64,000 nt of DNA from the NCBI GenBank assembly GCA_036785375.1, contig JAWMAR010000201.1, forward strand, positions 992,001-1,056,000, written 5' to 3'. This document shows, piece by piece, positions 1 through 64,000 of this stretch (position 1 is its first letter; the number at the start of each line of letters is the position of its first letter). A model generated the notes under the pieces. It ran no database searches and was not told the DNA's origin. It worked only from the letters and a program-made list of their open reading frames with translations. This stretch comes from Leucoraja ocellata. Lineage: Eukaryota. The position numbers and the translations under genes are program-made.

Positions 1-479
1 TTCTTAAGTTGTGTAATATTGAGTTCCTAGTTTTGAGGTGTGCAAATATATCAGACATTTCCTCCATCGAAGCTGCTTTGAGTCTGACATGTTCGATTTG
101 TTTCATTAGTTTTGTTTTAATTGTTCTCAGCCGCAGAAATTGTTTGACGTATTTACTGGTCTGGTGTGGTACATTAATTTGGGTTTGCTTTAGACTTTTG
201 TTAATCAGTTATAGTGTCATAATGTAATGTAACGGGCATTCCCGTCCATTCTTTATGCCGATATCACATCACCGCCTACGTTATCTCAATTTTCAAGCAT
301 TTGGTCTGTCGCCTTTGTTCCTGAATAATCGGCCTCAACACTTTTTACCGGTGGTCACAGAACTCCGATAATGTCACTGCAAGATAAGTTATTTTAGAGG
401 AGCATCAATCCGTTCCTCAACGTTTCCCCGACAGTGATATATGGCTAACATTTCAATCAGAAGGGAGTTAAGGCAGAAC

Positions 480-1390
480 TCATTTGTGTTGTTTATTAAT
501 TATTTGAACAATGGAAACGATCGGATTTCTCACTGCATTCTTGAGCTGATCCCTAAATCTGGATTGTGTCACCCCATACACGAATGTATTCGTGCAGCAA
601 TTTAAATTCAGAAGCAACGTTCCAGCTTGACGGTATATATATTCTGATGTATTATAATTACTGCGATCTTTACCAGTAATGTTGTAATAAATGAAATAAA
701 GAACATATACCATCCACAACAGTATGAAGTTGCCAGACAGAGCGAAGAGCAAAATTATTGATCTTTTTCTGCTCTCCATCTCAGGGTCATTGCGATTCTC
801 TGTGTTAGTTTGACCCCTCAGCATTTTACGGACGCGGCTGGACACTAAAACGTGTCTGACTGTCAGAGCGTTGAACAACAAGATTAAAGCGAATGGAAGC
901 AAAGGCGTTAAAACCGTGTCAAACCAGTCAAAGCCCACCCACCCCGGCTCATAATAATAGCTTGGCTTGTTGGAACAGCCCCACGGTATATTGTCGATTA
1001 TTGCCCAAGGCTTCAGTGTAAAGTACCAGGGAATGCTTTTTGCAAAGAGCAGGAAGCCCAATGTTCCCAGAACTATAGCTGCCGTGTACTCGGTGCAATA
1101 TTTAAATTTTAGTTTCTGACAACAGATGGCGACAAATCGATCAAAGGTGAAGGCGACGGTGAACCAAACAGAAGAATTGGTGCTTGCGCGACTCAGGACA
1201 AGGATGATGCTGCACACTGGGGTAATGTCCAGAAAACTCCCTGGAAAATAATAATAACTGATCCTCCAGAGAAAGACTTCAGTGATTATAGTCAATAGAT
1301 CCGCTGCAGCCATGGCTACCAGATAGCGCGTGGTGCACGGCGAAAGGCCGCATTCACTTCGGGACAGGATCACAATTGCCACTAAATTCA
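480..1390 (-). CDS. Exon 2 of GPCR paralog A (end of TM1 to stop)
   Basis: Track ORF 480..1511 trimmed to the AG acceptor at 1391-1392. Confidence 0.9.
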
Positions 1391-4300
1391 CTATAAAATA
1401 AATAAAATGCAACAAGTTAAAATATATAGATATTAACTGAGCAAATATCATCGTATCCAACCCCATGCGGTATAGAATGGGTTTATATGGAAAATGATTA
1501 GTGGTCAACAATCTAAAATCAAACTCAAATGAGTGTTAAAGGATGCTATATGAATATGGGTGAAGAACGAATTGAGACCTTCTTCCAGGCGATTGGGAAA
1601 ATAACATAATGCATGATACACATTATTAGCTCTCCAGTTATCGAGAATAGATGGCTGACTTGGAATGGAATATCATGGAGGATGNNNNNNNNNNNNNNNN
1701 NNNNNNNNNNNNNNNNNNNNNNNNNNNNNNNNNNNNNNNNNNNNNNNNNNNNNNNNNNNNNNNNNNNNNNNNNNNNNNNNNNNNNNNNNNNNNNNNNNNN
1801 NNNNNNNNNNNNNNNNNNNNNNNNNNNNNNNNNNNGCTCTTCACTTCTGAAGAGAACATGTGAAATGTGAGGCTAACTTGGAATAGAATGTTAGTCCAAT
1901 AGCTAAGTGTGAATATTGTATTTGACTTCAATGAGGCTGACGAACCTTGGAGTAAGCCCACGGACGGAGAGTTGTTCATAAAATTGTTGTGGAGAAATAT
2001 AAAACCGACGTAACGGCACTAACGCAAAGTATATAGAAATGAATTGGAACAATGTTGAAGAAAAAATACACGAAAAGAAAAGATTTAATTTAGTACATGA
2101 TGACGAGTGAGGTTCTGGAGGATTGAGTGAAATTAGGATGTATCAGATACAGCATAGTAGCTTCTTATCGAGTCCACATCACAAGATTAGAAATTGTGCA
2201 GCCAGAGCTGAATACACTTCTCGGCATCTCCATACAATAGCGTCTTGCGCTTCTTGTGCGTGGTGGTGGAAGATTGGTGGAAACAAGGCGACGTGAACGC
2301 TCTTGTCTTGACCCCAGCATAGTAGCTAAGCTGCATGGAAAGCGAGGTTGAAGTGAAATATTGAATAAGCACGAGCAATGCACGCGGGGAGGATAAACGG
2401 GGTATGTAAAGAGCAAGTCGACAAAGTGCATCAGGTTTGAGGGAGAACTTTGATGACATGAGACATACAGTTCCATATGAGCATTACTTCAGGACCACGA
2501 AAGAGAAAGCTGAATGTAAGTTGAATGGTGAATTTGAATAATGGACTGGAGGTAGCCATGGGTGGGGTTAGCATCGTCCAAATAATGAAGTTAAATTATC
2601 ATCTTGTTAGAACTAGAATTAATGGAGTGGTGCGACAAAGTTGATATTTACCATAATGCGTGCAGTATGGTAATAAGAATGTAAATTAGCATAAGGACTA
2701 TGATAATAATGCAGGTCAGGGCTCAAATCTAAAATTGAAGGGCATCATTGTGTGGTATTGTGATAATGCCCCAAGTGCATAGAAACATAGAAAATAGGTG
2801 CAAGAGGAGGCCATTCGGCCCTTCGAGCCAGCACCGCCATTCATTGTGATCATGGCTGATCGTCCCCAATCAATAACCCGTGCCTACCTTCTCCCCATAC
2901 CCCTTGATTGCACTAGCCCCTAGAGCTCTTTCTAACTCTCTCTTAAATCCATGCAGTGATTTGGCCTCCACTGCCCTCTGTGCTGGAATCTGACCCGGCA
3001 GTTGAACTTCTGTATTGTTCGAAACAGCGTAATGAGAGTTATCTGCCGTGTCATATTTCAATCTTCACGATACAACATCGAAAGCGACATGATCATACAA
3101 TCGACAAACGAGATAGCAGATGCTGGAATATCGAGTAAAACCATGCTGCTGGAGGAACGTAGTAGCATCCGGAGATGCAAAGGGATTGCCGGTCGTTCGG
3201 TTGGCATCAGAGCTGCCAATCTATAGAGAAGATGGTACAGCGTGGTGAGAGGGATGGCTGAGACAGGGGCTGGTGAAGTAGGTGAGATGCGAAATTATGG
3301 ACAGACATATCCACATGGGGTGTGGAGGGTGTTATGGAGAGCGAGGCTGTTGGATGGTATGTGAAAACAGTTAAGGAAAACTAGTTAAATTGACTAAATT
3401 TGAGACGTGGAAGGGAAGGTATAGTCAGGAGCGGGAAGTCAATATGTTGACCGAATGGACAGTTGGAGCAAGATGTTGGGGGATGGGGGAGAGGGGGGCT
3501 GGGGGTGAGTTTAGAGACAGAGACTGGTGGTTGACAGTTCAAAACACTTAAGGCAAGATAATCGGGCATGTCTACTCGCGTCGGAGAAGCAAACGATGGG
3601 ACTAGGGGCAGACAATGGAACAGGATGTGTAGCCAGCTGAGAGACGTATGATGGGAAGGTATGTTCCCATGATGAAAAATAACGAGAGCAGGGATCGCGG
3701 TTTGCTAAAACACAGAGAACGTGAGCCGAGAGGACTGGGAACGCAACATATCCAACCGTCCATCCACCATGCCCAGCGTTCCATATACCCCATCATTCCA
3801 GATATGCATGTCGTATTTTCAGCATTTGTTTATATTGCACATTCTCCTGTGGCTGATTCATGGCTGATCATCCCCAATCAGTGTCCCGTTCCTGCCTTCT
3901 CCCATATTCCCTGAGTCTGCTATTTTTAAGAGTCCTATCTAGCTCTCTCTTGAAAGCATCCAGAGAACCCGCCTCCACCGCCCTCCGAGGCAGAGAATTC
4001 CACAGACTCACCACTCTCTGTGAGAAAAAGTGTTTCCTCGTCTCCGTTCTAAATGGCTTACTCCTTATTCTTAAACTGTGGCCCCTGGTTCTGGACTCCC
4101 CAACATCTGGAACATGTTTCTTGCCTCTAGCGTGTCCAAACCTTTAACAATCTTATATGTTTCAATGAGATTCACTCTCATCCTTCTAAACGCCAGAGTG
4201 TACAAGGCCAGCTGCTCCATTCTCTCAGCATCTCTCACCATCCCGGGAATTAACCTTGTAAACCTACGCTGCACTCCCTCAATATTCCCCAGGGCAATAT

Positions 4301-4958
4301 TTTCATGGACATTACTTTTAATTCCACCCACCGTTTCCTCTGTTTTCTGTAGATTAAAACGTGTTCAATAAACGTAGAACAATGAATTATATTTCTCTCT
4401 GCTTAGATAATTTCTCTCTGCGCATTGATGATTTCCGTTTGTTTTTAATTTTCAAATTTCCAACTACGAATGCATCTGAATTTTAGATTGTTCCCCATGA
4501 CACACAGCACGGGTATCACGCATTCCAGTTGGCTGGAATTCGCGAATATTCAGATATACACATATTCTTTAATAACAGATAACAGGACCTCGTGTAACTG
4601 ATCGGTACAATACCGCAGTGACAAACACTGCCAGTTCGCGGTCTGTTTCAAGCATTCATGTTTTTTCACAAACGGAACCAAGTTCATCGAGAATTCACGA
4701 AGCCTGCCAGCTACCTTCAATGTTTATTATTTCGCAGTAACAGCACAGCGAGTACAAGAGTTAATTTTGGATATTCAATTTGAAACAATCAAATCCTTTA
4801 TGTCTCTCGGTCTAAATAGATCACCATTACGTTTTTTTGTTGTCACGGAGATAAAAAAAGATCATATGAATCCCAAATTATAATCACTTACCAGGAACAC
4901 CAATAATGGCAAGCATCAAGTAATATATTTTCTTGACACCATTGAATATTTCGAGCAT
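480..4958 (-). CDS. GPR139/GPR142-like orphan class A GPCR, paralog A (2 exons: 4892-4958, 480-1390; 325 aa)
   Basis: Exon 1 ATG at 4958 reads MLEIFNGVKKIYYLMLAIIGVP, then a phase-1 GTAAGT donor. The acceptor tttatAG at 1392-1391 continues VNLVAIVILSR... 67+911=978 nt, open frame. Seven hydrophobic segments; motifs AAADL, DRFVAIC, NCCTNTFVY. Confidence 0.9.
1685..1835. other. Assembly gap
   Basis: Run of N. Confidence 1.
2777..2982 (-). mobile_element. CR1 LINE 3' end fragment
   Basis: Encodes ...VEAKSLHGFKRELERALGASAIKGYGEKVGTGY* with a (TTTCTATG)n tail; matches 35700-36034. Confidence 0.8.
3855..4280 (-). mobile_element. CR1 LINE 3' fragment
   Basis: IEGVQRRFTRLIPGM...NLIETYKIVKGLD, the CR1 ORF2 C-terminus. 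Confidence 0.8.
4892..4958 (-). CDS. Exon 1 of GPCR paralog A
   Basis: 67-nt ATG exon ending G|GTAAGTGA; homologous to 15918-15984. Confidence 0.85.
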
Positions 4959-5043
4959 GATCTGCTTAAAATTATGTGTTCCTTGATGGTGAAGGCGGTG
5001 TTTCTGGGCGAAAGTCCTCCCTGACGCAAGGTTAGAACAATTA

Positions 5044-5200
5044 TTTTATAGCCCGCAGGATCTCCATTGGGTATTACAGCACCTTTCAAAATCTATTTAT
5101 AGATTTTTAGCAAACCGATTACGACAGCAGATGATATGATTAAAATACATAGTTCTGAGACAGTTGGAAGCCCCAAAGTTGCATAACTCTGATCACATTA
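5044..5200 (-). promoter_or_regulatory. Proximal promoter of GPCR A: TATAAAA (5050-5044) plus blocks shared with paralog B
   Basis: TATAAAA ~90 nt upstream of the ATG; CTCCATTGGGTATTACAGCACC (5062-5083) and AACTCTGATCACATTA (5185-5200) recur upstream of paralog B. Confidence 0.6.
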
Positions 5201-6764
5201 TTTACTGAAAAATAAAAGCAGCATAAATTTCGTGAAAAATTATTTACTGAAATCTAAGTAGCATTAGTTTCCGCACCATCTTGATTCTATACACTTCGAT
5301 GCGCTTGTGCCTGTATGTGATTGAATTTCAGATAGACATGTTTTCATCCATGTTATGCGCTATATTATAGAAAGCGGCTCTACTCATTGATTGACTTTAT
5401 TGGTTGACTGCAATTACAAATAAAAATAAAAGGTGGGCAATTTACATATCGGGGATTAGAGATTTGATTATAAAATATGTTATGTGTTACAAATAGATAG
5501 AGACAATCGAAATGATGGAGTTTCTTAAGAACGGAGTAAAACATAAGAAAGCATTGCCACTGAAACAAATTCTTATCTTCCAAACTGGTAAACCAATGCA
5601 GGTCAGCTACCTCAAACAATATCCGTAAACGAGTGCGTCGGTGTATAGCCTCTATTATTGGCGGCCAAAGCACAACGTTCTACCAAAGTCTTCCTTCTGA
5701 GCTTTCGATTCCCATTATCTTATAATTCTCCTAGTTTTCTACCCTTGTCAGCCTACCCAAAGCCACCTCTTCTTACCTACCATAGGGAGCCTATTGGGGG
5801 ATTTTCCGAGGATGTTGAAGTCTTCGCCCTGCCGTGAGGCCTATCTTGGTTCATCAATTTGCTCTCCAAAAAAGATAATGTTTTTCCCGATACAGAAGCA
5901 AAAAAAAAAAAAGACGATTGTCGTTTTGGTTTTATCTTAATGTTCTTGGCGTAAATATTACAAACGATCTGTCCTGGACCAACCTCGTTGAGCCGAGACT
6001 GATGAAATTCGGCGTGTCTCCAATTCTTACACTATCGCGGAAAGCAACTTCTTTTCCAGGGATTCCACCTACACTTAATTTATGTTAGTTTATTGTCACA
6101 TGTACCGAGATCGCTTGATATCCAGTCAGCAAATTACATGATTACAATTAAGCCGCCCACGGTGCTCGGGATAAAGGGAATAACGTTTAGTGGAAGATAC
6201 AATTCAGGAAAGGTCAGATTAAAGACAGTGTGAGTGTTTCCATTGAGATAGCTCAGAGCCTGCATTTGTGGTATTGAATTAAATTCTACGGTTCGTTTAA
6301 CTGAAGGGTGTAAAGGTTTTAGGGAACATGCGGAAGAGGTTCGGAAGGATGTCCGGTGGACAAGGGAGTATTAACAATAAAGGGAGATTGGAAATATACT
6401 CGAGTTATTTTCCCTGGAGCTAAGTGACGATCTGGTAGACATTTGTTAAATTATGAGAGCCGTAAAAAAGGTAGATAGGATGAACCTGGTTTGTAACTAT
6501 AGTGTCAAGCGTCATGCAGAAAGAACATTAAAATGCATCCGCTAACAGGAATCAATTCCATTTATTGAAAAGGTCAAATGGATGGTGACCATTTGCAAGC
6601 AGATGGGATTAGTTCATTGCAGCTTCAGAGTCGGCACAGATTTTGACGGCTGAGTGCTTTTGACCCGTGCTATTCTACGGTATATGTTCCGCGCAAGAGA
6701 ACAAACCGGCTGTCCACTGTTCGGCCATAACCGCGGCCTTCTTGCGCTTCAGAGACATGTCAAT

Positions 6765-6789
6765 CAAAGATCCTATAGCAGGATCTTTG
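6765..6789. mobile_element. 25-bp palindromic hAT-like mini-element with 8-bp TSD
   Basis: ATGTCAAT|CAAAGATCCTATAGCAGGATCTTTG|ATGTCAAT; 10-bp TIRs. Confidence 0.7.
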
Positions 6790-7185
6790 ATGTCAATCAA
6801 CCACAGCCACGTCACGACTCAGGGAAGTACTAACAAACATGTTTTTACAATTTCGTTCAGATCTAGTAAAAGTTGAAGAAATTCAACAACCCCTCTCTAA
6901 TAGGAAAACACTGGCAGCAAGCCACTGATCATGGTACAATTTCTCCAGAAAATAAGTTGGATTTTCCGAAACCCAAACGCAAGATTCCCGAATTTCTGAA
7001 AATTTCAAAGCAGTTCCCAACATCTTGATCTAATTACGTGACGGACCACAAAGGGATCGATTGTGTGTATTAAGTTTATGTCCGGCGTGTTTGGATCAAC
7101 CCATGTTGGGCAGGTATTAATTGAATTCACAACAGGTTTCTCAAACAAAAGTAACATGTGTTACAATAAGGTAGAGGCAGAGCTG

Positions 7186-7285
7186 AAGTCTGAAGAAGGG
7201 GTTCGGCCCGAAACGTTGCCTATTTCCTTCGCTCCATAGATGATGCTGCACCCGCTGAGTTTCTCCAGCAATTTTGTGTACCTTT
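7186..7285 (+). mobile_element. Short Penelope-associated terminal repeat (one of many copies)
   Basis: GTCTGAAGAAGGG..CCCGAAACGTTGCC..CTCCAGCA; related copies at about 10349, 21516, 26290, 39190, 46200, 47930 and 48510. Confidence 0.6.
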
Positions 7286-7599
7286 GTGTTACAATAAACG
7301 TATTTTTTCAGTAACACTCTTCCCTTTGTTCTCAACATTCTAAATGTCTGTGTGAGCCAGGGTTGTATTGGCTTTCTTTTAATCGTCTTAATTTGTATCG
7401 TCTTCCAAACGCTTGGCCACAGCCTTCCCATTTTCACACGTGCTTATCACATTTACTCCCCCGACCGGATCCATATATTCCCGTCGCATTTCAACCTATA
7501 TTTATCGTTATTAACCTTTTAAAAATGCCCATTGATGTCACAATACATTCACACGCTCGAGCACCCCACCCCAACCCACCTGGCCCAGCTAGGATCCCT

Positions 7600-8455
7600 C
7601 GCCCTCTCCATCTCTATCTTCCCTCCCCACCCCCACTCTGCCCCGCTCTCTTTAACCCCCTCGCTCTCTGCCCCTCTCCCTCTCTACCCTCTCGCCTCTC
7701 TCCATCTCTACCCCCCTCGCCTCCCTCTAACCCCCCCCCCCCTCCCTCCCCAGAAATCCAACCCGCTCGGCCCCGCTGGGACACGTTCGGCCTCTCTCTG
7801 CCTCTCTCTCTGCCTCTCTCTGCCTCTCTCTGCCTCTCTCTGCCTCTCTCTCTGCCGCTCTCTGCCTCTCTGCCTCTCTCCGTCTCTCTCTCTCTCTCTG
7901 CCTCTCTCTTTCTCCGCCCCCTCTCTCTGCACTCTCTCTCTCTGCCCTCTCTGTATTTTCCCTCTCGGTCTCCGCCCTCTCTCTATCTCTGCCCTCTCTC
8001 TGTCTCTGCCCTCTCCCTATCCCTGCCCTCTCTCTGTCTCTACCTATCTCTCTACCTCTCTCTGCCCTCTCCGCCTCACCCTCTGCCTCTTTGCCTTCTC
8101 TCCGCCTCGCTGCCTCTGCTCCTCTTTCTGTCCTCTCTCTGCCCCCCCCCCCCCACCTCTCTCTCTGCTTTCACTGTCTGTCTCTCTGCCCTCTCTACCG
8201 CTCTCTTTGCGCTCTGCCTCTCTACCTCTGCCTCTGCTCTCTCTGCTCTCTCTCTCCATCTGCCCTCTCTGCCTCTCTCTCAGCCTCTCTCTGTCTCTCT
8301 CTCTCTGCCTCTCTCTCTCTGCCTCTCTCTGCATCTCTCTGCCTCGCTATGCCTCTGCCCCTCTCTCCATCTGCCCTCTCCGCCTCCACTCTCTCTGCCC
8401 TCTCTGCCTCTCTCTCTGCCCTCTCTGCTTCTCTCCCTTCCTCTGTCAGCCTCTA
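7600..8455. repeat. CT-rich low-complexity / (CTCTCTG)n microsatellite
   Basis: Direct inspection; explains the spurious Leu/Ser/Pro and Glu/Arg ORFs. Confidence 0.9.
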
Positions 8456-9614
8456 TGTAATGACTACAAGCGCAAATCAAGCGTGAATAATATGCTGACC
8501 TCTCTGATGGGAAATCCTAGAACTCCGCAGACTCAGGCTACGACTTTTTGCAATTTACAAGGAAATTTACAAAAACACGCCATCAAATCTCCCGTCATCC
8601 CAGAGCACCAACTACCATGAAACAAGACAAAACAACGGTCCATACATCATCAACTCGCTAAATTTCAATAGACTTTGGTACCAATATTCCCTTTACCCAA
8701 GGGAATGCCCCCTCTTCCTCTCTCAGCCTCTTTGCCCTCTCTCTGCCCCTCTGGCTCTGTCCCTTTCTGTATTCATTTCAGGAAATGACTTCGTTTGTTT
8801 ACACCATATAGCTCTAAAGCCTTTATGTCTAATGGTACAAATTAGTCTGAAGTACTTTCTGGGACAGCGGTGTTGTTTTAACTTCCCTTTCCTTGATAGC
8901 TTGTGATGACGTGTTGTTCGGATAGTAGTTCTGTGTTTGCTCTTTATTTGATGGTTATCTCCAACCGTACGAATTGGTGGACACTGCAGCCGCGGTGTTG
9001 TGGATCTTTATAGTTACAGATATTGAAGTTAATTAATCTATTTACTATATATAACTGAATTATGAAAATCATGTTCACTATAATCGTTTATGTTATTAGT
9101 AACGTAGCGTGCATCATGGGTCTTTGGTGCTGCATTAATTGATTTACTTCATAGATCTAACATGCTGTAACTTATTAAAGTATTTTATTTGGTTGAGATG
9201 TTGACCTGGTAAGGGATCCGTTACGTTTGGGGGGTTTATGTTAATAATTAAGAAGCGTTGTATGGTTTACAGATGCATTGTCCACCCGAGATGCTGATTT
9301 ATGGTGACGTCAAGAGATCTTTCAGGTGTTACTCTATTTAAGTTCCGTTAGGTGCCTGACAGTGCCTTATGGTTCTGAAATTCGTGTTTATGTAGATGCA
9401 TTAGTGTAGATTCGCTACTGTGTTATTTTGAATGATTCTTTGGATCTAATATCCGTGTCACATATCCGTTTATTTGATGTGATCTCAAATGCAGAATTAC
9501 TTTCTAAATCTATTTGGTGTGCTGAGTGATATTGGGGTGCATATTTTTTTTTGTTACAATCCTATTGTAAATCTTTTATGTGTCTAAAGTTTAAATATCT
9601 TTCCTTCTGTCGGG

Positions 9615-10113
9615 AACATAGAAACAAAGAAAATAGGTGCAGGGGGGAGGCCATTCGGCCCCTCGAGCCAGCACTGTCGTTCATTGTGATCATGGCTGAT
9701 CGTCCCCAATCAATAACCCGTGCCTGCCTTCTCCCCATATCCCTTTATTCCACTAGCCCCTAGAGCTCTATCTAACTCTCTCTTAAATCCATCCAGCGAT
9801 TTGGCCTCCACTGCCCTCTGTGGCAGGGAATTCCACAAATCCACAACTCTCTGGGTGAAAACGTTTTTTCTCACCTCAGTCTTAAATGGCCTCCCCTTTA
9901 TTCTACGACTGTGGCCCCTAGTTCTGGACTCGCCCAACATTGGGAACATTTTTCCTGCATCTAGCTTGTCCAGTCCTTTTATAATTTTAATATGTTTTTA
10001 TAAGGTCCCCCTCATCCTTTAAACTCCAGTGAATACAAGCCTAGCTTTTTCAATCTTTCCTCATATGACAGTCCCGCCATCCCAGGGATCAATCTCGTGA
10101 ACCTACGCTGCAC
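9615..10113 (-). mobile_element. CR1 LINE 3' fragment
   Basis: MFPMLGESRTRGHS...FTQRVVDLWNSLPQRAVEA; same 3' UTR as the other copies. Confidence 0.85.
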
Positions 10114-10680
10114 CGATGTTGTAATTCTTACTTCTTCCTTGCTTCCGCATTTATTCTAAACTTGTGATGTGCAACCTTAATTTGAGATACTTATTTTCTC
10201 TATCTTGATGTACATAAAAACATATGACCAGCCGGTTATTTTCTCATTTGACACGGCACTTGCTGTTAGTGTATGATGGGGTTTTGACAAGTTGTACTGA
10301 TAATTAATTCTTGGTTAACTTGCGATGCAGCGATATTTCCAGTCGATTGACACAAAATGCTGGAGTAATTCAGCGGGAGAGGCAGCATCTCTGGACAGAA
10401 GGAATGGGCGACGTTTCTGGTCGAGACTCTTCTTCAGACTGATATCCGTGTCGATATGCGTTTGAGTTGTTGCTTACAGGGATGAGTGCTAGTCTTATCT
10501 GAGGTGGTGGGCATTTGGGGAGAGTTTTACGTATGTGCGGTATTCAGTTGCCCAATGTCTTTTCAGAACCCTGGACTATATTTGAGGCAGTTTGTGGAAC
10601 GAAAGTGTAATATCCACCGCAATATTTTACAATGAGACAGATACCCGTGTCGGAGCGCAGTTGTTTATGTATTTCATTTT

Positions 10681-11582
10681 TTATTTTTTTATCAATTGAA
10701 AAACAGAAGTCACAGGATATTTCGCCATATCCTTGAGCTGCTCCCTGAATTTGGACTGAGTCACAGCATATATAAATGTGTTTGTGCAGCAATTTAAATT
10801 CTGTAGCATAGTTCCCGCTTGGTTAAATATAAGTTCGGAATTTGTGTAGTTATTTGGATCAATTCCTGCAATAGTGTAATACAGAAATTCTAGAACATCC
10901 ACCATCCACATAAGAATGAAGCTCCCAGATAAGGTGAAGAGCAAAATCACAGACCTCCTTCTGCTCTCCATCTCGGGGTCACATCGATTTTCTCCCTTGC
11001 TGTCGCCCCTCAGAGCCTTACGGACTCGGCTGGCCACTAAAATATGTCTCACTGTCAAAGCATTTAGCGATAGGATTAAACCAAACGGAAGCAAAGGGAT
11101 CAAAATGGTGTCAAACCAATCAAATCCCATCCATGCAGGGTTAGTGTAATAGCTTGGCTTATCAGAACAGCCCCACGGGACATTGTCGAGTGTCACCGAA
11201 GATTCAAGTGTGAAATAAAAGGGAATGTTTTTACAACTGAGCAAAAAGGCAGTTGTTGCCAGAATCGCAGCCGCAACTCTCCCGGTACAATATTTTGTTT
11301 TCAGTTTCTGGCAACAAATGGCGAGAAACCGATCAAAAGTAAAAGTGACGGTGAACCAAACCGAACAGTCCCTGGCTTGACGAACCAAGACATAGACAAC
11401 ACTGCACACAGGGGTGATGGAAAGGAAATTCATTGGAAAATAATACATGTTGACCCGATAGAGGATGACTTCTGTAATTATGGTCAGTAGATCCGCCGCT
11501 GCCATGGCCACCAAATAACGAGTAGTGCAGGTGGAAAGGCCGCACTTTCCGCGGGATAGGATCACAATCGCCACTAAATTGA
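10681..11582 (-). CDS. Exon 2 of GPCR paralog B
   Basis: Track ORF 10681..11574 extended to the acceptor. Confidence 0.9.
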
Positions 11583-14500
11583 CTTAAAAAGAGAGAGAGA
11601 GGAATTACTGTTTGAACATACGTCCAATCAACATGTTAAAGCAGAACTTCACAGGAATCGACTCCGTCATTGCAATATTAGAATTCAAACCCCTCAATAT
11701 AACCGAAAAGTATTATTATCGTTGGCAAGTCAAGATCAGGCAATAGCTGCAAAAATATTTTTGAATTTTTAAATATGTTACCACTCCTCCTATCCAATCT
11801 ACTTCCAATCTGTGAGATGAGAGCAATTCGGGTATGAGTGAAAGTTGATTAGGCAGCATCTGAAAGAGTGCGGTATTAAATAGGTTTGGTAAATATGAGT
11901 GCAATCGGAATTAAAAAGAAACTGCAAGGCATAAGATGTATATGGTTGAAATTCTGACTTTCGAGGAAAGGTTATATTAGATGGTAAAGATCAATTATTC
12001 CAGCATCGCTGGAAACACAGAGGACTGCAGGTGCTGTAATTTGGCAACATTTAAAAGCGCTATAGGAACTCAGCGGACTAAGCGGATATCTGTGGAGCCT
12101 CAACGATAGTTGCCTTTTCGAGAACCGGTATCAGGAATTCAGATGCAAGCTCTCGACTAGAATGCTCGATTGGAAGCCTCGACAGCTGATTGGTGGGATG
12201 TCAGAGGGGACACGTCGAACATTTTTGGATACATCCCTAAATCTCCAATGGATTTTAGGATACATCTCTAAATCCGTTGTCCCCGACCTTAAATCAGGGA
12301 AGTCTAATGCGCTTGACCCGACTTTTCCCTCCAGATGTTTACATTTTTTGCAATGAACATCACGATCAAGCACTTCCAGACACTTTCCTAAATCTAATCG
12401 CAATGACATCAAAAGTGAGAACGTTCCTTATTTTGTGCACAGTGATCCCATCAATTCATATCTCCCCGTAAAATCTATGATCGCTTTATTTTTTTAATCA
12501 AAAGTTAAACATGTGCTGAAATATGTCAAGTAACAGTGTCAGCACAGAAGTAGCAGCAAGGGACAAGTTCTAAACCTAATTTCCCATCGTCGATATTCAA
12601 CAGTATTAGTACGATCAAGACCCGTTGATGCTTTTTCGAGAGTGGAATAGGGGTCATTTAGTTCTAAATAGACTAGGGCCTGCCAAAGAAACTGCACGGC
12701 TATATCTACAGGTGTATTTGGGTACCTTGCAGCAAAAGACAAGCCCGCACCACTAGCTCTTCGCGACGTTTCGAAGCATCAGTTGTGGAAAATAGACAAT
12801 AGACAATAGACAAAAGGTGCAGGAGTAGGCCATTCGGCCCTTCGAGCCAGCACCGCCATTCAATGTGATAATGGCTGATCATCCCCAATCAGTACCCTGT
12901 TCCTGCCTTCTCCCCATATCCCATCGTCCCATTCCCCAGAATGCTGACCTCGTTTCTGGATGATTCAACAGGAACCAGATGTCATCTAGAATGCAGCCTT
13001 CCCTTTGATATTGCGCCACCAACTACTAGAATCGCTGATGATCTCCACCACTAGGTACCAGTGCTGCAGAGTCTATCATCTGCAAAATGGATTGCAGTTG
13101 TTGGCGCACCAATTCTGACAGCGCCTCCAAAGGCACAACCACTGTTACTATGACAATCATGGGCAGTATTTGCATGGGAGCGCAGCAACCTTCGCGATTC
13201 CCCTCAATGTCGATTGGAAATATATCGCTGTGTATTATCCGTCATGTGTACCGGTACCATACCTAACATCACTGCAAGGATACGTTCACCAGAAAGAGGT
13301 TAGTGGTATCATAAAGTGGCTCGCACTTGTAAACTCATGCTTACGTAGAAATGGAAAGAAAATGCATTTGACTATTGCGGAAAACGAACAAAATGTGCGA
13401 AGTTCTCTACAAAGCAGAAAGTACTTAAATCAGACATTATTCACATACAACAGTTATTTGTACCTGGCATTAGTGCTGAGATCACAGTCTCGTTTGTATC
13501 CCAGCTTCTCACTTTCGAATGCGTTTGCCTCTTCATTCAAATTGTTTAGCTTGGTCTGTGGGTGAATCTGCATTGGACTGTGAGAGTGCTGCAAGACTGT
13601 GAGTGCGTCACATTCTGGGTTATAGCAGTGTGTAGGTGTCAAGGAGTCTATTGTATAAGGTTATGGCGTATTGGTGTGGCTGTATCTGGAGTGCTAGGTA
13701 TAGCTCTGGTCTCCACTGTGCAGGAATGATGTGATTGCCCCAAAGAAAACTTACAGGAATAAGATTTTACCTTTGATGGAAAGGAATTGAAAGATCGGAT
13801 AAGCTTTAGTTGTTATCTTTGAAGATAAAGAAAATTTCGCGAAGAGACTGGGAAAAGTCTGCAAGATTATGAGGGTAGAAAAAACATAGCATGCAACACG
13901 CCCGAAATCGCGATTAAAGTAAATTTACGAGGGCGTAGGTTTGGGGCAACAAAAGGAAAGGGGTTCGGAAGGGTCTAAGGAAAAGGTTATATTCCTATAT
14001 TTCAGGGAGCAGACGGATTTTAAAAGCATTGCCTGCACGGTTGAAGAAAGCTACTACACTCTAATGGTCAACATAGACACCGAGAGCCCAAGAATTACTT
14101 CCCAGCTATATGATTGTGGTTTGACGTGTCAGCGTATGAATGGATTTACCTGCCACTGCCTGAGTGAGTATAATATTACTATGTCCGAGAAGGTGTCAAG
14201 GAACGATAAAATAAAATAGTCGATGAGTACTTAAACAGACAACTAGATGGCAGAAATCCACATGGTGTGCGAGAAGCGACGGATTCTCGTCGAAATAAAT
14301 GGCTTTTCCATGTAATAGAATGAAATGAGGTCTCTAAGAGGTCAGATTCAGAAATCATTTAATGTACTCTCCAAGTTCAGCAAAATGCAAAAGATGTATG
14401 TGGGATTACTACTGCATAATAAGATAGATTAATATAAATACCTTACTTTGAACATTTAGAAAAATAGTTGCCGTGCATGCTGAAAATAAGTTCATAGAAA

Positions 14501-15984
14501 GCTGCTGCAAATGTTTAACAATGCAACACTCAACCTGATTCTGGGTTTCTCTTCCAGTAAAGGACAGAAACAAAATTAGGTTATCAAAAATTCTGGTGTC
14601 AAAATGATACTATTTTTTAACAATCATATTTCATGGTTCTATCATGTTTATTGTGTGCAAAACGATAGGCACAAATCGTTTGAAAATCGAGTTGTAAATT
14701 CTGATTTTACAAATTAAGAAATTCCGAAAACGCATTCAGCGCCGAGCTTTAGTTTTTTAAGGTTAGTTTAGAGAAACAGAGCGGAAACAGGCCCTTCGGC
14801 CCACCCACCGGATCCGCGCCGACAAGCGCTCCCCGCATATTAACACCCACTATGGATACTTTTTACATTTACCAAGCCAATTAACCTACAGACCTGTACG
14901 TCTTTGGAGTGTGGGAGGAAACCGAAGATCTCGGAAAAAACCCACGCGGTCATGGGGAGAACATACACACTCCGTATAGACAACGGGTCGGGATCGAACC
15001 CGGGTCTCCGGCGCTGCATTCGCTGTAAGGCAGCAACTCTACCGCTGCGCCACCGTGCCGATCTTGTTGAATTGAAAAGTGACGAAGTTTATTGTGTAAC
15101 TTGATCCTCCGCGGATCAAGAGATTGTTCATCTCTTAAGGGCAATTACACAAAACAAATAGGCATTGCTAGACTTAGTAATGTTTCAGAAATAAGGCGTT
15201 AATGTCAAATCCATGCGTGAGAAGAAATTGCTCTATTTTAATGTCGATCTTTTCACACATCTTACAGAATATCTAAAACAAGTAGCAAGTGACAAATTCG
15301 CTGCAAGCTAATGTATTAAAACGCTAAAGCAAGCTCTGTTTATGAAATCAACGATCTTAAAATATTATTTCTGAGCAGATGTGATAGGAAAGAGCTATAG
15401 ATGCTGATCTATGCAAAGAAAGACGTACACATCTAGAGTAACTCTGCGGGTCAGACAGCATCACCTTTTCTCCAGAAATGCTGCGTAACCGCTGAGTTAT
15501 TCCAGCAGTTTGTGTCACTTTTATTTCTAAGTAGAACCTTGTTATTTTGTCAAATGGTTCGCCACCAGAAAGAGTACACAACGATATTTACAGATAACAC
15601 CAGCAATATGTGATCACCTGCACGGTTTAGAATCCAATGCGCCCTATTAATGGCAATGTTGGGATATAATTACTCAACGTAATACTACAGCGACACTTCG
15701 ACTGCTCTCGCCGTCGATGAATGCCACATACCGTGTTTAATGATTTCACAGTTTACGATTTTCGCTAAACATAATACTGTTTTGGCAACGCCGTAAGTTA
15801 CTGGTGGTTACATTCAGCTGCAGGAATATAGTACATCGCAAATGTAAATCGGGGTAACTGATTTAAAGAGATAACCGTTTATGATTTCCGTCGGCAACAG
15901 AATAACGCGTCACTTACCAATAACACCAAAAATGGCGAGTGTCAAATAATATATTTTCTTGACACCCGCGAATGCTTCCAGCAT
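10681..15984 (-). CDS. GPR139/GPR142-like orphan class A GPCR, paralog B (2 exons: 15918-15984, 10681-11582; 322 aa)
   Basis: Exon 1 MLEAFAGVKKIYYLTLAIFGVI, then G|GTAAGT. The acceptor ctctttttaAG at 11584-11583 continues VNLVAIVILSRGKC... 67+902=969 nt, open frame; motifs DRFLAIC, NCCTNTFIY. Confidence 0.9.
12540..12750 (-). mobile_element. Degraded Rex1/Babar-type reverse transcriptase fragment
   Basis: FAARYPNTPVDIAVQFLWQALVYLE resembles the QFAYRxxxxVDDA..LH.AL.HLE RT motif. Confidence 0.4.
14750..15060 (-). mobile_element. tRNA-derived V-SINE (HE1/DANA-like)
   Basis: Minus strand starts GGCACGGTGGCGCAGCGGTAG (A box) ... GGGTTCGATCCCG (B box), then the core GGTTTCCTCCCACACTCCAAAGAC and a LINE-like tail. 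Confidence 0.85.
15918..15984 (-). CDS. Exon 1 of GPCR paralog B
   Basis: 67-nt ATG exon, same length and phase as in paralog A. Confidence 0.85.
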
Positions 15985-16049
15985 TTTCGTCCGAAATGGA
16001 TTGTCTCCTTACGACAGCCAATATGTCCGGGTGTACATCGTTAGGTAGG

Positions 16050-16225
16050 GTGATATATAATTTGTAGTCACTCCGCTGGGACATTGCAGCACCGCACAAA
16101 ATGTTTATTATTACATTTTAAACAGTGATACGGCGGCAGCTAAATTAATTCCCAGGCGTCTGGTTGTTTAGTGGCGAGACCACGCTGTGAAACAAAATGA
16201 TGGTTGAGCAACTCTGATCACATTA
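16050..16225 (-). promoter_or_regulatory. Proximal promoter of GPCR B
   Basis: TATATA near 16054; CTCCGCTGGGACATTGCAGCACC (16071-16093) and AACTCTGATCACATTA (16210-16225) shared with paralog A. Confidence 0.6.
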
Positions 16226-16975
16226 GTTAGCAATATTTAAAATTTGCATAGTTATAACAAGGGCGGCTCCTTCAGTCACCAACAAATGCATCTGTTCATG
16301 TCATACTATTTTGGTCATGAACTTCCATCTTCATTGTGCAGTACACTTATACTTTTTTGAGATGTTTCGCTCTATCACCCCGCCCATGAACCTTCTTGAA
16401 AATATATCATGTTAACTTTCTCACTTATTCGTTGCGAGTGATATGGAAGTTTTACTTCCCCCTACGCTAAAGGTGAGTCGTATACGCTGTATCTCTCAAA
16501 TGTTAATTCATGTCAACGCGGACAAGATCCTACCGCAGCATCATCATTGCCCCCGACATGTAATGTAGTCAAACTGAAACTGAAGTCAAAGCAATTCTAT
16601 CTAAAAGAGGCATAACCACACATATCTGTCGAGATATTCTGTATGCGTTGTCAACAATTGTAGGCAACTTCACGCGCTTGAATATAATTCATTAACCTCC
16701 ATGCCCAGAAATTGGAGACAAAGACTGCAGAAGTTGAAATTTCGAGCAAAAAAACTACCGGAGCGCTCATGCAGCGTCTGTGTAGATATAGGCATGGTGG
16801 ACCACCAGAAACCTCGAATATCCCTCTGCTTCCACATATGCTGCCATAACTGCTGAGTTGCGTCACCAGCTTTCTCATTGTCCATGCCCAGAAAAGTTAT
16901 GCGGTATTTCAATTAACATTGTATCTCTCTCAGATGCATCTCATCGGATGATTAGTGGTGTCCAGCAGGGTTGGT

Positions 16976-17067
16976 CCATGATCAATATTTTCATACTAAA
17001 CATCTGACCAAAAACTTCCACAGTACATATTTTAGTCAGATGTTTGGTATGAAAATATTGATCATGG
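16976..17067. repeat. 38-bp inverted repeat with 16-nt loop
   Basis: Arms 16976-17013 and 17030-17067, 2 mismatches. Confidence 0.9.
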
Positions 17068-17608
17068 GTAGACAATAACACAAATAAAGATAATTCAGAT
17101 GTTCTTATGCCATGATTGTGCAAAATATAATGATTATGATTATTTTGAGAGTGGATGTTTGTGGATTTTGAACAAATGTCTGTGTAAAACGGCCCTTGCC
17201 TGCTGCAGTGTTATAAACTATCAGAGTAAAATTTATGGGAATTAAACATTCAATTCCTTCCATTTGGCATAGAAATTCATGACAAAGTGAGATTTAAAAA
17301 TCATGTTATATTGTGAATTCTTGTGTGAATTAAATCAGTTTGTTATTTGGATATGTTGGCTATTTAAAACAAATATTGTTAGCCTTTTCTTAAGAATGGG
17401 ATAGATGTTAGATCTAGTAATTGAATTTAGATTTGATGACGCTGATGAATATGATTTTTTTGTGGGGTATTTACTATTTGTTTTAACGTTAAACTTGTGG
17501 TAGGCATTTTGTTGAACAAAATCATTTCTACTTTTTTTTCTAGAACTGCAAATAATAACTTGTTTCTGTTTATACTGTTTAGTGTTTTTTTCTTTACATT
17601 TTAAACAG

Positions 17609-19580
17609 ATGCCTCCGAATAAGATATGCAAAATTGTCAATCCAAATGCCCAGCCTGGCATAGCTAGAGCTCACCTTGAAGTGAATTTCTCTGTCATTCC
17701 TGAGTCTAAGCGGGATCTTAAAAATGGAAACATCTTGTACTTGTATACCTCATTTGGAAAAAGTGTCTGAAACAGAGAAATCGCTGAGTTCACATTTCTC
17801 TTTGTCGGATGCAGAAGGCTATTCATTTGCTGCTGTTAACTCAAAGGTGAGGATTCTCGTTAACCGGACTTTGCTTAAACTTAAAAAACTCAGCAATCCC
17901 AAGGAACCTGGAATATTTACGAAAATTTGTGATGAAATTTTTAAACTTCCAGAAGGTAGTCAACACATTTATTTAGATGACATTCCACTGCCTGGTGCTC
18001 AAGATCCTGAATCCTTGACATCAGCCAAAAGCCAGTGCCCATATTTCAAGACATGGAGGACCTGGGCGATGACAGTCATAGCATGCATCCGCCACTGAAT
18101 CTAGCAATGCTAACGACAGCTGTTGCCTCTCCTGAACCAATGCCATCGACATCTAGTCTATCAACAAGATGTAGCAGAGACTTAGGTCTATCGCCAAGGA
18201 AAAAGAAAATGAAGAAAAGACTAAGCTTTCTGTCTACATCCAAGGTCGCTCTTGCACTAAAGTATCGCACAAAGATCAGTGAACTTAGGGCACAGTTGAA
18301 AACTCCCAAATGTGTAGTTAATTAAGCCTTAACGATAGAAAGCAAAACCGAATAGATTTAAGGGACAGAAAGGTTCAAGAACTCAAAACCAAATTATGTG
18401 GGAATACTTTGGCATGAGAGCTTGCTGAAACCAAGGCAGAGTTTTTGAGACTTAAAAAAGCACACAGACACGGAGGTTGCAGGTGGTTGCCAGAGGTTGC
18501 AGGTAGTGGAAGCAGGTAGGGAGACTGACAAAAACCTCTGGGAACCTCCGGGAACTGCACGGAAACCTTGGGTGGGCCGCACAGTTTCCAGAGGTTTCCG
18601 TTCAGGTTTCCTAATTGGGACAGGGGCATTACTCCTCAACAACAAGGATACGTGTTTGACTGTATTGTAAACAAAACTCCCACAATAAAAATTTCAATCC
18701 TGATAAGCCAGTTCTACAAGGGGAGTGGACTTGATCTGGATCATATTCCTCAACACAGTGCAGTTGAATTTATGGCCCGAGAATTGGGAGCTATTGCTGA
18801 GTTACAGACAGCAGAGATGATCCTAGCAACAAAAGGATTTGACTGTTGGTTTTGATGTAACCACCCAAGAAGATACCCATATTTCACCACCACAAATAAA
18901 TGTCTTTCCGCAGCAGTCGATGAATTGGCTGATGGGACTGCTGAGGACTATGCACAACATATTTGCAATACTGTTGACAAGTTCTGTGAAACATACACTT
19001 ATTTCAATGAGCAAGCGGATTTCCAAGACGCCAGGCAAAAGATGATAGACAACATTACAAATACACTGAGTGACAGGTGTGCAGCTAATCATGCTGCTAT
19101 TAGGATTGTGAACAGTGAGTTGGGTAAATCTTTGAATGAACTCTACTGCCATTTGCATCCTCTTGACTCCATCGCAATATCAGTTTGACCAGCCCTCAAA
19201 AAGCACAAACAATCCAGAGGCAAATTCTTGTTTGTGAAGGACTGTCTAGCAGGAAATGTCATACTGCAGATGAACAAACTTCAGTACCAGAATGGAAAAG
19301 GGGATCCAAAAGGATTTGTTGCATTTTTGGAAGAAAGGAACATCCCCCGAGGTGTCCTCCCATGGTACCGTGGCAACAGATTACATATACTTTTCCATTT
19401 TAGTGGCAAGCTCATAGAAAATTATGATGACTTTGTTGCCCTGCTGAGTAGCGGGACATCCTGTGGGGGGTTGAGAAGAGCCATCCTCCATGACTTCACC
19501 CAGGCTGATGCAAAAGTAGAACTTCAGATATTAGGCTTACTTGGCAAATATCTGACTATGCCTTGGATGAAGCACTTTAT
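17609..19580 (+). pseudogene. Decayed DDE-type DNA transposase (CxxH-motif group)
   Basis: Frameshifted pieces: VGFDVTTQ (first D), NTLSDRCAAN (second D), YCHLHPLD (CxxH), GNRLHILF, LGLLGKYLTMPW; internal stops; truncated at ~19580. Confidence 0.65.
18466..18630. mobile_element. PIF/Harbinger-like MITE end nested in the transposase
   Basis: Ends CCTAATTGGGACAGGGGCATTA, an inverted match to the GGGCCTGTCCCACTTAGG terminus at 60078. Confidence 0.55.
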
Positions 19581-20017
19581 TTTTTACCAAATAATTAAGG
19601 CTCCTGTGCCAGCATTGCTGCTCAGCCGTATTTGTTACTCCTTTTTCCCCCTGCACCTTGTGCACATGAGCGCTATATGACACTAGGTATCTTTGTATCT
19701 GCATCCTTATGGAATGTGCCTTAAATAAGCGTTTAGTGCAACTGAAATAAGTTAAACTTAGAAAATATATGATTAGTTCAAAATAAACTGATGCGAAGAA
19801 GTTTGGTGAAAACGTGGGGTAATGATTGTAAAAACAGTGATTAGATGGACACGATAGAACGAAGCACAAATTGTGTTAGTTTAATTCCAAGAAGGTGTTG
19901 TAATTTGAGAAGAACCAAGAGAAGAGTCAAGAGATACGTCTTCTTGAGAAATTTAGGACAAAATCTCATCGGTATTTTCACATTCAGAACTTCCCAAAAA
20001 TGTGCTCTTCGTCCTGT

Positions 20018-20074
20018 TCAGCTCAGATCATGCTCAGAAACACACTGGGAGAGATACATCTCTTGCAGTTGTGC
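20018..20074 (-). CDS. NTPase exon 12 (AQLQEMYLSQCVSEHDLS*)
   Basis: ttctgtAG acceptor, phase 0; TGA at 20020-20018. Confidence 0.78.
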   Translation of the reverse strand, partial: AQLQEMYLSQCVSEHDLS

Positions 20075-23000
20075 CTACAGAAATAAATGAAGGGAATTAT
20101 TTTAACAAAAGTCACTCGAGAAGGAAAGATATTAACAGCATGACATTATTCACACACCATGGAAAATATATATTCAGAGAACGCAAATACATGAAATAAT
20201 GAAGGAAAATAAACTAATATTAGAATGAAGAGAGAATTTTAAAAGCAGACAAAAAGATGTTGCCAGGATAGGGTGTGAAATACCTTTTTCTGAAACAAGG
20301 TGCTCTGAACATAGTCAAGGTTCACCTGGAGTCTCTTTCGCTCCTTCCTGCTTAGTTTAGGTTTGGTGCTGGAGATTAAAAAAGTAAACTTTAGCTAGAA
20401 CCAAAAAACAATTATTAGTTTAAAACTGGTGATCTACACCTGCAGGTTATTTGCAAAGAAAACATCTGAGATGTTATTTAACTCTATGTATTTGACATCT
20501 GTGGAGGCCAAGTTGTTTGGGTATTTTTAAAACAGACTGACAGATATTGATTAGTAAGTGTGTCAAGGGTTATGGGAAAAAGGCAGTAGCATGGCATTGA
20601 GAGGGAAAGATAGATCAGCCATGATTGAATTGCGGAGTAGACTAGATGGGTCGAATGGCTTACTTCTGCACCTATGTCTTATGAATTTATGAATTTTTGA
20701 CTTGCCTAATTCCAACGAGGAAACATGTGTATTTATATCCCACATCCTTTCGTCCATACCACTATCCAGAAACTGCTCAGCTTATGGCCACCTACGTTAT
20801 GTACATGGATTATGGAACATTTCCTGATCGTTCCCATTTATATTCATGCAGCTGATATGTTCAGTCCTTACAGAAATACGCGTCTACTATACCTAAAGTA
20901 GGTAGTCTGTATTCCACTAATTTAATATATTCATTAAACTTTTATCAAGTCTAGGTATGCTGACATAAAAGTAAATTGCTGCATGCCTACTGTCTTAATA
21001 GTTAATTATTTTAAATAGATTATCATATATGGTAAAATTACCAGAATCTGAGCTATCCAAAACGGAATTAAAATAATGGGGCAATGCTAAAAACAAACAG
21101 AAATTGCTAAACATTCTCAGCAGGTCACAACATGACTTAAGAAGGTTCAGTGAAATGTAAAGTTATCTCTGCTTCCTTCTCCTAGCCTACATATTCTTTC
21201 CAGAATTACCTTTCGAATTATTTCAGATTTCCAGCATTTGCATTATTTTGCTTTTCGATGACGTGTGTATATCCATCCATAACTTTCGGATCTTATGTCA
21301 ATATTTGAGTAGATTGTGCGGTCAATGGTGTCGTTTATTTTCTTTTTCAGCGGATATATGGTAATAAAAATGTGTATTTTGAGGCAGCCTGTGGATGGCG
21401 GGAATATAAAACTTATTTGCTTGAAAGATTTCAGGAGCTTTTGAAAATTGCTGAGGATGTTGGGCAGGGCATTGAATTTATATGTGATTGAGTGTAATCA
21501 AGTTACTGATTCAGTTAGACACAAAAAGCTGGAGTAACTCAGCGGGACATGCAGCATCTCTGGAAAAAAGGAATTGGTGACGTTTCCGGTCGAGACCCTT
21601 CTTCAGACTCAGTTTCATCGGGTCGAGACCTTTCTTCAGACTTCAGATTCAGTTAGCTGAACTAATGGAGAGAACATGTTAGCTGAATTTTCCACTCAAT
21701 CCAATTAAAATGGAAAGTATTTCAAGTTCAGTGAATTTAGAGAGAAGGGACAAACACATATAATCAAAGAATGGGAATGTGGGAGGGGATATAAAAAAGC
21801 AAATTCAAAAATTATAATAGTACAATATTCTATGGAAAGACCTGGTTGATAATATAAGAATAACTACGTTAATCTTGGATTATAGTTTGAACCCAGATTT
21901 CAGTGTTTATTTTATTGCAATTGACAACATGGATATTGGAATTAAAAGGCCCCACAAGGTATAGTGTTCAGTGTGTGGGAAGGAACTGCCGCTGTGGGTT
22001 TGCATTAAAGATAGACACAAAATTCTGGAGCAACTCAACAGGTCTGGCAGCATCATTGGTGAAAAATAGTAGGTGACATTTTGGGTCGGAACTCTTCTTC
22101 AGTCTGAATGTTAATTAATATAGGAGTGGAAAAATATTTCTGTACACCTAGCTAATACAAATGCTATGCCATGAATCTTAAGGCCATTCCTTGTGTGATA
22201 ATGTCGCTATTAATTGGGGTTTAATTTACACTCTTCACTCGTTGTGTGCAACACATTATTTCCAGTCATGGCTCTCACTTGCTTGATCCATCCCACCACA
22301 AATTTATGCTACATGACTCTCTGCTTACTCGCTCACTTGTTCCTATGCTTTTGCCTTGCTCCTCCTTGCAACTATTAGTTTTTACACGACGCGTGTAATC
22401 GCCAGTTCAATTAATCATCCTCACCACTTAGTGCCTCTGACAGGTTATATTGTCCATTTCCCTTGTTAACCAAAACTATTTCCCTTCATTACAACATTAC
22501 GACAATCACCTGCAAAAACATTTGGAAAGTAGCTTCGAAACGACCATAAAACCGATCAGAATAATTAGGCCCAGCAAATAACTGCCTCCGGTCAGCCAGT
22601 TCCAGGTTGTACATACTATCCACTAGCAGGAAAAAAGAAAAAAAGAACAATGACGCATTTGGAATGTCAAGGTTAAACGCAGAAAACCCCTCACATTACA
22701 TTCTTTGGTCAAATGCGAAGATTATTTTCACAATTAGATTGGTCTTAGATCCAACAGTTTGGAAATGTGTTTGGTGTCATTGTGGTGTTGGGATTTGGTT
22801 GGGATTATGATTTTAGTCGCTAGTGTCTTATTAAGCAGAGCAAACATAAAAGACACGAAAACTTCAATTCCATTAGTACTAAAATATAATCTGGATCGGT
22901 GCATGGTAAAAAAAAATACATGTACTTTTCACTCAATGACCAGAGAATGATCAGCACCAGGTGGACATACTGTATGGTAGAGACACAGCTATGTTATTAA

Positions 23001-26000
23001 TTCAGTCTGAAGCACTAGAAACAGTATTAAGGAAACACCTATAAGGAGCCTACTCTCAGTGACTACTGACATTGCCTTCTGCAACAAAACTCATAGTCTG
23101 CCAGATAGCATTATATTTAGTCCTCTTATATGCTTCTGAAACATGAACTATCTTCACTGGGCATCTTAAAGTCCTTGCAAGATGCCAACTGTATCCGCAA
23201 AATCTTTTAAATTTACTGAAATTATAAGAGAACCAAGATTCCTATCCTTTCTAGGTCAAGATACACATCAATTAACAGCTATTTATAGTGTCAGGTCTAT
23301 TGCGTTGGCTCGGTACTAATCCAGTCCGAAATCGAAACTCTTGTCCCCTCTTTTGTGGACAGAGGAAAAGATTCCTGATTGTGCTCAAACCTTCCTTGAG
23401 AAAATACAACACCCGTGTTTATCTGGGATGGGACATGGCTTCTGAAAATGGAGAAAGAACAATCAGTAAGATGTTGTAAACCTTTGAGGCCCTGCATTGG
23501 GAGCTCACAGGTCGGAGTAGATGTGGAAGGATGATGCAGCATGATCAATCTCAATTCATACAACTTTAATGCAAACAATTCGTACTTGATCGATTCAAGA
23601 ATAGCGAGAAAGATGAAAACAGTGCTTGATGCAGCAACAAAATTCAGGTGCTTGTGAGGCGTACTGTGTCTGATGAATACCTTGGTGATGTGATGGGTGT
23701 TTTGATAGAATGTTCCCGAGGGAGTGTTGAGCCATACTTACGTGCCTGGTCGAATCAAAAAAAAAAACAACTCGCTTTTTCCCCATGAATGACACACAGT
23801 ATATGAGTTGCACTGATCGCATAAGAAAATATATTGTGAGCAGTAACTGGTACAGATATAGACTCACATTGCTCTATTAAACATTGGTGCAATTTGGTTT
23901 GAACACAGAATAGCTCCAGATGCATTTCCCACAGATACTAATTGAGTCAGAGGAGCGGAAATGGGTGGTAGATAGGATAAGACAAGTTTGATGTACCATA
24001 CTCCTACTCACCCTATGCAATTGATTAACCAGACGCTACCATTCTGGAACACAATTCTATTAATACTATTAATAAGGAATCATACCGCCAAGATCATCAA
24101 AGATTTTGTGACTTCCTCTCCCATAATATCAGAAAGATTTTCTCTTGGTGTATTAGAAATGATGAAACTTGTTAACAGTGTCAGCGGTACCAGGAATGCC
24201 GAAGAACTGAAGAATATACGCTTGATCCAGGCTGCCCTGTTCTTTGAATTCTGTTCGCTGAAATGAAACACAGAATTACTATCCTGAGCAGCCAGCAGAA
24301 CATAGCTTCCAAAAACCCATTCACATCACCATCTATGTCAAAGGTTGGGCACGAATCGAGACCAAATCTAAGTTATTGAGTTGAGAGGTAGCTCGTTTAC
24401 AATAAGATACTTAAGGTTTACCTAAACTCAGAATTCTGGGGAACAATAGTTGACGCAGATTTGACGATCGGCACACAACAAATGTTCCATTTGAGTATGT
24501 TTTTGATTGGCAATTGGGTACCGAATGATTTTCTTTTACACCATCACACCATCGGAAAGATTGCTCAGTTATGGACATTTATGACACTTGAATCTTAAAA
24601 TAGGTTTGCGCACATCTTGGCTGGCTTTACTCCCGGTCGCTTTATTGGATGCAACGATTAATTTGATCATATATTTATATGTGCCATCTTCCCAAGCTCT
24701 GCTCGATTGTTCATTTAAACCATTTAATTCCCCCTTTACATGCCCTTCAACGTTTTGTTTAATATTATAATTCATAATAATATTTAACTCAACTATTTCT
24801 GCCTATTATATACGTCTCGCATTAAAGGCGGATGTTCCTCAGCCGACACTATAAAAAATGTTAAATAACCTAATAGCTATCCATTATGTGCCCTGGATAA
24901 TTAATCTAGTTGTTTTGTGCAATTCTATTCCGAAGTGGCATAACATTAAATGCAATAACGATTTAGCACAGTTTAAGATGACATTTTCTTGTACCACATT
25001 CATTTTCCCGTATAAATTGTGCTCAGGTTTTTCATGCTGCTCTTTAAATTTCAATAAAAATAGAATTACATTGAATTTAGAAAATTTAATCAAATTAAGA
25101 TTTTTTCAGTAAAGTTCAAAACATGTGATCTTTAAAATAGTTTTTAATCTATTATTAAATTTTGTATTTTACTACAAGGAATACTTATTCTGACATAGAA
25201 TGAGGCCACTTGGCTCACTAATTATAAGCCAGCTTCCAATGGAGCAATCCCGGCAGCCTGATTTCCCTTTTACTTATTTCTCCTTACCAAAGCAAAGGAT
25301 AATTTTCAGCAATCAATTCGACATCGAGCATTTTGTATATACCTGTAGGGGACAAACAGAACCTTTGGCGAGTATCGGCGATGTAACGCGAAAGTGTGCA
25401 TCTACGTACACTAGCACTCAGAGCCAAAGTCGAACCTGGATCCCCGAAGCTGCGAGGCAGCAATACACAATGTTTCGACGCTGTCTACCCCAGACTTGAG
25501 GGCAAAATTATCCTAAAATAAACATATGTTGACCGCACTATGTACTTCTGGATTTCGTACAGATTCACCTCTTTCTCAAATTCGTGACATTCTATAAAAG
25601 GCAGCAGTAATTTTACCAAAGGCATTTGCATTTCTTTAAATTTGTCCAACTAAATTCAGTTGAATCGTGGCGTATAACATTAAATTCAACGGCTGCATTG
25701 GAATCACAATATTGCCATCAGAGCTTAAACTTATACCCCTGTCTGCCTGTCTCCCTTCCAGTCTCTGTCTCTCTCTGCGTCTGTCGCTCTCTCTTTGCCA
25801 GTCTGTCTGCCTGTCTCTTTGCCTGCATCTCTTTCTCCCTCCCTCACTGTTTTTCTGTGTTTCCCTGTCTCGCCATCTCTCTCATTTTCTTTGTCTCCTC
25901 TGAATATCAGCAACAAATACATAGGCTAAATGGAGGAAATGTAACATGGCCATCGCTAAAACGGACTCCAGTATGTAGAATAACGGGGCACTGAATTTGT

Positions 26001-29000
26001 TACTTGATAAAGAAATCTTGCTCACGGTATAAAATCGCCTGATATGCAGATAGTTTGGGAAAGAGGCATCAAGATTCAAGGGCAAGGCAAGTTCTGGCTG
26101 GAGAAACGACCGAAGAGCAAGATGTTTTAGAAACTATTGTTGTGAAAACCTGGAGGATGTTTATACATACGAATAAGTCCAGAAGGGAGGATTTTAAAAA
26201 AGAAAAATAATTTGCCATTTTTTTAATGTTGAAAAGTCAGGATATGATTGTGAATATATAGAATTTAGTGTGAATAACCCTATGTAAGATGTTTAAGAAG
26301 GAACTGCAGATGCTGGAAAATCGAGGGTACACAAAAAAGCTGGAGAAACTCAGCGGGTGCAGCAGCAGCATCTATGGAGCAAAGGAAATAGGCAACGTTT
26401 CGGGCCGAAACCCTTCTTCAGACTGATCGGGGGTGGGGGGAGGGGGGGAAGGGGGGGGGGCGGGGACAAGAAAGGAAAAAGGAGGAGGAACCCGAAGGCT
26501 GGGGGATGGGAGGAGACAGCAGACACCTATGTAAGGTGGATGGGAGGCCATCAGAAGTACATTTGAATAATGGAGTCCAATCTGAATATTAGTGTCGTAA
26601 ACCGATGTTGCGAAACAAATGGTTGGTAGTTGAAAAAAAAAGATGTTGGGCCAGTCTGTACTTGAAGTATGTTCCCAATACAGAACACCATTCTGACCAA
26701 TAATCAAATGCGCTGGGTACTTCGATCGGATCCAGTTCCTGCGTAACGTACAAATTCTTTAATTTCAACATTCACTGTTGGATAATATGTTTCTTCCCAC
26801 TCATTTGGCCATTCTATGTTGCGATCTGTGGCATTCGAGTAACTGCTAATGGTCACCATTGCCTGTTCTGTCTAGCTGCTGAACTTCCAATGGATCAAAT
26901 CGAAATGAGATGTTGGCTGAAATAAGGATGTTCAATTTTTGCAGCTAAATATTCATAATATCCAGCTCGGTTGCTTTGTCCATTTCTTCAGATTTATTCC
27001 TTTGCATAATACTGGCAATGTGATTAATTTCCAATGTTATTCATCCGTTTCACTGCACCAGTCCTGCACACCGTGCGCAGTGGCATTTTACCTGCTCTCC
27101 TTGAGCTGCTGCTGTGCTGTGTTGATAATTTGTCCGCAGTCCTTCTCGAGCTGGTCCAACGTGTTCTGAACTGTTCGGTTTATTGTTTTTTCTATGGTTG
27201 CACACACCTCTTGGATCTGATTCACACAACGCGATGGCTGTCATTCCAAAAACATAAAAAGGCATGAGAACTGATGTATTACTGTACAGAAACACAAAAT
27301 GCTGTAAATATATCCGTATACATATGGATGACTCAAGTGAACCTTTCCGATATCTCTCGTCTCTAGCTTATTGAACTGAGAACCCGAGATTGTTTCTTGC
27401 ATTTGGGAGTGCAAAAATAGAATGACAGCACAAGAAGTGGAATTAGAAATACTTGCAAATGATGTACGAACTAATATCTTTATAAATTGCCATAGACATT
27501 TGAAATTGATGTAACGTCAAAGAGCCCTTGAATGAGTTTTGTCTTTCGCCACAGATAGACACAAATTGCTGGAGTAGATTAGCGGTTGCAGCAACGTCGC
27601 TGGAAAAAATGGATAGGTGGTGTTTCTGATCCATCCGTTCTTCAGTCGGATTGCAGTAGCAGGAGCGGAACAAACAAACTCGAAGCAAAAAAAGGCAGGA
27701 CAAAACACAGGCAACAGGTGAGCTCAGCAAGGTAGTTCCCTGTTAAGCAGATTGTTGGACAAAGGTTAGATATAGAAATAGGAGAAATATGAGAGTGCCT
27801 AAAAGGGATATACTGCAGTTGTGAATTGTGAAGCTGGTTAATGGGGTTGTGGTATTTTTTAAATAAACAAGGAGCATGTGGCTAAATTGTAAAATCTCCC
27901 AGTCAATGAGCTTGCTGCCCCCCACTGGTTTCAGTGCATTTTGCTGTCATAAGAGCAACATAAGGCATCCACCCAAACCAATCATAATGTAAGGAAATCA
28001 GTTCAATGTACAAATTCCATAGACTTTTATATGATGAAAAAACGTGCTAACATTCCGCCATTGCATTAAATTAAGAAATTGATTGCAAATCAAACAATAA
28101 AAGCACCATCAGTCTTAAAGCCAATCTAGCCCATTCCTTACTGTTATTTGCCCAGGAGATCGATAGTATTCATTTGTCGTGCTTGCACTTTGGACTATAT
28201 ATGTATACAGCATGGGGATCGTTTCTACTGGATTCATATGTATTGGGTTAACATTAAAAATCCATTACCCTATCTAGGTCTGGGATGTAGATGGTTGGCA
28301 TATCAAAGCCGCATTTGTTCAACCCTGGTCGTTTGCACAGTTCTTGTACTATCTGCATCATTACTCTCTGGAAGAAGCAAAGGAAACACATAATACACCA
28401 TATAATTTGCCAGTTTTCGCAAAGTATAACAACTTATTAGGCAGTAAGTCCCATTGACCCGAGGCTATTGTTAACCTCCACAATCCCTCCTCACACAAAA
28501 TAAAGCACAATGAAACAATTGCATTTGAAATAAAGTCGCCCTTCCTGTTCCGCCAACCATAAGAAACTAACTACATGATCAGGGCTTGCCGTTTAGTTTA
28601 CACAATAACACAAAATTACTTTATAAATTAAGGAATTATTAAAGGAATGAATGTTGTCAACGTTATTGTCTGATTCAAATCATTTTAATTCATCTAATTC
28701 ATTGAATGGGCAGAATTGTCTTTATTTCAACTTGGGATCCAACATCAACATGTTCAAATAATGTTTCCGTATTAAATGGTACAGGATTGTCGCAAATCTA
28801 ATGGCTAGATTAAAGGCTAGAAATCTATTTTTATTTATATTACCCATATGCGATTTTCCTGAAGAAATACATCCAGGAGGTCGTATCTGGATCCTGTTCA
28901 TAAGTTCATAGTGTCATGTTATAGGGTTGGAATTAGATAATTCGACCCATTAAGCTTAGTCCATCATTTAATCATGGTTGATCTATCTTTTCTTCTCAAC

Positions 29001-32000
29001 CCAATTCACCTGGCCCGACACATGTAAAAATCAAGAATCTATCAATCTCCGCCTTTAAAATATCCATTGACCTGGCCTCCACAAACTTCTGTGGCAGTGA
29101 ATTCTACTTGATTCACCTTCCGCTGTCAAATGGAAATTATCTTTATCTCCTTTCCAAAGGTATGTCCTTTTATTCTGAGGCTATGGCCTCTGGTCCAGGA
29201 CTTTTCCATTAGTGGAAACATCCTCCCCACATCCACTCAATACACAACTTTCACTTTTCGATAAGTTTCAATGAGGACCCTTCACCCTGCCAAATAGCAG
29301 GCACAGGCTCAAATCCGTCAAATGCTCGTCATATGTTAACCCACTCATTCCTGGAATCATTCCCTACTCTGGACTCCCTACAAGGCCAGCAAATCCTTCC
29401 TCAGATATATGTTCAAAAACTGCTCAAAATACTAATGCGGTTTGACCATTGTTTTATAAAGTCTCAGTATTACATCCATGGTTTTATATTCTCATCCTCT
29501 CAAAATAAATGCTAGCATTGCATTTGGCTTCCTTAATACTACTTACAAATTAAGTTTTTTTGGGAATCCTGCAACAGCTCTCCTTTGCACCTCTAATTGC
29601 TGAATTCCTCCCCCATTTAGAAAAGAGTGCATGCCTTTATTACTACTACCAAAATGCATGACTCCACACTTTGCTATACTATACTCCATCTGCCACGAAA
29701 TTACGGAATTTCGCAGAGCGTGTTGTAAGATTTCCGACAGTACCTGTCTGTCAGTCTCAGGGCCTGCTTCATCAGCTTTGCTGAGGTAGAACTTTAGTTT
29801 ATCGCCCTGGTTCTCATTTAGCTTTTCCACAACGTTCAGGGTCCGTTTGCAGAGGGCCTGGCCCATTGGATCAAAGAAGACAAAGATTAAATCGACCTGT
29901 TCACCTGTGGGTCGAAAGCGAGACAACAGTCCGGTAATGCACCAGTTGCTGACTTGCACGCATTATTTAAGCATCCCCCTTCCTTAATCCCATTAATATT
30001 TCCCCTCCTCCAAGTACCTACAAAAATCACTCACCTGGTTTTGGTACTGTAAAACAACGTAGGGTTTGATTAAACCCAATGTTAGAGTCACAGAGTTGTA
30101 CATCATTCAAGCAACTCTGGCCCACCTCATCCAGTTGACCATCATGCGTATCTACACTACTCCCACTTAACTGCATTAGTTCGCTACCCTTCTATACGCA
30201 GTTCATTCCAGTACCTGGCCTGATGTTTCTTTAATTCAGTTCCTGTGCCGGACACACCACCATTTCATTTGATAGCTCATTTCATACACCAAGTAAATTT
30301 TGTGCAATGTATGCCTCAAACCCCTTTAGTATACTTCCACTTGCTTTAGTAATTTTTATATATAAGTAACTTTCTTACTTGAAAATAAATTTCTGGGCTC
30401 ACATCGGATGACAGGATTGCAACACATCTCCAGATCAATTATCCAAGACTCAGGATGTTAGACCAGTAAGTAAGCAACATAGTGTGATATCGTCTTTGCA
30501 ATATCAACATCCACCTCATTGAAAGATTTACTCTCTTACCCAGTTGGATAAGTGCTTTGTCAACATCGAACTCGTAAGTCATGTCACCATCCACGAGTCC
30601 TGGGGTATCGATAAAGATCACTAAGTTAAACATCTTCTGCTTGGAAACACTGATCTCAGTGGACAGGTAAACTTCCAACCCTGGAGAATAGATAGCGAAC
30701 AATGAACCGAATAAACAGGATATGTTATTCCATTGTTTTATGTAGTGTCAGGGAGGGGTGCTGTACATTTCATAAACGGATATAAAGTATTCTTTATATA
30801 ACAATATCCCTTCATGCCAATTATTTTCAGCAGTAAACATATTAATTGCATTGTCACGTAGAAGATACAAAAAAACAATGGCATTTCGAAAACACATATT
30901 GATCTGCGGAATGCCCATTTGCAACTTTTTTGTGATAGACCCTTTTCAGGTGTAAATTTTAAATTTAAATCATACTTATTGATCCCATATTGATATGTTT
31001 CCCTTGCAAAATTCCTGAGCCTTCTGTTATGAAAGGATATCCCTACGCACATCACAAAAAACAACTGACCCTCTGGAAGAAGTAAGCGTGCCAAGCACCA
31101 CCTGTGGACATAAATAGGGAGTCGACATTTCAAATTAAGATATTTCGTTCAGATGAAATCTCGACTGAAACGTCGATTACTGATCTCTCACCACAACTGA
31201 AGTCTGATCTGGTGAGATCCTCCAGCAATTAATTTTCCTTTGGTTCAGACACTAGCATATGAATTCTCATGCTTTCAGGTGCACAACATGTGGTACTTCC
31301 AACTTCCAGGCAATAATGCCGCTGTTACTTAAATTATTATCGACATGCTAATGAACTTAATTCTCAAGTGCTCCCATTACACAGACGGGTGTCCTACCCA
31401 GAAACAAAAATTGTTTTATGAAGGCCTCATTGTTCCTTTATGCAAATGTGCCCTTAGATATGTTATGTATGCATGAGCATACAGAGGAGGCAAAAATAGC
31501 AGAATAGAAGATGGTGGGAGAATTGTGTGCATGCCGGCATGTTGGTCTGCTATTGAAAGAAAGGGTGGCGGGGGTGGGGGGGGAGTGTGCCCTAGACCAA
31601 TTAAGCAGAATACCACATGCTGATTTTCTAGTTTGCAAGTGGCCTCACTCTGGCACTAGAGGAGACCTAGACAGAAATGACCATATGGGAATTGGGTGGA
31701 AAATGAAGTGGATAACAATTCTGCACCTGTTCCCATATCGGTACGCGCATCTCAAATCCCTCATTCCCTTATTATTACATAGAACATTACAACACAGGAA
31801 CAGGCTTTTCGGCCTACAATGTCTGTGCCGAAAATGATGCCAAGGTAAACTAATTTAATCTGCCTACATGATCCATATCCCTCCAATCCCGACACATCTA
31901 TATGTTCATCTAACACCTATCTGACTCCACCAGCACCCCCCAGCAGCATTCTCTATTTTTCTTGATATTGCACAGTCAATGCCTCTTAGCCATTTTTGCC

Positions 32001-35000
32001 TTGTTCCATGAAGTACTAATGTCACATCATTCTCCTTAAGGAGAATTGTAAGGATCGTTGCAGTAATTCCATGCAATGATTTTGTCCCTCAATCAGTTTA
32101 TCTTTTGCAACTTGTCCAATTTGAGTTTGCTTTCTTTTAACAATTGTTACCTAATGTGGGCCCACAATGGCTGTAATTTGATTAGAATGATGTGATGCAA
32201 GTGGAGAGATCTCCTCCACTGATATCTGCAATACAAAGATGGTGTGGATGTACCTCTAATCTGTTCCAGTGCTTGGAAATGCGGGTAGAGGTGTAGTGTA
32301 GCCTTGCCCTGTGAATGAATTAAACAAATTGATTAGAACCGTTTAAATTAACTGCCTCCCCGAGCCATGAATTAATTAAATCTTCGCATTGGACCAATAT
32401 TCCAATATTCATTAAAGCACCAATGTGCAATGATAAAATGCAAATGTAAATCACTGTTCGATGTAGTATTTACTCAACCGAATCAGTGATTTTTGGAGTA
32501 ACACTGCACAACATCACATGCTTTGCCCCCCCTTTACTCCTGCCAATTTTGTGCCCACCACTCGCAGTCCACTGTACTCCAAATTCCTGTCAACTCTCTC
32601 CAGCTCCTATCATTACACAAAGAACAATTTCATCCTGGCCAATTAACCAAAACACCGCGCAAACCACGTCAACGTGCAAGCCCCACACAGACCGCTTCGT
32701 AAGTAGTTGTGAGGAAATAGATCTATTGGTGGCGCCTCTGTGCTTCCCTCAGAGGATATTGTGAAGAAGGAAATATATCTGCAATAAATTAATCTGCGCC
32801 TAGTTTCAATCCATTGATCATCGATACTTACCGAATGATTACCGAATAGTGAAAGGCTTGGAATGAGTGAATGTGAAGAGGATGTTTCCACTAATTGGAG
32901 TCTATCACTGGAGGATACAGCATAAGAATTAAATTTCTTTAGTTAGAGGGTGGTGAATCTGTGTAATTAATTGTCACAGAAAGCAGTGGAGGCCAAATCA
33001 ATGGATATTTTTAAAGCAAAAATAGATAAATTCTTGATTATTTCGAGTGTCAACAGTTATGGGGAGAAGTAAGGAGAATAGGGTTAGGAGGGAGAGATAG
33101 ATCAGCCATGATTGAATGGCAAAGTAGACTTGATGGCCCAAATGGCCTAATTCTGTTCCTATCACATAACCTTATGACCTATGATGTTATGACGTACTGC
33201 CAAATCCACGAGTGTCAATGGCGGGCGAAAAACTTCCATAGTTTGGGTCACCATTCTCAGAATTAACCTTTGCTCATATCTTAGACTTTACGGTTTCAAC
33301 AGGATGCGAGTGGAATTTGCAGTTCTTCATCAATTTAGATGTAGTGCAAGATAGAACCTCGAATGCAGTCCGTGGAATTATTTACCGTGAGTGATTCCCT
33401 TTTCTTGCCGCTGGTGATAAAAGTGAACCCTTGTGTTTCTGTGGCAACACCTGTTTTCTGTATGTGTTCTTCAATGTACCTGCAAAATGATGAGAAGAGT
33501 TTTGTGAAACTCATGGAGTCATAGAGCTATATAGCATTGAAACAGTCACCATAGGCAGAACTTGGCCATGCCGATCATTTGCCTGCAATTGGCCATATCT
33601 CGGGACATTTCCTATCCATGTACCTGTACAAATAACATTAGTAAAGTTCAATATTAATCCCTACTCTTTTTTTCCTGTCTGGCAACCAATTTTCTATCCA
33701 TGTCAGCAATCTACCCCCAATACCATGTGCCCTAATTTTGCCAGCTTCTGTCGCTCCCCAGAATGAACTGCCACTTCCTGTGCCATCGCATCTTTATTGG
33801 AGCTGAGGATGGCCGGCGGAGATCTCCAACCGGACACAATTTCCGGAGAGACCGGAAGTGGAGATATCGGGGATGTCGGAGAAGTCGCCGGTCGCCAAAC
33901 GGAGACTTTGATCCCGGTGGAGGAGAATGACCAGTGACCAGTGCCCGTTGTGAGTCCCCATCGCACCGCCAGCTCCAGGCCCTTCCCCTCTGGTCCCCCT
34001 CACTGGCTCCTACCCCCCTTCCCATGACACCCCCCTCTCCCCCATGGCTCTTCCCCCATCTTTTCTCCGAGCTCTCTCTCCCCTCCCCCTCCTGCCCACT
34101 TACCCCTCTCCCCCCACAACCCCCCCGCCCACACACACCCCACAATCCCGCCACCATGCCCCCACACTCCTCCCCCCAACAACCCCCCATGCACCCACAC
34201 CCTTACCCTCCCACCCCACACTCACCCCCACAACCCACCCCGTGCCCACACACACCCCTCTCCTCCCACAACTGCCCCCGCCCCCACAAGCCCCCCCCCG
34301 CTCCCACAACCCCCCCATCCACACACAAAAATCCTAGAGGAGCAAGGTAGACCACTCCTTCGAAATCCAATGGACTGGCGTGTAGTACGTGACGGAACGT
34401 CACGGCCGCCATTTTTCAATGCGACATGCGACTTCCGGTATGCCACCCGCTGTGATCCAAAGCAAAGATTATAGAGCTCCGCTATAATCTTTGATCCAAA
34501 GCAAAGATCCTCGAGTATCTTGTAGCGGGAACAGCCCCCTCCTTTGCGTAGTTTCCCTTGCATTGTATTGCTTTAACACACACTGCACAAAATTAAATTT
34601 AACGTATACATATTTTATATATTTATATGAATGTGTGTCTGTGTGTGAGAGGCAAGTTAGAGATAATTAAGTTTATTCTCATGGATCTGAAGCAACTTTG
34701 ATTTAAATAATCACTATTAATTTATTTGTCTTGTAAGATGATATACATAAACCATAAAGGCAATTATATATATAATTATATAGTAATAATATATATATAT
34801 GCATATATACACATACATACATACATACATATACACATACATATGCACACATACAATTACACGCATACATATGGATACNNNNNNNNNNNNNNNNNNNNNN
34901 NNNNNNNNNNNNNNNNNNNNNNNNNNNNNNNNNNNNNNNNNNNNNNNNNNNNNNNNNNNNNNNNNNNNNNNNNNNNNNNNNNNNNNNNNNNNNNNNNNNN

Positions 35001-38000
35001 NNNNNNNNNNNNNNNNNNNNNNNNNGTAGAGGAACTCAGCTATTTACAATATATATTAATGATCTGGATGAGGGAATTGAAGGCAATATCTCCAAGTTTG
35101 CGGATGACACTAAGCTGGGGGGCAGTGTTAGCTGTGAGGAGGATGCTAGGAGACTGCAAGGTGACTTGGATAGGCTGGGTGAGTGGGCAAATGTTTGGCA
35201 GATGCAGTATAATGTGGATAAATGTGAGGTTATCCATTTTGGTGGCAAAAACAGGAAAGCAGACTATTATCTAAATGGTGGCCGACTAGGAAAAGGGGAG
35301 ATGCTGCGAGACCTGGGTGTCATGGTGCACCAGTCATTGAAAGTAGGCATGCAGGTGCAGCAGGCAGTGAAGAAAGCGAACGGTATGTTAGCTTTCATAG
35401 CAAAAGGATTTGAGTATAGGAGCAGGGAGGTTCTACTGCAGTTGTACAGGGTCTTGGTGAGACCACACCTGGAGTATTGCGTACAGTTTTGGTCTCCAAA
35501 TCTGAGGAAGGACATTATTGCCATAGAGGGAGTGCAGAGAAGGTTCACCAGACTGATTCCTGGGATGTCAGGACTGTCTTATGAAGAAAGAGTGGATAGA
35601 CTTGGTTTATACTCTCTAGAATTTAGGAGATTGAGAGGGGATCTTATAGAAACTTACAAAATTCTTAAGGGGTTGGACAGGCTAGATGCAGGAAGATTGC
35701 TCCCGATGTTGGGGAAGTCCAGGACAAGGGGGTCACAGCTTAAGGATAAGGGGGAAATCCTTTAAAACCGAGATGAGAAGAACCTTTTTCACACAGAGAG
35801 TGGTGAATCTCTGGAACTCTCTGCCGCAGAGGGTAGTCGAGGCCAGTTCATTGGCTATATTTAAGAGGGAGTTAGATGTGGCCCTTGTGGCTAAGAGGAT
35901 CAGAGGGTATGGAGAGAAGGCAGGTACGGGATACTGAGTTGGATGATCAGCCATGATCATATTGAATGGCGGTGCAGGTTCGAAGGGCCGAATGGCCTAC
36001 TCCTGCACCTAATTTCTATGTTTCTATGTTTCTATTACTTTCCAACGATCAATAGATTTACGATCAATACCTGTGGATTGGAGGAAAGCTAATGCTATCC
36101 CACTTTTCAAGAAAGGAGCGAGAGAGAAAACGGGGAATTACAGACCAGTTAGCCTGACTTTGGTGGTGTAAAAGATGCTGGAGTCAATTATTAAAGATGT
36201 AATAATGGGGCATTTGGATAGCAGTAAAAGGATTAGTCCAAGTCAACATGGATTTATGATTTTACAATGCATTTAAGCCTCTCCCATTTTTATGAGATGC
36301 ATTCCTGGAATATGTAGGAAGTTTATTGTAACCTAGTGCTACTTGCCTGAACAATGGATGATATATCACTTAAATGCAATTGTTTTCAGTTGTGTGGAGA
36401 GACCTGTATATTGAAAATGCGTTTTGCCTCTAATATGTCAATTTACCTTAAATGTAGAAGAGCTTATTAAAATCTTCTTACAAAGACCATTAAGTTTTTT
36501 CTTTCTATCCTCTTTTGGACCCAAGGCATAGCAGAGCTGCCAACTCTCACGAATAGGTAAGGGAGGGAGAGATGGAAGGGAGGGAGAGAGGGAAGGGAGG
36601 GAGATCGCGAAGAGAGGGGGAGAGAGAGAGAGAGATCGAGAGAAGAGAGGGGAGCGAGAGATCGAGAGGAGGGGAGAGAGAGATCGAGAGAAGAGAGGGA
36701 GAAGGGGGGAGAGGGAGAAGGGGGCGAGGGAGAAGGGGAAGGGGGGGACAGGGGGAAGGGGGGAGGGAGAAGGGGGACAGGGAGAAGGGGGAGAGGGAGA
36801 GGGAGAAGGGGGAGAGGGAGAAGGGGGACAGGGAGAAGGGGGACAGGGAGAAGGGGGACAGGGAGAGTAGAACGATAGCACATTATAACGCGCAGCCGTC
36901 CCATTCCGACCAAAGATTATAGAGCAGAGCTCCACTAGTATCTTGGATTGCGGCCGCCGCCACCGAACCCCCCGGCCACCATTGCACCCAAAGATGATAG
37001 AGCAGAGTTATATAATATTTGATTGCACCCTTCTTCACGGCGGGCTTGTGATCTTTGCTTGTGATGTCTTGACAATTCGAGGAATATAATGGGTAACAGC
37101 CGCCCATTCTCGGACTTGAATCTGAGCTCGAAAAATCTCCTGGTCACTGGACCTGATGTGTCCACGGGCCATATTGTGGAGACCAATCCCTTACAAGATC
37201 AAAACCCAAAACGTACAGAAGTGTTAAAATTGTCTTTATTATTGTGGTAAGTAAAGATCTATTAAAAATAAGTCTAATAACTTTCTAATGTACCGACAAA
37301 CCCAGTTTCCTAATGGCCGTTGATGGGAGAACAGAAAATAACATTTTCACGACAGAATATCGACTGAAAATAATAAATATATTTTCTCACCTTTCTTTTT
37401 TATTGGGGAACCTAAAGAATGACAGGTCGGGTCGTTTAGATTTACGATTAGAATAATTGATAGCAGAGCAGTAAGATGAAATTTAGATAAGGACGCCATG
37501 ACACTGTGGGGGAAGCCCAATAAATGCCTCGAAAAATGGCGTCGACGATCACACACGTCATACTACGCGTTTTTCGAGGAGTGGTCTATCTTGCTCCTCT
37601 AGGATCTTTGCTCCCCTCCCCCCACAAACTACCCACCAACCACCAAACCTCTCCCCTCCCACAACCCCCCTTCCCCCCCCACAACCTCCCACCCCACAAC
37701 CCCCCTTCCTTCCCACACCACCAAAACCCCCCAACCCACAACCCCTCCCCCCCCCCACCGCCCAAACACCCTGCAGTAATTTTCCAGCGAAGATTTACGA
37801 GGATGTTGCAAGGATTAGATGGTCTGAGCTATAGGCAGAGGTTGAGTAGGCTGGGACTATTCCTTGGTGCGCAGGAGGACGAGGGGTGATCTTCAGTAGT
37901 TCAATAGTCCTTTATTGTCATGTGTTTCTTGAGGTACAGTTAAATTTGAGTCATACAAAAAAGAATCAACAAAATACAAAATTACATAAAGATTAAACAT

Positions 38001-41000
38001 GAACAGCCACCACAGCGGAATGTGAGAATCCCCTGGGCGGCACAGTATAAGTCGAGACCCACAGCCATCAGTTCAATGTCCGGGCCACACACACACGCTC
38101 CTTCAGCGTGATGTGACTAGAGTTGTACCGACCGATGTCACTCTCTCTGCAGTCCCTGTCTGCCCGAACAGTGAGAAAGCCGTCTGCACTCGCACCAGAC
38201 TCTAGGATCCAGGGGCGCGACATCCCTGCAAACATTGAGACCACCGCACTCACGGCAATCCCCACCAGTGCAGGCAGCATCAATCTTGTTTTCGGTGACC
38301 TGGCACTCCTCACTGTGATGGAAGGCGAGTAACTTTTTCCTTCTTCCTCCTTTTCTCCAGGAGGAAACATCCGCAGTCGGGGTGATCGAAGCTCCCGGAG
38401 TCGGCGATTGAAGCCCCCGCAACGGGGCAATCGAGGCTCTCGCGATCGGGGCGGCCAAAGCTCCTGCAGCTGGACTCCCCGAAGTCGGTCCCTAACAAAG
38501 GGACCGCCAGCTCCACAATGTTCGACCGCAGAGATACGATTCGGAAAAAGTTGCATCTCCGTCGGGAGAAGAGATTAAAAATGTTTCCCCCATCATCCCA
38601 CATAATACAAAAATTTAAGATTAACTAAAACATACAAATAAAACTGACTAAAAACCAAAGATAAAAACAACAAAGAAGAAAGGGACAAGACTGGCTGTTG
38701 GCGAGGTTGCCTCTCACAGCGCCACCCGGTGATCTTATAGAGGTGTATAAGACCATGAGAGGAATAGATCATGTAAATGCACAGAGTTTCTAGCTCAGAG
38801 TAGGTGAATCGAGGACCAGAGGACATAGGTTTAAGGTGTAGAGGAAAAGATTTAATAGGAATCTGAGGGGCAACTTTTTCACAGGTGGTTGTTTGGAATA
38901 AGCTGCCAGAGGAGGTAGTTGAGGCAGTGACTATCCCAAATCATTTAAGAAGCAATTAGACAGGCACATGGATAGGACAGGTTTGGAGGGATATGGACCA
39001 AATTCTGGCAGGTGGGACTCGTGTAGCTGGGACCTGTTTGGGCAAGATGGGCAGAAGGGCCTGTTTCCACACTCAATTACTCTATGACATGTGACAATAA
39101 TAAATGAAACTAAACTTATTTAGACATAACTTTTGTAAACGTCACATTATTTGCTCGAGAGATTTCGGCCTATCAAGAAAGGAAATAGACGTTTACACAA
39201 AAAAGCTGGAGAAACTCAGCGGGTGCAGCAGCATCTATGGAGCGAAGGAAATAGGCAACGTTTCGGGCCGAAACCCTTCTTCAGACGGAAATAGACGTGT
39301 CCTTTTCTAAATGAAAGAGTCTTACCAGTTGATGAAGGAACTCTTGCCAGCCGAATGATTTCCCATCAGCATAATGGTGATCTTCTTCCTTGGAGCCAGG
39401 AGACTGAGTCCCAACTGGCTGGCGATGTGCACAAGTCCTGTCAATAGCAGAATGATGTGATCATTTCATTTAATATCATCTTTAACAAGAGTTGATTGGC
39501 TGATTAGTGCACTTATATTGTTAATTCCTCCACCTGTATCACCATCAATATCTGTATCTTTTTGAAGAAAAGAAACCAATATACATATACTTGAAATGCG
39601 ATATATTAACAAAATGCTGACACCACTGGACAGTTCCACTACTGGCAACTGTGGGGGGAAGAAGTGAAAATGTCAATAATACTCTCATTGATTAGAACGT
39701 TAACTTTATTTCTCTCTCCACAGATGCCACCTGACCTGCTCGACATTTGTCAATATTTTCTGATCTACTTCACACTTGTGAATCCATGACATTCATCACA
39801 TGTCAATACCCAATTTTCTGTCTCACTTCCATGTTACCGGTTCCATTTACATTCTCCAACTCTAAGTATCATTTTTTTTAAAAGCTGCCTTCCTCACGCT
39901 GTAAGGTTCATTCATACTGACTCGGTCGGAGAATTCACTTGTAACTCCGATAAAGGGACATAATGTGCTGGAGTACCTCAGCATGTCAAGCAGCATCTCT
40001 GGAGAACATGGACATGTGATGTTTACGGCCCAGACCCTTCTTTAGTTTAGTTTAGTTTATTATTGTGATATGTTCTGAGGTACAGTGAAAAGCTTTTGTA
40101 TGTGTGTTATGCAGTCAAAGAAAATACTAAACGTGAATACAATCAAACCGTACAGTGCACAGATAAAGATAAAGTGCAAAGACTGATGCGCTGTCATCTA
40201 ACTCTCACTTCCTCATGTTTCAAATCGCATCCCACACTTTGCTCCTTGAATAGCTATCCTATTTATTCTGAGTATATCGTTATTTACTCATTTAATTTGC
40301 GAAGGTCTTCCGCCTATCACTCAGTTCAGAAATCAAACGTTAATACCTTCCTTCACTCCAATTCCTTAGGGTAATCCATTCAATTGTTCCAAGAATGAAA
40401 CTCCCTTTTCTTCACATCTTGACACCACTTCTATGACCTTACTCTGTAAATTTTGTGAATCCACGCTGAATATCTTATTCTCACTTTTTGCTCTGGGAAT
40501 ATCACTTCCATTTTCTTACTCAGAGTGCTGCATGGATTCAGTCTGAGAATGTCACTCAAATTCATTGCTGAGAATCTCATTCCCATCATCCACATTCTCT
40601 ATTCTATGAACCTTGCTTCCAACTGCTCTGTGAGCATATAAATTCCTTTTGTTGATTTCCTATGAGTTGATCACTCTATATATTGTTGTATTTGTCTAAA
40701 AAGATAAATTTTAATCCCTCACTTAAATCGTTCTCTGACGGAAAAAGCATCACTCCCATTTCCTCGCCCTTGAACTTTATTACCTTGCATCACAGTGAGG
40801 AATGTGGATTCCGCTGTGGTGGATGTTTATGTTAAATTTTATTTTATGTGGCTGCGTGTATTGTTGCTTTTTAATTTGTATGGCTGTAAAGTAACTCAAA
40901 TATCACTATGCCATTATTGGTACATGTGACAATAAATTCGAACTCGAACTTGAACTTGAATCATGCTCCCCTTATTCCTTCTGAGGGCAAGAGAGCTTTC

Positions 41001-43795
41001 CTGTTATCATTATTTCATGCAGAGAATGACATTCGTATCTCCTTAGTCTTCAGCGTTAAAAAGTTCACTCCCATTTTTTCACGCTGTGAATCTCATTCGC
41101 ATCACAAAACTCTGTAAACTTCACTTTTTCTGATAGAGAATATCAATATCATACTGCATTCCCACTCGCTTCCTCGGATAGTCTTGCGTCCACTCCATTA
41201 AATTGAGTGCCCCACATTTATTTTCCCTTACTGAGCAATTTCCTAATTTTGTTATTTCCACTTACCTTCCTGCACTGAGAATATCACTCCTAATTCATTA
41301 CTTAGAGAACCTATTCTATTCTATTCTATCTATTAGAAACATAGAAACATAGAAAATATGTGCAGTAGTAGGCCATTCGGCCCTTCGAGCCTGCACCGCC
41401 ATTCAAAATAATCATGGCTGATCATCCAACTCAGTATCCTGTACCAGCCTTCTCTCCATACCCCATGATCCCTTTAGCCACAAGGGCCACATCTAACTCC
41501 CTCTTAAATATAGCCAATGAACTCGCCTCAACTACCTTCTGTGGCAAGGAGTTCCCGAGATTCACGACTCTCTGTGTGAAAAATGTTTTTCATATCTCGG
41601 TCCTAAAGGATTTCCCCTTTTTCCTTAAACTGTGACTCCTTGTCCTGGACTTCCCCAACATCGGGAACAATCTTCCTGCATCTATCCTGTCCAACCCCTT
41701 AAGAATTTTGTAAGTTTCTATGAGATCCCCCCTCAATCTTCTAAATTCTAGCGAGTACAGCCAAGTCTATCCAGTCTTTCTTCATATGAAAGTCCTGACA
41801 TCCCAGAAATGCAGGCAGGTGAGATTAGTGTAGATGGTGCACCTTGGCCGGCCTGGACAAAGTGGGCCGAAGGCACTGTTTCTGTGCTGTGTGACTCCAT
41901 CCTGTACTCCTTCTCGTCCTCGTTTGTGATTCAGCCCATCACAATGGTGTCATCTGCAAACGTAGAAGGGGGTAGAGACGATTTTGGCTGGACAGTCATG
42001 AGTATATAGGGAGTAGAGTTATGCATTGAAAATACATCCTTGCCGGGCACCAGTGTTCACTCTTCTAAAATGTGGACCAACAACTAAATTGCACGCTCAG
42101 TCCACCATCCTGTGAATTGAGAACATAGAACAGTACAGCGCAAGAACAGGCCCTTAGGCCCACAATGTCTGTGTCGAACATGGTGCCAAGGCCATCAATT
42201 ATCTACCTGCACATAACCCATATTGATCCATGCCCTGCATATCCATATGCCTATCGAAATGTATTTTACATGTCACTAAGTTAGGTGCTTCAAACACTTT
42301 TCCCGGCAGCACGTTCCAGACATTCAGCACTCTGTTTAAACACCTTGCCCCGCACATCTCTTTTAAACTATGTCCCTCTCACCTTAAATCTAGCATTTGC
42401 TTTCCTCATTCTGTAAATATTATTCCGAGTCCGCCCATGTGACCCCATGGATTTTCTCCGGGTGCTCCGGTTTCCTGCCACATTCCAAAGATGTACAGCT
42501 TTGTTGGCTTCTAAAAATTGTAAATTGTCCCTATTGTGTACAAAGTGATTGCTGGTAGGTTTGGACTCGGTGGGCTGAAGGGTCTGTTTCCATGCTGTGC
42601 AGGATCTCTAAAGGAAAATAAAGCTAAAGATACAACAAGAATTTCACCACTATTCCCTCTCAATTAGAATGTGATTTTCACGATTCAACCATGACACTAA
42701 TTCCCATTTGCTCTTTCTGATGAGCTTGTGCTCATTCTGAAATTATGAGCTGTGCTTCCATTCCCTGCATCAAAGCTTGTTGCCATTACCCCTCAATATT
42801 TTGCATTACTTCGCCTAAATTGTAAATATCTCACTGTTCCCTAACTGTGATAATTATATTCCATAATTTGCCTAAAGTAATTCGCATTGCCCGATTTAGA
42901 GAATCTCCAGCATTCCCAGTCATTAAAGCTCACTCGTATTAATTTGCTCTAGCGCAACTCGATCCCCCAAATTTGACCATCTCATCCCCGTTCTCTCTTT
43001 CTCCGGAAATCTCCCCATCATTACTGCACTTTGAAGCATTGAGATCCAAATGTGAACAGAGATTCATTCCTAGATCTGCAGTCTGAGAATCTCAGAATTC
43101 CTGTCTCAGATATTCGCTCATATTTCCTCAATTAGAAACATAATGCAAATCTTATTCTTATCCCATCTGATTGGAAAATACTGTCCAATTTCCTCATTGA
43201 GAATCTTCCTCCAATTTCCTCTATTGTGTAAACAATAACACTGTTCTCTGTAAATATTATTCCCAACGCCCTTCTTTGTTGTCTAGCTGTGCCTAGATCA
43301 CAGGACGTGAGTGAGATATAGTGGTGGGAGAGGGGTAGGTGGCCACTTGTATATCTAAGAGAACAAAACAAAATAATTGAATGTTCCATAAGGATCAACT
43401 TAACATTGGTATATGCATGATAAGTGATTTTGTTCATAGGAGAGGGAGGAAAAGAGAGAGAGAGATAGAGATGAAGGGAGCACACGGCAGACAGTTCAAC
43501 AAAATGGAAATGTACAAAATGAAATTGGTGCCAAATCTAACATGTTGAAACCCGAGAGCAACGTGACAGATAATGCAAAAATAGAGCTGTTGATTACTGA
43601 TGTTCACACAGGCGCACTGTGGAAGGACTGCACTACGGGCTATAAATATACTTATTTTATTATGTTGCCAACGTACATACCGCACTCAGAGTCCATATAC
43701 AGCAAGTGACATTGCCTCAGGATCTTCTCATTAATGGAGAGACACATATTTTCCAAAGTGTTTGAACACATTCGCAGGTTCAAACTTCCTGACAT
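20018..43795 (-). CDS. EHD/sarcalumenin-related dynamin-superfamily P-loop NTPase with two C-terminal TM segments (12 exons, 449 aa)
   Basis: Exons 43681-43795, 39326-39437, 33386-33479, 32254-32308, 30540-30680, 29744-29904, 28269-28367, 27092-27237, 24086-24257, 22510-22622, 20284-20368, 20018-20074. All introns GT-AG with matching phases; sum 1350 nt, no internal stop. G1 GNHSAGKS, G3 DTPG, G4 SKAD. Confidence 0.9.
20284..20368 (-). CDS. NTPase exon 11 (TKPKLSRKERKRLQVNLDYVQSTLFQKK)
   Basis: AG/GT flanks, phase 2 to 0. Confidence 0.8.
22510..22622 (-). CDS. NTPase exon 10 (second TM, GGSYLLGLIILIGFMVVS)
   Basis: Long polypyrimidine tract plus AG; phase 0 to 2. Confidence 0.8.
24086..24257 (-). 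CDS. NTPase exon 9 (first hydrophobic segment)
   Basis: Phase 2 to 0; IFFSSSAFLVPLTLLTSFII. Confidence 0.8.
27092..27237 (-). CDS. NTPase exon 8 (helical stalk, PSRCVNQIQEVC...QQQLKES)
   Basis: AG/GT flanks, phase 0 to 2. Confidence 0.88.
28269..28367 (-). CDS. NTPase exon 7 (RVMMQIVQELCKRPGLNKCGFDMPTIYIP)
   Basis: AG/GT flanks, phase 0 to 0. Confidence 0.9.
28895..29695 (-). mobile_element. Degraded CR1 LINE fragment in NTPase intron 6
   Basis: WQMEYSIAKCGVMHFGSSNK motif and CR1 3' UTR. Confidence 0.7.
29744..29904 (-). CDS. NTPase exon 6 (FFDPMGQALCKRTL...SKADEAG)
   Basis: AG/GT flanks, phase 1 to 0. Confidence 0.9.
30540..30680 (-). CDS. NTPase exon 5 (FIDTPGLVDGDM)
   Basis: AG/GT flanks, phase 1 to 1. 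Confidence 0.9.
32254..32308 (-). CDS. NTPase exon 4 (GKATLHLYPHFQALEQIR)
   Basis: AG/GT flanks, phase 0 to 1. Confidence 0.85.
32840..33185 (+). mobile_element. Degraded CR1 3' end
   Basis: GTGGTGAATCTGTG...GATCAGCCATGATTGAATGGC...GGCCTAATTCTG. Confidence 0.7.
33386..33479 (-). CDS. NTPase exon 3 (YIEEHIQKTGVATETQGFTFITSGKKRESLT)
   Basis: AG/GT flanks, phase 2 to 0. Confidence 0.9.
33960..34325. repeat. C-rich low-complexity tract (resumes at 37611-37770)
   Basis: CCCACAACCCCCC-type motifs on both sides of 34326-37610. Confidence 0.8.
34463..34493. mobile_element. 31-bp palindromic hAT-like mini-element with 8-bp TSD
   Basis: ATCCAAAG|CAAAGATTATAGAGCTCCGCTATAATCTTTG|ATCCAAAG. Confidence 0.7.
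34879..35025. other. Assembly gap (preceded by a TA/CATA microsatellite)
   Basis: Run of N. Confidence 1.
35040..36034 (+). mobile_element. Young CR1 LINE 3' part (RT C-terminus, 3' UTR, TTTCTATG tail)
   Basis: ISKFADDTKLGG, WQMQYNVDKCEVIHFG, LVRPHLEYCVQFWSP, VQRRFTRLIPG; single frameshift near 35730. Confidence 0.95.
36560..36866. repeat. GA-rich low-complexity / GGGAGAAGGGGGACA minisatellite
   Basis: Direct inspection. Confidence 0.9.
37894..38727 (-). mobile_element. Non-autonomous retroelement inserted in a CR1 (TSD GGTGATCTT), carrying a Rex1/Babar endonuclease fragment
   Basis: Homologous to 44709-45370; duplication at 37885-37893 and 38728-38736; 38030-38305 encodes a DGFLTVRADRDCRES...HITLKERVC-like APE sequence. 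Confidence 0.65.
39326..39437 (-). CDS. NTPase exon 2 (P-loop GNHSAGKSSFINW)
   Basis: AG/GT flanks, phase 1 to 2. Confidence 0.9.
40190..43270. repeat. Highly diverged ~30-bp tandem repeat (core CTGAGAATMTCACTCCCAT), interrupted by CR1/SINE
   Basis: Variants at 40491, 40541, 40567, 41083, 41274, 43081, 43197 and others. Confidence 0.5.
41335..41807 (-). mobile_element. CR1 LINE 3' end
   Basis: Close reverse-complement match to 35560-36034. Confidence 0.9.
43681..43795 (-). CDS. NTPase exon 1 (MSGSLNL...INEKILRQCHLLYMDSEC)
   Basis: ATG at 43795; phase-1 donor G|GTATGT. Confidence 0.75.
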
Positions 43796-43924
43796 TGCTG
43801 AGGGTTGGAGTACTGCAGCCTGCCTCGGTTAGCTGACTTGTCCATGTAAGGTAGCAGGCGGAGTTACATGTTCACGTGTGAGTGACTGCATAGGTTGGAA
43901 CTGTTTTCCCTTGAACAAGGGTGA

Positions 43925-44706
43925 GCATGTTCACATGTTCATGTCATAGGAACTGAATTAGGTCATTCAGCCCATCAAGTCTATTCCGTCATTCAATGGT
44001 GGCTCATCCACCTTTCCCTCTCAACCCCAATACCCCTGCCTTCTCCCTTTAACGCTTGACACCCTTACTAATCGGGAATCTGTCAATCTCCATCTTAACA
44101 ATAACTTGTCCATCTTAACAATAACTTACCCGTCTATGGCAATTAAATCCACGGATTCACCACCCACTGACTAAAGAAATTCCTAATTTCCTTTCTAAAG
44201 GCACATCCTTTTATTCTGAGACTATGCCCTGGCCCTAGACTTTCCCACATCTGCTCCACATCCGCTCTATCCAGGCTTTTCACTATTCAGTAAGATTCAA
44301 TGAGGTCCCCCCTTATCCCCTTAAAAATTAGCGAGTACAGACACACTGCAAGCAAATGCTCATCATACGTTAACCCAATCATCCCTGAGATTATTCTCCT
44401 AAACCTCCTCTGGACCCTCTCCAACGCCAGCTCATCCTTCCTCAGAAATGGGGCCAAAAACTGCTCAGTACTCCAAAAGCGGTCTGACCAGTGGCTTATA
44501 AAGCGGAAGCATTACTTCCCTGTTTTTATATTATAGTCCACTCGGAATAAATGCTAGCATGGCTTTTACCTTCCTTTCTACCGATTCAACGTAAATTGAC
44601 TTTTTGGGAACACTGCACAAGCACTCTCTAGTCACTTTGCACCTCCGAATTTTGAATCCTCTCACCATTTAGAAAATAGTCTACGTCTTTATGCCTACCA
44701 AAATGC
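43925..44706 (-). mobile_element. Degraded CR1 LINE fragment
   Basis: Same 3' UTR and ORF2 end as 28895-29695. Confidence 0.7.
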
Positions 44707-44708
44707 AC

Positions 44709-45370
44709 CGGGTGGCGCCGTACAATGGCAGCCTCACCAGCAGTCTCTCGTCCTTTTCTTTCTCTGTTGTTTTTAGTATGTTGTTAAATTTAAGTTTTTG
44801 TGTATTTTTAGCTTTGTATTATCTGGTGATTGGGGGGAGACGGTGGGGGGCTGGGGAGTGGGGTTGGGGGTGGGGGAAACTTTTTAAAATCTCATTCCTC
44901 GACGGAGATGCAATTTTTTCCGTATCGTACCTCCGTCCACGATGCAGCCTGACATCGAGGAGCTGGCGGCCTCTTGCTGGGGATCATCTTTGGGAGCTCC
45001 AACTGTTGGAGCCTGTGGATTTAACATCGTGGAGCTGGGAACCGCTTGGTCAGGGACCGACTTCGGGAGCTTCGACCGCCCCAATCGCGGCAGCTTCGAT
45101 CGCTCCGACGCGGGAGCTTCAATTGCCGGCTACGGGTGCTTTAATCGCCCCAACTGCGAATGGTTCGACTGCCCCTTCCGCGGGAGAATAAGGAGGAGAA
45201 GAAGATAAGACTTTATTGCCTTCCATCACAGTGAGGAATGTGCGGGAGCCACTGTGGTGGATGTCTATGTTAACTTTCATGTAGTTGTGTGTGTTGTTAT
45301 TTTCTGGTATGACTGTATGATACTGGAAATCAAATTTCACTGGTGCACATGACAATAAAGGACCATTGAA
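44709..45370 (+). mobile_element. Non-autonomous retroelement (second copy of the 37894-38727 family)
   Basis: Starts GGGTGGCGCC, ends ...CATGACAATAAA; splits the flanking CR1. Confidence 0.6.
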
Positions 45371-45389
45371 TCTTTGATTCCACAATTTG

Positions 45390-46330
45390 CTACCTACACA
45401 AATGTTGGAGTGACTCATCAGATCAGGCAGCATCTCTGGAGAGAAGGGTGATGTTTTGGGTTAAGGCCCTTCTTCAGCCTGAGAGTCAGGGAAGAGGGAG
45501 ACGGAGAAATGGAAGGGCAAGGGCTCAGATTTCTGCTTTCATCAGAGAACATTCCCTCCACAACTCCCTGGTTAACTCATCCCTCCCAAGATATTTTCCT
45601 CTGCAACTGCAGGAGATGTAACCTATACCTCCTCCCTCAACTCTATCCAAGGACCCTGATAGTCTTTTCAGGTGAGGCAGAGGTTCAATTACACCTCCTC
45701 CAACCTCATCTACTGTATCCGCTGTTCCAGGAGTGGATTCCTATATATCGGCAAGACCAAGCACAGGCTCGGCGATTGTTTCACTGACCGCCTCTGCTCA
45801 GTCCGCCTAGGCCTACGTGATCTCACAATTGCTTTAACCCCACTCATTCCCATACTAAACTTTCTGTCCTAGACCTCCTCCACTGTCAGAGTGAGACCCA
45901 ACACAAATTGGAGGAACAACTACTCATATTTCGCTTGAGCAGCTTATAACCCAGTGGTATGAATATTGATTTCTGACTTCGTAACCCTTGATATCCCTCT
46001 CTCTCTGTGCCTCCCCATCCTAGTTCTCAGACTCCTTTCACTGACCTCCTGATTAAATTTTACTCATTGTATGGCCAGTTGTCACCTTTCCCTCAGCTAA
46101 CAATGAACCATTTTACATTTTCCTTGAACATTGTTCCCTTTTACCTGTTTTCACACTTTAACCTCTAAATCCCTATGTCTCCCTTTTTCCTGACTCTCAG
46201 TCTTAAGAAGGATTTTGACCCGATGTGTCATCCATTCCTTCTCTCCGGAGATGCTGCCTGCCCCGCTGTTACTCCAACATTTTGTGTCTATCTTTGGTGT
46301 AAATCAGCATTTGCAGTTCCTTCCTACACC
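45390..46330 (+). mobile_element. Penelope-like element fragment (GIY-YIG endonuclease plus terminal repeat)
   Basis: YTSSNLIYCIRCSRSGFLYIGKTKHRLGDCF. Confidence 0.8.
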
Positions 46331-46393
46331 TTGACCATACTTGGATTACTTTCTCTGCAGCGTTCAAGGCACATGGGAGACCTGATAGAAGTA

Positions 46394-47542
46394 TAGGGTG
46401 ATTTCACGAAAGGTCACTGGATCATAGATCCTCACCCACGTGACCGCAAAATCCAACTGGGGTAGAAACGTCACTTCCGGTACATGTTAATGATGCTGAA
46501 AACACAAACTTTCAAACCTGTTAAAAACCGCGAAAACGGCCCGTTTTTGAGCTATAAATAACTGTGCCAGTCGGGGTGACCGCAAGACACAGTTATCTTA
46601 CTTTAGAGTCCAGAAGATAAAGAAAAACGAAGGTAAAGACAAAAGAGCGCTGCAGGGAAAATAACAGCGGAAGTTGTTGACCGTGCAGATATAAAGATCG
46701 AAAATATCGGGAATTATCGCGTTTGCTCACTGCATTTCATCAAAACTAAAGCATTATTGATGTTTTGATGAAATGCAGTGAGCAAACGCGATAATTCCCG
46801 ATATTTTCGATCTTTATCCAGGAAACGCCGCTCCAGACTGCCGGTAGGCCGCGAGGAAGGGGCAACTTACCAGGATTTGGGGCAGCACAATGGCATAACA
46901 GTGGAGTTTCTGCCAAACAGTGTTAGAGAGACAGGTTGAATCCTGACCTCATGAGCTGTCTGGTCAAAGTTTTGAGGAGTATGATGATGCTACTGATTTT
47001 GATATGCCAATGTACCAGCTAGCAACTGATCTTCTCCATAAAGTCGTGGTCTTTTGCTAGAAATTGTCATTTTTGTACCTGTGTTACGGACTTACAGCAT
47101 GTAATACAATAATATTAAAGTTCTGATCTTGAGAATATCACATTTTTGAATTTTCAAGGCAGTCTTGGTATTTATTATTATTTCCGTCACAACGATCAAT
47201 TTTGGAATTTTACTACTATTAGGTAACTAACTAATTACATGCTTTAATTTCAGGTGAACCAAGTAAGATGTTTCATATTTGTTTCAGAATGCTTCAATCT
47301 ATAATAACTGTAAATTTCATTCAGTTCTTTTAATTTTTAAGAAAGTTATGGGATTTTCACTGTCCTTGATCACAGCTTTTGTGTTAAGTCAATGGAAAAG
47401 CAATAGGGAACAAGATGCTAATTTCGAGTATGAAAACGATGTAAAGTAAATTCGGTATCAAATTAAAGTTATTTTAAGCTTTATTTGATGGGGTGAATTA
47501 CAGGCTTGATTTTTAAAATCTCAAAATTTTGTAACATTACTA
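46394..47542 (+). mobile_element. Non-autonomous DNA-transposon-like element with an internal fold-back
   Basis: Starts TAGGGTGATTTCACGAAAGG, interrupting a CR1 remnant; CpG-rich 5' part, AT-rich 3' part. Family not established. Confidence 0.4.
46691..46817. repeat. Perfect 56-bp inverted repeat, 15-nt spacer
   Basis: 46691-46746 is the exact reverse complement of 46762-46817. Confidence 0.95.
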
Positions 47543-48004
47543 ATTCTTGTTTCTCCAATTTCTCCAATTAACATCCATTTACAAATCAGGATTACAAATG
47601 GGGGGGAAAATCATCACCACACTGATATTTATCTCGGTGCAGCGTAGCCATTCAAGGGTCAAGAGAGCAGATTCTAAGCTTGGAATCCCAAGACGGTATG
47701 TTTACAAAATTTATGATCCGTTTCAAGTGGAGAATGGCCCAGTAAACTCCAGGGAGAAGGCTATGCTGACGTCAAAGGTCATTCTTTTAAGGCGACTTGA
47801 ATTGTTCACTTTATTAGCTTTTTCGCCCACGCAAAAAGCTCTGCTCTATAATCTTTGGTCCACTCGACGAAAAAGACGTAGTACACTCATGGGCAGATTC
47901 ATGGGTAATTTAAGACCCCCATTTCCGTGTTTAAGAAGGAACTGCAGATGCTGGAAAATCGAAGGTACACAAAAAAGCTGGAGAAACTCAGCGGGTGCAG
48001 CAGC

Positions 48005-48487
48005 ATAATAATAATAATAATAATAATATCTTTCATTGTCATTGTACGTCAGTGCAATGAGATTTAGTATGCAGCTCCAACCGATGCAAAAGAAAAGTAA
48101 AATAAATAAATAAGCTGTGTGACGTGACCATCCGAGGGAGACAGTCCAGGGGGGGTGGGGGGCACTCAGCAGGGCCGGTTCAGAGACGCTTTAGCTCTTG
48201 GAATAAAGCTGTTTCTGAGTCTGGAGGTTCGGGCGTAGAAGGCCTTGTAACGTCTGCCAGAGGGAAGTGGTTCAAACCGTCCGTTACAGGGGTGTGATGA
48301 GTCTTTATGGATGCTGACGGCCTTCCTGAGGCACCGTGTGTGGTAGATGCCCTCCAAGGCTGGTAGCTCTGTCCCAATGATCCTCTGCGCTCTGTGGACG
48401 ACGCGCTGAAGAGCTCTCCTCTCCGCCTCCGTGCAGCTGAGATACCACACAGAGATGCAATACGTTAATATGCTCTCTGTGGTACAG
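48005..48487 (-). mobile_element. Rex1/Babar LINE 3' end with (TTA)n tail
   Basis: WYLSCTEAERRALQRVVHRAQRIIG...LPSGRRYKAFYARTSRLRNSFIP. Confidence 0.85.
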
Positions 48488-48899
48488 CGAAGGAAATAGG
48501 CAACGTTTTGGGCCTGAAGGAGGGTTTCGGCCCGAAACGTTGCCTATTTCCTTCGCTCCATAGACGCTGCTGCACCCGCTGAGTTTCTCCAGCATTTTTT
48601 GTGTACCCCCCCATTTCAGTAACCGGCTTCTGTCTCCGCACCAAAGATCCCATAGGATAATAGTGCGGAGACGGAAGCCGGTTACGGAAACAACCTCGTA
48701 AAATTAAAAGTTGTTTGGTAAAATCTTCTCCATATTTTCAGAATTTTAATTTATTAACACAAACTGTTGCCCCGCAACGTTGATTACACTGCGAGTCGGG
48801 TCGGGTCGGGTTACGGGAATGGATGAAAAAAAAGGCTCACGTCACGTTACGTTGCGTTGCGTACTATAGGATATTCACCCCCCATCTAATCCAAACCAG

Positions 48900-49230
48900 T
48901 TCCACCGCCCGGACCGCAAAGGCGACTGCGTGGCGGCGTCCACTAGGTTAGTCTGACTTCACCCAGTCAGCCAATGGAAGGTCCGAATACATCGGGTGCA
49001 CTTTGAAGGAAACCATGGGTGTGTTGTCGCGCGCATGCTCAGTTGGGTTGTGAAGGCGGAAGAGGTGCCTATTTTTTTCGTTCGAAGAGAAAATATTGTT
49101 GTCTGCAGCTTGTTCGATTCTCGGAGGCGGGCCCATATTGGGCCCGAGTCTCCTCCGTCAGTTAGTGTTCGTCAGACGTGCGGTGACGGTCGTGAGAAGG
49201 GAGTGTGTGTGGGCATGAAGCGAAAAAGGT
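48900..49230 (+). promoter_or_regulatory. CpG-rich promoter and probable first exon
   Basis: CCAAT (48971), NRF1-like GCGCATGC (49031), ETS GGCGGAAG (49055), GC box (49126), donor AAG|GTAGGA at 49229. Confidence 0.6.
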
Positions 49231-50559
49231 AGGAGTCATTTTAGGTCACGGTTTACCCTCCTGCCCAGCTCCTTATATTTGTCGTGGCGCTGTAGAATGT
49301 AAAGCAGTTAAAACTTAAGTAAGCTTTTCCAATAATATGCCCGCGAAATTTAACATGTTATTTATTATAATTTACAAACGAGAAAAGTAGTCACTGAGAA
49401 AGCCCAGAGTGATTTTCTTCTTCTAAAAAAAATCTTAAAGCGATGAATTATCGAAAAGCTCATGAAACTATATTTTCAAGCAAATTGGCAGGGGGTGAGA
49501 TTCAATGCAGGACTGAGGCTAGAAGTCGGTATGGTTTGTTATGAGAGTTCAGAGGACAGAATAGAACTGACAAGGAGCAGGAAGGACTGCCGGATTGAAT
49601 AAGCGAGTTCGGTATTCTGAAAAACGCAAGGAATCATGGGATTTGCCAGAGGTCATTCACCATAAAGAAAAAGCGAACGAAGAGCGGGCTGAAGAAACCG
49701 TGTATAAATTCTTCTCTTTATTCATAATTTATGTGTAAAAATATATTTAATCTGAGGATTGGGGGTGCCGTGTTGTCACATTATAGGAAAATTAATGTAT
49801 TCCAGACTGGAGCACAACAATGATAGTTTCTGAGTCGAATATCACTATTCTGCTCATTCCAAGGCAATGGAATTCTTTAGCCTCATCTATAATACGAATG
49901 AGCAATGAAATGCTTGCTTCCAGAGAGACTCCCATAAATGTTCAACTTCAAAGGAACTGGTAGCAGGAGAGCACGTTGTAACAGCGAGAGAGAGGGGGGC
50001 AGATGCGAGGGAGAGACGGGAGAGCGTGCACACAGACCTGTACCTCATCCGCAGCCAGAATCGAAGCTCGGTCCCCGGCGCCGCAAGCGCTGCCCAACTG
50101 CCACTGAACCTCCCTCCCCCCGTGTCCCATCCCTGCCCGGGGGTCAGCCGCAGCTGTCCGGGGCAACCCCGGACCGACGGGACACCAGCTGCCACAGCCA
50201 GCGTGGAGAAGAAGAACCAACTCCAACCCAACCCCGTTCCTGCCCCTGAGGAACCCGCTCCCCAACGGTCCAGGAACCGTCGGCTGCGCCTCTTGCATTG
50301 TCCAGTGGCTGTCGGCTGGTACCCCATGGAATAGAGACCCAGCCTACTCAACCTCTCTCTCTAGCTCACTTCCTCTCGTCCTGGCAACATTCTCGTAAGT
50401 CTTTACTGAACCTTTTCAAGCTGGACAATATCTTTCCAATAAAATGGTGCCCAGAAATGAAAACACTGTGTTCTAAATGCGGTCTTGTAACACGTATTTT
50501 GCTGTGGAGAAAGATATGAAGACTGGGGCACTTTTAACTGGGGACAGTTAATGGAAGTG

Positions 50560-51520
50560 TCTTAAGGCCAATTGTTTGTCTGTGGCTTATATCAATGATT
50601 TGGATGAGAATGTAACATGCTTAGCAGGTTTGTAGATGACATAAATGTGGGTGGTATCATAAATATTGCAGATGATTATCAAAAATTGCAGCAGGATTGT
50701 GATTGCCTGGGCTGGTGGGCTGTGGAATGGTTAATGGTTACAGATAAGTGTCAGGTGTTGCATTGGGGGAAGTCTAACCAGGGGAAAACCTACACAGTGA
50801 CTGACAACTCTCGGGCGTGTTGTAGAGCAGAGGGATCTAGGGATGCAGATTGGTACTTAATTTCTTGAAAGTGGCGTTGTGGCATTGTTCCTTGGGTAGT
50901 GGTCAAGGAGACTTTTGGCACATTGACCTTCATAAATCAAAGTATGGACTATAGAAGTAAGGAGGTTATGTTAATAGTTGGTCAAGACATCGATGAGACC
51001 ACATTTGGCGTTTTGTATTCAGTTTAGGTCACTTTTATAAGAAAAGTTGTTCTTAAGCTGGAAATGATGCAGAGAACATTTGAGGATGGTGCAAGGACTC
51101 GAGGGCCCTAAGCTATAGGGAGATGTTGCACAAGCTAGGTCATTATTCCTTGGAGTGCAGTAGGATAAGAGGTGATCTTATGCAAGTGTATAAGATCATG
51201 AGGTGAATAGATAGGGGTGAATGCATAATCCATAGTAGGGGAATCAAGAACCAGGGGGCCTAGATTTGTGAGGGGAGTAAGATTTAATAGGAACCCGAGG
51301 GGCAACTTTTTGTACACAAAGGGCAGTTGATATATGGAATGACTTGCCAGGAGAGGTTGGAGCAGGTACTATCACAACATTTATAAGAAATCTGGATAGT
51401 AACAGTGACATGGGTTTATAAGGATATGGGTAAAATGCAGGCTGGTGTTGATGGGGCATGATGTTTGCTGTGGGCAAATTGGGTTGAAGGGCCTGTTTCT
51501 ATGCTATATTGCTCTATTTT
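50560..51520 (+). mobile_element. Old CR1 LINE fragment
   Basis: LSRFVDDINVGG...DKCQVLHWGKSN. Confidence 0.75.
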
Positions 51521-53504
51521 ACTTTGTTTGCAAGATGTTATGTGTTTTTCCCTGGAGTGACTGAAAGCGGTGGACAGCAGGAAGTCAACAGTGACCTCGG
51601 ACTGGTATGTGTGTTGCACCAGCAAAGGGTATTATGCGGTCCAAAAAGACAGAACTTTTCAAACAGCTGCCATTGAAAGACGACAAGAAAGGTAAGGTCG
51701 TCTTATTGCTACAGATAAGCATTTCGCAATAAAACATTGCTGGCATTATGCCTGGACAACGCACGCTGAATTTGCAGTATGATGTTGTATGTGGTAAGGC
51801 ATTGCAACATTTAAATATTGCAAAATTATTTTGTAGTACAACTGCACCACACCCACTGATTTTCCATTATTTAATCTCCATTACATTCTCAAAACTCTAA
51901 TATATTTATTAAACATGATTTATTTCATAAACCATAATGACTTTAATCAAGCCAGTGAATGTTTTACCCAAGTGTGGTCTTTACATCATTCCTTTTTTTG
52001 CATATATAAATAAAATCTTACTATTTATAGGCGCAATCATACTTAATTTCAGGAGGGGAGGGATAGTAGATTACTCTTAGCCAATATAAAAGGGTCACCA
52101 CATTTCCAGTGCCATTTTTAGAATTTAAGTCAATTTTTTAAAAAGGCAGTCTTAACTTGGCCATCAAGGCTGGTGGTCAGTGATTTCGTAGCTATACTTG
52201 GGTCAAGTGGAGGTCAGGTCCTCAGACATGCAGAAAATACATGCATTTTCACCATTACTATTGTTAATTGATGTGCAGCACCAAATTTCTCTATAGGTGT
52301 ATATTTGCCACCTAATTTGTTGGTTTAAAGAATTTTGGAAGATGATCACAAATGCGTTCACTATTTCCAAGAACATAACATTTTGTACTCCTGAGATGCA
52401 GATCATCATTAATTGGGCATTTGTTAACCTTTAGCCCTTTTAATTTCATTTGCTCTATTTATTAATCGTGATTTTCTTTGTTCTTTCCCCCTTGTGATCT
52501 TTTATCTCCTGAATTTTGTATGGTTATTTTGTATGTGTTGCACTGCCTTCATAAAGCATTTTTTCTTTTTTCTTATTTTCACGAATAATTTCCCTGTTTC
52601 TGATTAGGTGGGGGGGGGTTCACTTGAGTTCATTTATTTTCTCTGGTTCACATGTCATGGAATATTTTAGTCGGTCTGCATGTTTCTTTCAAGCTTATTC
52701 TCATTCTATTATTTCCACCTTAATAGTTTTGTCGTCTTACTGAATTTTAAAATTCTTCTAAACCTTTGGTGCAGTTAGATTTTCTGGCAATGTTATGTGC
52801 ATCATCTGTGGATCTATTACTATACATAATTTCCTTTGGAATCACAGTTGTAACATCTTTGCTTTTTGACCATTTTTTTCGAAGAGGCTATTAGACTTCA
52901 GAACTAATTACTTATTTTACTCCTACATCACTGAGGTGCTTCCACATACTCTGTTTTAACTCTGCCTCGTTGTTATTTTGTGTTTCTTTGGGTACTGCTT
53001 CATATTGCACCATTTTGGTGTTTTTTTGAATTTGCTGTGGTAAATGCTGTATCTATGCTTACTAGATACTGTTTACTATGACCTTTATGCAAACAAGGAA
53101 TTTTATTGTACCCTGGCAGATAAGACAATAAATGAATCTGGTATTTGCAAATCTATTTTTTAACTATGAATTGAAAATAATAAAACAATGTTGGAAGATG
53201 CTTGAAATGGGAAACAAAAGCAGAAAATTCTGAAATATTCTGGTCAGATTGCATTGGTGAAAAACTAAGCAGTGTCTGAAACTCTTCGTCAGTTTGCTTC
53301 CATCTGCAGCAATTAATTAAGCAGAATAAGGGGTAAGTCATTTAAAACTGAGATGAGGAAAAAACTTTTTCACAGAGTTGTGAGTTTGTGGAATTCTCTG
53401 CTTCAGTGGAGACTGGTTCTCTGGATGCTTTCAAGAGAGAGCTAGACAAACTCTTAAACATAGCGGAGTCAAGGGATATGGGGAGATGCAGGAATGGGGT
53501 ATTG

Positions 53505-54020
53505 ATATCCAGTGCTTCTACGCAGCGGCGGTGGAAAGCATCTTGTCCGGGAACATTACCATCTGGTTCGGGAATTGCTCTGCCAAGGACAAGAAGGCTC
53601 TGCAGAGAGTAGTGCGTTCGGCCGAACGCACTATGGGAACTTCACTCACCCCCCTGCAGGAACTATACAACAGGAGGTGCAACTCCAGAGCAAACAAAAT
53701 CATGAGAGACCTCTTCCACCCCTGCAACGGACTGTTCCAGCCGCTACGGTCAGGCAAACGCCTCCGTTGCCATGCAGTGAGAACGGAGAGGTTGAGAAGG
53801 AGTTTCTTCCCAGAGGCAATTCGAACTGCAAATGCCTTTCTCACCAGGGACTAATTGTACAGAATGTTTTTCCTTCTATTATTTATTATGTAAAATAATA
53901 TGTGTGTTATGATTGTGTTTATAATTTGTTTGGTTGTTTTGTTGTTCCGCGAGCATTGCCACTTTCATTTCACTGCACATCTCGTATGTGTATGTGACAA
54001 ATAAACTTGACGACTTGACT
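53505..54020 (+). mobile_element. Rex1/Babar LINE 3' end inserted in a CR1 tail
   Basis: VESILSGNITIWFGNC...LRSGKRLR...SFFPEAIR; the CR1 tail flanks it at 53328-53500 and 54020-54115. Confidence 0.85.
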
Positions 54021-55059
54021 TGATTGTGGATGAACAGCCATGATCACATTAAATGGCGGTGCTGGCTAGTGGGGCCGAATGGCCTACTCCTGCATCTATT
54101 ATCTATCGTCTATTGTCAAGATAAGTGATTTGCTTTTCTGGGCAGAGAAGAATTGTCTTCACCCAAATTGGAGTGTATTTTTGGAATTCCTCCACCGTTG
54201 ATGACCAATGGATGCACAATTGCTGAATGTATTAAAAATAGAATTTTGTATATAATGGGATTTTGTGTTCATTGCAGGAAAGTTGCACTGAGCTAAAAGA
54301 TCAGTCATAATTTTACTGAATGAAAAGGCAGTCGTAAGGAGTTAAATTGTTTAATACTGTTCTAATCTATAGTCTCATTGAGATATGCATTCTGCACCTT
54401 TAAGTATTTTTTTTTTAATGTAAGACAACATTTTTTCCATATTTATATGGTTTTGACTTTTGTATTCTATGAGAGCAAGCATCTCTTATAGTAGTTGGGA
54501 AGGGAAGATTTGATGCCCTGTTTACAATAGATATCTTGTCATCAGATCTCTGTCTAATTATCATGATTGCATTTACTATAGTATCATAACCACCTTTTGG
54601 AAGTACCATTTGCCCATCATGGCTGAAAGTTCAAATGAGACTCCAGTACCAAGATCTGCGGTGAAAACAAGTATGTTCATTTTTTCTTTGAATCATAATG
54701 TCTGTTCTATCAAATGGTGTAATTGTTATGTGTGTAATTTTATATGCAGGAAGAGGAACAGAAATGGATACTAGCGATAGTCCTTGCGTCATACAGCATG
54801 GAAACAGGCCCTTCGGCCTGACTTGCCCACACCGACCAACATGTCCTATTTGCGCTAATCCCATCTGCTTTTGCTAAGTTTTGTACCAGGGTGGAAATGT
54901 TAAATGCTGTAGGGGATAACTCTAAGGAGAGAGGAAGAATGTTTAAAATAGATTTACATCAATATTTCTATGCAGAGTGGTAGGTGCCTGGAACTCACTG
55001 TCAAAGAAAATAAACATGTGATGGCAATATTTTAGCTATTTAGCCAGGCACTTCAAAGG

Positions 55060-55812
55060 GAAAGGATTGGGGGCCATGTTCACATGGGGGGGGCTGGTCC
55101 CCCAACGCAATATTCCACCTCTCCACCAATTGCAATATTGGTGGCCAGTTGTGGGGGCTATCTGGAGCGCTACTATGGTTGTTGTGGGCCGAAGGGACTA
55201 GTTTCCATAGGGCTAGTATGGACATTGTGGGCCAAATGGATTCTTGGGCTGGCAGCTCAATCACTCAGGCCTGGTGGGCTGGCAGCTCAGTTACTCAGGG
55301 GTTGGTGGTCTGGTAGTTCACTCACGGCTGTTGGACTGGCAGTTGGTTGACTCGCGGCTGGTGGGCTGGCAGTTCACTCACGGCTATTCCCTGAAATTCC
55401 ATTTCCAGCAGAGTGCAGGCCACCAAATGCAAATGCAATTTCATACCATTTCAAGCAGAGTGCAGGCCACCAAATTCAAATGCAATTTCTTACCATTTCA
55501 AGCAGAGTGCAGGTCAGCAAATTCGAAAGCAATTTCATACCATTCCCCCCCCCCCCCCCCCCCGGAAGGGGCATTACCTTCACCATGGTGATTGACAGGT
55601 GTAAGGACCAATCAGATGATCTCAATATATTTTTAAACATTCATAACTTTTTTTATTTTTCATTAATCGGGAAAAGTCCTCGGGGCTGCCTCAGCGACGG
55701 AGGACTGAGTAAGATGGCCAAAAATCATAGTGATATATGGTAGCGTTTTTTTCTAAAATCAATATATAGTGCAGACAGGAAGTGGTCAAAATCAGACTTT
55801 TAGTTACATAGA
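55060..55812 (-). mobile_element. Helitron-like non-autonomous element with internal tandem repeats
   Basis: Minus-strand 5' end A|TCTATGTAACTAAAAG; the terminal ~250 bp is shared with 58690-58938. Confidence 0.5.
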
Positions 55813-57085
55813 TATTCGGGTTAACTGAATGATAGCTGGGGAGGGAACAAAAACATCATGCAATGGTAATAGCAGCAAAACTGGACTAAGCTAAGTACTG
55901 AGAAGTAAAGTTACTTTTAAGAATTATGATCACAATTCATCATCCCGTGAAGCGAAGTTAGAATTTTTGCAGTGCTTATATTCATTCAATTATCAGAACA
56001 ATACCAAATATTTTTCTCGCAAGGGGATTTGTGATCTTGCGTTCAGTATTTGAATTGTATTGCAGACATATTTCATGTATTTGTAAGGGGATTATATTAA
56101 GTGGTGAATTGATTTTTTGATGACACAATGGGGAAATATGTATTGGAATGTTCTAAAGCATGTCTCTTCCAGTGATTACCTAGTCAAACTCCTATTGCAA
56201 AATTCCACCCTGGCTTCAGAAGGAAGAACATTTTGGGAAAGAAAAGGCCATTAAATGTTTATCAAGTTGACTTGCATAAGACTTGCATAACACGGGTCAA
56301 ATCCGGAAACATCAAACCCTCCTACCTCAACGACGGTGGGGTGGGAGGAGGTTTACTGTTTTCCATTTTTTCCGCTGTCAAGTGCATAGTGCATCTCATC
56401 AAGTTGGGCCATAACATCATGGGGCATGTGTTGCCAGTGAGGCAGATTGATTAACTGTTGCTTCCAGTTTATTATGGCTGCACCTAGCAGCATTGAGAAA
56501 CGTATTTAGTATATCTTTTGTAGCTTTTCCTCTGAACCAACACATGATTTATGGAAATAGACAAACTGGGACGTGGACATTAGATGAGAGTCTAGCAACC
56601 ATAGGTCATATCTGGTTGGATAGAGTTGATGTATGAAAATCATTACCTTAATGCTTTCGTTATCACTTCAGTGAACATAGAGGTATTGGTATGGTGATCA
56701 TGCCACTTCATACAATTTTTTGGAGGCATTGTTGGTTCCTCTCTAGACTGTTGAGGTGTTGTTCGCTAATCATTCCGGAATTCCTGTTCGTAGCAAAGTG
56801 CACAGATGACAACTCCATCGGAGCAACTGGAGCATTGTTCAATTCTTGTTGCCAGGAAAGATGCGAGTGCGTTGGCTAGCTACTAAATAGATTGGTAGGA
56901 ATGGTTGTTCAAATGAAAAAAAATTATATTTGCCAGAATAAATAAAGATTTGGGACTAGTTTCTGAGTGGAAATTGATATAAGCATGGAAAATAATGACG
57001 AACCTTTGCAGAGTGGTTGGTCAAGGTTAAAAGAAATCAAGCTAAGATGACATGAGGAATAATTTGTTTCCTGACCATAATACAG

Positions 57086-57367
57086 GGATTACGAGGGCAC
57101 ATCATCCGAGGACGTACACTCTATTGAGTATAAATGGGGATCCTGTGGATAGGGTGAACTGTTTTAAATATCTGGGAGTCCACATCTCTGAGGATATGAC
57201 ATGGTCATCACACGCCTCAGCGCTGGTGAGTAAGGCAAGGCAGCGCCTTTACCACCTCAGGCAATTGAGGAAATTCAGAGTGTCTCCGAGGATCCTACAG
57301 TGCTTCTACGCAGTGGCGGTGGAAAGCATCTTGTCCGGGAACATTACCATCTGGTTTGGGAATTGCT
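57086..57367 (+). mobile_element. Rex1/Babar LINE fragment
   Basis: FKYLGVHISEDMTWSSH...KARQRLYHLRQLRKF; overlaps the 53505 copy in sequence. Confidence 0.85.
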
Positions 57368-57617
57368 AGTGTAGCTGGAACATGTTGGCCGATGTGGGCA
57401 AGTTGGGCTGAAGGGCCTGTTTCCACACTGCATCACTCTATGACTATGACTCTTATCAATTCTCTCCTCAACCTTGACATTGATAACAATGCAGAAAGTG
57501 CATTGTGTGGTTTTTCAGATGGTGAGATTTGTAGAAGCTCCCAGTCTTATTCTAAAGGGAAATAAGGTATCCTGTTAACTCATTGTTAATGTTCCATTTT
57601 TCTCCATGTGCTCACAG

Positions 57618-57784
57618 GTCTGAGGATTGCATTCATGGAATTCTTGAAAAAAGGTGATGAGCACAAACTCTTCAAATTAACACAGTTTTACCGGACAGGT
57701 TAGAACAGGCAATTGAAGAAGAGGTGAAATCAATTGCCTTGCTTTTGAAAGAGCAGCGGCAGAATCAGTAAACAAGAACTTTTG
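57618..57784 (+). pseudogene. NLR-like exon with compensating -1/+1 frameshifts
   Basis: cacAG acceptor, GTGAGT donor; in-frame TAG at 57701. Confidence 0.7.
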
Positions 57785-58315
57785 GTGAGTGACACAATTT
57801 GGTTTAAACCGTATTCACAAAAGCAAGAGAGCATCAGTTTAAGTACTGCAAATGTATGCTGCAAAGAAACAGGCCAGAAAACCTGAGGAATTTAAAACTG
57901 GGAAAGACGACCATTTTCAGCTGCTTCTGTACTGAAGTAGGGAGTGATTTGATTTCCTACGTAAAAATAATTTTATTTTTGAAGGAAAGGGGAGATCAAA
58001 TTTGGATTAAATAATTCAAGCAAAGCGCCTGTGAACTTGGTTCAACTGAAGGAACTTGGAGATGACGCTGATATGTGCAAAAATGTATCGTATTTCTGAG
58101 CAAACATGTAAATGTTTCATCGTCATATAGATACAACATGGACCAGTCCTTCGATTCACACCGTTCATCACCCACATATTTGCACTAATTCAACATTAAT
58201 TCCATAATCTTCCCCATTCCCAATCGCCCTTTCTCCCTTACCCCGATCCCACCAGTTACCTATAAACAAGCTGCAAATTTGCCCTATATGGTTGTAAGTA
58301 TGTGGTTGATGAACA

Positions 58316-58443
58316 NNNNNNNNNNNNNNNNNNNNNNNNNNNNNNNNNNNNNNNNNNNNNNNNNNNNNNNNNNNNNNNNNNNNNNNNNNNNNNNNNNNNN
58401 NNNNNNNNNNNNNNNNNNNNNNNNNNNNNNNNNNNNNNNNNNN
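58316..58443. other. Assembly gap
   Basis: Run of N. Confidence 1.
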
Positions 58444-58938
58444 TCCTTCCAAACGCATTCGGATCAAATAAAGCATTGCAGTTTCAAGCACAGGGAGGGC
58501 AGCAGGCCAAACAACTCATGGCATTGTCATTAAGGGCTAACAAATCATTTATTGCAAGTACATTGCAGGCTCACAGTTCAGTTGGTTCACAGCTTAGAAT
58601 GACAGTTGTGGCCTGTCTCTCACCCTGTGATCTTGCAGGGTGACTGACTCACACCAGGCATCCAGGGGTTTATAGTCCTGCACCCCACCTCCCGGAAGGG
58701 GCGTTTACTTCATAGCGGTGATTGACGGGCGAGAGGACCAATCGGCTGATCTCAAGGTTTTTTTTAAACACTCATAACTTTTTAATTTTTATAGATGGGA
58801 AAAATCCTCGGGGCTGGTTCAGCGGAGGAGGACTGAGTAAGATGGCCAAAATCACAGCAATACAGGGTAGCGTGTTTTCTAAAATCAATATGCAGCGCAG
58901 ACAGGAAGTGGTCAAGATGAGACTTTTAATTATATAGA
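58444..58938 (-). mobile_element. Second Helitron-like copy
   Basis: GGAGGACTGAGTAAGATGGCCAAAA...GACAGGAAGTGGTCAA...TATAGA shared with 55560-55812. Confidence 0.5.
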
Positions 58939-59219
58939 TAAGGATATAAGGATGACAATGTCTACATTCGGTATTTTTTTAAAGCCAGTAGACTTTAAGT
59001 AAGTGAAAGTAAGGCATGTAAATGAAGCGAAGATAAGGATTAGTTAATATCTTATTCGCTGAACAGCAGATTGCATGAAATAAATGTTACAGAATATTCA
59101 TTCTATCTGAATCATTTATTTCAGTGGATTTTGATTGTGAGAGCTCCTCACACTGAACAGGTCAATTCCTTGTGTTTATTTTTCACTCTGATCCACAATA
59201 TATTTGACATTATTTGCAG

Positions 59220-59382
59220 AAAGTGGAGGAGGAAAGGAATAAGGCCCACAGTTCCAAACTTCTTGTAACTCTTGTGATGGAGAAAGGCTCCGAACCGAGA
59301 AGGGTAATGTGGGAATCCATTCTGAAAACAGAATATAGATTTCCAAAATTGGAGAACATGTTGACAGATATACTGAATAAGG
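59220..59382 (+). CDS. NLR-like exon (KVEEERNKAHSSKLLVTLVMEKGS...ILNK)
   Basis: ttgcAG / GTAAGA, phase 0 to 1. Confidence 0.75.
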
Positions 59383-59470
59383 GTAAGAAAACATTACATG
59401 CTGAACTTGAATTCTTCCCATTTTACTATTTGCACATACGCAATTCATAAAATCTAAATGATCTTAACAG

Positions 59471-59536
59471 GTACTGACATTCAGGATTTCATGAAATTAA
59501 TCCGGGGTTGTACAGAGATTCCCATCCACCTAAAAG
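59471..59536 (+). CDS. NLR-like short linker exon (TDIQDFMKLIRGCTEIPIHLK)
   Basis: aacAG / GTAAGT, phase 1 to 1. Confidence 0.7.
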
Positions 59537-60077
59537 GTAAGTTAGATTTTTCATTTTCTAATTATTCCCTTTCCATAAGCACAATCAGTATTTGTGGTTT
59601 ATCCTGAAATCTACTCTAATGAATGATAGTGAGTCCCTTCTCATTGCCAGATGGAATCCTGTAAATGTACAATGCTTTTGGACCTGGAATTCCAGGATGT
59701 GGATATGGCAATATTTCCAGATCGGGGCAGTGTGCAACTTTGAGGAGAGTCTGCAGTTGTTGTTGCTCTTCTATGCATGAAGCCCCCCTTGTATTGCACA
59801 TTTGGGAGCTGTTAGTGTAGTGTAGGTGGGTTATTGCAGTGTGGTTTGATGATGTTACACACGGCACAAGTGGTGCAGGAAATGAATATTTAAGGTGATG
59901 GATGGCATTCTAGTCAATTGGGTTCCTGTTTTGTACTGGAAGTGTGGAAGTTCACTCATCCAGGCAAGTGGAGGATTATCCAATGCACATTTCAAACCTA
60001 TCTACTTATCTTTTCCACCATCTATGTGCTGTCAGGAGGTAAGCTCTAATCTTTGACCTTCTCTTGTAGCAGCATTA

Positions 60078-60600
60078 TGGGCCTGTCCCACTTAGGCGAC
60101 TGCATAGCCACATGGTCGCCACATGTTCGCGGTTGGTTTCCAGGGAATCGCCTTCATGGTCGTGAGGAGTTCCAGCATTCTGGGAACTAGTTGCGGCCTC
60201 ATTATGGTCGCCGCGAATGTTTCAACATGTTGAAAAATGAGTGGCGACCAGAATGAAACTGCCATGGAGAGTAGTGAGAATTCTCGTGCCGTAGGTGGGT
60301 CGCCAGGAGGTCCTAGTGGGTTGCCAGGTGGTCGAAGGTTCTCATAGGTTGTAGCCGGTGCTGACCGGTGAATTTCATTAGCTCATTGGGGAAAGAAAAA
60401 CGTAAGCAGTAGTTTTCAGAACCAAGGATAACAGACCGGTAATGTTAAATGTCTGCGAGCTTCACAGCTGTGGATCTCTGGCTTCTTAAAAGTTGTCTCC
60501 ACTCCATCTCTCTCCCTCCCTCCCCCTACTCCCCACCTCTTTTAAAGGACAGACTGTGCACAGTGCTTTAGCCGTCTTAATTACAGCGCCAACCTTCCTG
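60078..60600 (+). mobile_element. PIF/Harbinger-like MITE
   Basis: Terminus GGGCCTGTCCCACTTAGG; the right boundary is approximate. Confidence 0.55.
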
Positions 60601-61262
60601 TTCATTGTAGCATTGCTCCACTGGCGGGAGGGTGGGGGTCATTTTCCCACACAAGCCATAGGTGACTGGGCAATCTGAACACAAGCACCAAGTTGTAAGT
60701 GGCCGAAGGTGCGCATCCCTCGGGACAGCCCCCACTCTCCCACGGCCACCCTCTGCGGACTGTGAGTCAGGCAGAGCGGAGGTGTGGGACAATGTTCATC
60801 CCTCCACAGTGATGTGATGGACGCGGGGGTCTGACAAGCCCCGCCCCCGGCAACGTCATGTCCGTTATTTGACTTTTCTGTGGAGGGGCATTCGGTTTGT
60901 TGGCTTGTAGGCACCGCCGCTTTTCGGGTAGGTAGCGTTTCGGTAAAGCGGCCATTCGGTGAGTTTGCTTTTAGGCAACGCAGCTTTTCGGTTAGTTTGC
61001 ATTTAGGTGTCCCCACCCTTTTGGTTAGTTGGCGTTTCGGCTTCGTTTCCATTCGGTTATTTGGCTTCTACTTCTTTGCTTCGGCTTCTCGTTCGTCGGC
61101 GCCACATCCGCACACGCTATTAGTTATGCCATTCTTTCCCATTCAGAATTTGTCATGTCATAGAACATGGCAACAGACCCTGAGCCCAACTTGTCCATGC
61201 TGTCCAAAATGCCGCCTTTACACTTCTTTTACCTGGCTGCGTTTGACTATATGCCTTTAAAC

Positions 61263-61330
61263 CAGGGGGCTCCAAACTTTTCACCATGAGGGCCACATTA
61301 TATATTGGCACTTTTTAGCGGGCCGAAGGA
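61263..61330 (+). mobile_element. hAT/Charlie-like MITE left end
   Basis: CAGGGGGCTCCAAACTTTT...GAGGGCCACAT. Confidence 0.45.
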
Positions 61331-61429
61331 AAAAATAATGTCACACATGCACGCCTGCACAGAAACTCACACATACATTCTCACATACCGAACCAGACGC
61401 ACCCCGCAGCCCGCTTGCCCGCAACCCAC

Positions 61430-62915
61430 CCTCTCCTCATCCTCCTCACCCCCCTCCTCGCCCCCACCTCCTCCTCGCCCCCACCTCCTCCTCGCCCCCA
61501 CCTCCTCCTCGCCCCCACCTCCTCCTCGCCCCCACCTCCTCCTCGCCCCCACCTCCTCCTCGCCCCCACCTCTTCCTCGCCCCCACCTCCTCCTCGCCCC
61601 CCCCTCCTCGCCCCCCCTCCTCGCCCCCCCTCCTCGCCCCCCCCTCCTCGCCCCCCCCTCCTCGCCCCCCCCTCCTCGCCCCCCCCTCCTCGCCCCCCCC
61701 TCCTCGCCCCCCCCTCCCCCCCTCCTCGCCCCCCCCTCCTCGCCCCCCCCTCCTCGCCCCCCCTCCTCGCCCCCCCTCCTCGCCCCCCCCTCCTCGCCCC
61801 CCCCTCCTCGCCCCCCCCTCCTCGCCCCCCCCTCCTCGCCCCCCCCTCCTCGCCCCCCCCTCCTCGCCCCCCCCCTCCTCGCCCCCCCTCCTCGCCCCCC
61901 CCCCCCTCCTCGCCCCCCCCCCCTCCTCGCCCCCCCCTCCTCGCCCCCCCCCTCCTCGCCCCCCCCTCCTCGCCCCCCCCTCCTCGCCCCCCCCCTCCTC
62001 GCCCCCCCCCTCCTCGCCCCCCCCCTCCTCGCCCCCCCCCTCCTCGCCCCCCCCTCCTCGCCCCCCCCCTCCTCGCCCCCCCCTCCTCGCCCCCCCCTCC
62101 TCGCCCCCCCCTCCTCGCCCCCCCCTCCTCGCCCCCCCCTCCTCGCCCCCCCCTCCTCGCCCCCCCCTCCTCGCCCCCCCCTCCTCGCCCCCCCCTCCTC
62201 GCCCCCCCCTCCTCGCCCCCCCCTCCTCGCCCCCCCTCCTCGCCCCCCCTCCTCGCCCCCCCCTCCTCGCCCCCCCCCCTCCTCGCCCCCCCCCTCCTCG
62301 CCCCCCCCCTCCTCGCCCCCCCCCTCCTCGCCCCCCCCTCCCCCCCCCTCCTCTCCCCCCCCCCTCCTCGCCCCCCCCTCCTCGCCCCCCCCTCCTCGCC
62401 CCCCCCTCCTCGCCCCCCCCTCCTCGCCCCCCCCCTCCTCGCCCCCCCCCTCCTCGCCCCCCCCCCTCCTCGCCCCCCCCCTCCTCGCCCCCCCCCTCCT
62501 CGCCCCCCCCTCCTCGCCCCCCCCTCCTCGCCCCCCCCCTCCTCGCCCCCCCCTCCTCGCCCCCCCCCTCCTCGCCCCCCCCTCCTCGCCCCCCCCCTCC
62601 TCGCCCCCCCCCTCCTCGCCCCCCCCCTCCTCGCCCCCCCTCCTCCTCGCCCCCCTCCTCTCGCCCCCCTCCTCCTCGCCCCCCTCCTCCTCGCCCCCCT
62701 CCTCCTCGCCCCCCCTCCTCCTCGCCCCCCTCCTCCTCGCCCCCCCTCCTCCTCGCCCCCCCCTCCTCCTCGCCCCCCTCCTCCTCGCCCCCCCCTCCTC
62801 CCCCCCCCCCTCCTCCCCCCCCCCCGCCTCCTCACCCCCCCTCCTCCTCATCACCCCCTCCTCCTCACCCCCCCCCCCCTCACTCCTCGCCCTCTTCCTA
62901 CTCTCCCCCCTCCTC
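61430..62915. repeat. (CCTCCTCGCCCCC)n minisatellite, ~1.5 kb
   Basis: Direct inspection; explains the four 480-550 aa Pro- or Gly-rich ORFs. Confidence 0.95.
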
Positions 62916-63034
62916 CGACATGGATATGTTGGGCCAAAGGGTCTGCTTCTGTGCTCTATTAGTCAATGACTCTTAAATGAATCATAACTTGCATAGTTAA
63001 AACTAATATTGTGAATTACTTTGCTCCAATGAAG

Positions 63035-63131
63035 ACGTTCAACAGAAGCACAAGGAAGAATTGTGCAAACAAACTGAAAAACTGAGAATAAACGTGCTTT
63101 GGTCAAAAGACGGGGTGAAGTTTTTCCAGCT
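63035..63131 (+). CDS. Start of the putative large NACHT exon, truncated by a gap
   Basis: AG acceptor, phase 1; VQQKHKEELCKQTEKLRINVLWSKDGVKFFQL. Confidence 0.7.
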
Positions 63132-63331
63132 NNNNNNNNNNNNNNNNNNNNNNNNNNNNNNNNNNNNNNNNNNNNNNNNNNNNNNNNNNNNNNNNNNNNN
63201 NNNNNNNNNNNNNNNNNNNNNNNNNNNNNNNNNNNNNNNNNNNNNNNNNNNNNNNNNNNNNNNNNNNNNNNNNNNNNNNNNNNNNNNNNNNNNNNNNNNN
63301 NNNNNNNNNNNNNNNNNNNNNNNNNNNNNNN
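63132..63331. other. Assembly gap
   Basis: Run of N. Confidence 1.
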
Positions 63332-63500
63332 TCCTAATTAAGCCCTTCGTCCTCCTCTGCTGGTCTCTGAATTTCTCCCAGTCCTCCGGTATGCTGCTTT
63401 TTCTGGCTAATTTGTATGCATCATCCTTCGCTTTGATACTATCCCTGATTTCCCTTGTTATCCACGGATGTACTACCTTCCCTGATTTATTCTTGCCAAA
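63332..63500 (-). mobile_element. CR1 ORF2 internal fragment
   Basis: HPWITREIRDSIKAKDDAYKLARKSSIPEDWEKFRDQQRRTKGLIR. Confidence 0.8.
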
Positions 63501-64000
63501 CATCCAGTAACATCCAGTAACTGAGGATGTTACTACTTTGGAATCACAGCTTTGCAAAGTAATTCAACCCTTGGGATAACTTGCTGCTAATGTGTTATCC
63601 GAGTTTACTTTTCCAATCCATTCATCATTTATTTATTCAGCTGATATGACATTGGCCCCTCATCAGACAATTGATGCCAGGCCAGCATTCTGCTGGTGTG
63701 CAGTGTTTTATTCTTGTCTGAAGTGGTCAGTCTTTGGGTAAAGCATGGCAGCTAACTTGTAAATTTGGTAAAGTGGCCCGTGCTTGGGTAGAAAATGCCA
63801 AAAGAACTCACCAAATACTGTCCAATCAGTTCAATAGAAATGAGGTAAAAGACTACATACATGCACACACCAGCAGTTTGTGGCATTGAAAACTTGTGAT
63901 GAGTCTGAATGGAGTTTTATAGGATACTGAAACTGAAGTTAGCCCTTAAAATATACTTCTTCTTCCTCTTGCTGTGTATGGCGTGCACAGACTAAAGTTG

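Follow-up and report, generated by a model that had tools for sequence, protein, structure and literature searches.

A predicted two-TM, EHD-like NTPase of the dynamin superfamily in the skate Leucoraja ocellata, with relatives in animals and green algae

The window analysed here, a stretch of 64 000 nucleotides from the skate Leucoraja ocellata, holds a gene for an EHD-like dynamin on its minus strand, with the ATG at 43795 and the stop codon at 20018–20020. The gene is real and spliced, and in assembled contigs its G-domain exons are joined to the exons of the membrane part. With a probability of roughly 55%, the product belongs to the EHD/MfnL branch of dynamin-superfamily NTPases, is held in the membrane by a two-helix hairpin and would tether or bend an internal membrane, giving rise to junctions or branches, when its G domains pair and its stalk swings.

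As originally predicted, the joined exons gave an uninterrupted protein of 449 amino acids (coding sequence of 1350 nt over 12 exons, no internal stops), and all 11 introns were of the GT-AG type. With RefSeq Amblyraja radiata LOC116986884 (449 aa) the product shares all but four residues (445/449 identical), so the 12-exon model is no chance join; the same entry is already annotated, as 'uncharacterized', and the gene is therefore not hidden, as had been claimed. Splicing was followed over exons 5–12 in assembled contigs (X1 and X4) of conjectural RNA origin, which may come from another species than the window. One X4 contig spans exons 7-8-9-10-11-12 and another exons 5-6; one X1 contig carries exons 5, 6, 7, 8, 9, 10 and 12 in order. 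In place of the 85-nt exon 11 it shows 86 nt of unlisted sequence, and within exon 8 a T run is longer by one inserted nucleotide (27185) that X4 lacks. Exons 9–12 are thus spliced to the G domain, and contigs run past the stop codon into the 3′ UTR, to about 19917. The junctions of exons 1–5 are based on the RefSeq match and on an X4 contig with 423 nt ahead of exon 5 (exons 1–4 total 376 nt).

All six motifs named in the original prediction are present in the skate protein (coordinates below are on the minus strand). Exon 1 (aa 1–38; 43681..43795) holds the ATG, a short leader and the first helix of the helical domain (model helix 21–34); exon 2 (aa 39–75; 39326..39437) the G1/P-loop GNHSAGKS (39340–39363); exon 3 (aa 76–107; 33386..33479) switch I, with the G2 threonine T91 within ATETQGF; exon 4 (aa 108–125; 32254..32308) an LYPHF loop at the position of the EHD KPF loop; exon 5 (aa 126–172; 30540..30680) G3 DTPG and E162, a mark of the third gnathostome paralog; exon 6 (aa 173–226; 29744..29904) FFDPMGQALC and G4 SKAD; and exon 7 (aa 227–259; 28269..28367) the helix RVMMQIVQEL at the position of the EHD dimer helix, without its Trp. 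Among 68 non-redundant homologs, G1 GNHSAGKS, G2 T91, G3 D150-x-P-G and G4 K215-A-D217 are 97–100% conserved; the P-loop (G64–S71) is invariant in 68/68, as is T91, which aligns with the second Thr of EHD GPEPTTD, G4 reads SKAD in 97–100%, and LYPHF, at the KPF-loop column, is 72–87% conserved. The G domain has a conservation of 0.81, the membrane part one of 0.36. Pfam Dynamin_N was matched at 27.9 bits (cut-off 27). That the G domain is EHD-like, as proposed, is borne out by PDB sequence matches, which were EHD2/EHD4 in 6/6 cases in one search and in 6/7 in another; Toc34 was a weak sequence match (E 0.012).

Exon 8 (aa 260–307; 27092..27237) encodes a long amphipathic stalk helix, exon 9 (aa 308–365; 24086..24257) the stalk end, predicted TM1 (aa 322–343, about 24152–24217) and the start of an acidic loop, exon 10 (aa 366–402; 22510..22622) a Trp-rich amphipathic helix and predicted TM2 (aa 380–400, about 22518–22580), exon 11 (aa 403–431; 20284..20368) the basic stretch KPKLSRKERKR and the beginning of a returning helix, and exon 12 (aa 432–449 and stop; 20018..20074) the end of this C-terminal helix. 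The two hydrophobic segments expected from the outset were located by hydropathy at about residues 322–343 and 380–400 and are kept in most homologs: KD19 values of at least 1.6 are reached at TM1 in 65/66, at TM2 in 61/67 and in the intervening loop in 1/67, and two C-terminal TM segments, not adjacent (median spacing 57), occur in 60/68 family members. Hydropathy alone is an imperfect TM guide, since weak hydrophobic windows in the G domain also reach 1.6 in 14/68 homologs. The flanks of the TM hairpin are basic among homologs (mean K+R 3.6 and 6.3) and the loop is acidic. A signal peptide was not found (top 10-residue hydropathy near the N-terminus 0.93). The predicted lack of an EH domain agrees with the Pfam search for EH/EF-hand domains, which gave no match in 7/7 members scanned; the skate protein ends at 449. 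A C-terminal xHDL, considered as an ER-retrieval signal, was set aside because it varies across homologs and would be cytosolic.

The AlphaFold model of the skate protein had a pLDDT of 76.5 (63–76.5 for five models), with values below 50 at the P-loop-to-switch-I stretch 80–89 and at the N-terminus. In this predicted model helices on either side of the G domain combine into a stalk, and the bundle aligns with the helical domain of EHD4, in keeping with the stalk first proposed. EHD proteins made up all top Foldseek matches among those listed, and in VIA-align EHD4 (Z 25.9, rmsd 3.6, 320 residues aligned, model 20–442 vs chain 19–403) was followed by mitofusin-2 (Z 18.1, rmsd 10.9, 338 aligned, 11% identity). 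EHD1-4/RME-1 (EHD2 2qpt/4cid, EHD4 5mtv) are the best match in sequence and fold, and resemble the skate protein in the composite helical domain of N- and C-terminal helices (in the skate, by model), in the G2 Thr, G3 DTPG and xKAD, and, less clearly, in the loop at the KPF position; they differ in that the skate family has neither EH domain nor dimer Trp (W238), starts its G4 with Ser and has a predicted TM hairpin in place of the lipid-inserting tip. According to PMC9741607, the EHD dimer helix carries the conserved W238 and an EHD Phe inserts into lipid at the membrane tip (section 8). The W238 column holds Gln in the skate protein, and the dimer Trp motif was found in 0/68 homologs vs 56/63 bacterial relatives; the EHD assembly mode is therefore not transferable to the skate family. 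In a skate EHD, the lipid-inserting Phe lies 257 residues past the P-loop Gly, and an equal offset in the protein of the window gene falls on residue 321, at the start of TM1. EHD proteins use ATP despite NKAD at G4, so SKAD does not decide between ATP and GTP. Sarcalumenin, a luminal protein with a signal peptide, has a related G domain, and automatic pipelines call some family members 'sarcalumenin-like'; unlike it, the skate family has two TM segments and no signal peptide, and in the skate genome sarcalumenin occupies a separate locus and groups with EHD.

A permanently anchored EHD-type ATPase scaffold, which would tubulate, constrict or stabilise necks at the endosome or plasma membrane and act on the fission side, would fit EHD4 as closest fold, the KPF-like LYPHF loop and a possible clade with EHD/sarcalumenin, which was not rejected (AU p 0.48). 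Known TM-anchored dynamin relatives mostly act in fusion, which counts against such a scaffold, as does the absence of both EH domain and dimer Trp. The EHD cycle, according to PMC9741607, also needs membrane release following hydrolysis, which is impossible for an integral protein. The scaffold reading is considered unlikely.

Family members were found in ctenophores, cnidarians, molluscs, shrimp, vertebrates up to lizards (including Xenopus) and prasinophyte algae; no mammalian or avian member was seen. The original prediction of uncharacterised homologs in fish and invertebrates, and of none in mammals, was correct, but the family proved much older than teleosts and invertebrates suggested, extending to both ctenophores and green algae. 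Between ctenophore and skate, identity is 48–60%, and the family is single-copy-like, with no expansion. Gnathostomes have three paralogs, patchily retained and lost in different lineages, all three being present in coelacanth. The skate gene groups with the bichir/sturgeon/lungfish copy (UFBoot 100), in a group that also contains a coelacanth copy; by this sequence grouping it is the third gnathostome paralog, sister to si:dkey-98f17.5. That zebrafish gene, named in the original prediction, belongs to the same uncharacterised family, as does si:ch211-11k18.4; both show 56–58% identity and the same length and layout, but are paralogs of the skate gene, not orthologs. A second paralog was sought in the skate assembly and none was found; 14 reads that differ at three synonymous sites in exon 7 hint at a second paralog in organism A. 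The description as functionally undescribed held, no functional study of any member being found in the literature searched, outside which most subscription papers lie. The zebrafish gene names gave one table row, in PMC3530609, which lists sarcalumenin as best human match of si:ch211-11k18.4 (E 2e-5); accessions gave no match. Searches with family-specific patterns found no close members in GTDB genomes (45 candidates), viral contigs (40 candidates) or plasmids, and, with the family's own Pfam sets excluded, an atlas search yielded scores all below 0.85. A role as a membrane-anchored NTPase switch, receptor or defence/repair factor, with no membrane reshaping of its own, would suit the patchy retention of three paralogs with lineage losses, the lack of mammalian and avian members, the low expression in two raw-read samples (depth below 1 in exon-only bins, 5–6% of each run read) and the Toc34 match; immune GTPases evolve fast, however, unlike a single-copy-like family with such ctenophore–skate identity, and the complete dynamin-type composite stalk is retained in the model. 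This reading is judged decidedly unlikely.

The layout had been likened to atlastin and mitofusin, and a G domain and, by prediction, a stalk and two membrane segments are indeed there; the MfnL group is a better analog than atlastin. Mitofusin/Fzo1, BDLP and IniA share the G domain and a helical bundle whose last helix lies C-terminal to the membrane part (fold scores: MFN2 Z 18.1, IniA Z 16.7, BDLP Z 14.6), but identity is 11–16%, the skate stalk is single and much shorter, the layout is analogous, and no sequence match of mitofusin, BDLP or IniA to the family profile was seen at E up to 1. Atlastin, with its GBP-type G domain and RD motif at G4, is like the skate protein in its cytosolic G domain, stalk and paired membrane segments (predicted in the skate) and unlike it in that the family G4 is SKAD and the C-terminal helix is modelled inside the stalk; it was absent among the matches listed in both fold searches, which does not exclude a likeness. 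The short free, atlastin-like tail was not upheld: in the model, the C-terminal helix 410–448 is aligned to the helical domains of both EHD4 and mitofusin-2. Nor is the layout unprecedented near EHD, as had been supposed, for bacterial EHD/sarcalumenin relatives with a TM pair are on record (Schaffer et al. 2020, PMC7016017), and Morel et al. (10.1101/2023.06.28.546890) describe an MfnL group of bacterial and trypanosome proteins with a G domain and two TM helices, including a characterised trypanosome member. In that study, TbMfnL (Tb927.7.2410) is integral and has a leader of 41 residues, its TMs and G1 lysine are required, overexpression increases branching, loss is without phenotype and membrane fusion is not demonstrated. 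The comparison with MfnL was made through bacterial proteins of taxa named by Morel et al. These relatives (400–545 aa; at least two hydrophobic segments in 50/63) share with the skate family the P-loop GNHS[AS]GKS[ST]F[IV]N, G1–G4, a stalk helix running into the TM pair and a returning C-terminal helix; their predicted folds resemble the skate model, and profile–profile alignment covered residues 37–327 (prob 99.9). They differ in sequence (21% identity), in TM spacing (25–35 vs a family median of 57) and in YGxLxW, in place of which the skate protein has RVMMQIVQEL; the skate family further differs from MfnL in its occurrence in animals and green algae and in having no clear mitochondrial presequence. 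A diverged MfnL ortholog, imported into mitochondria and shaping the inner membrane from the matrix side, is very unlikely: the layout equals that of TbMfnL, a deep 'ancient paralog' group is named by Morel et al. (10.1101/2023.06.28.546890), and animal N-termini start with about 14 acid-free residues and are basic (mean K+R 3.1 over residues 1–20), but the skate leader has about 20 residues vs 41 in TbMfnL, with few hydrophobic residues and one basic residue, algal members have acids at positions 3–5 and no basic leader, and YGxLxW is missing.

In the preferred reading, that of a hairpin-anchored NTPase of the EHD/MfnL branch, both ends are predicted to be cytosolic, with the two-helix hairpin in the membrane and the C-terminal helix of the EHD-like fold going back to the stalk. 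Catalysis would accompany nucleotide-dependent pairing of G domains, a swing of the helical stalk would tether or bend the internal membrane, and membrane junctions or branches may be the outcome. Within this reading, joining or branching is somewhat favoured over fission, the ER or another endomembrane is clearly favoured over mitochondria, and GTP is favoured by a hair over ATP.

The phylogenetic tree comprised 38 sequences and 225 columns, with EHD/sarcalumenin represented by four rows, all from the skate genome; a wider alignment had a further 16 ingroup and 6 outgroup rows, which were left out. The best tree placed EHD/sarcalumenin with deltaproteobacterial proteins (UFBoot 100), apart from the skate family; a constrained tree with the family and EHD/sarcalumenin monophyletic had a delta lnL of 0.25 and was not rejected (AU p 0.48; 5000 replicates, below the program's recommendation). 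An independent bacterial origin, suggested by the best tree, was without AU support. The family stem is very long (2.2 substitutions per site), so the function may have shifted.

Animal dynamin-type membrane remodellers are treated as known from mammals and yeast, and an integral-membrane member would escape notice because it has seemingly been lost in mammals, despite two zebrafish copies and Xenopus homologs. The surprise is limited, as databases already list the gene as uncharacterised and bacteria and trypanosomes are known to have the layout. In its architecture, the family conflicts with the absence of G-domain-plus-two-TM proteins of this branch from animals and plants that is reported in 10.1101/2023.06.28.546890. 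More tentatively, and at less than even odds, the family may be a distinct class of dynamin-superfamily fusogens of animals and green algae, at least as old as their common ancestor, which would join internal membranes in fish, amphibians, lizards and invertebrates and would have been lost in mammals; the anchored form may be ancestral, EHD having given up the TM hairpin and gained in exchange a lipid tip and an EH domain. The family offers a link, open to testing, between the MfnL-type proteins of bacteria and the EHDs.

The window gene was traced through 12 exons on the minus strand (43795 to 20018) with GT-AG boundaries at all 11 introns, giving a stop-free frame of 1350 nt that encodes 449 aa and differs at four residues from RefSeq LOC116986884 of Amblyraja radiata; the six motifs listed in the original prediction were all recovered (6/6), each on the minus strand. 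Exons 5–12 were joined in order by assembled contigs of two runs, X1 and X4, whose RNA status is a guess: in X4, exons 7–12 lay within a single contig and exons 5–6 within another, and X1 carried exons 5–10 and 12 with an exon-11-sized gap between, as well as a 1-nt insertion within a T run. G-domain and membrane exons are thus spliced together, and the separation of exons 9–12 from the G domain that had been considered was not found. Exon coverage of the gene by raw reads was almost nil (two runs, 5–6% of each sampled). In exon 7 (28344–28362), 14 raw reads of organism A, a raw-read source, carried three synonymous differences; these reads likely derive from a paralog expressed where the window gene is silent. 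A second copy in the same assembly (contig G000:C2204, about 28500–49000, loci L276–L278) had exons 3–12 intact at 98.5–100% and flanks 96–98% alike; its similarity to the window stopped close to the run of Ns at window position 34879, exons 1–2 were not found up to position 58000, and it probably represents either an alternate haplotype or a duplication of part of the gene.

Two related, intronless-looking ORFs on the minus strand of the window (480–1535 and 10681–11583) matched class A GPCRs (7tm_1, E 5e-19 and 2e-18, respectively) and presumably resemble GPR139-like receptors, a group expanded in cartilaginous fish. On the plus strand, a LINE reverse-transcriptase remnant (35028–36000; RVT_1, E 8e-5) lay in intron 2 directly past a run of Ns, and interrupted frames at 17685–19680 (three pieces, no Pfam match) resembled a decayed DNA transposase. 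Long low-complexity purine/pyrimidine repeats (61290–62970 and 7500–8480) produced spurious long ORFs. On another contig of the assembly (G000:C116, 1085000–1539000), about seven tandem multi-exon gene copies positive for Dynamin_N formed an expanded large-GTPase cluster.

Pfam matches of the window protein were Dynamin_N and MMR_HSR1, and the scan returned no EH domain, as predicted. Among 68 homologs of <80% identity drawn from 311, G1, the G2 Thr, G3 and the G4 K-A-D were 97–100% conserved, and the hydrophobic segments were conserved in 65/66 (TM1, aa 322–343) and 61/67 (TM2). In the AlphaFold model (pLDDT 76.5, pTM 0.68), an N-terminal helix and the G domain are followed by a long helix (267–343) that continues into TM1, two short helices, TM2 (380–400) and a final helix (410–448). 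Since the hydrophobic pair is conserved, both segments are flanked by basic residues, the intervening loop is acidic and amphipathic and sequence analysis found no signal peptide at the N-terminus of the family, a two-helix hairpin with both ends in the cytosol is predicted. A short R-x-x-A-N motif before the first helix (43750–43795), seen in members ranging from ctenophores to vertebrates, as well as in some protist-like ones, is degenerate in the skate protein; like the EHD N-terminus, this motif may tuck into the pocket of the G domain.

The best fold match of the model, far ahead of the rest, was EHD4 (Z 25.9, rmsd 3.6, 320 aligned); in this alignment the final helix pairs with the EHD helical domain. 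Mitofusin-2, Fzo1, IniA, SynDLP and BDLP followed at Z 14–18. In EHD4, the long helix ends with residues N323–F325, which part of PMC9741607 describes as inserted in the outer leaflet. The lipid-inserting Phe of a skate EHD follows its P-loop Gly by 257 residues; counting equally far in the window protein leads to residue 321, where TM1 starts. At the position of EHD's dimer Trp stands a Gln, within an otherwise invariant helix. Passages of a 2026 EHD review (PMC13282721) contain no relative of this kind, and EHD is unmentioned in passages of the MidX paper (PMC10280142). The window protein does not classify as a member of EHD, sarcalumenin, atlastin or mitofusin.

According to part of Schaffer et al. 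2020 (PMC7016017), the nearest bacterial EHD/sarcalumenin homologs carry a TM-helix pair. A P-loop pattern searched against GTDB genomes gave at least 120 stretches, 80 with flanks, and 63 proteins of 400–545 aa (Desulfobacterota, PVC, Gammaproteobacteria, Oligoflexia), 50 of which had two or more hydrophobic segments, in a sample biased toward the window family because the pattern was made from its P-loop. The family profile scored GNHS-type bacteria at 61–75 bits versus 36.5 for EHD2, the profile–profile alignment of family and bacteria spanned residues 37–327, and in a bacterial protein model the long helix likewise entered TM1, the best fold match again being EHD. EHD was closer to these bacteria (208 bits) than the skate protein was (103.5 bits with a similar profile). 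Ten soluble-looking dynamin-like proteins of Bacillota and Actinomycetota (770–860 aa) resembled the family in the GNYS[SA]GKS P-loop only. In the best G-domain tree, EHD and sarcalumenin stood beside deltaproteobacterial proteins and the window family elsewhere on a long stem; constraining all eukaryotic sequences into one group cost 0.25 log units (AU p 0.48). The family may share its origin with EHD or may have been acquired separately, and in either case it has retained the TM pair of its bacterial relatives. Parts of Morel et al. (bioRxiv 10.1101/2023.06.28.546890) describe trypanosome TbMfnL as a G domain with two TMs, integral to the mitochondrial inner membrane, with bacterial homologs in the taxa of our bacterial set; it raises branching, G1 and the TMs being required. 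These parts do not mention EHD, call the MfnL architecture unseen in Opisthokonta or plants, and report a small set of deep paralogs from stramenopiles, alveolates and haptophytes, which might be the window family. MfnL is again called elusive in part of a 2024 review (PMC11885689). Membership of the window family in MfnL is uncertain.

Full-length homologs (~448 aa, 53–61% identity) from lamprey, hagfish, sharks, bony fish, lungfish, amphibians, molluscs and shrimp were among the best 120 of 1181 matches. With a salamander protein as query, seven named entries among the best 120 of 1207 matches, down to 69–70% identity, came from squamates, and none of the named ones came from a mammal, bird, turtle or crocodilian, in agreement with the original prediction for mammals. 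In a 2012 table in PMC3530609 (seen as an excerpt), the human best match of zebrafish si:ch211-11k18.4 is sarcalumenin (E 2e-5). The family was likely lost in mammals. A metagenome scan found 395 relatives, of which 80 were kept; look-ups of 22 of their proteins linked some to Bathycoccus, Ostreococcus, Pyramimonas, Mnemiopsis/Bolinopsis, Clytia and Oikopleura, and Chlorophyta were the main content of the Atlas top cluster. In vertebrate trees the window protein grouped with one copy each of bichir, sturgeon and lungfish (UFBoot 100), with the group of zebrafish si:dkey-98f17.5 as sister (support 82) and all three paralogs present in coelacanth; the zebrafish gene, put forward earlier as a homolog, belongs to the same family but is a sister-group paralog. 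The window gene's paralog is marked by E162 (Pro in others) and, in elasmobranchs, has T89 replacing Ile. At aa 435 (exon 12, region of 20063–20065), Gln was found in skate, stingray and electric ray and Tyr in 67/67 other non-redundant homologs. By its residues, this paralog is diverging at sites elsewhere fixed.

The window protein is most likely an integral remodeller that would face the cytosol. Its G domains would pair upon nucleotide binding, the stalk would swing around a hinge, as in the open and closed forms of EHD, and force passed through the hairpin would tether or bend the membrane. By analogy, joining or branching would be favoured over fission, because there would be no membrane release, the EHD dimer Trp and EH domain are lacking, and the nearest characterised look-alike promotes branching. 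Literature searches found no functional paper on the family, which had been called functionally undescribed. The window gene is real, and its family is both real and old.
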